64,000 nt of DNA from Balanoglossus misakiensis. Lineage: Eukaryota; Animalia; Hemichordata. Position 1 is the stretch's first letter. The number at the start of each line of letters is the position of its first letter. Shown in pieces: positions 1-64,000 of the stretch. Below the pieces are notes generated by a model. The model saw only the letters and a list, made by a program, of their open reading frames with translations, was not told where the DNA came from and searched no databases. The stretch covers positions 3,612,735 to 3,676,734 of the forward strand of contig CM082592.2 of assembly GCA_040954595.2 (NCBI GenBank), given 5' to 3'. Made by a program: the position numbers and the translations under genes.

Positions 1-273
1 TTCAATATTACATGCCCACGTGTTCACTATAAAAACGTCATAACGAAACTTCTCTGTGGCATATATCGCTCCCATTCCAAAGGAAGCCCGTCGCTTCAGG
101 TACCTCGTGAGAGACTATTATCTCTCCGATTTGAGGTTTTGCACAAACACGAGCGTGGCTTAATTCACTCGTGTTTTGTGGAAACATTCGGCGCTATCTA
201 CGTACATGACAAAATGATCGTAAATGCAGTGGATATTGACGTCGATTTGACCGAATAGAACTTCGACATTAGG

Positions 274-1002
274 ATGGACGGATGCGAATACCGGGTAGTG
301 CATTCCACCAACAGGCGCGCAGAGATGGTTTTCTTCATGGTTAACATCGTCTCATCTCAAGTGATTGGTCATAGGAAACCTCCTGATGACATGGAGATGT
401 CGTCATCGGTACACCTTCGAGGATCTAAACTGCAGCACACAATGTTTGAAGTCGCCAATCCTTTGACACACTCGTCCACAGTACTGAACTTCGCTTCTAC
501 TGGAGCAACTACTGTTACCGTAAGAGGTAATTACCTACTGAGAACACGAGCCAGTCTGGATTTTGCTTACCATCAGGGACTGGCTTTCAACAAACGAAGA
601 CTGGTGCTGTTACCGTTCTCTACGAATAACTTAAATTACTCTGGGCGTTTGTACGGGGTGATGAACCCACACCAGGTCAAAGACTGTCTTTGTAACAGCG
701 AACGGTGTATAGTAGACAAGAACGATCAATTTCCCTCTATAAAATTAACTTTTGAACAAGATGGTTTAACCAGCCAAAAAGTGTGTTTTCAACTATTTGT
801 CCCAACGATGTCTATTAATACTCAATTTCAAACTTGGGACACGCTTTACGAGAGCAGTCAGAGAATGTTAGATATCATACTCCGTTATGCCGATTTTAAT
901 CAGGATCTGTGTACTATGTGTGTAAATGCAGAGACGTTAAAAGGCCGCAAACTTTGTAAAAATGAAGTAGATGAGATATACGATAACTTTAGTCGGGCAT
1001 AG
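274..1002 (+). CDS. hypothetical protein (242 aa)
   Basis: ATG-initiated 242-codon ORF followed by AT-rich 3' sequence; no recognisable motif. Confidence 0.6.
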   Translation: MDGCEYRVVHSTNRRAEMVFFMVNIVSSQVIGHRKPPDDMEMSSSVHLRGSKLQHTMFEVANPLTHSSTVLNFASTGATTVTVRGNYLLRTRASLDFAYHQGLAFNKRRLVLLPFSTNNLNYSGRLYGVMNPHQVKDCLCNSERCIVDKNDQFPSIKLTFEQDGLTSQKVCFQLFVPTMSINTQFQTWDTLYESSQRMLDIILRYADFNQDLCTMCVNAETLKGRKLCKNEVDEIYDNFSRA

Positions 1003-2014
1003 GTTATTTCACAGCTACCTTACAGTACAATAGCGTAATTTGCGTTGTTTGCATAAAGCAAGTAATCGTATAACAAAATGGAAGTTATAACAAACACGCG
1101 TTAATGCTTTATATTGACGACAGTGTTGTAATTATTGTTACTACCATGTTTTAATTATTGGAGTTATCAGGTATTTCCAATACATGCCTCATTGAAGCCG
1201 AAAAATAAGATATTAAATGCATGTTTTAAATAGAATCTGTACGTTCTCCTTATCATGCGTTATGTCTGGGGCGCGTAAATGGATCACATCTGTACCGAGA
1301 TAAGTATCTGACGTGAGCAATGTGAAGAATCGTTGAATATGTTATTTCGAACGTTTCAAGAAAATGCATGACACCTTGTGGCGATGCGAGTTTGTTCAAA
1401 TGCGTAAATGTTACTTTTATGAAATTGTAGTATTAAAAACAAACTATTTGAGAAATATAGTTTTCTATGTCGTCAATTGTGGTGTGTGTGTGTGCGAGTG
1501 CGCATGTGTTATTTAGATCACGAAAAAAAATGAGCAGGGAAAACCAATATCCTAAGTCGACCGCGAGTAGGTTCAGGAACGCACGGATTGCCGCAATAAC
1601 ACGCTTTGATCAGTAGCCATGAAATGTAAACAGGCGATATCGTGGCCTATAATAATTAGTGACGCATGCCAGAGTGCGAACGCGGCACTTCCGATCGCAT
1701 TATTACGGTGGGAAAAAAAACTAAAGTAATTATTGACTGGGCGCACAAAAGCCCGAGTGATGTTAACGAAGGCCAGAGAGAATGAAAATCTTGTTTCAGG
1801 AGCGGCGAGCGAATATTTTTTTTTTTTAGGCTGAAGGCAAATCCTGTTCTCTGGCATATTTGCACAGATGCAGACAAGGCGATATAGTTGTTTCCCTTTT
1901 TACCAGAAATATCTCAGACAAAAACACTGATACATGTACTTGTAACTGAATGCATAGGCCGCTGGTCTTTGCACAACATATGTTGTAATGCGGAAGTAGA
2001 ATTTGCCGAGATCC

Positions 2015-2046
<32 letters not shown>

Positions 2047-2373
2047 AAATCAGCCAAAGTAGAAGTGGCGATTCCGATGAACAATTTCTTTTTTCTTTAA
2101 CAGAAACCATAAAATGCGACGCACATACAGGGTGATGTGTCCCCTGTACAACCGAAGTAAGGACCATTCTACAGGGAGGGGTGGGCAGCATTAATTCAAG
2201 TGTGCAGTCCGCGAAAATAAGTCAGAGCACTTTTAATCGAGTATAGGCTTAGTACCACAGAATTATGCCTTTTGCAACGGGAACACTAAATTCGGAAATA
2301 ATCCCAAAGTACATGATTCTTTAGAATTGAATCCAAACTCAGATCGTTCGCCTCATAGATTAATTCAATCGTC

Positions 2374-2667
2374 TATTCTTTACTATCAATCACGTGACCT
2401 TGCAATGTGTCCCATGGCGCAGTCGTTTCCGGATGACGGGCAAGCAATATTTCGGCATCCAGTAAAAGTTTTTCCGAGTATGTTTTTACTTTAGAACCGC
2501 CGAACACGTAACATGTATCAGATATGGTGCCTCATTGCATTTCGTCTGCACAGTTTTTGTCTGCACCCCGTAAGTCCACGTTGCTGAATTTGCCCGTCAT
2601 CTGGAAATTTGAAAGCGCACGTAACTGCCGCCTGAGCGCGTCTGACGTCATTTGATATCGAAGAATA
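2374..2667. mobile_element. MITE-like dispersed repeat, copy 1 (~290 bp)
   Basis: Imperfect terminal inverted repeats TATTCTTTACTATCAA / TTGATATCGAAGAATA and an internal inverted pair TTCCGGATGACGGGCAA / TTGCCCGTCATCTGGAA; close second copy at 7975-8276. Confidence 0.7.
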
Positions 2668-2855
2668 CACATGCCTTGGTAATCCCCTACTGCCTAATTA
2701 TTGTGGACACCCACGTCCACAAACGAAAACATCTGATTAACGCGCCTGGGCGCGTATGCTGTAAATAAAGTTCGAAGACAAGCTCTGGCACAGTATAGTG
2801 AAATTTAGACTCGTGTCTAAACCACCGTGCCGGAGTTTTACAGTCAGAAGTTGAA

Positions 2856-3781
2856 ATGTCTCACAAACGTGTTTCCAAGCAGTTCCATCGCCTGCTGAAA
2901 AATATCGCAAGTTTAAGCGACGGACAAGCCAAAGTGGTCGAATTTTCAGACTCGATGGACGATATCGCCATCAGGATATGTCCCAACGACGGGCTTTACA
3001 AAGACGCCGAGTTTATTTTCAGGGTACGTCTCGTACATTGAGGTGGGCGTGCGCTTTTCATGGAGTGTGTAGAATTTATGTTCCATTTCAGAACCGGCAG
3101 TCGTTTTCTTCTCAAATTTCCCTACCACTTTTAGAGTTTATCGAATCATCTAGAAACAAGGTGTAGGCATAAAACAACTAGAAATTTGTATCGACAATTT
3201 GCTTCGCTTACAAAAAAAAATCCGAAAAGACTCCTTATTTTAACGCAATAAAATTAAATTGAAGTACCATGATGTTCGCCACGGCCATTGTTAATGTGTT
3301 CTAAGAAATGAGGTCACGATTTTCAACGTAAAATCTACATTCCTCTATCAATGCCGGACTTAACCTAGTTTCTTTGCTGGTTCATTTACAGATCGAACTC
3401 GATGACAGATACCCTCGAGTTGCACCAACTGTTTCTTGTGAAACTCCAATATATCACCCTAATATAAATGCTTACGACGGGAATCTGTACGACAACGTCT
3501 GCGTGAGCGTTCTCTCCGACTGGACCCCGGATGTGGACCTGGAGAGCCTCGCCCAAGCGATACTTTTCCTGTTCTACCAGCCGAACCTGAGCGACCCGCT
3601 GTCTGAGATGTTCACGGACTCTCAGACCGTGGGCGAGTACGAAGCCAAAGTGGAGAGGTCGCTGAGGGGAGAGCTGGTGGATGGGGTTGTTTTCCAGAAA
3701 AACTGTAGCGGTGTTGCAGGGGGCGCGAACGACAACCGAGAGAGCGTCCCGTCCGCGCGAGGAGAACAGAAGCCACGATGA
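2856..3781 (+). CDS. ubiquitin-like conjugating enzyme E2, Ubc12/UBE2M (NEDD8 E2)-like, 2 exons, 185 aa
   Basis: Exons 2856-3023 and 3392-3781 joined by a phase-0 intron (AGG|gtacgt ... tttacag|ATC). Spliced product has ICPNDGLY, YP..AP.V.CET.IYHPNI, catalytic NVC, DW.P and FYQPN.SDPL, closest to Ubc12 as I recall it. Confidence 0.88.
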
Positions 3782-4342
3782 TGACGGACAAGTGAAAATG
3801 GCCCCCTGTCTCCCGCGGATGGGTGAAGCTAAACTAGAAAGTGGACACACTGAAATATTTCAACGTACAAACCAACAGTAGCTGTGCGTAGTTAAACACA
3901 GTCATTCTTTTGCATTATGTTTTCCGATCAGATAAATGATGTCTAAATATATCAGAAGGAGTCAGAGTATGACACGTCATGAATTCTCGTACAAATTCAT
4001 ACATGTATACATGCATGCATGTGGCGGTCTGCCGGATGACATGTCACAAGCAGTGGGGGCAACCCTTTTATCCTTCGCTTGTTAGTACCTTACAACTCAT
4101 GGGTCAGTCAATTATGCCAGATATGCAAGAATTTATCCACGCTATTACAAACGCATGTATATAACAGGTGGTCATCCCTGACCGAAGTCATTGGACAAGG
4201 GTTGTATGCCTAGACATATGTCTGCATTCGCGCATTATACTTCCTACTGAAAGAACTGCCAATACGCGGGGCACAAGCACTGCATAGCCATAACTGTATC
4301 GACAGGACCGGATTCACACCTTGAACATTATCAACGAGAAAC

Positions 4343-5599
4343 ATGTGTTCAATAAGAGAGATTATGGATATCATGACCAATACAGTGGATGTGGTGTTTG
4401 ATAAGGATAACCAAAAGTACACAGTTCCGCTTAGCTGGATCACAAACTATATACCAATGTTAGCGGCGATGACGTCGTGGCAAAACAGCTATGACCTTGA
4501 TTTGACGTCCACAAACCCGCGGATTCTCCGACTTAGCCCCGTACTGTATTATGGCGAACTTACAGCCGACTTATTAGAGCATTTTATTGAATTTTCCTGC
4601 GCACGATATTACGGTATTGACCACTTCACACGCATTGAGTTAAAGCATTTCCCATGGAATAAGTTGGCCAATCTTGTGGCCTTGGCTGACTACTGGTGCG
4701 TACCAAACTACAACGTTAAACTTGCGCGCTTCATTCGTTTTGTCGCATCGTCGCCACGTATAGACGATGTACTATCTGGAGCAGGTTTATTGACAGAGTG
4801 GTATGTAAATTTGGCAAGAGCCTATCACGAATTAGCCCATTGGTTTCCGGACAATTTAGGAGGTGTGTCTACGGTTCGAGAGGCCATTGCAGTTACATTG
4901 TTCAATGGACAATATAACAAAACTGTATGTACCTGTCAGAAATACGTTGAAAACGGATGCATAGAACGTACATTACACGGGAGCTATGACGGTAGAATAC
5001 GCCGCCTCATGAAATATTGGACGGAGATAAGAGGCTGCAACATGGTGTCCATCATCGCTTCAGCTGGATGGACTTCGAGCACTATTTTGAGTGTATGTAG
5101 TGACATAGACGCCGGTATCAAGGATCAGTACAACAGATGGTTCGTGTTCCTTGTGCATTTCTGGTTTGCCAGATATACTGTGGAACGTGATTGCTGTCTG
5201 TATGTCGCCCAGTGTGCGGCTATCAACAAAAGGGATGGCTTGGACAGACGCATTTTCCTTCTGTCCTCTTTATTTTATTATTCTAAATTAAATAACAGCG
5301 AAACAAATTTGGCCATAGGGAAGTTGCAAGAACACAAGAGTCTCATGGAAAACTACGTGCAAAGTATTGGAAAGCAACTGTGTTGCATTAACTGCGACAT
5401 TATGTACGGTGACGACGCCACACGTTGTGAAACCTGTGGGGGTGTGGCATGTGCAGACTGCATAAATCGATGTATGATCTGCAGGGCTTTTAAGTGCCAT
5501 CGATGTTCTCAATTTATAAGACGACGATCACGTCTGCAGCGAACCTACGTGGCAGGCATGACATGTTTCGCGTGCTTTTATTACTATATGTATCAATGA
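4343..5599 (+). CDS. BTB/POZ-like protein with C-terminal Cys-rich zinc-binding region
   Basis: 418-aa ORF; LLEHFIEF...LANLVALADYWCVP resembles the BTB C-terminal helices; several CxxC pairs at the C-terminus. Confidence 0.6.
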   Translation: MCSIREIMDIMTNTVDVVFDKDNQKYTVPLSWITNYIPMLAAMTSWQNSYDLDLTSTNPRILRLSPVLYYGELTADLLEHFIEFSCARYYGIDHFTRIELKHFPWNKLANLVALADYWCVPNYNVKLARFIRFVASSPRIDDVLSGAGLLTEWYVNLARAYHELAHWFPDNLGGVSTVREAIAVTLFNGQYNKTVCTCQKYVENGCIERTLHGSYDGRIRRLMKYWTEIRGCNMVSIIASAGWTSSTILSVCSDIDAGIKDQYNRWFVFLVHFWFARYTVERDCCLYVAQCAAINKRDGLDRRIFLLSSLFYYSKLNNSETNLAIGKLQEHKSLMENYVQSIGKQLCCINCDIMYGDDATRCETCGGVACADCINRCMICRAFKCHRCSQFIRRRSRLQRTYVAGMTCFACFYYYMYQ

Positions 5600-5811
5600 C
5601 ATATTTAAAATAGTTAATTGTAGGATACTTTTAAAAGGTTTACAAAGAAAACGCATCACTGTACACCTAATTATTGTATCACATTCTTTATTAAAAAAAT
5701 GGTATACGAAACAATTTTGTATTGTGTGGATAGTTTTTTTTAAGCATAAACATAGCACGCCGTTACAAAACCTACATAACATGTATATTTGTCTCACATT
5801 GCTCAAGTTCA

Positions 5812-7145
5812 TTAATGTTCGCCTGGTAATTCTAATAAGTCTATAGCAAGTGAATGACCAGTTGTACCACCAGTGACTGAAGCTATACAAAAGAAATAGT
5901 TTTCCTCGTCGGTGTTCCGTTGTTTACACTTTAACCTGAATTCACATTCGTCGGTACATTCGTCATTACAGACGTTAATTTCCTGAAAATAAATATAAAA
6001 TATTCAGTTAATCATTTCAACAATACTGTAGCGTTTTCGCCGGTTCGATCATGGGTTTCTTTTCGGGACAAACAAACTGTCTCAGACGCCGTCGACACTG
6101 GCTCATAAGGAAAACAACTTACGTCCTTAATGATCACGTTCAAACGGAGGGAAGCTGTGGATGCATCTGAAACGGTTTTCTTGCGGTAGTGCACGGTCTG
6201 ATTTACACTACCCACATTTTCCCATTTCGCACGTGCCATCACCCAGGCGCTGTTGCGTCATGTGCTGCAACGCCTAACAAATCTTTCCTAGTGTGTGATA
6301 ATAAAGAGATGTGTGCAATACACGCTTTCTGCATCCCAGCACACAAAATTGCACAACAATTAATCGATTATACCAATGGCACACTTAGTCTCAGTTACAT
6401 ACAGATAAATTAATGTACCTTGCAATTGCTGCTTCCCACAAATTCCCATGGTTCATCAATGTCTCTTATCTCAATTTTCAGGATCTTATCTTGATCATGG
6501 AGAAAGTACGGCAGGCGATCGTCCCATGGAACGGAATCCTGTGAAGTAACAACAAGACAAAGGGCTTGAAGACCGACCTTCCGCCCCTCTCGCCACGGCG
6601 TTGTCGTATTTTATTATTTTTTCTACAGATTTTAATGTGTGTGTTCTTGTTTTTTACTTCTCTTGCTGTTTTTTTTTTTATGGGCTACAAGCCTGAAATA
6701 AAGATTATTATTATTAAGCGTATCACAGTACATTATGCGCAACTACTTTGAACAATCATACAGGTGCCAACGTCGTTGGGTCATATATACTGTTATATGT
6801 GAATAACCATGGATAAAGTCAGACTAATTTTGTTCTCTGTTTGTCTTACTTGAATATTTGTTTATGCGGCATCTGTACCAACAACAAAAATAGGCTCAAC
6901 GTGCGTGATTGCTGTTTAAATTGCGCGTCCATCTTCTTATCTGGCTTAACGGTAATCTCAAAGCGATGTCGTTAGTTCACACTTACCAGTCTATGCCTAT
7001 CAGTGTACCAAGTCCCTATGCGAATCTTAACATAATCTTCGCCTTCATAATCACATTTGAAACCAATCCTGATAAGTTTCCCGACATCGCCGAAGTCAAA
7101 GGCACTGGTAAGTGTCCCGGGGACCGGTGGTTTAGATGTAGACAT
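5812..7145 (-). CDS. 4-exon gene, C2-domain-like N-terminus, in-frame TGA at codon 103 (selenoprotein or pseudogene)
   Basis: Exons 7145-6987, 6538-6419, 6287-6123 and 5982-5812, all phase-0 GT-AG introns (two gtaagt donors, pyrimidine-rich acceptors). One TGA at 6260-6258. DYVKIRIG, PWDD and LKIEIRDID...EFVG recall a C2 fold. TATAAATA upstream and AATAAA downstream. Confidence 0.6.
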
Positions 7146-7570
7146 CCTTTCTCTGATCGCCTTGTTAATGCCAATTGTATGCGGCAAAACACACTGATAC
7201 AGGGTATGAGATACACTTTTACACAATTTGTAATTGATGCAACTGCGAGTAAAAGGAGTCCGTTGAAGTGCTTAAAGATGCTGACGGTGTAACATTTTAT
7301 CCACGCGTATTTATAGTATTCAGTATAACATAACGTGTAGATGGCGTCCACGAGTGATTTCACTTCATGAATGCACGCGTTCGTTTATTCCGAGACACGA
7401 CCAAACATATGACATTGCTCTAAGACAGTCAACAACTGTTTATATATTTGTGGGCACATAAGGGGCATTGCGATTCATATTTTGGTCCTTCTCCGAGAAG
7501 CACGGTACAACGTTGACCATCTCCAGCAAAGGGTCTAGTTTCGTTCCTCTACCCACACACCAGCGCGACA

Positions 7571-9187
7571 ATGCCCCGGTCGTTTTTAGTGAAGAATTCC
7601 ATCAAGAAAGCGGCGAACGGCAGGAGCGCATTCCCGGCAAGGGTTCCGACAACAGGTGATCACGGGCTGCAAGCGAGCCCGGTCGCGCGGCCAACTTTGA
7701 AAGATGAATTCGAACACTTTGAACGCTGCGAAAATCCAGATGTTCTCGCCATGAGAGATGAGAATTTGTACAAGAATATGTACAGCGTCGTAATGTCAGA
7801 TGGGCCCTGCATTGATGTGCGGAAGTGGCCCGGCGAGATCTCCACCTATACCGTCCAATCACCGCCGCCAAATGGTGAGGATTCCCCCTGATTAATTCCT
7901 ATGTTACCTGTATGTATTTTGTGGCTATATGTCGTCTGAGTTTTGAAAAAAGGCGAGTAGAAAAGCGGAGTGTTTATTCTTTACTATCAATCACGTGATC
8001 TGGCAATGTGTCCCATGGCGCAGTCATTTCCAGATGACGGGCAAGCAATATTTCGGCATCCAGTAAAAGTTTTCCCGAGTATATTTTTACTTTAGAACCG
8101 CCAAACACATAACATGTATCGGGTATGTTGCCTCATCAGCCTCATTGCATTTCGTCTGCACAGTCTTTGTCTGCACCACGTAAGTCCACGTTGCTGAAGT
8201 TGCCCGTCATCTGGAAATTTGAATGCGAACGCAACTGCCACCTGAGCGCGTCTGACGTCATTTGATAGCGAAGATTTGACAAGTGCAGTGTCGCCAATGT
8301 GTGGTGATGGATTGAATGAACCATTCTACTTTTGTTTTTGTGTTGTGCTGTGCGCTTGAGTTCTTTGTGTTTACGAAAGTACGTCTTTTTCCAGGTTTCA
8401 ACAAAGCAATGATTGAACTCCTGAAGGCCAGTAAACTGAGCATTACCGATTTGTACAGGGCCTTGACTACGGAACGGCTGTACTGGTCAACTAACGTCGA
8501 TAACCGGGCCCACGTCCTTCTGCGTCAAATGCGAGAAGGTTTTCAACACGCCGCACGGCCTAGAATTACGTGTGAAGTGTGCAACAAATCCTTCGGACAT
8601 GCCGTTAGTTTGAGTCAACACATGGCCGTCCACACACAGGAACGAAACTTCCAGTGCAAACAGTGCGGGAAAAGTTTCAAGCGATCGTCAACGCTCTCCA
8701 GGCATCTGCTCATTCACTCGGACACCCGGCCCTACCCGTGCCAGTACTGCGGAAAGCGATTCCACCAGAAATCTGACATGAAGAGGCACACTTACATTCA
8801 CACAGGTAATTATTGTCTGTTAATATGGGCTTTGTTAGTGGGTGTCTAACCCTCGACAGGGCTGGTGTATACACAATTAAATCCACTCCCATGTAATTGT
8901 CAATTACATCAGAAAACAAAGGGGGCTCTTTACCCCGTGGTGTATGGAAAGCTGACGTGCTAACTGCGGTCGCTTTTCGTGTCATTCAATTTCCAGGCGA
9001 AAAACCGTACAAGTGTCTGAAATGTGGCAAGGCGTTCATCCAGTCGACCCATTTCATCACGCACAGCCGCAAGCACACGGGCTACAAGCCGTTCTCCTGC
9101 CAGATCTGCACCAAATCCTTCCAGAGAAAAGTGGACATGAGACGCCACCTCAAAACGCAGCACGCCACCAGCTCTGAGCGGCAATAA
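7571..9187 (+). CDS. gfi1: Gfi-1/senseless-like SNAG-domain C2H2 zinc-finger repressor, 3 exons, 301 aa, 5 fingers
   Basis: Starts MPRSFLVK (SNAG). Exons 7571-7874, 8395-8805 and 8997-9187, both introns phase 1 GT-AG. Fingers FGHAVSL, FKRSSTL, FHQKSDM, ITHSRKH and FQRKVD match Gfi-1 ZF2-ZF6. Confidence 0.92.
7975..8276. mobile_element. MITE-like dispersed repeat, copy 2 (in Gfi-1 intron 1)
   Basis: Aligns end to end with 2374-2667 with scattered substitutions and a short indel. Confidence 0.7.
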
Positions 9188-10685
9188 GGGACGGTGGGCT
9201 GTGAAAAATGAAACGGACAATCTCCAACTACGCACACACACACACAATGACTGCATGCATGCACATTAGTCCTGACACATTATTCAAATATTGTAACCGT
9301 TGTGATAGCGTCAATATTTTTTGTAATATCGCATTCCGAAAATATAGAGATGAAACCAGAGTTGCGAGTTGCATCATTTGAAAGTCCGTATTTCAGTGCC
9401 CTAAATGATCCCTGTTGGGAATCGTGTGAGGTTCAAGGCAGGTTTCGCCTACCAACTCCTCTGGGAATCAGAGTTAAGCCCATACACGTGTAGTTTATTG
9501 GGAATGGGTATTGTTTATCTTTCTTCTCTGCAAAGTCACAGCTTCACAATAAGCCTAAGTCCAATGTCAGGTGTGAACAAATGCCAAAGTTCACCGACAC
9601 GTATATATAGCTTGACTGAATGTACAATAAACAGACTTGAACTTGGTAACCACAACTCGCGCATCGAGTCTCACTTTCCCGGCCATTCGTCCCTCTCCAC
9701 TCCCTGAACCCTTTCTCAAAGTGTACGCCGTACAATCCCAGTTAATGATATGGTTTAAGCCGGTTTAAGACACAATTACATATTAGTCAGGTGATATATA
9801 TAAGTTACAAGTAATTAGTTCTCATTTCGCGTCACTTTCAACACGTCCAGACCTCGCGCGACATTGAACGTACTATATTGCTTACGTAACGCAGGAATTT
9901 CATTGACTGCCAGTTGTTTATGTAATCAGATATTCCTTCCTAGACTAGCCCACTAGTCGCTTGGTTTTTAAATCTCAATACTTTTTGTGTTTTCGGTGGT
10001 TTTTTGTCTTAATAAATAATTTCAATACTTTTTGCGTGCATGCTTGCCTTTAGCGTGTTTTTGGTAGTGAGGCGAGTTTCGAATTTGCGACTGAGCTTGT
10101 GGTTTCGAGTAGCCGACACGTTCCCTACACAGCCCATAGACTTGGAGCAAGTCTAATTCCTTCCGTACGTAGTCTCCTTACAATGAATGTTACTGGTAGC
10201 TGCAACCATGGACGTAAAAAGAGAATAACTTAGGACTGTCCATAGAGCTATTGTTCAGGCGATGGTTGCCGCCCCGCTCCGTTATCTCCTTATACTCCGT
10301 AATACTTTAATCGGATTATATCCGTAATTTATTCAAGAGTGGGTTCGGGTACTATATTCGGTACTGTTCGGGTGTTTCCGTTGGAGTCAAGTGATCATAT
10401 CAGGCTGCATGAAATGCGCATGTGCGTGCCCTTTGACTTTGAACCATCGAGGAGATTTGGCCCGTATGCACCAAATCTACGCTGAATAAAAACATGAATT
10501 GCGTCTTTGGCCAATGTGGTAGCTCTTGTCATGTAGTCCACAAATTACAACATACATTTAAGGTTTTCTGCCGATCGAACGGATATTGTAGGCACCGTTT
10601 GGTTTACCGGCAATTCCACTCGAAGTCAACGATTGTGGGCGCGATCGTTTAACTTGTAATCCTATGGCGATAAAGTAACCGCACA

Positions 10686-10808
10686 TTGTTTTTTTTAGCA
10701 TGCTTATAAAGACCGGTTCGCCATTTGGTCAAATATGCGTCGTTTTTTTCTGTTTTCACTTCTTTATTTCCTATACATCGAGACAAAAAAATTGGGATAA
10801 TTTTACAG
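10686..10808. repeat. dispersed ~120-bp repeat, copy 1
   Basis: TTTTAGCATGCTTATAAAGA.CGGTTCGCCATTTGGTCAAATATGCGTCG... recurs at 14351-14477. Confidence 0.75.
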
Positions 10809-11265
10809 GGTAACATTTGAAACAATTGTCTCATCTAAGCTAAAACATGTAATATTAAAACATGTCCTACATACAACTGCTTAATTAAACCAAATTAAAC
10901 CAAAAAGGAGAGTAATTGATAAATGAACAGAAATACACAAAGAAATCGCACATTGTGAATTTATTTCTTTTATTTATTCTAAGGTTTTAATGAAAAAACA
11001 CTGTAATGATCTACATATTTTTTTAACACGTACTGACAGAAAAACAGTCGTGTTAAAGCGTCAAATAACATTAACTGATGAATGAACACAAATACAGACA
11101 GGAATAACGCAAAAAACTGTTATTCTATTGAACCTACAGTGTTAACGAATACAAACTAAAATATGATTCTTCATATGTATAAATTTCATAAAGAGGAAGT
11201 CGTTATCGCCAAACAACGTACAAGGTTTAACTGGCTATCTGACCGAAAATAACACTCGTCTGTGT

Positions 11266-12570
11266 TTATAGTTCTGTGGTCTGTGGAGAACATGGCCGCT
11301 CATCGATGTCTTGTCCCGCGCCGTTTGTCGCTAGCTGGACGCTGTGAACACTTTGTGGAGAACATGGGTTATTCTCTATGCCAAGCTCTGCATCGTTTAT
11401 CGGCCGGGCGGTGAAAGTAACCACTTCAACAGTTTTGAAAAGTGTTTGGAACTGCGCGGATTCGCGTATGTATCCCATCATCACCGATTCAAGTTCCTTT
11501 GGGAGCAACTCGTTCGATAGGTGTTGGTGAAGATGCATCTCTTCAGCATTCAGCTTGTCGGACAGAATATGATAATACAGTAGTGCGGCGAGCGCGTTTA
11601 CGTCGACTGGGGCGCCCCCAACGTCTTCGCTTTGGTGACATTGGGCCATAAACTCCGCGAGGCTGACAACCTGGTCTGCATCCACGTACTTCGCGAATCT
11701 CTTACCAAGACACGTCAATTTATCATCTTGTGTACGCAGATAATTCGCCATGTAACCCCAAATCGGTTTCAACACCCACCACTGTCTGGAACCAACACGG
11801 TGGCCGTCGATAGGCATCACCATTACGCCATTATCTCCCTGTATATCGCTGTTATTCTGAAATAAATTCTGGCATTCCTCGATGGTTGACACGTGCAGGG
11901 GCAGGACGTGTAGTAGCTTCATTTCATGGCAAGCAGCGAAATAAGACTCGTAAAAAGGGAGGACGTGGAATCCTTCACCTGTATTGTGCATTGTCGCTAC
12001 TCGGTAGATTACAATGTCGTATCGGTCTCTTGCTGAATGGATGACCGCACCATATAATGCAACTGCCAGGATGTCCCCGTTAACCGCTGACTCCATTTTC
12101 CGCAACATCCCATTGTATAACACTTGGGTTAGGTGTGGGAAACACCATATTTTGTCGGATGTCAACGCCGACAGGTTGGAATCAAACGGGTTTCTAAATA
12201 ATTCGGCATCCCTCTCAATCAACAGATCTCCATTTGAATTCATAAACGCCTCGAAATGAAAACCACCAAGATTGCGTGCCAGTACGAACCTCTCATGCGG
12301 GTCCTTTTCAACCTCTGTTACATCTTCGATCACTCTTGCCTGATCCAGGTGGCCAAACGACAATTGGTTGAAATATGGAATTTCTCCCCCAATTTTGTAT
12401 GTGGCTTTTGTCCTTGGTGTTTGTTCCTCTTGGTAGTCTGGAGAAAACACACAGAAACTCGGACCATCGACCGCGTTTCGCATTTCGTTGGACATGGTTT
12501 TGTTGGGCAGTATCTGGCTATCAACTGAAGATAAAATTAGACTACAGTTCCTCTCATTTATAAGGCCCAT
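11266..12570 (-). CDS. RNA ligase 2 (Rnl2)-like protein, probably catalytically inactive
   Basis: Motif order fits the nucleotidyltransferase fold: I FVLARNLGGFHF (KxxG lysine missing), III ALYGAV, IV DNGVMVMP, V WVLKP. Confidence 0.5.
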   Translation of the reverse strand: MGLINERNCSLILSSVDSQILPNKTMSNEMRNAVDGPSFCVFSPDYQEEQTPRTKATYKIGGEIPYFNQLSFGHLDQARVIEDVTEVEKDPHERFVLARNLGGFHFEAFMNSNGDLLIERDAELFRNPFDSNLSALTSDKIWCFPHLTQVLYNGMLRKMESAVNGDILAVALYGAVIHSARDRYDIVIYRVATMHNTGEGFHVLPFYESYFAACHEMKLLHVLPLHVSTIEECQNLFQNNSDIQGDNGVMVMPIDGHRVGSRQWWVLKPIWGYMANYLRTQDDKLTCLGKRFAKYVDADQVVSLAEFMAQCHQSEDVGGAPVDVNALAALLYYHILSDKLNAEEMHLHQHLSNELLPKELESVMMGYIRESAQFQTLFKTVEVVTFTARPINDAELGIENNPCSPQSVHSVQLATNGAGQDIDERPCSPQTTEL

Positions 12571-12587
12571 ATTCCCCTGATACGAGA

Positions 12588-13577
12588 CTAATATAATGGC
12601 TCAAACAGATGGGAGTCGTAGCCACCCATAAACAGTATTACGTCAACTGTGTTTTCGTTGTGTCTAGACCTACATCTCACAACATCATCGAGTAATTTCC
12701 TCTCATGGCGTGCTTCACCCTTGTAGGCCACGACAAAAGCAAGTGTGTGGCACGCCACCCATGCAATCACCGGAACTATAAAGATGTATGAGTGGGAAGA
12801 TGCTAGCGCGATGAAAGATGGCCCAACTAGCCACATGGAATGAAGTGGTAACAAGTACATTATGCAAGAACCGACAAATAAACACAAGAACCAACGCCAA
12901 TCTCCCAAAAAAACTGCTGCGGTTACCGATGGTATGACTATGCCAAATGTCAGGATGCTACACATAAAAAAAGCAGTGACAAGTTGTCTGGTTGTAAACA
13001 TAAAAAACATTTCTGTAGGTAAACACGTACTCATGTGTTTCAGAAAGTGCGTGTGAGATATTTCTTTGTGTTCTTTGTTGGGCGAAATAATGTGACTTAT
13101 GTAATTTTTTGTTACATCATATGAATCACTTTCGTCATATCCAAGTGCTGTCAAAATTTGGAGGTCGCTCAGCTGGTCCAATTCTGTACACTTCATTCTC
13201 TTCCGGTGGTATCGTATTGTTCGAAGCGCATCTTTTATTTCTTGTTTTCTCCCATGTACCCATTCCACCAAAAAAGGACAAAGGGTGATTAAAATGGCCA
13301 ATACAATTGAAACGATTATCCATATTGTATCGCTGTCTAACCCGTCTGTCTTTTCTTGACATAGAGGTAAACCAACGCGTCTGTAATTTTCATGACATCC
13401 GTATAATTCCCACCTCTCTTTTGTAAAATATAAGACAAATAATATCGCAGATATCGAGTATAACCCGCTTAGGAAAACAACAAATCGAATGACTACCGAT
13501 CGATGACACCACAAAACAGACGCGGCAAAATATCTTTGCAGGAGTCGCAGTGCATTAAGTCGGCATACGCTGCTCAT
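12588..13577 (-). CDS. multi-pass membrane protein
   Basis: About 330-aa ORF (likely start MSSVCRL) with around six hydrophobic segments. Confidence 0.7.
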   Translation of the reverse strand: MSSVCRLNALRLLQRYFAASVLWCHRSVVIRFVVFLSGLYSISAILFVLYFTKERWELYGCHENYRRVGLPLCQEKTDGLDSDTIWIIVSIVLAILITLCPFLVEWVHGRKQEIKDALRTIRYHRKRMKCTELDQLSDLQILTALGYDESDSYDVTKNYISHIISPNKEHKEISHTHFLKHMSTCLPTEMFFMFTTRQLVTAFFMCSILTFGIVIPSVTAAVFLGDWRWFLCLFVGSCIMYLLPLHSMWLVGPSFIALASSHSYIFIVPVIAWVACHTLAFVVAYKGEARHERKLLDDVVRCRSRHNENTVDVILFMGGYDSHLFEPLY

Positions 13578-13809
13578 TTTAACCTCGGGTACGCATGTAT
13601 GACGTCGCGGTTTGCTAAGCCCTAGACGCGGCAAAATATCTTTGCAGGAGTCAGTTTGTTGACGCTGACCTCTAGATCATTAACAATAACTTGTGTGGTT
13701 TTCGCACTCGCATGTCTGATGTCGCGGTTCGCTACGCCCTAAAGAGTATAAATAAGCGGTACTCATAGCAAGTTGCACGCAGTTTCTCATAGAACACTTA
13801 TCCGACAAG

Positions 13810-15668
13810 ATGTTTTATTTTCTGCTCATCTGTATGATCTTGGTCCTTGGTTCTCCCAGTAATGGAGCCCCAATGACACCTGCTACACCCACGGTGCACG
13901 GTTCAGACAATTCCCAAACACCAGCTATCAGCGCTATGTTAGAAGAGGTGTATGTCTCAACGGAGGATAGATTTCGTTCGAATTTTTTGATGCGTTATGA
14001 TGAACGTTGCAAGGATGGTGACAATAATTGTTCCTCGGTACATATAATGCAGTGCCGGTCATTTGGTAAGTAGTCTAACAACTTTTGTCTCACCTGTACA
14101 CTTAAAGGCTCATCGGCGTTTACCATTCATTCATTTTGTTGACATTCTTACTCGGACCATAAATGAAATTCCTATGTTAAGCGATATATCAAGAGACATC
14201 GCGAAAAATGGCAAAACCCGAACGTGGATAGAGAAAATTGCCATGTGCTCCTGCATATAAGACACAAGTTTATTGCTTCGTCTCCTCTTCAATGCAAAAA
14301 TTAGACGTAGGACCCTTGAACTTTTAACGTGAGAGTGATTTTAAAATGTCTTGTTTTTTTTTTTAGCATGCTTATAAAGATCGGTTCGCCATTTGGTCAA
14401 ATATGCGTCGATTTTTTCTGTTTTAACTTCTTAATTTCCGTTACATCGAGACAAAAAAATGGTGATAATTTTACAGTAATTTACCACTTCTTTGTGACTT
14501 AAACAGCAAGTTTTCGTGAGTACTGCTGTCACTGTGTACGTTGACGGCGGCAAAGGTCACCAGGACAGCTTAGACAAAGCGAATACAATAGGTGTGAATG
14601 GGCTTAAGCAGCAGTCCTAAGTCCTTCTCTTTTTTACGTCCATCCGTGGCTATCAGTATCGTTCAGTGTAACTGCCCAGTCAATGAAATTCCTATGTTAC
14701 GTAAGAGATAGATAAATAGCGTTCAGTGTAACTGCCAGTCAATGAAATTCCTATGTTACGTAAGCAATATATCAAGATACTACGGGATGGAATTTGTGTG
14801 TGTGTTCAACTGTCGATATATCCACATGTAAAAAAATAACGAAATAGGTGTCTTGTATCAAACAGAAATAATGGAACAAAATGGGTGAGAGAGACTGAGT
14901 CCCTTTAATATGCTGATCCGTTTTATATTTTCTTTTGTTGTAGTCGATCGGCAAGACGTCAACCATCTCGATGCTCATTTTACTTTTGATGTTGCAACGA
15001 CCACAAGTGTGAACAAGGTTGAAATGTACGTTCCTATCGCTGGCAATCATGAAGGGGACGGTCATATTCTACTGGCTATGTCAAAGGGTGGCCGCAGGCG
15101 TCCTACTATGGACACAATAGCCGATATATCTTTCCACCAATTTGACGTCACTCCGCTGGTTAGGAGACAAACTTACACTAAACGCACGCGTAACACTACT
15201 ACAATTAGTCTCATATGCAAGGATAAAGATTTGTGCAATTCCAGTTTGACAAGTGGCACTTTCCTGGTCATGTACACTGAAAAGGAAACCGAAAAACTTG
15301 AAGCGGACAAATGTAAAATACACCCTGACGGTGTATCAATTGTTACCGACACTGGCAAATTTCTTTGGAATGATCGAATTGCGATTGCTCTAAATTTAAC
15401 TGGTGAACTCGATTACGATTTAGATTCATGCGCCTTGACCAGAATATCGAAACGTGTCGACAGCCTATTCGGGAACACTTCTGTGGCGGATTTGCTTCCA
15501 TCATACCTCACGTTTCACGTTTGCAGCGGGTACTGCGAGACTTCCGATCAAAGTCGGTGTTGTCGACCAACTGGTTTCAATAACATGATTATTTATGTGG
15601 CTGGGAGAGTATACACAGAGGTCAATGTAAAGAATTTGGATGCAAGTGGCTGTATTTGTTCTTATTAA
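13810..15668 (+). CDS. secreted TGF-beta superfamily ligand precursor, 2 exons, 326 aa
   Basis: Signal peptide MFYFLLICMILVLGS; exons 13810-14065 and 14944-15668 (phase 1, G|gtaagt ... ttgtag|TC); cystine-knot pattern C...PSY...CSGYC...CCRPT...CIC; TATA-like TATAAATAA about 60 nt upstream. Confidence 0.85.
14351..14477. repeat. dispersed ~120-bp repeat, copy 2 (in TGF-beta intron)
   Basis: Matches 10686-10808. Confidence 0.75.
14784..14908. mobile_element. diverged single arm of the TTAA-flanked foldback element
   Basis: GGGATGGAA...TATATCCACAT...GTGTCTTGTATCAAAC...GAGAGAGACTGAGTCCCTTTAA matches the right arm of 44103-44461. Confidence 0.65.
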
Positions 15669-15766
15669 CAGATTGTCAGCCATTGGTAATATAGAGATAG
15701 GGGTCGAGATCATATAGTTTCATTCGTGGATTATAGTTAAGCAGTTAGCTCGAATATTTTATTGTT

Positions 15767-16216
15767 TAGATTAATAGATTGATGTATTTTAAAACATTTT
15801 TGTTATTGATCATTCTACCCTATTAGTGTGTATCACTGTTATAGAAATTGCTAGATTAATAGATTGATGTATTTTAAAACATTTTTGTTATTGATCATTC
15901 TACCCTATTAGTGTGTATCACTGTTATAGAAATTGCTAGATTAATAGATTGATGTATTTTAAAACATTTTTGTTATTGATCATTCTACCCTATTAGTGTG
16001 TATCACTGTTATAGAAATTGCTAGATTAATAGATTGATGTATTTTAAAACATTTTTGTTATTGATCATTCTACCCTATTAGTGTGTATCACTGTTATAGA
16101 AATTGCTAGATTAATAGATTGATGTATTTTAAAACATTTTTGTTATTGATCATTCTACCCTATTAGTGTGTATCACTGTTATAGAAATTGCTAGATTAAT
16201 AGATTGATGTATTTTA
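15767..16216. repeat. tandem array, 85-bp unit x ~5.3
   Basis: Identical AT-rich units starting at 15767, 15852, 15937, 16022, 16107 and 16192. Confidence 0.95.
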
Positions 16217-16861
16217 CAGAACGCTTGCATGTTTTTGGGTTCAGTGAGTATCGGCAGATCATGTATGTTTTTTCCGTAATTATCATTCACGTTATTAACT
16301 ATAGTAGACTATGTATTCAATATAAATAAAAATTGCATGTAAAAAAAATCACACTCGCATTGCTTCTCATTATTTTCCCTTTTCCTTTAGGTCAAATAAA
16401 CATATATGTGTTTTTACAATTACCCGACCTACACTACTTTAAATCCACCAACTCTGAATTTGTCAGAACCTCTTAAACAAGAAGTGAAACTAGAATATGC
16501 AAAATTTATGGACATTGCGATAACACCGCAAAGCCCACTACGTCATTCTTATACAACAAATATTGCGAAATAAACAACTGTCCCTATCTACCTACCCGAG
16601 TTGTCAAAACCATGTATCCGGAACAGCAGATATATATATATGTATTTGTTTGGCTTGATGGGAAATGCATGACAAGAATTGAGTTGCCATAATGTCGTTT
16701 CTTTATTGGTTAAATAAAATGATAGAAAAATTGTGAAATATAGGTCCATAGTGTTGTTTATTCACGTACGTGCTTTTATTTATGTCTGGTGAGTCTCGTT
16801 CAATGTACAATGTGTAACCGTTCATAAATCTACCTAAACACTCTGAAACATGGGTCCGAAA

Positions 16862-17587
16862 TTAGCATATTTTATTTGATTCAAATGACATGCTAATGAT
16901 ATTTCGTTTGGGCATGCGAGGCCAAAGTGCAGAATCAGCGCGCATATGAGCGAGAGAGTTGTGCAGGTTTGAACTTGATTTTCTTTTCACTGGTTGATTG
17001 ACCGGCGAAAATCTCATCGGTTTTAAGTAAACTGTATATCTACCTTTCATAAACAACAGTTTTAGAATGTATAATAAAACGCAAGAGGCCGATTTTTGTA
17101 AAAACTTCTGCTGTCATCGTCGCCATACTTTGACCCACTCTGACTGAAAGGTAATTCTCCGATTTAAGTCCCGATTTACTAAGGTTACAGGTCGTGAACA
17201 CTCTTCATATTTGGGAAAAATATTTAATATATATGCAAAAACGCTTGTGGCAAGTTTGAGGGTTCTGCGTCCTTGCCAACGAAACTGACGCAGCGTTTTG
17301 TCCTGCGGTGCAGTGTGAAATCGACCTCGACCGGGAACGCGGAAGTAAAATTGAATATAGGGCTTCACATTAAGAATAAGCCTTTCGATCTACTCAGACG
17401 TATTTTGGTGATAATACTGGTAAATTGGGCAATTGGGGTCACAAATATTGCCATAAGCCCGACGTGTTTCACCTCTGCTGTCTATGGTTTCACGTACAAT
17501 CTCACTGAGAAGGACAGGCTTCGCCAGTGTCCACCGCAACTCAACACGCCCTGGCCTGCGCACAGATCTTTGTGTTCCCGGCGTCAC
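16862..17587 (-). pseudogene. possible decayed gene (~240 codons, two internal stops)
   Basis: ORFs 17587-17390, 17368-17114 and 17056-16862 lie in one frame separated by single stop codons; no motif recognised. Confidence 0.35.
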
Positions 17588-17924
17588 ACGGCCGTGTAAC
17601 GCGCCGGCAACTCACGTTCACAGACCTGTACGCACGGCTAGAAAGCCCGCACACGTGCGTATATCGGCCCGATTAGCCTGCTCTGGGGGTAGACATAAGG
17701 GTTCAGGTATTTGTGTATTTTGTACAATATTCAGGTGCATAGTCTGCATGATTTATTAAAACATATGGACAGCAAAGTGTGTGAATTTCAATCTGTCTTC
17801 GCTGATCCCCGTGTTTGGCGCGGGAAAGTTTACAAGTCCACGATAGGAGTTTCAAGGCTGACTCAGTGACTGCTATTGACATGATATATCTGATGTCCCA
17901 ACAAGAAAACAAAGTTTGTACATA

Positions 17925-18656
17925 CCGTACTTGCCCGGGTAAGAACCCCCCCCCCCCCCGGCCGAATATCCATTAAATTCTTGGAAATTTAATAAAGTGC
18001 AATGCAAAAAAGGCGGATTTTCATCCCCAAAGTCACTACAAGTGACAAAAAATGTATGATGATTTACTTTCGCGCTGATTATCGTACCGACGGCGGCCGA
18101 CTGGCCACGCTGAGTTATATATAGCCGCTCTAGAAAACATGATCTCATATAGGTCCCTCGGGACTTTGCCTCTAATTCAACGATCAAGGGAGCTTTCCAA
18201 AGCGGCCGCGTGGAGCTGCTTCAGGCCGTCCTCGACGCGAAACAACCAACATTGGAGATCCCGACTTGGACTCGGAGAATGAACCACTCAAAAAGTCCGG
18301 CGTCCGTCGACGTCTAAGTATTAAATGCATGTGTGGGATCGACCATTTACCAATGTCCCGGTTAAACGGGATGTTTTGTCTGCGCCCATGGTGTCCCGAT
18401 TAAACGGCGGCGACTGTAATATGGTTTCTGTATTTGATTTATGGGTAAAACACTTTTTATTATTTAATAAATACATTGTTTGACCGTGAAATGTTTGGCC
18501 ATGTTATTTGCATAATTATTCACCCCTTCCTCGTGTCCCTAGGCCCTCAGTTGCATAAATGTCGAGGTTGCGTCCGGGCTAAAGCCCCCCCCCCCCCCCT
18601 GTTTTTTCGCTAATCTATGGGCCCAGCACCCGGGGCTCTTACCCGGGCAAGTACGG
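17925..18656. mobile_element. Tc1/mariner-pogo-type non-autonomous element
   Basis: TIRs CCGTACTTGCCCGGGTAAGA / TCTTACCCGGGCAAGTACGG, each flanked by TA. Confidence 0.8.
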
Positions 18657-18814
18657 TATTCCACAAAGCCTGTTGTATGTTTTATTGTCACAATCAGTAC
18701 AAATTTACCAGTATCATACAATCTAGAATAAACTGACAGATCGATTTGATATGAAAAGGAACATCACTGTTTTGGGAGTGTAAAATGCGAGTGTAAAATG
18801 CGACGTCCGACAGT

Positions 18815-19513
18815 TTAATTGAGCATTTTCAATATCTTTGCATGAATACTATTTATCAAATTGTTCAAGTCTATATAATGCTCCTCAATGAATATCCAGG
18901 ACACAATCACAAACGCACTAACTGATGTGACCGCGATTATAAAATATAGCCGAGAGGAATTTTGTGCGTAGTCGCTCGCTGGTGGTAAAGGGTCTGTAAA
19001 CAACTGGATAGAATATGTGAGGTTGTATGTTTCTGGTCCCGAATGCAGTCTTGATTGTGATAAGTTACCAGCGGAATGTAATGCGTATATACACTTTGTG
19101 AATAAATACATGTTTGGTTGCCATATCATGGAACAAAACCTTACAGGATCTTTGTACACATCGAAAGATTTGTGTAATGGAATCATGCGTTTATACTCAA
19201 TGACCGTATTCTTCGGTATCCTATCAAAGGACGTTAACTGGACGAGGTGGCGGTTTGTATTAATATGATAACATGACCCATTCATCATGACGTGGCAAGA
19301 CGGTTTCCAAAGCCGAATACGGTCGATTAACAGACTACTTCTTGTATTGATGATAAACGACAAATTGTCACTGTTCACATCAACATTAACGTGAAACCCG
19401 CTAGGTAAAAACAATAACTCTGAGATGACCGGTGACGAACAGGCGACTGATAGGCACACTGCTAGTAATAACAGAGAGTCCCGTTGGAGGAGGATCATAC
19501 GTCGGACGCGCAT
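18815..19513 (-). CDS. type I membrane glycoprotein
   Basis: Signal-like LLLLAVCLSVACS, several N-x-S/T sites, C-terminal TM segment LYFIIAVTSVSAFVIVSWIFI. Confidence 0.7.
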   Translation of the reverse strand: MRVRRMILLQRDSLLLLAVCLSVACSSPVISELLFLPSGFHVNVDVNSDNLSFIINTRSSLLIDRIRLWKPSCHVMMNGSCYHINTNRHLVQLTSFDRIPKNTVIEYKRMIPLHKSFDVYKDPVRFCSMIWQPNMYLFTKCIYALHSAGNLSQSRLHSGPETYNLTYSIQLFTDPLPPASDYAQNSSRLYFIIAVTSVSAFVIVSWIFIEEHYIDLNNLINSIHAKILKMLN

Positions 19514-20258
19514 GACGCTGTTTGGTTTCTGTAAGAGCTTGAGAGGTTGGCTTCCTCTGGAAAATGAATGTGACGTTGATAATGACAATGATGAACTATG
19601 TGAAGATGATTACAAAATCCGCCAAGCTCTGAGTGAATTATCCAATCGCATCGATGGTATAATTAATATGATTTCGGACAAGAAGCAGAGGGTTTCGGAA
19701 GATATGCGAACTCTAGTAACTGAAAAAGATCGATTGAAGAGAGATGCACTCGAGAATATACGTGATCTGCCAGAAGATTTTCGTTCGCATGATACTTTGA
19801 CTTCTCCCCTGGAGATCGCTAAACTTGATATGATTACGTTAATAAGAAAGGAAAGAATACTACGCGAATACTACAAGACTCTGAATAATGTTGAAGGAAA
19901 CATGTATGGGGTACGAATGAGCACAGAGCGACACCAATTATGTCACAGTACAAAGAGTGCACTGAATCACGTCCCTCGGCGTATTCGACACAATAAAGTC
20001 GACGACGTGTTAACCATGACAACGCAATATAACGACATTCTATACGAACTCACGAGACGCCTCGAGTTACCGCTAGACACAAGATCTCTGCAGGATTTTT
20101 CGCATAGCGACGGAGATATCGAGAGAGAGATGGAATCATTTCTGCTGGGAGACACATTGACAAACACCCAACAGAACATCCATGCTCAATACCATCATGA
20201 CATACCTGATGCATCTATGAATGAATTATTAAAAGTCCAGACAACGCTTGCGAATTAA
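19512..20258 (+). CDS. ESCRT-III (Snf7/CHMP)-like helical protein
   Basis: Helical and basic then acidic: LIRKERILREYYKTLNNVEGNM...KVDDVL...QYND...ELTRRLELP...DFSHSDGDIEREMESF parallels the Snf7 pattern DKVDELM...EIS.AIS.P...DEDEL.AELEEL. Confidence 0.55.
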   Translation: MTLFGFCKSLRGWLPLENECDVDNDNDELCEDDYKIRQALSELSNRIDGIINMISDKKQRVSEDMRTLVTEKDRLKRDALENIRDLPEDFRSHDTLTSPLEIAKLDMITLIRKERILREYYKTLNNVEGNMYGVRMSTERHQLCHSTKSALNHVPRRIRHNKVDDVLTMTTQYNDILYELTRRLELPLDTRSLQDFSHSDGDIEREMESFLLGDTLTNTQQNIHAQYHHDIPDASMNELLKVQTTLAN

Positions 20259-20266
20259 AACTGTAT

Positions 20267-20881
20267 TTATGTTTTCAAGTGTTCATCATTTGTCCAAAAT
20301 TGGGCATTCAGCCAGCATTTGTTGTATAGTTTGCACAAGTCCAGCATATTCTGTATTTGATAATCCGGTCGACATAACGCCGGTAACTTTCCCTTTAATT
20401 CTACTGAGTTGTTGACAATTAAGTTGTCCTTCACGGAGATTGTCGCAGTGACCTTGACAACGCCCCTCTGTAGATTCATTCTACTTCCCCTTTTGTTCTG
20501 ACTTATTGGTGTCATGAACCCAATCAATACACCGTGACGGTCGTACACTCTAGACATAGGACGTTCTAATGGGGACAATTTATGTATTAAATTGAAATCA
20601 GGCGACTGTTCGACGTCCACCTCTTTCATGCGATCCACGTCGGCTTTCTTTTTAGAAAGGTCACATTTCATTCTTTCTCTATTACGAACGATTGAATCGA
20701 TAATATTACCATTACACGATGTGACGCAATTCATACCCAAAACATCCTTTGCTGTGACATTCTCAGCGAAGAAAACGGCAACCCCTTTTGAACATATTCG
20801 CCCGAAAAATTGCTCAAATGACTCCATTGTTACACCCACATTACATACTGTACAGACGAAACAACAAAAACGCAATAACAA
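20267..20881 (-). CDS. hypothetical protein
   Basis: 204-codon ORF converging tightly on the preceding gene; start may be the internal MESFEQ. Confidence 0.55.
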   Translation of the reverse strand: MLLRFCCFVCTVCNVGVTMESFEQFFGRICSKGVAVFFAENVTAKDVLGMNCVTSCNGNIIDSIVRNRERMKCDLSKKKADVDRMKEVDVEQSPDFNLIHKLSPLERPMSRVYDRHGVLIGFMTPISQNKRGSRMNLQRGVVKVTATISVKDNLIVNNSVELKGKLPALCRPDYQIQNMLDLCKLYNKCWLNAQFWTNDEHLKT

Positions 20882-21139
20882 GATACGTTAAGATGACGAT
20901 ACGTATGATTTTCAATCCAATAAACGTTATTATTACTAATTCATGTGAAAGAAACAACAACAAAACACTTTGTCTATCAGATGAGGTCATTGGTGTTGTT
21001 TTCAGCGGGTGGCGTGTGGCAGGCTGTCAAGGCCAAACTTGTACATGTAACGTTGAACATGCTAAGGGTGACCTTTTTTTATTTGTTTCTAATCGCCAGA
21101 GGAATCGTCAGGCAGGGCGGGCTGGCGAAATAAACTAAA

Positions 21140-21176
<37 letters not shown>

Positions 21177-21841
21177 GTTCTAGTTCAATGTTTTATCCAT
21201 TACAAACAAATGCGTAGACCTATTTGTTTCAGTTCAATGTTCAGGCTGTTCAGTCATTGCAATTTCTCATCTTTCAGTCCAGTGTTCTGTGCTCTCTATC
21301 CTTTCAGTCACTATAATTTCTTGTCTTTCACTTTAGTGCTCTGTCCTTTTACTCTCTACAATTTCTTTCCTTTCCTCCGGCCTCGATGACTTCAGGGATG
21401 AATGACACGCTGGTCTCACACGACTGCCATGGTATGCCGTCAGTTGCACACTGATCTGCAAAATCTCACAGTTAGCCGTTGGGGACGCTGTTGCTAGGAT
21501 GATCGCCTCAGGGAATGTTTTATTACTTTCATGTCGGAGCTGAAATTTAGGGTCTAGCGAGAGATGGGAAACACAGAAAATAAAAATGTCGCCCTGACAC
21601 ATGTGTCCGACTCTCACCACTGACACATTACATGTACGTGTAATAATTACATCACTGGTGTTGTTTTCGGCTGTTGATGTGTCTCCACAAATGTATCACC
21701 TTTACATTTTGAACATGCTAAGACGTGTGTCATGTTAGATGTGCATGTGTGTATGTGTCGTGAACAACGAATAAAAGGGGAACCAGTTTCACCGATCAAC
21801 ATAAACGCTTTGGGTACCGGCAACAGAGGTTCTATTCATTC

Positions 21842-22648
21842 ATGGTGGCTGTTTTAAGCTGTAAGATGACTATTCCACCCATCCTTTTCAGTCCACTTCC
21901 AAGGGACGTCGTTGTAGATATGGCGACTGAACCTACGGGCGGTGGTGACATGCCAACATCTGTTGGCGACTTCTCGCGAAGAAACCCACGTGCCAGCGTC
22001 GGTGATAAATTTCCAATGACTTCACGTGTAGGTAAAGGCGTGGCGACTGAACCTACGGGCGGTGGTGACATGCCAATATCTGTTGGCGACTTCTCGCGAA
22101 GAAACCCACGTGCCAGCGTCGGTGATAAATTTCCAATAACTTCACCTGTAGGTAAAGGCGTGGCGACTGAAACTGCGGGCGGCGGAGCAACTTTCAGAGG
22201 TGACATGCCAACAACTGTTGGCGACTTCTCGCGAAGAAACCCACGTGCCAGCGTCGGTGATAAATTTCCAATAACTTCACGTGTAGGTAAAGGCTTTTCG
22301 ACTGAACCTACGGGCGGCGGAGTTCCTTCCAGAGGTGACATGCCGACAACTGAAATGCAGAAGATTGATCCGGGCGTGAAACGCAAAGCAGATGTTGTTG
22401 AAGATAATTATGAGAGCGATACTGACGAAGATAGTGGTATCAGCAGCTACACAGATAGTTCACCGGAGATGGTTGACCTAAGATGCTTCGCACATTTGAA
22501 GAGGGTCTACGGCCATTCTGACACTGGTGAACCGAAAGCAAGTACAAGCCAACATCCTGTAGTGGTCGAATCACCTAAGCGCAAATTTAACACCGTAGGT
22601 GAATGCGACAGAAAGTGCCGTAAGAAGCGAAATAATCCACGAGATTAG
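21842..22648 (+). CDS. low-complexity repeat protein with acidic patch and basic NLS-like tail
   Basis: About 3.5 in-frame repeats of 40-44 aa (VGDFSRRNPRASVGDKFP), YESDTDED, terminal RKCRKKR, AATAAA downstream. Confidence 0.7.
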   Translation: MVAVLSCKMTIPPILFSPLPRDVVVDMATEPTGGGDMPTSVGDFSRRNPRASVGDKFPMTSRVGKGVATEPTGGGDMPISVGDFSRRNPRASVGDKFPITSPVGKGVATETAGGGATFRGDMPTTVGDFSRRNPRASVGDKFPITSRVGKGFSTEPTGGGVPSRGDMPTTEMQKIDPGVKRKADVVEDNYESDTDEDSGISSYTDSSPEMVDLRCFAHLKRVYGHSDTGEPKASTSQHPVVVESPKRKFNTVGECDRKCRKKRNNPRD

Positions 22649-22873
22649 CAAATGTATGTGCACAAACATATATTATGTATTTCAATAAAGATAATGCGTA
22701 AAGAGACCCTCGTGTGTGTATCTCAATAATATGTCCTGTTATAACAGATTGATAATGTATTTAAAAGTACGCTTATGCATGTACCATTATTGATATGATA
22801 TCTAACAACTTTTAAGTGTCGCCAAGTTTGCTAGTATAAGAGAGCTTTACCATACATAAACGTTCGCGTATAA

Positions 22874-23884
22874 GTGTGTTATATGAGAAAAACAATGTAC
22901 CGGGCTATCTCGTCACTTTTGCAAGGCTGCTCAAGGACAAAAGTCAGCGACGTGGCAAAAGTGCCACTGTCAGATAGGTGTGCGGGCAAGGTTCGGAAAA
23001 AACGCCGCAAACCCAAACATGCTACCCATAAGGACCTTGCAACGAAAATAGTAATAGAACAGACTGAAAACGAGGCTGCTCTTTCTAAAAGATACCAGGA
23101 ATTATATGATTTGTATTCTATATCGCTAGAAAAGAGCAAACGTCTAGAAAATGAGGAGATGAGATTGAAACAACAACTAGAACTAATCGGGAACACTCAA
23201 CAACATTGCTGCGAGGGAGGAGAGGATGGGCCCGGTACAGATGCAGCAGGAGGGGATTCGGATTGGATGAAGAGAGTGAACCGTTTACAGCTGTCTTTAA
23301 TTGACCAACAAATGAAAGACAAACACAAAGACGAGGCCATCGGTTCTCTCCGGGAGAAATTGGACGAATTACAACGCGATCTCACTCGTCAACTATCACA
23401 AAATGAATTGTTGCGAGCCGAACTGGAGACCACTTCTAAACGTGAAGCCTTACACAGCAGCGCAATCGATCCGGAAGTATGCTGTATGGACAAGTTGGGA
23501 CATATATTTGCCCACCTGTTTCACGTTGACAAACAAGAGATATTCTCTCGAGAGATAATAAATGGCCGCCAAGTTACCCGGGGAATTTCGGAATGGTTCG
23601 CGTTTCTCATTCACGATGGATTTAGAGACATTAACATGAAATTACGTGAAACGATCGGACCTTTACAGGCTTTTGTACAATGGACTTGCGAATACGGTCT
23701 CGCTTGCGCATTTTGCGAATATCTTAGAGACTTTCAAAAGTATAAAGAAACTCGTTATGAAAAGATGACCGGTAAAGACAGAACTGCGATGGAGAAACAC
23801 AAACGAGCCAGTCACATGAAATTCATTGCCAAAATAACCGAGTGTGTGGTAGCGAACGGAGCACCTTCGACGAAAACGCGCTAA
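22874..23884 (+). CDS. coiled-coil protein
   Basis: 336-aa ORF with heptad-rich segments and a KVRKKRRK basic cluster. Confidence 0.7.
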   Translation: MCYMRKTMYRAISSLLQGCSRTKVSDVAKVPLSDRCAGKVRKKRRKPKHATHKDLATKIVIEQTENEAALSKRYQELYDLYSISLEKSKRLENEEMRLKQQLELIGNTQQHCCEGGEDGPGTDAAGGDSDWMKRVNRLQLSLIDQQMKDKHKDEAIGSLREKLDELQRDLTRQLSQNELLRAELETTSKREALHSSAIDPEVCCMDKLGHIFAHLFHVDKQEIFSREIINGRQVTRGISEWFAFLIHDGFRDINMKLRETIGPLQAFVQWTCEYGLACAFCEYLRDFQKYKETRYEKMTGKDRTAMEKHKRASHMKFIAKITECVVANGAPSTKTR

Positions 23885-23897
23885 TTAAAACTGTTTC

Positions 23898-24117
23898 AAA
23901 TTCGGAATTTGAATGGTGATCATAGTCTAAGAGTTATTCGTCATTCGCACATAATTATGGGATTTCTGAGCTCATCGCTCGTCACATATGAACGTATGAG
24001 GGCGCCATTGCGTGGGCCTCTCTGGCAACGCGACGTGCGATGAGCTCAGAAATCCCATAATTATGTGCGAATGACGAATAACTCTTAGACTATGATCACC
24101 ATTCAAATTCCGAATTT
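23898..24117. repeat. large palindrome, 81-bp perfect arms with 58-bp loop
   Basis: 23898-23978 is the exact reverse complement of 24037-24117. Confidence 0.92.
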
Positions 24118-24744
24118 ACAGCAGAAATTTCAGTGTTCACGTTCAACTTCAGCGTGAAGCAAAAGGCTGATTGTGGAGACCAACCTCTGTGCATGGCAGG
24201 GCTGTGTGTCATACGGCTGATACCTTCACCACAGCCGGCCCTGCTCACTCAAAATACCGGGCAAAGCTGGCGATTCCCGACCGATCTTTGGGCAGTCATT
24301 TCGACTAGAATTTCCGTCTCTGAATCAAAACTCGTGGATCGATAACCGTTACCGAGCACACCTCATCCATACGGGACGACCAAACGCTCCAAAACGCCTC
24401 ACAACTTGTACAACGGCCCCTTTTTGGACTCTATGCGAGAGAAACCACGGCCATCTTGTTATAGCTTGCACACAAGTTCTGCAGTGCATTGTGGGTAAAA
24501 TAATGTTTATCAACAAAGGCTATTTCGGGACGATACCCGCCTTTTAACGGGCACATTGGTGCACATGATGTACAATTTACACTGTTTTAAATTCGACTCT
24601 TACAAGCATCACGAACGAGTAGATAACCAAAAGAAAACCACCGACACCCGTTGCATGTCCAACCATATAAAAACAACATTTTATGTAGCACCGTTAAATT
24701 GATATTGCCTAGCCCGTCGACAGCACCATCTTCATACAGCAGTA

Positions 24745-25059
24745 ATGGATTTATCTTTAGACCAAGCCGAAACCGGCACGTGTAAATTGTGCCTTGTGCG
24801 ATTGAATGGGAAAAAACAGGTCGTAGAGCATCTGAGTGGTAGGCGACATATGACAAAACTTAACATATTTCATAATGGACCGTCTCCTGCAAAATTGATG
24901 TGTTTAACTTGTTTGGTTGAGTTTAACAGTGAAGAGAACGCCAAGCAACACTACCTCGGATCAAAACACAGACAGTTGATGTGCACCGCAGTGAGACTTA
25001 GAAATCAGTTCTGGGAATTGCGAGCTTCCTGCTGTACAATCCCGCCTGTGCTTAAATAG
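24745..25059 (+). CDS. two-finger matrin/U1-type (JAZ/ZNF346-like) zinc-finger protein
   Basis: CKLC...NG...EHLSGRRH and CLTC..FNS...QHYLGSKH fit the C-x2-C-x12-H-x5-H matrin-type finger. Confidence 0.8.
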   Translation: MDLSLDQAETGTCKLCLVRLNGKKQVVEHLSGRRHMTKLNIFHNGPSPAKLMCLTCLVEFNSEENAKQHYLGSKHRQLMCTAVRLRNQFWELRASCCTIPPVLK

Positions 25060-25269
25060 CGCCAAAGTTCGCTCCAAATTCATTTCATTCGCAGTTGTCG
25101 TGCTAGCATAAACATTTATGAGTGCACAAATATAGAACCGTTATATTTGCGGCAGTCTGAAATCGTGTATCATACGAAAATCAATATAGGGCGTACAACA
25201 ATATCGAACCCTGTGAGAAAAGATACAAAAATAGTTCACCGGAGTCCAAGTTTAAACAACAAAGGCAAG

Positions 25270-25557
25270 ATGGATTGCTGTCGGCCAGACCAGAAAATCA
25301 TCACAAACACATGCTGTCAGTGTGGTCACCTGGCGTTGTCACCATGCGAGTGTTTTTGCCAAGTGTGTGATAAATGTACGTGTATCTATCGAGATATCAG
25401 ACATGGTGTTGAAGAAGGCACTCTGTGTACTTGCTGTAAAGAATTACTGTATAACTGGTGTGCGTCCTGTTGGTCACCACTATGTCCACGCCACCGTGAA
25501 TATGCAGAAAATGGTTTATTTTATTGTTGGGCTTGCAGCCAGAAGATACAAATATGA
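25270..25557 (+). CDS. small Cys-rich zinc-binding protein
   Basis: MDCCRP... with repeated CxxC pairs; AATAAA downstream. Confidence 0.55.
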   Translation: MDCCRPDQKIITNTCCQCGHLALSPCECFCQVCDKCTCIYRDIRHGVEEGTLCTCCKELLYNWCASCWSPLCPRHREYAENGLFYCWACSQKIQI

Positions 25558-26239
25558 TCATCGTCTTAAAGTATGAGTAGTATAAATAAACACGACGTAT
25601 CATATATTAAATGTGTAATGTGTTCATATAACTCTCACCAATGAGTCCGCCACAATTACACATCCAACACATTCAATACCCACTGTGTAAACTCGCCGGT
25701 GTTTTGTGTATACGAACGGGTTAAACGTATTAAAGGTAAATGAGCTTAACCTGGATAAAAATATTAAAGTGTTAAATAACCTCATATATGCTTTTAATTA
25801 TGTCTATTAAATGATATTTCATGATAATATATCAAGCTCAACACTTATTTACGACAAAACGGTCAAAACTAAAAGAAAGACTAAAATTCCTGCAATTTTT
25901 TTTAAAAAGGTGCAATATTGCAATGAAAAGGGATTAAGATATAATGTCTCAGCGATGTACATTTGCTTCCATGATCTCTAGTGGATGAGATCATGTCTGT
26001 TTATGAAGTTTGAATATTTAATTATTGCAAACATGTATACCATTGCACCTGCAGAGTGTAGTAGCATTATATACATAGTCAATCAAAGAAAAAAATACGC
26101 CGAATTGGTTAATTTCATATCGCTTGTTTATTTTTATTTGTTTTCTACACACACAAAAAGCACACTCATATTTTGCCAATAACAACTGCTTAGATGAGTT
26201 TCCACAGACCCGTGTTCATTCTATCGCGACGTGCTAAAA

Positions 26240-29200
26240 TTAGTGGTTTAACCGCGCGCGTTTTCTCACAGGTTGCGGGTGTACCTGTTCAGACGTCACC
26301 TTGTCCGATCCCCATCCAAACGCTCTATATTTGTCACGTCTGACAATCACTCTTTCAGCTATCATGCGGTTAAGTTCGGCCAAGAATACAGTCACGCTTT
26401 CACATTTTGTTTCAAGATGCTTGATAGTCGAGTCCGCAACAAGACTCACGTATGCCTTTCTTTTTGACACGTGACCATTTTCGAGGACTATGCGATCCGC
26501 TTCGTGTTCAGCCAACCAGTGCCCTACGACATCACCTCGGATAGCAACAATAGTCGGGTTATCGGAACTCGCGTGTTTGTAAGGATTAGTGCATGAATAT
26601 TGTGGGAGTTGTCCGCCAATTCTATCCACAAAATCGTCCATACTGAGCGTGTCAAACATATACAGAGGATTACTTGCTTGGAACTCCTTTGTCCTATCCA
26701 CATACACAATACTCTTCCGGTCTGTCATGTTGGAGAATATGGTTTTCTCTATGACATTTTTTATGATGGATTCTCTCGAATTGGCTATGAGCCGAACGTC
26801 TATTTTATTGAGGCACAAGAGACTGACATAAGCCTCTGTGGTCGACGTCGTCCCAGAAAAATGTAAACAGCGCATGGAAGTGTCCACGGTTGTCTCCACA
26901 TTATAAAAGTCGGCAGGTAGTACATCTGTCTGGATACAGAAGTAATCATTGATACATTCTTTCTCTAATGCGCATTGTCTGCGGACACGCGCAACTCTTG
27001 GCAATAAATCGTACATAGGGCAGAAAATAGACCAATGAATTGCACTATATCCGGGTTTGTTCAGAGTCCGGACTAGGACTGTCGATCCGTGTGTTTTGCT
27101 TTCTAATGTTCGGAATGCCATTTGCTGCAATAGACGCAAAGTCCCTGGATTGCCAAACGTGATTAACAGGAATCCATCATCAGTAACATTCGGAGACGAC
27201 CCATCAAAACTTCGAAGCGTTTCAAGAACTTTATAATGCAAGTACCTCAAACGCGTTTCGTACAAATCACAGCTTGCCTCCACCCTTATAGAACAATTAG
27301 GCATACTCGTGCCATCTTCCTCACTGGGGTCAAATTGGGCTGACGTGTAATGAAAATTTTCCAAATCCTCCCCAGAACAATCCTTAGTGTGAGCTCTTGA
27401 TGGTGTCAGATAATGCAGAAATGCAATTGCTCTCGAGGCATTATCATTCACCCATAGTTCGACCATACTGTCCGCAACGACTGCGTCTGAGATATCACCT
27501 TGGTCAATGATCGAAAATAGTTTCGAGGACAAAGTTGACATTTTTTCGCTATGCTCGCTGACAAACACTTCGGCCGCGTACGGTGCAAGAAACAATAACC
27601 GTTGACACACCTGTTTACCTCGACTTACATTACGACCGTCGTTACCTCCATCGGTCACTACCTTGTATACTTGCTTACCTTTGAATTTCATGTTGCTCAT
27701 GGACACCAGAGCATCTCTGCATCTCTTATTAGCGAGACCCGTAGTTCGTTCTAATTTTTGGATAAAGATTTCCTCGTTTGTGAAACATAACCGAAAATAA
27801 GTGCAGCCGTTGTCAATTTCTGTATCCTTTGTTGGGTCAATAGCATTCGCATCTGTAACTAGGAATTTGGCTACCATCCGATCCTGTTGCAAAAATTGAT
27901 AATGAATTGAAAATGCCGTAATAACATCCGCTGGGTCTGGCGTCTTTTCTATGCAAACTTCGTCGTGTATCTCGTGCGCCGGGGTTTTGCCGAGATGATC
28001 GACGTGTGCTTTCACTATCTTATCGAATTGCAATTGATCGAACAACTCTTTTCGTTCATTTACTTCTAATGATAGGTTTTGCCAAACCTCGATCGAGGGA
28101 CAACCATAGACTTTAACAATTGCGAATATTTCTGCCAAGACGATCGCCATTTCGAAAATTCTACCTCTACTTCTCATGTCATTTCTTAGGCCATAGAGAA
28201 TACCCAAATCTTCGCATACATCAGCTAATCTATTCCAAGTTACGATCATCGCCCTGTAGTCTATCGGGTGTTCGTTTAAGGTCCTCCGTGGAAATAACCC
28301 TACCTCTTCGATACGAGCATTCTCCATAATGAGGTGCCGTATTGCCCCATAGAGTTGCGGGATACACAACTCTTCTACTTTGAATTCTAGAGTATCCGCC
28401 TCGGAGGGGACTACGGTCGCGTTATGTTGTGGCACATCAAAAGTGACCATCCGACTGTCTAGTGACTGACAAATGTTTTTTTCGTTGGCCGCCATAAAGA
28501 CTGCATAGTCGCAGATGTTATTCGTTTCTACGTTGATGTGTGAGGTGTGCCCTGTAACGGGATTGGTGACAGACTCAACTCTCATGGAACGCGTAATACC
28601 AGAGTCTAACTGTTCTTTCATCGTGGCACTCTCGGCCGATTGTTCAGATAAGAGGGGATTGTTTCGATCATTCGAGGAGCCAACCACAAACTCAGGATTG
28701 AAGCATACCTTTTTGGACAAATCTCTACTTTGCGGTACAAGGCATGACTTTTTCGAGCGGTAATTGATCACAAAAGAGTAATCCTTTCCGATTATTGCCT
28801 GTGCTACAGCCATAAGCCTCGACTTACCGGCGCCAGGTGGACCGAGAAACAGCCCATGAAATGACATGGACTTGTGAGGTTTAAGTTGCTTAATTCCAGA
28901 CAGTAATATGTATAGTACTTCGACGATTGTATGGCGCGTGCCAGTTGCGGTGGAAATCAACTGCAAGAAATTGAATAGGAACTGATATCCAATGTTTAAA
29001 GAGCGATCTCGATCGTATATGATGGGTATCCATTTTCCTGTCTTTTTAGATGACATGGCATTGAGACATCGCGACGCAAAGCCAGAAGTGGGATCGAACC
29101 ATTTGACGCTATCCCTATACGAATTTTGGATGGCCTCGGCGATTTGTAATCGACCTGACTGATGGAGACTCATGTATATTGCGTAGTAGGACGATTTGAG

Positions 29201-30535
29201 TCTTTCTTGCGAGTACGATTCCGGGGTACATCCTAAGGATTCCAAGACTGTTTTTACAGTGACGATGCCATTATTTTTGACTCTATATGCAGTATCTGAA
29301 AACTGATCGTTCAAATTGTCGGGCGTTACTGCGTAAAGATGCGTGATCGATTTGGATTCTTTCGTTTCGTTGTCTGTCATGCTAGCAACAAGTGCCTGCG
29401 TAGAACGGAAAGGTCTGAGAGAGGGGAAGTAATGTTCCAAAAAATATGTGGGTTGCCACATCTCAACGCCCAATTCCCATGTAGGAAATTGTAACATTTC
29501 TTTGGCTGCCTGCCAATGTGGGTGTATCTTCAACCGCACATCCATATCGTCGGCTGGCGTGTCATATTCCTCTTCGTCGCTGTCACAACCATTTCCGTCT
29601 ATTAACAACCGTAGGCGCGCGTCTGCTTGACAATCACTTTCTACCCGTAGTTGAGTGACCAACTGTGCTATGTCTCTGTTTCGCCCAAACCGACGCGTTG
29701 AATAATTCAGAAGGTAATCGGGAGACAGCAATTGTTCTCTCCGTGCCCACGCAGACGTTGTGTCGGTTTCACGCAATTTGCTGGTCATCTCCGATATGCT
29801 GTTCAAATTTTCGTCGGTGAACCTGAAAAAATGATAGAGCTCAATGGCTTTGTCAAAGTCACTCAGGCGATAGATTTTCGGCATCTTCTTGGCTGCTTCT
29901 GAAATATCTCTTACTTTAGTCAATCGCTTAGTACCTGACCCTGTCTCCATATCAAATAAAGCCATACACAACGGATCTTGTGTCATCTTTTTGCATACCA
30001 TGTCTTTCATGTCATCATACTCGAAAGGGTTCATATCACAGTCCTCGACACTTTCGTGCTTACTTTGCTGTTTAATATAGAATGGTTGTATATCCAATGG
30101 AATAAAGTCAGACTGTAGCATCTGATGATACATCCGATAAGAATTGGATATCATCAACATATCCTCCACTACACAACGCAATGTTCCCCCTTTCTGATTG
30201 GCGTGAATATCTTCATAGACTAACCAGAAAATATAACTATAAGGGTCTAAATTATTCACCACCACTCCAGTTCCGCAGATATCAACGATTGAACACGCGA
30301 TAAACGCTTTTCCACCGAGACACTTTACGTGGTTTCCGATACGAAATAACGTCTGAAGTAGTGTATATATATACGGATTACAACCAAGGAGTGATTTATT
30401 GGGGCATTCCAAATCAGCCAGTTCTACAACTAGGCACTTTGTTGAGATCCCAATCCATTTTGTCCACTCCAGTTGTTCAGGTTTCTTGATCAACCGAGTC
30501 GGCCGTATTTCACAGGGCAATAGCCTCTTTTCCAT
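26240..30535 (-). CDS. large AAA+ ATPase, MCM-like putative replicative helicase (1431 aa)
   Basis: Walker A LFLGPPGAGKS; Walker B-like VCFNPEF; MKEQLDSG followed by a hairpin insert; sensor-1 FMAAN; arginine finger LDSRM. Order parallels MCM motifs; divergent from the primase. Confidence 0.7.
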   Translation of the reverse strand: MEKRLLPCEIRPTRLIKKPEQLEWTKWIGISTKCLVVELADLECPNKSLLGCNPYIYTLLQTLFRIGNHVKCLGGKAFIACSIVDICGTGVVVNNLDPYSYIFWLVYEDIHANQKGGTLRCVVEDMLMISNSYRMYHQMLQSDFIPLDIQPFYIKQQSKHESVEDCDMNPFEYDDMKDMVCKKMTQDPLCMALFDMETGSGTKRLTKVRDISEAAKKMPKIYRLSDFDKAIELYHFFRFTDENLNSISEMTSKLRETDTTSAWARREQLLSPDYLLNYSTRRFGRNRDIAQLVTQLRVESDCQADARLRLLIDGNGCDSDEEEYDTPADDMDVRLKIHPHWQAAKEMLQFPTWELGVEMWQPTYFLEHYFPSLRPFRSTQALVASMTDNETKESKSITHLYAVTPDNLNDQFSDTAYRVKNNGIVTVKTVLESLGCTPESYSQERLKSSYYAIYMSLHQSGRLQIAEAIQNSYRDSVKWFDPTSGFASRCLNAMSSKKTGKWIPIIYDRDRSLNIGYQFLFNFLQLISTATGTRHTIVEVLYILLSGIKQLKPHKSMSFHGLFLGPPGAGKSRLMAVAQAIIGKDYSFVINYRSKKSCLVPQSRDLSKKVCFNPEFVVGSSNDRNNPLLSEQSAESATMKEQLDSGITRSMRVESVTNPVTGHTSHINVETNNICDYAVFMAANEKNICQSLDSRMVTFDVPQHNATVVPSEADTLEFKVEELCIPQLYGAIRHLIMENARIEEVGLFPRRTLNEHPIDYRAMIVTWNRLADVCEDLGILYGLRNDMRSRGRIFEMAIVLAEIFAIVKVYGCPSIEVWQNLSLEVNERKELFDQLQFDKIVKAHVDHLGKTPAHEIHDEVCIEKTPDPADVITAFSIHYQFLQQDRMVAKFLVTDANAIDPTKDTEIDNGCTYFRLCFTNEEIFIQKLERTTGLANKRCRDALVSMSNMKFKGKQVYKVVTDGGNDGRNVSRGKQVCQRLLFLAPYAAEVFVSEHSEKMSTLSSKLFSIIDQGDISDAVVADSMVELWVNDNASRAIAFLHYLTPSRAHTKDCSGEDLENFHYTSAQFDPSEEDGTSMPNCSIRVEASCDLYETRLRYLHYKVLETLRSFDGSSPNVTDDGFLLITFGNPGTLRLLQQMAFRTLESKTHGSTVLVRTLNKPGYSAIHWSIFCPMYDLLPRVARVRRQCALEKECINDYFCIQTDVLPADFYNVETTVDTSMRCLHFSGTTSTTEAYVSLLCLNKIDVRLIANSRESIIKNVIEKTIFSNMTDRKSIVYVDRTKEFQASNPLYMFDTLSMDDFVDRIGGQLPQYSCTNPYKHASSDNPTIVAIRGDVVGHWLAEHEADRIVLENGHVSKRKAYVSLVADSTIKHLETKCESVTVFLAELNRMIAERVIVRRDKYRAFGWGSDKVTSEQVHPQPVRKRARLNH

Positions 30536-30647
30536 GCTGATGAGCGATTGTCACTTGACTATTGGTGAACAAACATTTATAATCGATCAAGGAAATGGCG
30601 CGGTAAATAACCATACACATTCGTCTTTTGTTTGCGTCTGCTAAGTC
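30536..30647. promoter_or_regulatory. putative bidirectional promoter between helicase and primase
   Basis: 112-bp gap between divergent ATGs containing TTTATAA and ATTGG (CCAAT on the minus strand). Confidence 0.4.
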
Positions 30648-32102
30648 ATGGCATGGACAAAAACTCTGGCAACGTCTGTGTATACGCCAATCGAGTGCTC
30701 TGACCCAGTACAAATCAACGAGTTTCAGTTTAATGGGCGGGCCACTAGACAAAAAGTCAGGTATATGAACTCATGTAATGTACAGCTGCGAGAACGTGCC
30801 CCAAAACAATTGGAATTTGCCCAGAGTTATGCCTTGATGGAACCCCCACCTACATCGAGTAATTTGGGGGATTGGTTATGCCTAGGTCTGGATACACCGC
30901 GAGAGATTATGATTGTAGCTTCTTCGGTGGCACCTTCGTCAGATAGTGCCTCCAGCGCAAGACAGTATACTCTGTTTACGACGTCGGAATTGGATAGCGC
31001 GGTTCATCTACAATTATTTCCTGACTATAGTGAAGTATTTAATTCGAAACTGGTTGTTACATGCATCCCAATCGATGTTGACTCTGACACGAATCGTGGT
31101 GAAAATGTATTAAAGTCTATGCTTTCATACGTAAGACTGTTTATGCAACAGGAAATGAAGCAGATAAGTCGAGAGAGTCTACCGAACCTAAGTGATTGGC
31201 CTATGTATGTGTACATGAGCGACACAACCGACAAACTGTCTCTTCATTTATACCAACATCTTCCTTGTAATATAGTCTTTGCTAATATATCTGAAGTTAA
31301 GACATTTATTGACAACGTAAAAAGGCGCATCGCTGATCACAGCCAAGCGCGTAGTATTCTTGGAGAAGAGTACATACAGTACCAGGGTGAAAAATGCATC
31401 CGAAACATTCACACAGGTAAATTTGAACGGGGTGGCGAAACATCCATACACACAGTCCCCTTTGGTACTCGAGTGTATTATCAGGAATTTATTGACAGTG
31501 GTATATACTGCCCGAACAAAAGCCTTCGACTGCCGTTTTGTTACAAGAAAAACACGGCTGGAGATGACCCTCACAAGCGACTAATGCCCTTGACTGTTTT
31601 GTGCAATATACACAGCAATGTCCGCCAAGATCAGGTTTACAAGGTCACTACAGCCCTGGTCCACTATCCACACGATACAAGTGCATTAGCGGGCGCGAAT
31701 GATCTGTCTGAACTTAAGTATACAACGACTTCGTGGCAAAAGGAAGGAGTATGGGTCCCCAGCAACATACACATTAGTGTAGAAGAAGAAAGAACATTAG
31801 TTCATCAAATCATTTCGTTTTTACGGAAGGAATTTTCACTGAACATACATACCTGGACAGCTCATTTCAAGTCGGGAAGATATCTCTATTTTGATACCAA
31901 CAACACATTCTGTCCTCGGGTGAACTACTCTCACAAACAAGCTAAACAGTATTTTAAATGGGATCACTGCACACAAACGCTGACTCAACAGTGTTGGGCA
32001 TCCAAATGTGAAAATATACCATTAATAGGCGACGTTTGTAAAAAGTTTACAGTGCGAACAAGAGATACACCTTCTCGCAGGAAACGAAAACTAGCACCAT
32101 AG
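30648..32102 (+). CDS. archaeo-eukaryotic primase (UL52/PrimPol-type)
   Basis: Motif I IDVD, motif II KLSLHLY, motif III IDSGIY...SLRLPFCYK, and a C-terminal C..H..C..C zinc finger (CPRVNYSH...QQCWASKC). Confidence 0.9.
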   Translation: MAWTKTLATSVYTPIECSDPVQINEFQFNGRATRQKVRYMNSCNVQLRERAPKQLEFAQSYALMEPPPTSSNLGDWLCLGLDTPREIMIVASSVAPSSDSASSARQYTLFTTSELDSAVHLQLFPDYSEVFNSKLVVTCIPIDVDSDTNRGENVLKSMLSYVRLFMQQEMKQISRESLPNLSDWPMYVYMSDTTDKLSLHLYQHLPCNIVFANISEVKTFIDNVKRRIADHSQARSILGEEYIQYQGEKCIRNIHTGKFERGGETSIHTVPFGTRVYYQEFIDSGIYCPNKSLRLPFCYKKNTAGDDPHKRLMPLTVLCNIHSNVRQDQVYKVTTALVHYPHDTSALAGANDLSELKYTTTSWQKEGVWVPSNIHISVEEERTLVHQIISFLRKEFSLNIHTWTAHFKSGRYLYFDTNNTFCPRVNYSHKQAKQYFKWDHCTQTLTQQCWASKCENIPLIGDVCKKFTVRTRDTPSRRKRKLAP

Positions 32103-32545
32103 GCGACGTTTGTAAAAAGTTTACAGTGCGAACAAGAGATACACCTTCTCGCAGGAAACGAAAACTCGCACCATAGGCGACGTTTGTAAAAAGTTTACAG
32201 TGCGAACAAGAGATACACCTTCTCGCAGGAAACGAAAACTCGCACCATAGGCGACGTTTGTAAAAAGTTTACAGTGCGAACAAGAGATACACCTTCTCGC
32301 AGGAAACGAAAACTCGCACCATAGGCGACGTTTGTAAAAAGTTTACAGTGCGAACAAGAGATACACCTTCTCGCAGGAAACGAAAACTAGCACCATAGGC
32401 GACGTTTGTAAAAAGTTTACAGTGCGAACAAGAGATACACCTTCTCGCAGGAAACGAAAACTAGCACCATAGGCGACGTTTGTAAAAAGTTTACAGTGCG
32501 AACAAGAGATACACCTTCTCGCAGGAAACGAAAACTAGCACCATA
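32025..32545. repeat. tandem array, 74-bp unit x7 (primase 3' end)
   Basis: Units start at 32025, 32099, 32173, 32247, 32321, 32395 and 32469; one A/C variant position. Confidence 0.95.
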
Positions 32546-32552
32546 TATATAT

Positions 32553-33149
32553 ATGGACAGCTTAACAATCGCACTGAGACAAGCCTTAGTAGATTTAATA
32601 TGTGAACTGGCTGACGAAGATGAAAAATCTTTAATACGCCAAAAACTGGGGGCGGGTCACATAACCACGCCATGTAATCGTCGCCTGCGCGCATTTTATG
32701 TCAATCACTTTTCCAGGATACATACTGACATGATAAAAATGACTGTCAGAGACACCGTCCTCGCTTTCTCTAGTCAAGACGACGACGAGATTATTGGTCA
32801 CATAGTGTATACACGAAAATTGGTTACAGGTAAAGTCAAGAGTACCGCGGCGGCTATAGTATGTTCAATTTGTAATAGCAACGACACAGAGGTCTTGTAC
32901 CTGAACGTCCATCAGGCTGTCGCGTTCCTATATATTGCTCATGTGTGTTTGTGGTTTCATCGTCTGGCTTGCATTCACCCTACGTGGAATCACCATAGGG
33001 TCGAGGGGCTAGTTACTGCGTTTGTAAGCGATTTACTGCAACATGGAACTACATCGAAAACACCGCTTGGAAATATCGCCGGATACGTGTGCATGGTCGC
33101 GTCGTTCACCGCTGTATGTGTCTTGTTGAGATGGAAATTTTATAGATAA
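32553..33149 (+). CDS. tail-anchored helical protein, possibly Bcl-2-like
   Basis: 198 aa with a C-terminal TM helix followed by RWKFYR; LNVHQAVAFLY weakly resembles BH1. Confidence 0.45.
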   Translation: MDSLTIALRQALVDLICELADEDEKSLIRQKLGAGHITTPCNRRLRAFYVNHFSRIHTDMIKMTVRDTVLAFSSQDDDEIIGHIVYTRKLVTGKVKSTAAAIVCSICNSNDTEVLYLNVHQAVAFLYIAHVCLWFHRLACIHPTWNHHRVEGLVTAFVSDLLQHGTTSKTPLGNIAGYVCMVASFTAVCVLLRWKFYR

Positions 33150-33171
33150 CTTGGTAAAATATGAGTCTTAC

Positions 33172-33433
33172 CACAGGGATTTATTCAGGGAACTCTGCCT
33201 ACCGCCTGACCTTCTACCTTGCTATACTTGTCTAGTAAGGCAAGTAGGCGGTCAGCTGGAGGGGTCAGGCGGTAGGAAGAGTTCACCAAAAGAGGGCGCA
33301 TTTTATCATCCATTGTTTATAATGTGTTGTGTATGAGCAGAGAAGCCTCAGACAGATAAGTTGACCGACAACAAATTTATTCAGTTTATATCATATAATT
33401 CTTACTTAAACGTTCCCTGAATAAATCCCTGTG
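33172..33433. mobile_element. MITE with 7-bp target-site duplication (P-element-like ends)
   Basis: TIRs CACAGGGATTTATTCAGGGAAC / GTTCCCTGAATAAATCCCTGTG flanked by the direct repeat GTCTTAC (33165-33171, 33434-33440). Confidence 0.82.
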
Positions 33434-33612
33434 GTCTTACTCTGTCACAACTAGAAATAAATAAAATCATGTACTGAACATCATTCTCATAGCGTTTCAG
33501 TTAATTTGATATGAATCGAATATAAGCGAGGGTCACAATAGGAATGTGCTACATATTTTATGAGTACACAATATGCAACATTAATTCAAGAACGGTACTC
33601 TTCAGTGAATAT

Positions 33613-36210
33613 TCACGTTACAATTAAATATCTAGTTCTCACTACTCGGCTTAGTATTGACGACTTATCCGCACTCCATTCCCCGTCAGACATATTAAAA
33701 TTCAAGTTAGCATATTTTGGTTCAAAATGAACACAATCGGGGGGTGTCCAATGCAGACAGGAATATACATATTCCATCATACTCGGTGCACAACCTAGCA
33801 TACAATGTAAAATGTCACTACTGGGTCTTAAACCAGATACCATTACTTGATTCCCACCCTGTGTCATTTCATATACAGTTCCTATAACTTTTAATGACTG
33901 GACAGACCATAAGGGCAACTCTGTTATGTGATGGTTGTTGGATTTCAGAACAACCTGTAGAGTCCCGTTGACCACGGACACAGACGATGATACGAACGAG
34001 TCGACAATAGTCTCTATGGTACACATATCTGTGCTTGCTGATTCTGTTAGCGTGGTTGGGGTTGTAGGAACTACAGGGGAATATGTTGGTATTTGTTGGG
34101 AACATTGATCATTTGTGAGACCAAAGGTACGGAAGGTATTCGAACCACATATAAGCTGTTGACTTGAACAATCACAATTACACCTTGTCACTGTACAATT
34201 ATAGAGCGTTCCTCCCCAAAAAGTTGTGCATAGGTGGAAATATGCGCAATACTCTCGGGGAGTTGTAGCCGACGCGCATGCGCATTTATACGTGGATGGT
34301 TGACATACAGGGACTTCATGTATAAACCGGTTATCCCATTGCACACATTCGCGATCCGGAAGTTGTTGAGTATCGCTACAACGTCCAACTTCCATGTCGT
34401 AGATCAAACACTCTGGTGAATCTGGTGTTGTGCAGTTCATTGACATAGTAGCTGTGCCCACATCCTTACAGTCTAATACGGGGTCACGGCTATCTGCGCA
34501 ATCGCATTCGCAAAGGTAGCTCCGACACGCTATGTTCCAATCATTGGTTCTGTTTGACACGCGGTTACAGTTGTTTCTTAACAAACAGTGACTAGTTTCG
34601 TTACAAGGGCACTTGTGGTTGTTAGAACATAGCGGATATGTGTGGAACGTTGTTTCACGAAACCACGATTGACAAGGTGTGGATGCAACGTGTATGTCGC
34701 AAGAATCACCGGTCAAGCGACGATCATTACATATGCAACCACTAAAAATGTCATCTTCTTCATTACGGCGTGTAACACTTCGTCCTTCTCCGTGCCATTT
34801 AGTGAAAGGGTGTGGAGGCGGACACATACGGCCCGAAACGCGATATTGACGCCTCGCACCCAATATCTCATCATCCACGGCCGGGTGACATAAGGGTAGT
34901 ATTTTGGGATCATTTGTACACGTTAATTTACGCGTAATACAATCACACGCGCACGGGACAAAGGTACAATATCTATCGCCATTCCTATTGAGTAATTGTG
35001 AGCAGATAATTTCCATGTGGCAAGTTTCAGAGGCCACACCTTTTGTTCTGCAGGCACACATATGATTAGAATTCATTTTACAAACTATATCATCCTGAAC
35101 ATTTCCATCGATGCAACTAAATTTGCACCGTTTTGCTTGTGTGTCCCACGTGCTTAAGTCGCAGACGGGCTCAATATCGGCCATACACCGGGTACTGATC
35201 ACGCCTCTCCCGTAGACTTCTGTTTGGGTAGTACACTCTTTAGTCTGGCAGTCGCAGTGGCATAACTCCGCGCTGCAACTGATGACCCTCCCTCTCCAAT
35301 GAGACACACATTTATTGAGATATCTACAAGTCTGTAAAACGACAGTGGCATTGTCACACCGACAAGGTACATCAGATAACGGGCACTTTTGTCCACGCCT
35401 GTCGGGCCATGCATGGGTACCTGGAGAGGCTGTTTTGCAGTAAGTTCGTTGATTTTGACAATTACATTTACAGGAGTAGCTATCGCATTGCCTAGACCCG
35501 TTAACCATGGAACACCTCTGTGTTGGTCTATTACACAACACCTGATGTGGGGGTGCAGCAGTCCCGCACGTGCATTGACTGCTGGTCGACCGACAATATG
35601 AGTCTTGCAGGTAATCTATATCCCAATTCACGCATGGTGGGCTGTTTGTAAGTGCGTCTTGTTGTTCACAATTATCATCATCTACATTGTATATCACACA
35701 CTTTTTCGTAGTTTGGCAAGCGGATGTCATAAAGCCGGTTTCTGTCTTTGTACAATACAATAAAGGATATTGCAATTGTGTACAAGCACATCTGCATTCG
35801 AACATCTCACACTGAACGGACCACGCTGCACCTCTATCTACATAACGACAATTCAATCGCAATAAACACCTATCGCTACTACCGCATGGACAGTGATCAT
35901 CGTTGGTACACAGCGGGTACCTGTATACTTTTACCGTATTGTGCCACCTTTGGCAATGTGGTGATGGAAGATAGACATCGCAATAATCTCCTACTACGTA
36001 TGGTTTGTCGCATAAACATCCAGCGAACGTCAGATCATGAGAATTAACCATCGTAGCTATGCCTCTCCCGCCTTCCTCACCCCAACCGTGTACGTTGAGA
36101 GTTTGTTGGCAGGATATATCAAATGGTAAATGAAATTTTATCGTATTAGCTACGGACAATGTTAATAGGTGAAAGAATACAGTAATTGTTTTAACCAGTG
36201 TGACAGTCAT
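33613..36210 (-). CDS. secreted cysteine-rich protein with internal duplication (865 aa)
   Basis: Signal peptide; two copies of F.GC.C...GD.CD....CQ.W......YPLC....CPC; many C.C.C modules; Thr/Pro linker; no TM segment. Confidence 0.85.
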   Translation of the reverse strand: MTVTLVKTITVFFHLLTLSVANTIKFHLPFDISCQQTLNVHGWGEEGGRGIATMVNSHDLTFAGCLCDKPYVVGDYCDVYLPSPHCQRWHNTVKVYRYPLCTNDDHCPCGSSDRCLLRLNCRYVDRGAAWSVQCEMFECRCACTQLQYPLLYCTKTETGFMTSACQTTKKCVIYNVDDDNCEQQDALTNSPPCVNWDIDYLQDSYCRSTSSQCTCGTAAPPHQVLCNRPTQRCSMVNGSRQCDSYSCKCNCQNQRTYCKTASPGTHAWPDRRGQKCPLSDVPCRCDNATVVLQTCRYLNKCVSHWRGRVISCSAELCHCDCQTKECTTQTEVYGRGVISTRCMADIEPVCDLSTWDTQAKRCKFSCIDGNVQDDIVCKMNSNHMCACRTKGVASETCHMEIICSQLLNRNGDRYCTFVPCACDCITRKLTCTNDPKILPLCHPAVDDEILGARRQYRVSGRMCPPPHPFTKWHGEGRSVTRRNEEDDIFSGCICNDRRLTGDSCDIHVASTPCQSWFRETTFHTYPLCSNNHKCPCNETSHCLLRNNCNRVSNRTNDWNIACRSYLCECDCADSRDPVLDCKDVGTATMSMNCTTPDSPECLIYDMEVGRCSDTQQLPDRECVQWDNRFIHEVPVCQPSTYKCACASATTPREYCAYFHLCTTFWGGTLYNCTVTRCNCDCSSQQLICGSNTFRTFGLTNDQCSQQIPTYSPVVPTTPTTLTESASTDMCTIETIVDSFVSSSVSVVNGTLQVVLKSNNHHITELPLWSVQSLKVIGTVYEMTQGGNQVMVSGLRPSSDILHCMLGCAPSMMEYVYSCLHWTPPDCVHFEPKYANLNFNMSDGEWSADKSSILSRVVRTRYLIVT

Positions 36211-36471
36211 TGCTCACGGCCACCAACTGACTAGTTATTATATTAATACATGAAGTTACTTTGACATGACGTTTGTATTTGGAGAAGAGTTGACACAACG
36301 ACAGTGAGAATCAAATTGCGCACACACGGGTTACGTGTGTTAGCCTGGATATCACGATCATACACCAGATTCAACTGAGTCAAACTATAACCGCTTCATA
36401 AATATAGAGCGGGAATTCTTTGAGTCGCATATATGGCTACATCTAGGTGATTGGATAATTTGTCTACATAA

Positions 36472-37262
36472 GGCTGCATTCACAAACACCTCTGGAGGGG
36501 GGGACAGGAGAATTGAGGGGGGGATTTGAAAAAATTAAGGGTATGTAAGGGGAGGGGGATTTGAAATAATTTAGGGACTGAAAGGGGGGGGGGACTTGAA
36601 CACTTTGACGACTAAATATTTATTTTGAGTCCACAAAAATGCAGTTTCGCGCCCTTTATTTTACAAAATTTTCTAATGTGGGAGGGGGAAACCTCCTGCC
36701 ACACCCACCCCCTCAATTCATCAACACCTTTCAATCATTGACTGGTTTATCTAGTGACCCAGGTCAGGGGATTTGCACCCACCCCATGATAACTTTGCTC
36801 GGCGACGGTTAAATTTGTCCTCCCCAACAAACCGGTAGTTGAGTTAATTTGCTTTTGCCGGGTTCCTTAAAATGCAGCTTTGAGCTCTGTATTTTATAAA
36901 ATTTTCTTACGTGGGAGGGGGACACCCCCTCCCAAACCCACCCCCTTCAATTCTCGGTTTACAATGTCTCCCAACACAGAATACAAATACTTAAAAAATA
37001 AAAACAATGTTCAGTGAGGGGGTACATCAGTTTCAAATTCTTTTCATGGGAGCGCTGTTTTTCTTTTTTTTACAAGATAGGTGATGTGTTTTGCTCTGTG
37101 AAAGAAAATGGGGGGGGGGGATTCAAAATTTTGGTAGTTCGGAAGGGGGGGATTTGGAAATATTTCGGCTGTGTACGGGAGGCATGTGAAAATTAGCGGT
37201 AAAAAAAATTGAATTCTCCCGCCCCGCCCCCCCCCCCTCCAGAGGTGTTTGTGAATGCAACC
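36472..37262. mobile_element. PIF/Harbinger-type MITE
   Basis: TIRs GGCTGCATTCACAAACACCTCTGGAGGGGGG / CCCCCCTCCAGAGGTGTTTGTGAATGCAACC flanked by a TAA duplication. Confidence 0.85.
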
Positions 37263-37745
37263 TAAGGGTATTTCGCAAAACATCCCGTAGGCTGTGGTTT
37301 GGATTTGAATAATCATGGTTGACGGTATAGATTGACTTTTACAAACGGGGTCAAACGGCCATTATGGCACAACGCTTTCGAGAAAATTGCGTCCCCTTAC
37401 TAACTGTAAGATTTTTCAATGTATTCCCCGCATACAAGTACTCGCTATATATTCATGGATATCATATGTGAGATTGTATGGCAATGAAAGCCATAAATCC
37501 AGTGAATTTATCGAGACACACAATACGCCTTGCCAGTAGACTGACTTTTTCACATTTGCATAATCTTACCATAATGCGCCTTAGAATGGGCAGGTTGCGT
37601 GACGAAGTTCTAATGTTGTACCAGGTTTTGGGGATCCATACGCGTTCTCTCGCGCCAACAACACCCCGATCAAATCTCCGTAATAATATTAACGTGATTC
37701 ACAGGGTCTCTACTTAAACAGCTCTATGTGCTTGGTAAACATATA

Positions 37746-38423
37746 ATGTTTTCGCAGTCAGGAGTTATTGTCACATTTGTCACTTTAATATTGTATGTTT
37801 TGATGACACACGGTGACCCGGCATCTAAGCGACATTCCTACTGTTTGAAATTCAACACTCTACCTGGAGTAAGCTTAACAGAGGCGAGGGAAATAATTCC
37901 AGGGGCATTATACCAAGCATGGCCAGGTCACGAATTTAGAGAAAACTGTTCAGATCCGAGACGGATCACAATTCATTCAAGAAACAAATTGTATAAAATC
38001 AAACACAACGGATTACGGGGTCGGTTTAGCGACCTAGCTATTGCACATGCATGGACAGAAGCCAAAACGATAGTTTTAAATCGGAAGGATCTATATGGGT
38101 TTAAGACAAGGATCTCGGTCGTCGACAGGTCTGACCGTTACGCGGATTGGTGTTTTATCTCCAACAATACAGAATCATTGTACAGCGCGTGTTCGCTTTG
38201 TTTGCATCGCCTGAATTTCACTTCCGTTGGGGCAAAATGTAAGGCAATTGTGATTGACGTCGGTTTCATTATAGCGCACGAAATAGGACATGTTATCGGC
38301 CACGATCATGAAGAAACGGGAGTGATGAGGCGATTCTTACGGAGTCCCCTAGAACCAATAGCAACAGAAATATCTGATTTATACCCTAGAATAAACGCAC
38401 AATTGACACGCCCTCTAGGGTGA
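37746..38423 (+). CDS. secreted metzincin (matrixin-like) zinc metalloprotease
   Basis: Signal peptide; HEIGHVIGHDH (HExxHxxGxxH) and Met-turn GVM. Confidence 0.85.
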   Translation: MFSQSGVIVTFVTLILYVLMTHGDPASKRHSYCLKFNTLPGVSLTEAREIIPGALYQAWPGHEFRENCSDPRRITIHSRNKLYKIKHNGLRGRFSDLAIAHAWTEAKTIVLNRKDLYGFKTRISVVDRSDRYADWCFISNNTESLYSACSLCLHRLNFTSVGAKCKAIVIDVGFIIAHEIGHVIGHDHEETGVMRRFLRSPLEPIATEISDLYPRINAQLTRPLG

Positions 38424-38530
38424 CGTATGCTGATTCCTAGGCTGTGTTCGTGTTAAGTGTGGGATGACGCATGCGTACGTGATTCACCCTGACGGCCACG
38501 ATCACGCCAATTGAGTGACTACATTCTCCT

Positions 38531-41088
38531 TGTCTGCTGACGAGACGCATGCGAACGTGGGTACCCCACGACTGAGATTGACGACCTTGTACTACATGCA
38601 AAGTCCGTGAATGTCTTTGTATGACAGGCATGGTGTCTGCGCGAATGCATTACATACACAGGCTTTCGTAACCTGACGTTGGTGGCGTTCCACATTCTCC
38701 TCGCTTTCCAAAAGGGTAGTAGGTACAAGAAAATGCCTTGATGGCATGACATATTATTGTATTTCTATTTTGGATTTAAAGGGCCAATCGGCAATATATA
38801 CATACTGAATAAACATATTCATTCATTCATTCATTCATTCGTTCATTCCCCACGATGTAGATTGGATTGTAGGAGACGACCTTGTCAACAAATCCCACGG
38901 GGGTTTACTACCTACAACGTTCATGCATGCATGTGTCTGCTGACGAGACGCATGCGAACGTGGGTACCCCACGACTGAGATTGACGACCTTGTATAAGTC
39001 CGTGAATGTCTTGTACTATGACAGGCATGGTGTCTGCGCGAATGCATTACATACACAGGCTTTCGTAACCTGACGTTGGTGGCGTTCCACATTCTCCTCG
39101 CTTTCCAAAAGGGTAGTAGATACAAGAAAATGCCTTGATGGCATGACATATTATTGTATTTCTATTTTGGATTTAAAGGGCCAATCGGCAATATATACAT
39201 ACTGAATAAACATATTCATTCATTCATTCATTCATTCGTTCATTCCCCACGATGTAGATTGGATTGTAGGATACGACCTTGTCAACAAATCCCACGGGGG
39301 TTTACTACCTACAACGTTCATGCATGCATGTGTCTGCTGACGAGACGCATGCGAACGTGGGTACCCCACGACTGAGATTGACGACCTTGTACTACATGCA
39401 AAGTCCGTGAATGTCTTTGTATGACAGGCATGGTGTCTGCGCGAATGCATTACATACACAGGCTTTCGTAACCTGACGTTGGTGGCGTTCCACATTCTCC
39501 TCGCTTTCCAAAAGGGTAGTAGGTACAAGAAAATGCCTTGATGGCATGACATATTATTGTATTTCTATTTTGGATTTAAAGGGCCAATCGGCAATATATA
39601 CATACTGAATAAACATATTCATTCATTCATTCATTCATTCGTTCATTCCCCACGATGTAGATTGGATTGTAGGAGACGACCTTGTCAACAAATCCCACGG
39701 GGGTTTACTACCTACAACGTTCATGCATGCATGTGTCTGCTGACGAGACGCATGCGAACGTGGGTACCCCACGACTGAGATTGACGACCTTGTATAAGTC
39801 CGTGAATGTCTTGTACTATGACAGGCATGGTGTCTGCGCGAATGCATTACATACACAGGCTTTCGTAACCTGACGTTGGTGGCGTTCCACATTCTCCTCG
39901 CTTTCCAAAAGGGTAGTAGATACAAGAAAATGCCTTGATGGCATGACATATTATTGTATTTCTATTTTGGATTTAAAGGGCCAATCGGCAATATATACAT
40001 ACTGAATAAACATATTCATTCATTCATTCATTCATTCGTTCATTCCCCACGATGTAGATTGGATTGTAGGATACGACCTTGTCAACAAATCCCACGGGGG
40101 TTTACTACCTACAACGTTCATGCATGCATGTGTCTGCTGACGAGACGCATGCGAACGTGGGTACCCCACGACTGAGATTGACGACCTTGTACTACATGCA
40201 AAGTCCGTGAATGTCTTTGTATGACAGGCATGGTGTCTGCGCGAATGCATTACATACACAGGCTTTCGTAACCTGACGTTGGTGGCGTTCCACATTCTCC
40301 TCGCTTTCCAAAAGGGTAGTAGGTACAAGAAAATGCCTTGATGGCATGACATATTATTGTATTTCTATTTTGGATTTAAAGGGCCAATCGGCAATATATA
40401 CATACTGAATAAACATATTCATTCATTCATTCATTCATTCGTTCATTCCCCACGATGTAGATTGGATTGTAGGAGACGACCTTGTCAACAAATCCCACGG
40501 GGGTTTACTACCTACAACGTTCATGCATGCATGTGTCTGCTGACGAGACGCATGCGAACGTGGGTACCCCACGACTGAGATTGACGACCTTGTACTACAT
40601 GCAAAGTCCGTGAATGTCTTTGTATGACAGGCATGGTGTCTGCGCGAATGCATTACATACACAGGCTTTCGTAACCCGACGTTGGTGGCGTTCCACATTC
40701 TCCTCGCTTTCCAAAAGGGTAGTAGATACAAGAAAATGCCTTGATGGCATGACATATTATTGTATTTCTATTTTGGATTTAAAGGGCCAATCGGCAATAT
40801 ATACATACTGAATAAACATATTCATTCATTCATTCATTCATTCGTTCATTCCCCACGATGTAGATTGGATTGTAGGAGACGACCTTGTCAACAAATCCCA
40901 CGGGGGTTTACTACCTACAACGTTCATGCATGCATGTGTCTGCTGACGAGACGCATGCGAACGTGGGTACCCCACGACTGAGATTGACGACCTTGTATAA
41001 TTCCGTGAATGTCTTGTACTATGATAGGCATGGTGTCTGCGCGAATGCATTACATACACAGGCTTTCGTAACCCGACGTTGGTGGCGT
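38531..41088. repeat. tandem array, 397/403-bp units x ~6.3
   Basis: Unit spacings 397, 403, 397, 403, 403; each unit contains AATAAA-(ATTC)n and CGCATGCG. Confidence 0.95.
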
Positions 41089-41154
41089 CAACATTTTTGT
41101 ATGTATGGCAATAACCATCCGCCAGCCCATTCAAACCATTTAAACTGTATAACC

Positions 41155-43200
41155 ATGACACATCGTCCGGTCGTGATCTGCACACATGGCACTCAAGAGT
41201 TATACTCGGTCGGGTTTGATGAACTCGACCAAAAATTACCCTTCCTCGGTGGCTATGTCAGGTATAACGACGCTGATCGGACCAATAGACGTGGAGGTAA
41301 TGACAATTACATTTTGGATCTTCATACGCTAGATTTAAATATCCCGGTGGAAATATGGAAACTGTTATTCTTTTACGTGCAACACGAACACATCCCACAA
41401 GACGGATGGGTGAACGTTACCAATATATTGGAAATCACTCGTGTAGCGGACATGCTGTTAGTGCCTGGATTCATGCAAGAACTAACGAAAGTTATTTTGA
41501 TGTCTAATGACCGCGATTCTCGCATAGATTGCTTTGCCTGTGATACGCCTGTGCACGTGAAAGCTGGACTAGAGTATTTCAAGTTCCTCGTGGAAAATTT
41601 CGGCGACAGTACACCTGTATATTCGGATTTGACAGACGCAGTTGCGTGCACTCTGGCAGCAAAGACCATTTGGATATGGCATCATCACGTGGGCGACATT
41701 TGGGAGAAAGAACACGTGAACCGATTTGCTAAGCGACGCAAGAGTTATTTTGATATAGAACGTCATGTTTTCTATACAGTGTTGGCCTGGTTGCGAATTC
41801 GCCAAACGGACCTGTCTTCGAGACTGGACCTTCTTATCGGATTGCCTAACACAACCGCCGTATTAGAAACCGAAATTATTACGAAGATTATGGAAGAAAT
41901 TTTCAGTAATCGTGCCCAAGGTCAGGAGTGGTGGTCTAGAAGAAAGAAGACGCCGCTTCCCGTTCATCTTCACGACACTTCATTCAGGCAAGAGATAACA
42001 AACATGAGAAGAGAAAATCCAGCTGATATGACATATGTAAAAACTTCCACGTTACAATTGTCGTGCAACGAACTTACAATCTTAAACGATTTTACAGGCA
42101 ACTTTCGTAAGTTTACTATAGTAAATGAACCCGAACAAGATGGACGCGACACAGTTGAATACCTGCAGTACCTTTACGATCTTCTGGTTTCTGACGACGA
42201 CCGGTTTTTGTATTCATTTGACACGCGCAAGGGCAGAATTATATTTCGAGCAATCGACATAGGTGGAATCTCCGACCGCGATACGGCTGGTACGTCAGAA
42301 GGTGTCCCGAGAATTGGGTGGGACTTGGTCGTGGGTTGCTCTAAGCCATTCCAGCCCCAGCTTGGGGGTGAGGGGATCGTTCAAGCAGTAAAAGTCGCGA
42401 ACACGTTTTTTGTTAATTTTGGGATGACGCAATTGTACGTGTTTCACAATGATGGATATTGGTTGGTATACGACGACCCTGGTCAAGTATCCCACGTTGA
42501 AAAAATGCCGTACCTGACGCTGAAAAGCGCCCCCGGGAATACGACACGCGCGGTCAGTTATTGCGTCCGCAGAGAAGGTGAAAACAGTTTGATAATATAC
42601 GCAATCGCTCGGAATAAAGAAATGTTCAGGATGCGGGTTGCGAAGGATCTGTTTCAACAAAAACTCCAAACAAGCCTAGTAACCGGAGATGACTCTGCAG
42701 AGGTATACCTTCCAATGACATATCCCGACCTGGGGTTCTGTACCAAAGAATTACCAAGTATATTCGATGTCCCCCATGTCGGGCTTGTTGTGGTGGGTGG
42801 GTTTTCATTAACTCACGACCAAGATTGGGATATGCTCGACTACCCACCCCCTTGCGTTAAATTGGAATGTCACATTTTACATTCTGAGAACGAAACTACC
42901 GCCGAGGTTAGTTGCAAATGGGTGAAAAAAGTGTATGTGAGTAGGCCTACGTCCGACGCCAGCCTACCGACTTGCGTACCAATATTGTGTTATGGTCCCG
43001 ACAGATCGTTAAAGGGGTACGCCAGCCGTGGACAAATCACCTTATTTTCTGGAGACCGTAAATGTGCATTTACAAGGCGTGTGTTCAACTGTTATGTCAT
43101 AATATTGGATTTGGTCAACGACACATTAACGCTGCAAAGACGAACCGGATTGCAAGAATACCTGCCCGACACGGATGCACTGATACACGGCCAATGTTAG
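41155..43200 (+). CDS. BTB-BACK protein with beta-rich (Kelch-like) C-terminus
   Basis: IWKLLFFYV...NILEITRVADMLLVPGF (BTB), ERHVFYTVLAWLR (BACK-like), LVVVGGF (Kelch-like GG). The ORF-track extension upstream lies in the repeat array. Confidence 0.7.
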   Translation: MTHRPVVICTHGTQELYSVGFDELDQKLPFLGGYVRYNDADRTNRRGGNDNYILDLHTLDLNIPVEIWKLLFFYVQHEHIPQDGWVNVTNILEITRVADMLLVPGFMQELTKVILMSNDRDSRIDCFACDTPVHVKAGLEYFKFLVENFGDSTPVYSDLTDAVACTLAAKTIWIWHHHVGDIWEKEHVNRFAKRRKSYFDIERHVFYTVLAWLRIRQTDLSSRLDLLIGLPNTTAVLETEIITKIMEEIFSNRAQGQEWWSRRKKTPLPVHLHDTSFRQEITNMRRENPADMTYVKTSTLQLSCNELTILNDFTGNFRKFTIVNEPEQDGRDTVEYLQYLYDLLVSDDDRFLYSFDTRKGRIIFRAIDIGGISDRDTAGTSEGVPRIGWDLVVGCSKPFQPQLGGEGIVQAVKVANTFFVNFGMTQLYVFHNDGYWLVYDDPGQVSHVEKMPYLTLKSAPGNTTRAVSYCVRREGENSLIIYAIARNKEMFRMRVAKDLFQQKLQTSLVTGDDSAEVYLPMTYPDLGFCTKELPSIFDVPHVGLVVVGGFSLTHDQDWDMLDYPPPCVKLECHILHSENETTAEVSCKWVKKVYVSRPTSDASLPTCVPILCYGPDRSLKGYASRGQITLFSGDRKCAFTRRVFNCYVIILDLVNDTLTLQRRTGLQEYLPDTDALIHGQC

Positions 43201-44102
43201 GCTTTACTCCTGCGAACGAACCAAACCCACATTAACGTGTTAAAGTGAAATGCAAATGGCAGAAAACAACATTCGCGAGCGAAATAATAACGAAAAAAAT
43301 ACCACGATGTACCGGCTTTTGCACAGGCCCGATTTTCGCCCGATTTTCTAAACGTATATGACACAGAAGGGATTATTTTTTATTAAATTGTTGTTTGGAC
43401 CAACTCCTCAATGTTTTTATTTGTTGTAATGTCACTATACATTCGTGTAATGTGAATAAATGTTCCTTTTCAAACCATAACCGTTCATGTCCCGTCGCAG
43501 TGAATGAATGAATGAACGAACGAATGATGAATGACGGAAGGAATTAATGAATGAATGACAGAATTAATGAATGAATTTGAAGGCTGCACCAGCAAACTGG
43601 ACATAGGAGATGGCGCGTGTCATCCTTTAAACTGAGAGAGCCTGTTAGTCGTAATCAGGGAGTGTGATAAGTATAAGTATAAGTGGCCGTTAGAGGGCGC
43701 GTATTCGAACAACCATGTCATGTCGCTGCAATGAATTTGAAGGCTGCACCAGCAAACTGGACATAGGGAAGTACGCTTTATCGTTCACAAGTGTATAATT
43801 GTACATGTGAATGTCAGCGGGCACTTTGTCTACAAGGCATATCGTGTGTAAGTACTCGTTTCATGCAGGCGCATATTTGGACATTTGACCGTTAAAGGGT
43901 GTGATAGTTATAAAAATCATTCGGGTATAAGTACGGTAATACGCGTGTCATGCGTGGGTTTTCGGTCAGCGGAAAAGGATACGTCATGTTTGTGGACCTA
44001 CATTTAACAAACATACAGACAAGAACGTGTTTTTTCCAACATATGTCTTTATTACCAGAGAATGAGCGAGACACAACGGGATTTCTCGACATTTATAACG
44101 CC

Positions 44103-44461
44103 TTAAAGGGACAAAGTCTCTCTCTCGCTGCCCTTTTTTCCATTAATTATGTTTGATACAAGACACTGGTTATGTTAATGTAAATGTGGATATATAGTGA
44201 ATGAACGTTCAACCACACACAACTTCCATCCCTCTTATAGTCAGGAGAGTGAAAAAAACTCGCCAAAATGAATAATCGTTCTTTACCATTTATTCATTTT
44301 GGGTGAGTTTTTACTCTCATATCATACAAGTGGGATGGAAGTTTTGTGTGGTTGATCATTGATTCACTATATATCCACATTTACATTAACATAACCAGTG
44401 TCTTGTATCAAACATAATTAATGGAAAAAAGGGCAGCGAGAGAGAGACTGTGTCCCTTTAA
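44103..44461. mobile_element. TTAA-flanked foldback MITE (Kolobok-like ends)
   Basis: TTAA-AGGGAC ... GTCCCT-TTAA with more than 100 bp of near-perfect inverted arms. Confidence 0.82.
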
Positions 44462-44496
44462 TATCTCCATCCATTGCGGAATTTTTATACCAACCG

Positions 44497-46146
44497 TTAT
44501 ACCGGTTTTACAAAATTTTTCTTTTCACCCGATTCAAATGGTTCTAGAAAATAACCTGTCGACATATACCCATATTTTTTGGACAAGAGGGGATCTTGAT
44601 GTATCAATACATGTACATTTGTGTCGGCGTGACCCATATATTCAATAAGGAAAAAATTGCGACGCAAATTATATTCGAGTTTCCGTAAGAAGGTTGTATT
44701 ACGTGCCCATTTTGTGACAGGAGATGGTGTTTTGGCATTGGGTCTAGAACCTGATTTAAACTTGCCAACCAGACTAACAAATTGTCCCAGTTGGTTCGGT
44801 TTAAACTCGAAAAAGTATAACGTGCCTCCCATACGAAAGCAAAAACAAGTGTTACTTCGGTTCATTTCATCTATGCGACACCGTCTTTCTCTTTCGTTGG
44901 CGTATGTGCACTGTGACATTTCTATCATAGGGAAAGGATCTTCGAAGGCACATGCACATTCTTGTAAGGCCCGACATTTTGTTTCAAACATGCGATACAA
45001 ATATTCTTGTACAGCCGACGTAAATTCCGGGATGGGTTGGTGATAGTCCGATCCTGACAATGTCAATATCATCAACATGTCGAGACATAGCGACGGGTGG
45101 ATAAAATGTGTGTGGTGTAGGGCTGAAAAGGCAACGCAGGCACCCTTGTTGGTTAAGTCAAGTTTGAAATCGAACGTCGGCCGTTGACTTATGAGCGTAA
45201 CGTCTCCGCCACTTGAGATTAGACCCACATAAGCGTCTGTGTCGACTGACACTTGAATAATCTTCCGCGACGGAATACTACTAACTACGGAGAGCATAAT
45301 ATCTGCTTCTTCCGGTACGTGTGAAATTTGAGATAAGGCCGTCTCTAGTTCTTCCCACGAGCCTTCTCCACAAAGTTTTGACCACCAGTTGTTTGTCTGA
45401 TACCTCTCGGCCGCATTGAACCCCTTTCTATTGCATAATATGTATACGCGAAATGGCAATTGCAAATATGAGTTACGCAGTCTATCTGATAGCAGTTGCA
45501 GAAGACGAAGTCGAAACTCAGGCAACCGTAGCAGTCTTTGTAAACTACCTCTGAACGGAAACTTGACATCTCTGGGCGTCAACTTGTTCTTTGCCATACT
45601 TACAATTTTTTTTCTATCAGATTCGTTCGAGACGGTAGACATTTCTTTGTCTAACGCAGCCAACCACCTGTTAACATCTGTTTGTTGTGCACGCTTTTCA
45701 GCTGTCGTTTTTTTGGCGAACGGTGAGCTTCCATCAAAACACAAAACTAAATCTTGCAGGCGCATATCGCTCGCGGAATCTGCATGTTTTTCTTGCGACT
45801 GCCTTACAGTATAGGCAAAGTCAATAGTGTCCCGTAAAAAGGCTTGAACGACGTAGTCTTCCCTTTGGAGGGCCCAGACTTTGTTTTGTATATGAGAGTG
45901 TCCGTTCTCATCTCTAATTTCTTTAAGATCACCAATGATGCTCGCATCAGTGAAACAATCGCGGTAACTTTTATACTTTTCCGTAATGAAGGTGCCACTC
46001 CTGCTCAGTGGTGTGGGAATTCTGTAGAAAGTTTGCGTGCCATCCATAACGAGAACATCCCTATTTAATATAGCTTGGACTGTATCAATGTACCCAAATG
46101 ATTCTTTGTTGCATAGTTTACGCAGGAATACACTGGCGATCCCCAT
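44497..46146 (-). CDS. FEN1/XPG/XRN-like PIN-fold 5' nuclease
   Basis: MGI start, VMDG, CFDGSSPFAK...KR, EEAD, SVDTD and LSGSDY acidic motifs in canonical order. Confidence 0.85.
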   Translation of the reverse strand: MGIASVFLRKLCNKESFGYIDTVQAILNRDVLVMDGTQTFYRIPTPLSRSGTFITEKYKSYRDCFTDASIIGDLKEIRDENGHSHIQNKVWALQREDYVVQAFLRDTIDFAYTVRQSQEKHADSASDMRLQDLVLCFDGSSPFAKKTTAEKRAQQTDVNRWLAALDKEMSTVSNESDRKKIVSMAKNKLTPRDVKFPFRGSLQRLLRLPEFRLRLLQLLSDRLRNSYLQLPFRVYILCNRKGFNAAERYQTNNWWSKLCGEGSWEELETALSQISHVPEEADIMLSVVSSIPSRKIIQVSVDTDAYVGLISSGGDVTLISQRPTFDFKLDLTNKGACVAFSALHHTHFIHPSLCLDMLMILTLSGSDYHQPIPEFTSAVQEYLYRMFETKCRALQECACAFEDPFPMIEMSQCTYANERERRCRIDEMNRSNTCFCFRMGGTLYFFEFKPNQLGQFVSLVGKFKSGSRPNAKTPSPVTKWARNTTFLRKLEYNLRRNFFLIEYMGHADTNVHVLIHQDPLLSKKYGYMSTGYFLEPFESGEKKNFVKPV

Positions 46147-46445
46147 CTTCTCCACAGATAAATGGTGCAAAATATATGTACGGAGTTACCTTTATATAAT
46201 GTTCACTGACCAGTATAACCTTGTACGACATTTCACGTTGGTATCACCAGGCGTATGTATATGCAAAGATTCCTTCTTTAATACGCGTTTTCGTTGACGT
46301 TGGGATGGTCGGATGATAGGTGTCATGGTTGTCTTGGCTCTATTGCTGGAAATATGCTTGGATTCATCCAAGCAAGGGAACTCACCATGCTCGTATGTGT
46401 CCATCGTAAGACACTTGTGGTAATGTGAAACATTCATAGTAACTT

Positions 46446-46650
46446 TTGCCCATAATATTATCCCAAATTCTGACGTCACATATTGTACATGCAACGAGCA
46501 CAGTTAAGGCCGTCAACAAAGTCTGTCATGACTGTTTGCCCACAACATTAGCCCAAATTCTGAGGTCACATATTGTACATGCAACGAGCAAAGGTAAGGC
46601 CGTCAACAAAGTCTGTCATGACTGTTTGCCCACGAGTAAGGCCGTCAAGT
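46446..46650. repeat. short imperfect tandem duplication (~90-bp unit)
   Basis: TTGCCCA...CCCAAATTCTGA.GTCACATATTGTACATGCAACGAGCA...AAGGCCGTCAACAAAGTCTGTCATGACTG occurs twice plus a partial copy. Confidence 0.8.
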
Positions 46651-46729
46651 AAGCTTGTAAAACCGTGTCGAATTATGGAGTCCTGTATCTCATACTTGTA
46701 ATCGTTGAACGCACAAGTAAGGCCATGTC

Positions 46730-47491
46730 GTGAGTTGTTTTATATGCTCGTCGTGTAATCTCGCATATAAAATAGACATTGGACGCCAAAACAGCTCCAC
46801 TTTTCCATTTAGACGATCCACGAAGGTGTTTAGGATGACTACCACCGGTGTATACATTAATGGACACGGCGGGTCTATTCAAATCGGTAATGGCAATTTC
46901 ATGGTAGTTAACGAAACCAAGCGTAAACGAAAGACTTGCATTGTCGTATGCGGCATGTTCAGCGTAGACGAATTGAATGCAGCTTCTTACAGGTGTGGCG
47001 CAGACTCTATATTTGTCGACGTAGGACCTTTGCAGATAGCCGGACACGACGGACTGGACGGACCAGACTTTTGTATATCGCAGTCCAGAATTTTAACAAC
47101 GGTGGCGGACAAATTACGACAGTCTACCTCTCGTGTCGTTTTGACAAACATGTGTCCTGAAATAAGTCGGCACGTCTTCGCCATGCACGAGATCGCAAGA
47201 GGCAACACTTCTATGGGTAGATACAATGATGTAACAGACTCTGCGAGGTTGTCATTTGCATGGGCTTTAAAACGGTTTTCTAGAATTGTGTACCTCGTCA
47301 TGCCAAATTACGACAAGCAGAGATTCAGACGGTCTGTACGGACTATGACCCAAACTAAAGAAGAGTTCTATTGCGCACAATACCGACAAGGCCTACTAGA
47401 CCAGTTACCACGAGAACCGGGTGTAGAAGTAGTCACCGAACAAGATACAGATGTAGCACAGATAGCCCACAGAATCGTGTCTGATTCCTAA
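46730..47491 (+). CDS. nucleoside/nucleotide kinase-fold protein with degenerate P-loop
   Basis: IVVCGMFSVDEL (Walker A position without GK[ST]), VVLTNMCPEISRHVF and IVYLVMP follow dNK/TMPK strand order; start codon uncertain. Confidence 0.4.
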   Translation: MSCFICSSCNLAYKIDIGRQNSSTFPFRRSTKVFRMTTTGVYINGHGGSIQIGNGNFMVVNETKRKRKTCIVVCGMFSVDELNAASYRCGADSIFVDVGPLQIAGHDGLDGPDFCISQSRILTTVADKLRQSTSRVVLTNMCPEISRHVFAMHEIARGNTSMGRYNDVTDSARLSFAWALKRFSRIVYLVMPNYDKQRFRRSVRTMTQTKEEFYCAQYRQGLLDQLPREPGVEVVTEQDTDVAQIAHRIVSDS

Positions 47492-48768
47492 AATAATGGT
47501 TTTTGTTGTTGGAGAAGATCGTTTGCGAAATAATTGTAATACACTATTGTTGTAATAAAGTTGGGCGGTAACGTATCCACACTTTGTAGATATTGTGGTA
47601 TGGCCTGTTGATTTGTGAATAGTTCGAGGGAAGAGTCAACCTTTCATTTAATTTGTCCATGAGACATTTCAAGGCAGCTGCAGGGGAAAAATTGTTGTTT
47701 CTATGAAATTGGTTGCGACGCAATTAAGTGGCCCGTGGAAAACAAGAGACGACGCAAGTTAAATTGTGCACGGTTAATGTTATACTGTTCCATATTCATC
47801 ACCATGGTTGGTTTACATTTACCCATGCAAAAATGCTATGCATTCACAACAGAGAACATGATTCAAGACAATCATGGGCTGAACAAATTCGGCATAAATG
47901 TATTTTGTTTCAAGCTTGCGGAGTCATTCTGCTATAAAATGATCTATGCATGCATACTGTAAATATCATGGCACATTCAGTTGATTCAAATCCAAAGTTG
48001 AAAACTGACAAGACATTAATACTTCCCCACTCAATAATGCAATTTAGCAGAAATGGTTGACAAGAAAGCTGAGTTTATTAGAGCAAAATGAACAAACTCC
48101 ATAAGTCATTCTACCATAAAATGTTCAATACATGCACACCTTAATACGGCCAAGAAATTAAATATTTCATTCATTCATTAATTTTTTTCCCTGGAATTGT
48201 CCCCGAGGCACTTCTTCACTCTAAAACACCAACTTGTTTAATTTCATAATTTGATTAAAGCCTATAAACATATCTCCCAAGATCACACACTGTCAGACAA
48301 AGTTGTGAACTTTTTCACAGTACTGTTGTTAAATTTGCTTGCCTGTTGTTCTGTCGGATGGTCAGTTTTACATTTCAACTCCTATGTTTATGGCCGGATT
48401 TGTACACAGATGGGACAGTTGAGCCAAAGAAACACAAATGTAGCCACAGTACATATTGAAAGACAGCAACTTTGTCCCTGTAATGACTTTCTACTCATGA
48501 TGTGTACCTCTAGCAAGATGATAAGTCAACAGCGTGGCAACGGACACATAAAGACTTTGATGAAGATGAAGACCTGCGCTCATCTTCGTTATCATACGTA
48601 TTCTGCATCTACGAGAACCGTGACGATGTAGTCGCGTTTTCCTTTTCACTTGGACAACTTCTGTCTTCAAGGGAATCAATTATATTATCGCTGTTCTATG
48701 TGTTGCCCACATCACTCAATGCGTGAATCAGGCTATAGTCTATCATATTGTTATTCTCGTGGTTGTTT

Positions 48769-49987
48769 TCATAGGGGGGATGGATAGGCAGTTGATGTAA
48801 CTGGCGATATGGGGTTTTCTTCAATTGGGTATCCATACATGGCAAGCACAGTATTGTACGTACTTTCCAAGCCCTGGAAAATCAATAAACAATTTAAATA
48901 TTATTTCGATAAATAATGACGCTGGATCTTGTTTTGTTTAAGTAACGTATGAAGAAGCGATGTACTTGCATCTCGACTTTTTGCTATAAATGAAAAACAA
49001 GATGTATCCACTTGGAAGAAGCTGTCAAGCAATGTGTGATGATTGCATTTTTCCTAACTACCATGGATGCCATAGAGGGCGCTATTAGGGGTCAGCTTCA
49101 AAACTACGGGGTTCTTAACAAAACCTCGACTGTTAACAAGTAGGTATACGTTGATTTGTCCCTCCATGTAGCCCAAGTAAACTGTGTACATGATGATTGT
49201 GCCCTTACCTGTGGCAATGCAGTACTGTCATTGATTATTCCGTTCTTTGTTAAACCATGAATGCCATCGCCGTCTTCATCTAGACGACTTAGTCTGACTC
49301 CATCTTAGAAGAAGAGAAAGACATTCATTGATTCACCTTGATTGCAATTCTGTCCAGATTTAATAAATGCAGATACAAATCAACTTGTCATTAGCTGTAA
49401 GTGCAAATAACAAACAAAACACCAGCTACTGCCGACAACTTACCAGGGTTCTCTTTGCCCACGATGCCTTTGACATGCTTGGGAATCTTGATTTCCATCT
49501 TCCCGGCTGTTTGGTACCGACATTTCTTCATATGTACCCGGAGCGATGATTTACGCTTGTATCCCATCCCGCACCATTGACAGACATGTCTCCTTTCTTC
49601 CGTGTGTGTCACCATATGTTCTAGGAGCGCGTATCTACGCCTCGCTTCATACGGACACACACTGCATTTATAGGGTTTCTCGTCGCTGTGGGTTGTCAGG
49701 TGCCTTTTCAGATTGCCTTTCAGTGCTGAGGCAAAGCCACAGATGTCACAAGTGTATGGCCTGTCATCTGAAGAAGCAAACAAACCAAAGTCCAATTATT
49801 CAAGCCTCAAAAAGTGCCATGCATATCCATATGCTGGGAACAAATTTCGCCAATGTAAATACCAAGAATGCATATGCCAGACATGTAATCTATTTTTGTC
49901 CCCTTTCAACTAATTAGTCCTACTGTAATATGGACAATGAGTCCGAAATACAGTTTATAATAATAATACTAATACTAATACTAATAC

Positions 49988-50032
<45 letters not shown>

Positions 50033-50113
50033 GCATACTAAAATTGTACGGGTAAAATTATCATTTTTCATCACGGAACTGAACAGATTATGTTTACCTC
50101 TAGTCGGTCTCAT
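48769..50113 (-). CDS. C2H2 zinc-finger protein, 4 exons, ~179 aa
   Basis: Exons 50113-50098, 49767-49444, 49303-49209 and 48873-48769, frame-compatible GT-AG introns; three fingers with EKPY-type linkers. First and last exons are less certain. Confidence 0.65.
49957..50030. repeat. (TAA)n/(TAATAC)n microsatellite in intron
   Basis: Seen directly in the sequence. Confidence 0.9.
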
Positions 50114-50619
50114 CTTCGAATGGGTCGTCTATCTATGTTCGCTGGGCCGGGAGACGTTTGACGTGTGTCGGTGGTGTCAGAGTTGGGCAGAATGTCACGC
50201 CCTATGCGACGACCGTAGCCGAAGTGGTGGCGTAACGACCTCTCCAGGCCTGATAATAGGTGGATATGTGGCATGTCAGCGAGTGTTGACGGTTCTTATT
50301 CGCGTGGGACATCGTACGGGTGTTTTAAATTCCCATCGACCAATTAGAAAGCGCGGGCGGGGTGCGCCGAAGCTCTGTCCATAGCAAAATGGAGGTGAAT
50401 AGTTTGCTGGTTACAGTGTGGTCAAAGGCTTAGGCACGAAAGACGCAATAATTTTATAGTGATCCCCCCCCCCCCCTCACCCGGTTCATTTTGACATAGC
50501 CTTGTTTACAAAACCCGTGGAGTGTAGGGCACTGCCTTTATTTACAAACATACGTAGATATATAGTGAATTCATGGTACAGACAAATTAAACAGAAATTG
50601 ATTTAGTCTTCATTTATTC

Positions 50620-51273
50620 TCAAGATGACCGATAACTATTACCACTTGTCACCCGAAAAACCTTGGGCATAACAGTTTTCATAACTTCGTCGGACCAGTA
50701 AACAGTGTTGTTATTTTGAAACTGGAACACATAATGTAACTGTTTATTCATTACATATTCGATGCTGGTGCTGACGAGGCGACAAGTAACGTGTTTATAT
50801 CCCATCCTATTCTGACATTTTCTACAGGTGTCTTCGAAAGAATCTGGTCCATTTAAAAAACACCAGTCACTATTCATTCGTTCTTCTTTGCCTCGCTGGA
50901 ATACTTCGAGTTGTGTGTGCATTCTAAAAGGGTAACCTCTGTTCAAAACTATGACCCTACTTCGTGGCCATGTATGAGCGATTTCATTGTCCGCAAATTC
51001 TCCTGTAACATTGTGATTCCTAATTGTATATGCCCCGGATCTGGCGTGCACCGTGATTCGGTCAGGCGCTGAACAATCGCGGCGAACGATTATGCCTGGC
51101 CAAGTTTTATACAAACTGGTTGGTGTCGCAAGATTAAAGTCAGACCGTTTTAAGTTTGGGGAGTCTTGAAATCTTAAACAATAACTGGCAGCCTGATCGA
51201 TGCCAGCACATTCAGGTATAGTCGCAGAAATAATACACACGGCGATACATAGGAGGTGTGAAATGCCCTGCAT
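50620..51273 (-). CDS. secreted inactive paralogue of the metzincin at 37746
   Basis: Shares SYCL.F, LY..WPG, R..CS.P.RIT.H.R, IAH.W, VLNR and DWCF, but has MNKQLHYVF in place of HExxHxxGxxH. Confidence 0.8.
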   Translation of the reverse strand: MQGISHLLCIAVCIISATIPECAGIDQAASYCLRFQDSPNLKRSDFNLATPTSLYKTWPGIIVRRDCSAPDRITVHARSGAYTIRNHNVTGEFADNEIAHTWPRSRVIVLNRGYPFRMHTQLEVFQRGKEERMNSDWCFLNGPDSFEDTCRKCQNRMGYKHVTCRLVSTSIEYVMNKQLHYVFQFQNNNTVYWSDEVMKTVMPKVFRVTSGNSYRSS

Positions 51274-51307
51274 GATTTCGGTTTGGTATCAAGTCAAAGC
51301 AATGTCA

Positions 51308-54292
51308 TTAATAAGCGTTTATATGACCAGGGGGGTTTGGAAGTGAAACGTCTACCCATATCTGACTCAACCATTTCGCCATAGGATCTTTCCCTTCGCC
51401 AAAAGCGTCTTCAATTCGAGGACAGAAATGAAACATTTCCAAATGTCCAACGCCTGATACATTTTTGTCGGAGTGGTCGTTTTCAGACAAATATTTGTAA
51501 ATGATTTGCGAAGGCACATATACATGTGTCGTCTTCTTTGCTACAACTCGCAAACAAGAGTGTTCGTCGTCCGGACTATTTGTTAAAAAACTACTTGTAT
51601 ATGCGGGTGTTGCTTGAATCCGCGGCGTGTTTGTATAGTGTATGAATGGTTTCGAGTGAGACGTATCTCTCAAAAACCAATCGGAAAGCATGTTTTTGCC
51701 AGGAGAACTTTGCAAGTAAGACTCCAATGGAAGTGTACCCAATATAGGCGAACCCCATAGTTTTGTCACCGCCCTTACACAATATACATAGCACTTGGTG
51801 TGAGGATGGTCGTGATTCCATTTATAGGGTTCGTATATGAATTCCGACGTTAGATCAGTGTCAGTTTGTTGTGAAACCGTGGGAGTAGTTCGGCTTGTGA
51901 TATTACATTTATCAATAATCCACTGTATCGCTTCTGGACGTTTGACGTCGCAAGATATCACGCCGGCTGGAATTCTATTTATCGTGTCAAGTATTGTACA
52001 GTAACTTCCACTCTTTATCACGGCAGGATCGATTGAACATTCTGAAGCTATTATGCTCATGTGCGATTCTCTATGATGTTTTGCTACCGACAATGAGTGC
52101 AAAACAAGGCGTTGAAAAGCCTTCCATGCAGGAACCAACATTTTATACTGGAGACTCTGGTGTCGTTCCACAGATCCCAATAAAGAATGTCGACAAAATG
52201 TCATATTATTGTAATCAAACCCTTCCGCAAAAAATAAATCACGTATTATAACTTTGGAGGCATTCAACATTATCGACATAAATTGACCATTTCGGTTTGG
52301 AAGGCAGTATGCGTATGTCAGAGTGGGAAATAGATTGACATATTGTCTGTATACATCTTGAATAACCTCACTATCATCTCGTATACATCGTAAAGCATTT
52401 GAAGTGACAATTTGTGCACATTTCTTAGGTTGAAGACCAATTTCTATACACCACCATTTTGGGTATTTGTCAAGTACAGTACTTAGATATCGTAAGAAAT
52501 TCACTTGGGACAGTGTTAATCGATTACGAGCGTAAGATTCAAATAATTTTAACACGCGTGTCCACGTGGCCTCTGGAATGCCCGGCGGCGAATGACTGGG
52601 GGGATTTAACATCAAATTCCGTTCCAAAATATCCAATGCATTAATATAGTTCACCTCGTAGAAATCTCCACACTCCCAACGTTCTAGGCATTGAACAAAT
52701 GTGTCAAATACTGGTAACCATACGTGAACAAAAACACTCGTATCCAATGTTTCAGTGGGTGGGTGACTTTGATGTAATATTAACAATTTCTCAAACAACC
52801 TTTTAACGATAAATACTAAACCAATCCGACTGCTACTTATGCACGAAGCAATGTCCAATGTGGCGAAATAGTTAGTAGGTGTGCACGAAAACGTGTCCAC
52901 CCAATGCATTCTTATGCTATTTGCCAGGTCCACGTGTGAATCCGCCCATGTCTTTAGGAAGTTGTCGAATTTTTGTTCTGAAATAAATGTCTCTACCTGC
53001 GTTGCAACTGGTCCGTCTGCTAACGCAAACGCGGCTAATTGAACAGTTGATAAAATATTGTCTTGCGTGCGGGATCCTGCAATGTTATGGAGAAAAAATG
53101 CCCACAGATAAGCGAATCCCAATTCAATGAGATTTCGTTCTCTAAGTCTGGATGCCGCTAGATTAATTTCGGTTGTTAAGCTATGCATATTTTCATCCGA
53201 CAGTGTTTGTAATAAAAAATCTGGCAAGCTTGCGATCGAATTTTTTGGACTTGTCAGGCCCCACGCGTGTATGGCTTTAGACACATCCGCGTGTAGTCCA
53301 AGGGATGAACCTGTACGTGCTATTATCTCGCTGAAGTCAATATTAGTACTTGTAATATCTAAAAATCTGTCCAATAAAGACTGTGTTTTACGAAAAACAT
53401 CTAGTAAGCCCAACATAGACGACTTGGAGGTCTCGTGGACACATGCAACCATGTCTTGAACTTGATTTCTCGCGTAACAAACTTTCCAACCTACCGGTGT
53501 AAAGCACTTGCCTAACAACGAATTAAAACCGCCTAACGTCGTCTGCCTTGCTGACACGCGTTCAATTTTTTTTAACTGTTGACCACGACAACGTGCAATG
53601 TCGGTTAATCGTTGTCGAATAATCTTTTCCAGTTTATCATCTGTAAACTTTCCTTCGCCGCATAATGGAAGACGTCGAATACACGGCCTCTCTTTTTTCA
53701 TGGGTACTGGGCCGTGTAGAGCCTTTTTAATTTCACCTCGTTCACCCGGGCCCTTTAATTTGAAGCAATTCCCCGTAGAATTTCTTATACCACTCGGCTC
53801 TGATTCGTGCTTACACGTCTTCGAACAGACGCTGTTACCGCCTGAAAAGTGACTAACTACCAACCCATTCGAAAGTCTGCATGTGCGTCTACGCAATTCG
53901 TCTTTTGACAGACACAGTGGGGAAGGAAATATTGGATAATTACGTCCAATACGTTGAGTAGTCTGAAGAATCATGGACAATAAAGCTGGGTCCTCAAGTC
54001 CCGAACGCCCTGTAATATTCGCGATTTGAGTTCTCGATAAATCCCCGCATTTGGGAAAATCACGTCGGGAAGTTACCACCACACAGGTTCCATCTTTTGA
54101 GACAACGCGAACTGCACCAGCATAAATTAACGGGTGCGTTAGTGCGAGTGTTACGGGCTGTTTCCAACCTAGACCATAATTTTCCACCAATAATTCGTAG
54201 TCAATTTCACTTGTGCGTGTTACGACCGGTCCCGATAAAATAGCCGAGTATGGGCCATCATTCATACGATTCAGCTCGAAAAGATATAGCAT
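51308..54292 (-). CDS. large hypothetical viral protein (994 aa)
   Basis: Long intronless ORF in the densely packed core block; no motif recognised. Confidence 0.8.
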   Translation of the reverse strand: MLYLFELNRMNDGPYSAILSGPVVTRTSEIDYELLVENYGLGWKQPVTLALTHPLIYAGAVRVVSKDGTCVVVTSRRDFPKCGDLSRTQIANITGRSGLEDPALLSMILQTTQRIGRNYPIFPSPLCLSKDELRRRTCRLSNGLVVSHFSGGNSVCSKTCKHESEPSGIRNSTGNCFKLKGPGERGEIKKALHGPVPMKKERPCIRRLPLCGEGKFTDDKLEKIIRQRLTDIARCRGQQLKKIERVSARQTTLGGFNSLLGKCFTPVGWKVCYARNQVQDMVACVHETSKSSMLGLLDVFRKTQSLLDRFLDITSTNIDFSEIIARTGSSLGLHADVSKAIHAWGLTSPKNSIASLPDFLLQTLSDENMHSLTTEINLAASRLRERNLIELGFAYLWAFFLHNIAGSRTQDNILSTVQLAAFALADGPVATQVETFISEQKFDNFLKTWADSHVDLANSIRMHWVDTFSCTPTNYFATLDIASCISSSRIGLVFIVKRLFEKLLILHQSHPPTETLDTSVFVHVWLPVFDTFVQCLERWECGDFYEVNYINALDILERNLMLNPPSHSPPGIPEATWTRVLKLFESYARNRLTLSQVNFLRYLSTVLDKYPKWWCIEIGLQPKKCAQIVTSNALRCIRDDSEVIQDVYRQYVNLFPTLTYAYCLPNRNGQFMSIMLNASKVIIRDLFFAEGFDYNNMTFCRHSLLGSVERHQSLQYKMLVPAWKAFQRLVLHSLSVAKHHRESHMSIIASECSIDPAVIKSGSYCTILDTINRIPAGVISCDVKRPEAIQWIIDKCNITSRTTPTVSQQTDTDLTSEFIYEPYKWNHDHPHTKCYVYCVRAVTKLWGSPILGTLPLESYLQSSPGKNMLSDWFLRDTSHSKPFIHYTNTPRIQATPAYTSSFLTNSPDDEHSCLRVVAKKTTHVYVPSQIIYKYLSENDHSDKNVSGVGHLEMFHFCPRIEDAFGEGKDPMAKWLSQIWVDVSLPNPPGHINAY

Positions 54293-54295
54293 CGC

Positions 54296-55933
54296 ATGAC
54301 AATAATTTATCTATTTAAAGTCGCTAATGTACGTATATACGTGGGCATAGAGCGGGGGGGGAGAGAGGGGGAGAGAGTGAGAAAGAGAGACAAAATGGCG
54401 TTCACATACTTACACTTTAATATTTTTTCGGTATGTCGGCTAACGTACATAACAGTCCACAGTCAAGAAGAAAAGAAACCCAAAGTAGCCACATTGACAG
54501 GCATTCGGAAAAAGCGCCCGAAACCACACTTATATTCTTACGAATCTGTCACACATTTAGGAGAACATATGGCTCGAAAGAGTTCAAGTATTTTCGTGAC
54601 TTTGTTCGACAGACAAGTATGTGAAGGCGGATTCACTTTAGACCATTGGTCTTTCACGAAACCTCCTCAAGAACAAATTGTGGAAGTCACGAAAGTTGAC
54701 CATACTTTAGGGTTTTGTGGAACCAATGGATCTTCCGTGCGTCAGATCATTGAATTAGTGTATGTTGGTACGGATATTCTGCCCAGGAAATTTTCTAAAC
54801 GAGCCACCGAAGACCCCGTCCATCTTTCTGTGAAATCAGTACACGCTATAAAGGCGTGGCTGGGGAAACATTTACCAGAAAAGTCGTCTCCTTGTTATCG
54901 TTGGACAGCTTGTAATGTAGCTATCCCGACGATAGCGATGACGTTGCTAGCTTCGGAAAGATCAAATTTACGGTGGACCAAAAGCACCTTTGAAGATTAC
55001 ATGGACTTATGCTGGTTTCTCGCGCAACAGGTGTATGGATCTCAACCAAAGACAGTGCTGCATTTACTCAATATAATTGGCGTAATATCACACATATCTC
55101 CACTGCAGCCCGAAAGTCTTCTATTAGATCATGTAAAACCAGATGGGTCTTATTCTGGTTCAATATTGGAGAAATCTTTATTTGCCTTCGAGTTACTCTT
55201 GGCTGCATTTAAAATGAGATATAGAGCGAAACAGTTTAATGGCGTTTATGACATATTTCACCCCGCTTTAATCGAAATACAACATGCTGACGACACTGAG
55301 TATATTTACCCGTGCCTGATCGCAAAAAGTACTTTAAAATTAATTGAGTTTGGAAACCAGACAATTTATGTCGACTTTGGACAAGATTTGTTCATAAAGA
55401 GTCTATTACACGAGTTTTGTTATGAGTCAAATGTGGATACATTTCCGACTCCTCCCTTGGGATATACATTTCTGCCCTTACAAATGTGGTTTTCTCAACT
55501 AAGAGTAAAAACTCTGTATTATATGCGTAATGATTGCTCCAAACCGTCAGCGGTTGTTTTGCGTGGATCAACTATAGTTGAAACGCTGCGCGTTCGGTAT
55601 GGCGTTCGAGTAATGCCGACAGACCAGTTTTACGCGGATAGCTTTGGACAACTAGTGAAACGCCTGTCGCTACCTGAGGTGCCGTTGATTACGCAAGTAC
55701 ATATAGATCATTGCGAAGATAACAGCCTCCCAGCGACAGAGACACATCCGTGTTGCTTGCATAGGCTGTATGGTAACGCGCGAATGTTTCAGAAACATAA
55801 ACTAGATCATTTTCTGCGGGACGAGAAGTTAGACGCGCGTACACATATGATTAATCTAGTCACGTCTCATACAAAAATGTCACATGTCATTAAGTTTTTC
55901 GTGACGTTCCTACGGGAACGGGATACAAAATAA
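54296..55933 (+). CDS. hypothetical viral protein
   Basis: 545-codon ORF; true start may be MAFTYL at 54395. Confidence 0.75.
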   Translation: MTIIYLFKVANVRIYVGIERGGREGERVRKRDKMAFTYLHFNIFSVCRLTYITVHSQEEKKPKVATLTGIRKKRPKPHLYSYESVTHLGEHMARKSSSIFVTLFDRQVCEGGFTLDHWSFTKPPQEQIVEVTKVDHTLGFCGTNGSSVRQIIELVYVGTDILPRKFSKRATEDPVHLSVKSVHAIKAWLGKHLPEKSSPCYRWTACNVAIPTIAMTLLASERSNLRWTKSTFEDYMDLCWFLAQQVYGSQPKTVLHLLNIIGVISHISPLQPESLLLDHVKPDGSYSGSILEKSLFAFELLLAAFKMRYRAKQFNGVYDIFHPALIEIQHADDTEYIYPCLIAKSTLKLIEFGNQTIYVDFGQDLFIKSLLHEFCYESNVDTFPTPPLGYTFLPLQMWFSQLRVKTLYYMRNDCSKPSAVVLRGSTIVETLRVRYGVRVMPTDQFYADSFGQLVKRLSLPEVPLITQVHIDHCEDNSLPATETHPCCLHRLYGNARMFQKHKLDHFLRDEKLDARTHMINLVTSHTKMSHVIKFFVTFLRERDTK

Positions 55934-55983
55934 ACTTCTGTATAAATTTAAACGTGTAGTCAGAAATGACATAGTACAAGAAA

Positions 55984-58861
55984 ATGGCAGGGTTAGACCA
56001 TCTATACCAATTTGCCGTCCTGCTTCCGTTTCACGACTCGATCTGTAAGTATACGGGTGAACCGAAATCGCCAAAAGACTTTCATTCCGTGTACTTCTGT
56101 ACAGGTGACCAATCATCGTCTACTCATTGCGAGGTTTACGCAGTTCCACCGGGTGAAAACGTTCCCTGGAAAATGTGTGATATTCCAACCAGCACCAATC
56201 TCATAGAAAAATGCAACAGAGGCAAAAATATCATGATATCAAAATCTGCGTTTAGAAATGCCCAATGGAAACGCGGTGCGTTCCGAAAGAAGTCCCGGAA
56301 AACACCGCAAAATTTAGACTCCGCCCAAGCTATAATGGCTATCGCAAACTTGTATTATACTCGTGCGATATGTACTGCAGATATACACGTACAAGTTTTT
56401 ATACAGGAGAAATATGACATATTCAGCGAGGGTGGATTCCGGATAGAACTATTGCATGATTTTTCGCACGATATTGACCGAGAAATTGGTGAATGCCTGG
56501 TACAGACTCATACAAACTTATCGATCTTTGGTAAGAACAGACTACACAGTCGGTTTTGTTTAGGGGTTAGGGTTAGGTGTTAAGATATCTATTTTTAGAG
56601 TGATGAATCCAACTATATTATTACGGAACGCTACATGGATTAAACTTAAACTCTGACTTGTTGATGTTTTCTGGTTTATGCACTCAATAGGATATCCCAA
56701 GGTCCTACACTACAAAGATCCCGTCCCAGCCAAGGTTAATAAAGAGTCGGTGATGGCAGCTTTGAATACTCCGGACAACTGGAGCGTTTTAATTGAATTT
56801 AACCCCGTATTGCGAGACGTACAAGCGTATAGTTTACAAGATCTAAACGTGTGTGCCGAGTGGGGTCACAGAGGTACTTCGAACATTCTGTTAATTTTTG
56901 CGATGGACAGAGATCGAGAAAATATGTTTGTGTTGTTATGGGCGTTACCGGCAAGTGCCATTCGCAAGATGTATATGCCAAATCCCGCCGACACAGAGGT
57001 TGTGATTTCTAATGATGTATTACAGAATGCCACGTTCGTATTTCACGTGTTGCATGCAGCGTCACCTTTACATAGACGCTGTTCATACGCCAGTAAGTTT
57101 CGACTGAAGAGAGATGCTATAAGTTTCAAACGAGCTATTGCCATGTACCCAACTTGCAACGAAACACATGCCCACGTGTTGGTAGAGCGGAAACAAGATC
57201 GTTGTCAGTATATGCGAAATGGTGCACGTATTTTATTCACGTACAATATTAACAGTAATTCGAACGCCATCATTTATGTTAAAGCCCCGCCCAGTTTTTT
57301 ACCGCGTAAAATAGCAACGTGTGAAATTCCCAATGATATATTACGCTCTGTATCAAATGAGACAATTATTCCGCCAGGAATCTTTGCGGAGGCGCATTTT
57401 TTAGAAAATGCGTGGGACTGGAACGACGAAATACCGACGGTCCAATTAAATCCATTTCAGATTATATACGCAGTGAAGGCTTTGTTTTCGGTGGGATTAG
57501 GTCAAGACAAGGATTGGAATCATCGTTTTACTGCAAGCAACGCGATTTGTTGGCCGTCTGATGACGTCATAACCACGACAGAACAATCATTCCTAAATAG
57601 GTGCTTTAAATTGCCCACATTTTCAACATGGACAGACGTAGAAAACGACATATTGTGTCAGGGCGACCGATCATATTCAAACCTATACTGTCACGCTGAC
57701 AAATGCACATATTGGTTAGCTCATCAGAGAACTTTCGTGGTTGTCGAGTCCAAACCATCGATTGAGTCTTATTTGACAACCCCTACTCGTGTTTTATACG
57801 TCGCAAACAAGTGGCATCCCGGAGCGGGGATAGCAGTATATTCGTGGAAAACTCGGGATATTCCGCGCCCACTTGCTATTATCGATAGATCTTCAGAATC
57901 GTTTGACAATATTTGGTCAATTTTGGGTAATTTTTCACGCGAGTGTATTGCTTTGCGCAACATACCAATGAATGCCAACAGAATTCAGACAGACTTACAC
58001 TTTGAGGGTCTACACGCGCAATCTGTCAAGCATTTCGTGGAAAACCCCGATTCGAAAATTTTCTTTGACGCTGGCTTGTTGTCATCGGATTCCAAGTGGT
58101 TCCCGGAAGCGTTCGCTATCTGGGAATATCCTCAGATCGAGGGACATGCGTGGGGGTTTGTCAACATGCTACAACGAGCCGTTTCTGTGTACGCCATGTA
58201 TCAGAAGTATGCATGTGGTTTTACCATAGAACAACCGGTGGCAAAACTAATGCAAGAAAAGATAGAAATTGCATCATGTGATCCAAATGCGGCATGTCTA
58301 CAAAAGATAAACACTATGGTCCGTAATGAATTCGAGAGAGCAGAATTGGTCTTCTGGTCGGCGTTGGTTGAGTTCAGACAAGATGTTAAACATTACGTTA
58401 CGGGATTACCGGTGGAAGTTAAATTCAGTTCAGGTGACATAGAAAAATCGAACAAACTATGTTGTTTCACTTTGGTTGGTACACACATACGACCCTTTTT
58501 GATTGCGCACCTGGACAAAGACGAAAGTTTGGTTGAAATGGTAGTTGATCTAAAGGTGATTAACTGTAATTATTTCAACCATGCAATGAGTTCTAACCAA
58601 TTCTACATTAACTTCGCGTACGGTATAGACAATTTCTCGTCCAGATGCCAACAAATGAACCAGTTTGAAATACTGGCTTGTTTATGGGCGATGGTAGAAC
58701 AACGGGGTCACACCATGAACGAAACATTGGTTAATCTGTTGAAGCGTCACATGGTAAAATACTTTGAACAAGACCTGACGTGCCCTGCCACTACACTTTC
58801 AGGCTTGCAGGTATGGGCGAAAGAGTGGCTGGATTCTCTCATAATTGACACATCCCTGTAA
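55984..58861 (+). CDS. hypothetical viral protein, 2 exons, ~905 aa
   Basis: Exons 55984-56530 and 56691-58861 joined by a 160-nt phase-1 intron (TTTG|gtaaga ... caatag|GA), fusing two track ORFs in frame. Confidence 0.65.
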
Positions 58862-59194
58862 TTGGCTACTGCCGCCAAACAAGACCACCGTCCGAGGAGA
58901 TATACGTTGGGGATTCACTCTGCGGCCGCTGAGGGCGTATGTATTCATGTCTGACAAAATTCCAATGGACTAACATAGTTATATGTCTGTTAGTACACGT
59001 CAGCTGGCATAGCCGGAAAACACGACAAGGCTAACCGCAGAAAGAGTGGCTGGATTCTCTCATAATTGACACATCCCTGTAATTGGCTACTGCCGCCAAA
59101 CAAGACCACCGTCCGAGGAGATATACGTTGGGGATTCACTCTGCGGCCGCTGAGGGCGTATGTATTCATGTCTGACAAAATTCCAATGGACTAA
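58820..59194. repeat. composite duplication of convergent gene 3' ends
   Basis: 58820-58973 repeats at 59041-59193; the intervening 58978-59036 is a diverged copy of the terminase 3' end (59423-59481). Confidence 0.85.
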
Positions 59195-59434
59195 ACATAG
59201 ACAGTTACTAAACTTTTATTAATAAATGTGTGCTTACCGAATAAAATACCTCATAACATTCAAAATGTGTGTATGGTTATTTCGATCGAAGCAATTACAA
59301 TTGATAAAAAAACAAACCACTGTGTCCTGATTAGCGCACTTTCACCTTGGGATGGTCAATGCAAGGTTTAAAAAGTCACAGCCAAATGGCGTTACAACTT
59401 GATATGTCCTTGAGCTCCTTTCGTTATATGTCTG

Positions 59435-61400
59435 TTAGTATACGTCAGCTGGTATATCCGGAAAACACGACCAGGCTAACCACAAAATGAATGCCATGGC
59501 CAAATCATCCCGTTTATTTAAAGCCTTTCCATTAAAGGACATTTTCCCGTCCACTTTAATACTCCGTTTAAAATCGCGCAACTGCGACAGAAGAATTTCC
59601 ATCATCGCATTTTGATCGTCTTGTGTCGGGGGCCTTGACATGCCTGAGGAATTCGTGAGACACTTGCCCACACTAATTAAATCATTTGCGAATGATACTA
59701 ACCCGTTTGTTACAATTAACTGAGCTAGGTGAACTAGATTTGCTTTATTGCGCGTCCAAATGCCAGTTTTCATCTTTCCGTCCCTTCCGGTTTCTGTTTC
59801 GAAGTGTGTCAATATACCTCGTTGGTCGAAGTAATCCCCTACCTCCCGAGACATTGCAGCAGAATGGGCGTGTGACGTGTTTCGTTCTATATAGATTCGA
59901 ACAGGATACTCCGATAACTTTGGGTATTGCTTGAATGCATATTCCACGGACTGGATGCACAAAATGGTATGCTTGTGTAATAGATTTTCAATGTCACGCT
60001 GCGATTCAGCTACCACGTGATCTAGAGCAACGATCTACGAGCGGAACAGACAAGGAGAAGTGGTTACGAAACAATTAAGTTATTTTTGTATAAGAGTGAG
60101 CCTCATATGTCAAACAAAACATTTAGTGTAGGATGTTATTACTCAAAACGTTCCATCTCCAACAGCACGATGTGGACCATTTAAAAAGCAGGCGAAACGC
60201 CTTCTTCGATTGGAAATACAGTATGGATAGACAGTTTTTCTCAGAATTTATTAATGGGATCATTAAAAGAGAAGGTCATCTGTCCAGCAGTTTACTTATA
60301 CAGTTTCTTGGTCGAGAGCATGGATGTCTCTACAAGGGCGTTCACGTCCACACGATAGTTGACTTCAAGATGGAAAAAACCATCGCCTGTGAGACGTGGC
60401 GTATTTTGTCGTGTCTGGAAGATTCTGTGTCTGCCGAACAAGATGGGTGTTTGTGCGCGTTCGAAGCAGTTTTACACATGGCAATTGAAATGTTTTCTAT
60501 AACGGTCAATGACCAGACAAACGCGTTATACAGGCGTGAAACCCCCAGGGAACTCCAGTGGATAATTGATCACATTGAAAAGACGATCATACATTTGCTT
60601 TCTCTGCATCAATTGTCAACGGACGAATCACCGCTATTAACAGCGGCATTACACATAGCTGTTATTGTAACATGTGCAATCAGACCTCCTACCGCCATTC
60701 AATTAGAGATCCCACGTGACCGCCTCGTGATACCCAAAGTAGTGTGTAATTTGTTCAACTTAAGATCAACTGAGACACAGATTCCTTTACTCTGAGAAAC
60801 AAGCATGGTATATATTGGAACAAATTGACGCAATCTACTTACAATCCGTTCATTACCACATTTAATTCCGGCAACTAGTCCTATGCCTGACACATTTGAT
60901 GGTGTGGGATCGATTACTAGTCTGAGTCCAGATGTTAAGAGGTGCTCGCTGACGTCAACTCGTTTTTCGACCAATTTATCTAGCGTTATGTCGGCAAACA
61001 GTCTCTCGCTAGATGTATCAATAAAATCTGCCACACCGAGGCACTCGCGTTCATAGGTTCCTTTTGCCAAGATGTCCATTAATATTCTGACTGGATTTCC
61101 TTCGCTAGAATCAATGTGCCTTGGAACCAGGTGGAGTTTATGGATACATACACCATGTACACCTTTCGATACACATTCTGAACACATGTACGTTTGAACG
61201 ATCGACTTGACAAGGGGTTTCCCCCCCCATGACATGTCCAACAATTTATAGGACCAGTGTTCTCTGTTTGCCATAGATGAAGTAAATAAAACCGACACTG
61301 TTTTAGGCTGAAAAATGGGCGCAGAAGTGATCAATGAATTATGTTTTACCCACGGAAACTCGTCCACCCAACCAAAACTACAACCGGCTCCTCTGGCAGC
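59435..61400 (-). CDS. UL15: DNA packaging terminase ATPase/nuclease subunit (UL15 homologue), last two exons
   Basis: Exons 61400-60843 and 60034-59435 (phase 0). AARG...WVDEF (Walker B), FTSS, YMC..C......C.H....P.HI, IDP...SGIG, IERN and DDLAMA match herpesvirus terminase motifs. The Walker A exon was not found and presumably lies beyond the window. Confidence 0.9.
60133..60795 (+). CDS. hypothetical protein nested in terminase intron
   Basis: 220-aa ORF lying within intron 60035-60842 on the opposite strand. Confidence 0.75.
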   Translation: MLLLKTFHLQQHDVDHLKSRRNAFFDWKYSMDRQFFSEFINGIIKREGHLSSSLLIQFLGREHGCLYKGVHVHTIVDFKMEKTIACETWRILSCLEDSVSAEQDGCLCAFEAVLHMAIEMFSITVNDQTNALYRRETPRELQWIIDHIEKTIIHLLSLHQLSTDESPLLTAALHIAVIVTCAIRPPTAIQLEIPRDRLVIPKVVCNLFNLRSTETQIPLL

Positions 61401-61554
61401 CTGAAATATATAATGATGAATATATATAAATATTAGTTAACAACGTTCACTTTTATGACGCTTAAGTGGGGTTGCTATACGTTTTAAACCCAGTGTAACA
61501 ATGCATCCATCACATTAATACCACGTCGCATTGACCTGTGCACAACGGTTTGAT

Positions 61555-62463
61555 ATGGAATTGGCTACGCGAACTGCTTTCCTGAGACAACACAACATAG
61601 GTGTATTTCACGTGGATATACAGCACAAGTGCACGGGCCAGTGTACAATGTTGAATCCATACGGCGTGGGGATGCATTACATATGTACGACTTCATTGAA
61701 ATATCACAACTGTGACGCAGACAGCGATCGGGACTGCCTGTTGGTTTGCACCGACGAAGGTCAAATTTGTAAACTGACCGGCCATGTCATACAAGGTAGC
61801 CAGGCGGCAAATGTTTATGTTGGCCTTGATAAACCAATGTATCCACACCCTTCCACCAGTTACGATCACAGTCGAATATCTGTGATACACAAAGACCAGA
61901 AAATGGAACTTTTATGTCACACGCTCGCTAGCACTATCTCAAAGTTGTTTCATGCAGACAATCGACGAAAATACAACCAGCTCACGAGGGTTCATTCTCG
62001 CTGCATCAACACAGCGTGCGCAAGGATAAAATGCGATCTATTAGAAGGACGTATGTCTTTTCCACAAGCATTACATCACCATATAAACAGTGCCGTGTAC
62101 ATTTTACATCAATTATTTTTCCCATACTCGCTGTTATCTACACTGGAAGCTTACGAGAGAAAAGTTATTTCAATTGTGTTGTCACACGTGCAAGGGAATC
62201 ATGGTCGTGGCGGGGACATTTCCATCCTTCTGGGAAATCCAGAAGCGACAGTATTGTACATTACGAAATGCGTGCTCGAAGGTTTTGGATGCGCAGGCTC
62301 CAATATATTTGACCCGATTTTCCGGTACATGGGACCGATGCCTTTGGATCGTCATTTGAAAGAAGTGTTTGATATAAATCCGCATAAGTTAACAAAGTGT
62401 TCCAAAATACTACAGGTAGTAATGACAAAATCATCGTGCATCCGAGCATTAAACAACATGTAG
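61555..62463 (+). CDS. UL92/ORF31-like (VLTF2-related) late transcription factor
   Basis: YIC.....HNCD......CLLVCTDEGQICKLTG matches the Cys-rich signature of betaherpes UL92 / gammaherpes ORF31. Confidence 0.75.
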   Translation: MELATRTAFLRQHNIGVFHVDIQHKCTGQCTMLNPYGVGMHYICTTSLKYHNCDADSDRDCLLVCTDEGQICKLTGHVIQGSQAANVYVGLDKPMYPHPSTSYDHSRISVIHKDQKMELLCHTLASTISKLFHADNRRKYNQLTRVHSRCINTACARIKCDLLEGRMSFPQALHHHINSAVYILHQLFFPYSLLSTLEAYERKVISIVLSHVQGNHGRGGDISILLGNPEATVLYITKCVLEGFGCAGSNIFDPIFRYMGPMPLDRHLKEVFDINPHKLTKCSKILQVVMTKSSCIRALNNM

Positions 62464-62963
62464 TCAATGCCATACCCTCATATAGTCGCACTGAATTTCA
62501 AGGTTGTATTTCAGAAGACGCGCTTTACTAGCAACTACGCATGCGCAACTATTATTGTCATTGTGATTTTGCTGATCCTAGAAGTAGTCAATGCCATACC
62601 CTCATATAGTCGCACTGAATGTCAAGGTTGTATTTCAGAAGACGCGCTTTACTAGCAACTACGCATGCGCAACTATTATTGTCATTGTGATTTCGCTGAG
62701 CCTAGAATTAGTCAATGCCATACCCTCATATAGTCGCACTGAATGTCAAGGTTGTATTTCAGAAGACGCGCTTTACTATCAACTACGCATGCGCAACTAT
62801 TATTGAAACTGACGCCGTGATTTCGCTGAGCCTAGAATTAGTCAATGCCATACCCTCATATAGTCGCACTGAATGTCAAGGTTGTATTTCAGAAGACGCG
62901 CTTTACTATCAACTACGCATGCGCAACTATTATTGACGATGACGCCGTGATTTTGCTGAGCCT
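62461..62963. repeat. tandem array, 124-130-bp unit x4
   Basis: Units carry GTCGCACTGAAT.TCAAGGTTGTATTTCAGAAGACGCGCTTTACTA and ACGCATGCGC. Confidence 0.92.
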
Positions 62964-63014
62964 ACCCTTATATAGCGATGTTACCAACTCGCAGCCCGTC
63001 ATATTGCTATCGCC

Positions 63015-63911
63015 ATGGCATCGTCGGGTGGTTCTCCATACCCTAGTGAAGTTTATAAATCAACGAGTTCCCGAGAGTTAAGTATCAGAGAAAGTTTATT
63101 GTTCACTGACAGCAGCTGTGTGGCCCTGGCTGAATCAAATCTGTACGTGAACACCGCTCGGCGTGTCCGATGTATTTGCTGCAAATTCAAACCTCGATAC
63201 TGTTTTTCACAAGCGCAAATAGGAGACTTGGTCTTCGAGCATTATGTGTTTAACCAATCCTGCTACAGCCATAATGAACACCGATATCCGAGAAGTGTAC
63301 ATGACAAAATGGACGGGTTGGGTCGCCTGTTGGCATTGCGTGAACTAAGGTTTACATTCGTTGAACTGATACGCCATTTGCGACAACGCAGGCCAGACGA
63401 TAGGTTCGAGGACCTTGTGTTCATGGCTATATACTGCATATCAGTAAACATTGTCGGTCCTGACGTTCATGTAAAAAGCATTTCTCTTTCTGCTATGAAG
63501 AACTATGCACGTCGCCATAACTATTATGAGCCAATGCGCAGATCCTTGTCTAACTACTTACACAAGGCCTTCGTGCAAGTCGTTGGTGATTTTCCTTGGG
63601 CAAACGTCCACCAACTATGTAGGGAAGCCTTTTCAAATCAAACGTTTATATTAGAATATTCCAGAACACGGGTTTCGTGCGACTTATGCCGTTTCAGCTT
63701 AGAACAGGTCCCATTACCACCGGATATCAAGGCCAAGTACATTTGTTGTAAAATATGTCTCGACAACCCCATCACGTTAATTGGTCAGTGCGGTCACCCA
63801 ATGTGTGAGTCGTGTTATAATAAAATGGCGTCAGTAAGTCCTGGTGGACAGTGTCCGTTTATTTTCTGTCAACAATCATTAGATTCCTTTATTGCTATAA
63901 GATTCCCGTAA
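63015..63911 (+). CDS. IAP-like protein (divergent BIR plus C-terminal RING finger)
   Basis: LAESNLY...VRCICC...EHYVFNQSC (BIR-like) and CKIC...CGHPMCESC...CP (RING). Confidence 0.75.
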   Translation: MASSGGSPYPSEVYKSTSSRELSIRESLLFTDSSCVALAESNLYVNTARRVRCICCKFKPRYCFSQAQIGDLVFEHYVFNQSCYSHNEHRYPRSVHDKMDGLGRLLALRELRFTFVELIRHLRQRRPDDRFEDLVFMAIYCISVNIVGPDVHVKSISLSAMKNYARRHNYYEPMRRSLSNYLHKAFVQVVGDFPWANVHQLCREAFSNQTFILEYSRTRVSCDLCRFSLEQVPLPPDIKAKYICCKICLDNPITLIGQCGHPMCESCYNKMASVSPGGQCPFIFCQQSLDSFIAIRFP

Positions 63912-63941
63912 AGTGTTATGGGTGTTGGCGGGACCTGAGCG

Positions 63942-64000
63942 AGTCGCACTGAATTTCAAGGTTGTAATTCAGAAGACGCGCTTTACTAGCAAACACGCAT
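63942..64000. repeat. further copy of the ~125-bp repeat, truncated by window end
   Basis: AGTCGCACTGAATTTCAAGGTTGTAATTCAGAAGACGCGCTTTACTAGC matches the 62461 array. Confidence 0.85.

Follow-up and report, generated by a model that had tools for sequence, protein, structure and literature searches.

Teratorn and the Teratorn-like elements of teleosts are described, in the available portions of the published accounts, as alloherpesviruses fused to piggyBac (PMC5601938, PMC5822658, PMC10175614). The locus analyzed here is a stretch of 64,000 nucleotides from the hemichordate Balanoglossus misakiensis (“the window”), and like Teratorn it appears to represent a multi-copy, apparently intact chromosomal herpesvirus genome that occurs in subtypes and carries cellular homologues as cargo. 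It differs in that Teratorn has a piggyBac transposase while none was found in the window, whose span excludes the ends of the element, and in that the Teratorn accounts, as far as available, describe no set of cargo genes that retain introns. The Teratorn terminase has three exons; that of the window shows two, with an upstream part missing.

The Alloherpesviridae have a terminase in three exons, of which the window could show the last two, and a PrimPol-like primase, to which the putative primase of the window is similar (SalHV-1, PMC13030845). The alloherpesvirus helicase, however, is PIF1-like and of the SF1 type, whereas the ATPase beside the primase of the window is AAA+-like, and the available part of the SalHV-1 account makes no mention of UL92, of which the window has a family member (PMC13030845). 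Compared by eye, the window terminase has a zinc site of the form CxxC..CxH, and not the alloherpesvirus and Teratorn type (ARGQ.PD..DEAAFV, CxxH..CxC; PMC5822658). Chromosome-embedded invertebrate herpes-like DNA, placed between the Ortho- and Malacoherpesviridae, is already in print and is like the window, but the hosts are different, the placement is by DNA polymerase (none in the window), and the accounts, to the extent available, contain no analysis of cargo or introns. The Sandworm and Peanut worm herpesviruses have divergent invertebrate terminases outside the named families, as here, but were obtained as pieces of transcripts (2 and 13 kb) and are likened to the window by description only (PMC6950620).

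The beta- and gammaherpesviruses share a UL92-family gene (UL92/ORF31/BDLF4) with the window; according to the accessible text, UL92 is one of a six-protein late transcription complex associated with TATT promoters (PMC4893493). Their hosts, unlike that of the window, are vertebrates. The Mirusviricota are, like the virus proposed here, intron-rich, nucleus-dependent duplodnaviruses with a terminase split near Walker B, but in the parts of the accounts consulted their hosts are unicellular and their introns lie in virion genes, not in captured animal regulators (PMC12768974, PMC10132985). As for gene capture, one partly available study states that experimental capture into a poxvirus was RNA-mediated in all cases, and that a single gene provides most of the case for DNA-level capture by herpesviruses (PMC9578709). 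The IL-10 gene of Ovine herpesvirus 2 kept the host intron structure, as in the window, and was read as DNA-mediated capture (cited in PMC9578709), but this is one gene in a non-integrating virus, while the window has up to five, three of them with close host copies.

The interpretation advanced here is that the window is probably a segment from within a large herpes-like DNA virus genome, likely to be integrated and present in a few near-identical copies, whose host genes were likely taken as genomic DNA together with their introns. The virus is herpes-like and has no named close relative. An earlier note on this DNA had suggested an undescribed invertebrate herpesvirus group; this holds with respect to the named herpesviruses, whose terminases are only ~20% identical to that of the window, but the fragmentary published lineages could represent the same group. 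Literature searches turned up no hemichordate herpes-like virus.

The terminase locus and the virus-like genes

The terminase lies on the reverse strand, with a middle exon (60843..61400) that contains Walker B, the CxxC..CxH zinc site and the start of the nuclease domain, and a last exon (59435..60034) that continues this domain; between them (61400-60843 and 60034-59435) is an 808-nt phase-0 GT-AG intron. A splice acceptor is present upstream of 61400, ahead of the middle exon, and no Walker-A terminase exon was found in the six frames of the 64-kb window. The window exon alone has no significant PDB or Pfam match; a profile of this exon and 18 relatives matches HSV-1 pUL15 at E=5e-18, and Pfam DNA_pack_C is passed by the last exon of the terminase on a metagenome contig, L001 (3.9e-6), as against 0.063 for the window copy. 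The exon's structure model is of low confidence (pLDDT 52); its top Foldseek matches are herpesvirus terminases, best among them those of alloherpesviruses (E 5e-7 to 3.5e-4, only 19-20% identity), and against the PDB it gave nothing at E 0.001 with Foldseek, and Z of only 2.0-2.9 to four phage terminase chains. A search for longer homologous proteins with the terminase frame and with an alignment found none. The GT-AG intron and the pUL15 match confirm, at the level of sequence, the predicted spliced ATPase/nuclease subunit of herpes type that the earlier note had named, a gene by which membership of the Herpesvirales is judged.

In a profile alignment, with the HSV junction as reference, the middle exon begins two codons ahead of the RG at Walker B, as the terminase exon of beta- and gammaherpesviruses does. 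The Orthoherpesviridae terminase has two exons (ORF29), whereas in the window a further intron interrupts the nuclease domain, and this intron is conserved in L001. The OsHV-1 (Malacoherpesviridae) terminase, ORF109, is unspliced, while that of the window is spliced and matches ORF109 only at E 0.028 and 20% identity. Inside the upstream terminase intron, on the opposite strand, is a UL92-family gene (61555..62463, forward strand), whose identity is upheld by PF03048 at 9.4e-9, above the cut-off. In beta- and gammaherpesviruses UL92/ORF31 probably lies antisense inside the terminase intron in the same layout. The last terminase intron contains a nested ORF of no known family (60133..60795, forward strand), which is conserved in L001 (34%). 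L001, compact in layout, has UL92 in the same place and the same four-gene order, keeps both terminase splice sites, and has terminase exons 71% and 59% identical to those of the window. None of the other five late-transcription complex proteins was identified in the window, and TATT enrichment upstream of 32 ORFs was not convincing.

The zinc site bears on a very improbable alternative, namely that the core belongs to a mirusvirus-like or symbiont virus misassembled onto host DNA. The CxxC..CxH type is found in 18/18 mirusvirus-like rows and is not that of alloherpesviruses, and the ATPase is AAA+-looking, not SF1; but the terminase is only 22-26% identical to mirusvirus-like sequences and separates from them with support of 100/99 as a clade of its own in both trees (built on a single 190-column exon without named full-length reference terminases, the second from 18 of 32 rows, with P0013, P0016 and near-duplicates left out), herpesvirus terminases are its closest structural matches, the cargo is of animal type (Gfi-1), and short-read contigs bridge cargo and core. 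Monophyly of the five-member terminase group of the window is weakly supported (73/70 and 40/47 in the two trees). Assignment of unnamed terminase groups B and C to the alloherpesviruses was dropped after motif comparison with Teratorn supplement file 3 (PMC5822658); five motifs of these groups gave 0 matches in the Teratorn supplements, and the groups were therefore left unlabelled.

A putative primase (30648..32102, forward strand) stands head to head with a 1431-aa P-loop ATPase (26240..30535, reverse strand; Walker A at residue 565). The DxD, SxH and C-terminal C/H motifs of the former are weak but consistent indications of an AEP/PrimPol type, in line with the AEP primase proposed earlier, PF03121 scoring 0.003, below the cut-off. 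The latter is likely an AAA+-type replicative helicase (ESM Atlas 0.91 to PF27228-bearing clusters, with weak RFC and RuvB matches) and adjoins the primase; the window contains no SF1 helicase, though such a gene could be located elsewhere in the element. Motifs alone mark a likely FEN1/PIN-type nuclease (44497..46146, reverse strand; no family match in Pfam, PHROGs, NCBIfam or phage tblastn searches), a RING-finger ORF lies at 63015..63911 (forward strand; PF00097, 7.2e-6), and an intronless ORF at 40930..43200 (forward strand), BTB-like by appearance only, has two family members in L001 (E 2e-9). A dense block at 50620..58861 holds five intronless ORFs without family match (217, 994, 545, 199 and 727 aa), the single-sequence model of the 994-aa ORF being unusable (pLDDT 35). 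PHROGs, NCBIfam and phage tblastn searches returned nothing significant for the core ORFs, IMG/VR scans with queries including the 1431-aa ATPase found no relative, an Rfam search of the window had no match, and no HK97-fold capsid, portal, triplex, protease or DNA polymerase was identified among the ORFs of the 64 kb.

Host-like genes and their second copies

The window also contains five host-like gene models, all with GT-AG introns, as had been claimed, and with open frames; identity was shown for only three. (For genes of the element itself, splicing is a prediction.) The E2 gene, a ubiquitin-like conjugating enzyme with two exons (2856-3023, 3392-3781, forward strand), keeps the HPN motif and catalytic Cys and matches PF00179 at 3.8e-16. 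The C2H2 zinc-finger gene (48769..50113, reverse strand; four predicted exons, of which the 16-nt first is uncertain) is recognized by Pfam and lies between virus-like blocks. The three-exon Gfi-1-like gene (7571-7874, 8395-8805, 8997-9187, forward strand) has a SNAG-like start and matches PDB 2KMK at 3.4e-30 over 53 aa. Its first finger is read in another frame, which stays open across the shifted finger; its fifth reads QSTHF where 2KMK has QSSNL, at the position of N382, whose mutation abolishes DNA binding by Gfi-1; and fingers 3 and 4 depart from 2KMK at position +6. These changes are judged against mammalian Gfi-1, because the host's own finger sequence lay outside the listed differences (40 of 128 rows). 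The remaining labels come from cysteine spacing, for a two-exon TGF-beta-like secreted cystine-knot gene (13810-14065, 14944-15668, forward strand), and from appearance, for a three-exon C2-like gene (7145-6987, 6538-6419, 5982-5812, reverse strand); Pfam recognizes neither product, and the TGF-beta-like exon has no PDB or ESM Atlas match.

Three sequencing runs, X1, X2 and X3, of guessed kind, come from one sample, which may be the assembled one, and are therefore not independent. In them the E2, Gfi-1-like and C2H2 genes have separate close second copies, ~88-97% identical. That of E2 appears in X3 record 20, an RNA-like contig that joins 2899-3021 to 3390-3653 with 27 differences in 387, and is thus spliced at the same junction as the element E2. 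The E2 differences listed (16 sites of a larger set) are silent in 7 codons and change the residue in 8; as a sign of constraint this is weak, and it can be assigned to neither copy. The second C2H2 copy, an X2 contig at depth 274, departs from the window at 49760 and 49767, both exonic, and at the intronic 49785; X3 has two of these three letters as well, and the match spans the exon-intron border. No second copy at at least 90% identity was found in the runs for the TGF-beta-like and C2-like genes, whose introns could therefore have other origins. X3 covers 14/30 bins in 1-15,700 and 5/30 in 44,001-64,000, none over core ORFs, and is not taken as evidence on expression.

Read depth covered 35.7 of the 64 kb (1-15,700; 44,001-64,000) and hints at a few copies without giving a copy number. 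In X1 it was 122-142 over 1-15,700 and 133-195 over 44,001-64,000 (8 listed records each), compared with 26 for the second copy of E2 and 51-65 for that of the Gfi-1-like gene; in X2 it was 189-612 for the element (15 listed records), compared with 111 (E2) and 265-283 (C2H2). Host-like and virus-like genes are connected on X1 contigs (records 3522-6635, 10713-14299 and 50044-54546). That these contigs bridge both kinds of gene with similar read depth, and that this depth exceeds what the host-like copies show, argues, as far as short reads allow, against a chimeric assembly and against the genes being the host orthologues, the outcomes that would have told against the earlier proposal. Because of the bridging contigs and the separate second copies at lower depth, of which that of E2 shares the junction and that of the C2H2 gene matches over the exon-intron border, capture at the level of genomic DNA, as that proposal held, has good support for both of these genes and is likely for the Gfi-1-like gene.

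Repeats and likely residence in the chromosome

MITEs had been reported in some of the introns, and high-copy host repeats are indeed clear in two of the five genes: a MITE-like repeat in Gfi-1-like intron 1 (7972..8281, 90% to a copy at 2371-2671) and a nest of repeats in the TGF-beta-like intron (14156..14911); C2-like intron 1 has a lower-copy repeat. Elsewhere lie a MITE that has long inverted arms and is bordered by TTAA at each end (44107..44457, very high copy in the runs), inverted-repeat elements flanked on both sides by TAA (36472..37262) and TA (17925..18656), and a tandem array of a ~400-bp unit (38531..41095; 6.4 copies, 96% matches). All ten listed repeat insertions are outside coding DNA, which makes up 69% of the unmasked DNA (p ~8e-6), in a test that is partly circular and in which one insertion touches the start of a read-through ORF by 2 nt. 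The same contig presumably extends more than 2.4 Mb upstream with host transposons (positions 351,877 and 2,432,735 letters upstream). Given these upstream positions and the avoidance of coding DNA by the insertions, integration in a host germline chromosome is likely, so that the integrated phase suggested earlier stands at that strength; the window contains no host-virus junction.

The repeats could instead be debris. Under this unlikely reading the window is a dead endogenous virus, integrated once, in which host fragments and MITEs accumulated later, segmental duplication made the copies, and the cargo has no viral function. The many host repeats, the low coding density in 1-11,200 (0.22) and 47,500-50,600, the out-of-frame first finger of the Gfi-1-like gene, and an X1 depth somewhat lower over cargo than over core would fit it, the last meaning that perhaps not every element copy carries cargo. 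But all large ORFs are intact and avoided by the insertions, 5/5 cargo models retain their frame and GT-AG boundaries, the Gfi-1-like frame remaining open through its shifted finger, there is no CpG depletion (observed/expected 1.06), and diverged core variants are present in the same sample. Between the window copy and full-depth X1 contigs there are 13 listed differences, 12 of them not at CpG sites, so that there is no signal of methylation decay.

These 13 differences are as expected of several resident copies, and count against a further, quite improbable alternative, that a free or episomal virus at few genomes per cell was scaffolded into the chromosome, having gained genes and MITEs in nuclear latency without integrating. 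So do the long upstream stretch with host transposons (unchecked), the ~10 host repeats in 64 kb, and an X1 depth only ~2-6x that of the host-like copies, although depth above host level fits a free or an integrated state alike. The episomal reading draws on the window having neither a junction nor an integrase (by Pfam on 59 + 81 frames no integrase or transposase was found, 30/106 short frames, mostly overlapping or within tandem repeats, being left out), and on the compact layout of its close relative L001 in a metagenome. No telomeric repeat pairs were found in the window.

Likely capture and proposed retooling of host genes

If the window is an integrated herpes-like genome, the virus would live in the nucleus, where host RNA polymerase II would transcribe its genes and the spliceosome would process the transcripts, and an intron would therefore cost it nothing. 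Lying in or beside host chromatin, it could acquire host segments and MITEs through recombination or repair that copies them into its genome, and element copies would multiply later with the cargo already aboard. Selection would hold the frames open and reshape the cargo: the Gfi-1-like protein, with its predicted co-repressor-binding start kept and its DNA-reading fingers changed, may act on immune-cell or latency genes as a decoy or a retargeted repressor, the E2 may cooperate with the RING and BTB-like proteins in ubiquitin-like tagging, and the TGF-beta-like ligand may signal to neighbouring cells. The virus thus likely takes up host genes in the form of DNA and retools them afterwards.

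A fuller and more tentative proposal, which may well prove wrong, would give the virus an intermediate placing, with its mirusvirus-type zinc site and introns of the terminase, the beta/gamma-type UL92 in its intron, and an AAA+ instead of an SF1 helicase. It would belong to a herpesvirus lineage of family rank, found in invertebrate deuterostomes and standing between mirusviruses and the herpesviruses of vertebrates; this lineage would be a replication-competent chromosomal resident that routinely takes whole intron-bearing host regulators and turns them into decoys, the Gfi-1 being a dominant-negative form seen at an early stage after its capture.

The route by which large DNA viruses acquire host genes is an open question. 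With donor and captured copies in one genome at ~88-97% identity, the route, the timing and the first adaptive changes of capture can be read directly. The virus core bears on the origins of herpesviruses: if the beta/gamma layout given above is right, UL92 in the terminase intron would be older than the vertebrates, with loss in other lineages, and a virus of invertebrate deuterostomes whose terminase has mirusvirus-like features would, if the placing is true, be the intermediate that the available parts of the mirusvirus papers call missing.

Terminase, core genes and placement

The herpes-type spliced terminase claimed in the earlier note was recovered as two exons on the minus strand. The middle exon (61400-60843) opens at a pyrimidine-rich acceptor placed two codons ahead of the Walker B region's RG, where the HSV-1 terminase presumably has its splice junction too; the last exon (60034-59435) comes after an 808-nt GT-AG intron in phase 0. 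Since no Walker A exon was found within the 64-kb window, the first part of the gene is likely to lie past position 64,000 or to be trans-spliced, as is described for mirusviruses and has been proposed for alloherpesviruses (PMC12768974). The middle exon as a single query had no significant match in PDB or Pfam and has 18 relatives among the 1.84 billion representatives searched, and the profile of these relatives matches HSV-1 pUL15 (5e-18) and T4 gp17 (4e-4). In a Foldseek search with a low-confidence model, five alloherpesvirus terminases (E <0.001, 19-20% identity) stood behind one other entry, and OsHV-1 ORF109 and orthoherpesvirus terminases matched more weakly. A 155-bp direct duplication (58819-59194) lies just 3' of the terminase stop, and beside it part of the gene's 3' end occurs a second time.

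Among 189 candidate metagenome stretches, one, the 10.6-kb contig L001, has the gene order of the window (an antisense UL92-like gene, then the middle exon, a nested ORF that is again antisense, and the last exon); its terminase acceptor and donor positions are identical, its exons are 71% (middle) and 59% (last) identical, and two additional ORFs match the ORF at 40,930-43,200. Identity to the window is 47-54% for the database relatives P0001-P0003, 25-32% for two groups of relatives, B and C, and 22-26% for mirusvirus-like matches. Many of the relatives' alignments start and stop at the ends of the window exon, which suggests that intron positions are common to them, the comparison at the DNA level being that with L001 alone. 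Two trees placed B and C together (97/95, 98/96) and the mirusvirus-like rows separately (100/99), with weak support for the clade holding the window exon. The zinc site reads CxxC..CxH in 18 of 18 rows of the second terminase alignment, whereas it is CxxH..CxC in the alloherpesvirus and frog-virus sequences of a published supplement and CDDH..CSC in HSV-1 by profile alignment. By the tests run, the virus is herpes-like and outside the named families; the suggestion of an undescribed herpesvirus group holds with respect to named viruses, while invertebrate herpes lineages known from fragments may belong to this same group. The literature searched, which left most subscription papers outside its scope, yielded no hemichordate herpesvirus. 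The herpes-like terminase exons of P0004-P0012 and their cluster members make up two further clades, with some of the exons on ENA contigs of 176-579 kb; these are possibly other undescribed endogenous lineages. Herpesvirus genomes span 100-300 kb, and 400 kb is reported for mirusviruses (PMC10132985).

The UL92-like gene is upheld by a Pfam match (9.4e-9) and lies, with a RING gene, antisense and upstream of the terminase acceptor. UL92 is a member of the beta/gamma late complex, and in beta- and gammaherpesviruses UL92/ORF31 presumably lies antisense within the intron of the terminase gene; the terminase gene ORF29 has two exons. For the proposed AEP primase the PrimPol-type motifs stood and the Pfam match was weak; the gene is head to head with that of a 1431-aa P-loop ATPase, likely an AAA+ helicase by its sequence, whose best Atlas neighbours (0.91) are PF27228-bearing phage/archaeal clusters. 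Motifs suggest a FEN1-like nuclease. TATA-like boxes lie 43-52 nt before the ATG at 8 of the 32 core ORF starts examined, a position that would fit promoters used by host polymerase II. Among the window ORFs, neither a capsid gene nor a portal or polymerase gene was identified.

Several other ORFs were observed. Secreted-looking paralogues at 37746-38423 (+) and 50620-51273 (-) share 31% over 164 aa; the first carries an HExxH metalloprotease motif and has weak Pfam matches, and the second lacks the motif. A cysteine-rich 865-aa ORF (33613-36210, -) has a signal-like start, an internal duplication and no family match; of two small intronless zinc-binding ORFs (24747-25557, +), the one contains two zf-met-type fingers (Pfam 5e-12) and the other is cysteine-rich; and two long ORFs, 18815-19609 (-) and 19395-20258 (+), overlap head to head (19395-19609).

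Composition and repeats

Measured over 2 kb at a time, GC content is 35-47% and does not step where host-like meets virus-like DNA; CpG depletion is absent. Coding density, counted from intronless ATG ORFs of at least 150 aa, is 0.22 at 1-11,200, 0.46 at 11,200-26,200, 0.67 at 26,200-47,500, 0 at 47,500-50,600 and 0.82 over the final 13.4 kb. Repeats whose depth in the read runs ranges from thousands up to hundreds of thousands lie at 1.8-2.7, 8.0-8.3, 9.9-10.8, 14.2-14.9 and 44.1-44.5 kb. Three inverted-repeat elements are bordered at each end by TTAA, TAA or TA, and coding DNA is free of insertions in 10 of 10 listed cases (p about 8e-6, by a partly circular calculation). A contig of run X1 (44435-46534) reaches, at full depth, into the end of the TTAA element, and none of the joints listed (15 of 75) marks an empty site; this suggests that the MITE was already present when the copies of the putative integrated element multiplied. 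Near-perfect tandem arrays at 15767-16216 (85 bp), 32025-32545 (74 bp), 38531-41095 (about 400 bp) and 62460-62935 (124-130 bp, with an extra copy beginning at 63942) resemble the reiterations of herpesvirus genomes.

Host-like genes and their second copies

All five host-like models have GT-AG introns and frames open to the stop, so that the claim of at least five such genes stands on predicted splicing; their identities fared unevenly, E2, Gfi-1 and C2H2 being sustained, TGF-beta being suggested by cysteine spacing, and C2 having no Pfam profile match. HPN and the catalytic cysteine are conserved in the E2, whose nearest database proteins are cellular (ribbon worm 52%, acorn worm 49%), the acorn worm protein aligning with both window exons (junction at residue 54/55); this is compatible with an acorn worm host. 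The TGF-beta-like protein begins with a signal-like stretch and ends in a region of seven cysteines spaced CxGxC, CC and CxC; it had no profile match in the searches run. The Gfi-1-like protein starts with MPRSFLVK, a SNAG-like motif, and matches the Gfi-1 zinc-finger structure 2KMK over fingers 3-4 (3.4e-30). Its first finger is readable in another frame only, its own frame staying open; helix position +6 differs from 2KMK in each of fingers 3 and 4, and the fifth finger reads QSTHF as against QSSNL, a difference at the asparagine of the N382 site. N382S abolishes DNA binding and is dominant negative, according to two sources (PMC7026993; bioRxiv 10.64898/2026.02.19.706859).

Contigs from three runs of one sample (X1-X3) were compared with the window; the core is present in two runs, and the runs may be the assembled sample itself. 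Among the X1 contigs listed, those with 0-4 mismatches have depths, which give no copy number, of 122-142 (1-15,700) and 133-195 (44,001-64,000). Three X1 contigs (3522-6635, 10713-14299, 50044-54546) join host-like genes to intronless ORFs, which argues against a chimeric host/virus assembly. Diverged second copies of E2, Gfi-1-like and C2H2 occur at lower depth (X1 26 and 51-65; X2 111 and 265-283), which argues against these three being the single host orthologues. Over the TGF-beta-like and C2-like exons the runs showed no such copy with an identity of at least 90%, which would make these two genes older captures or derive them from another source. Around 58,200-58,600 and 63,150-63,950 the core has diverged variants, which suggest that the element has a second subtype.

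Run X3 comprises 28 Mb of contigs only, its kind being guessed as DNA. One contig joins both E2 exons across the predicted intron (27 mismatches in 387); this, a Gfi-1-like piece (5 in 171) and C2H2 pieces (17 in 140) are read as host-gene transcripts. An X2 contig has two letters in common with the X3 C2H2 pieces and runs on into the C2H2 intron, which is evidence, short but direct, that the gene was taken up together with its intron. Capture at the level of genomic DNA has good support for C2H2 and for E2, the second copy of which is spliced at the same junction, is likely for the Gfi-1-like gene and would be a possibility for the TGF-beta-like and C2-like genes. Two X3 contigs match 625-1430 exactly (0 mismatches, depth about 5), over the 3' half of ORF 274-1002 as well as DNA beyond it, possibly the one transcribed element gene.

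A probable germline-resident virus carrying host DNA

The earlier observation is real, largely as described. Endogenous multi-copy herpesviruses of fish are described for Teratorn (PMC5601938, PMC5822658, PMC10175614) and AciHV-3 (PMC12031113), and an intron-keeping capture for OvHV-2 IL-10 (PMC9578709); a herpesvirus with several intron-keeping captured genes was not found in the literature searched, most subscription papers being outside its scope. Of the rival readings, a dead element with debris is judged unlikely, a free virus that had been mis-scaffolded quite improbable, and a chimera very improbable. The locus is probably the product of a nucleus-dependent herpes-like virus that would sit in the host germline, acquire pieces of host DNA through recombination or repair, multiply with these on board and then reshape them, the captured genes having predicted functions.
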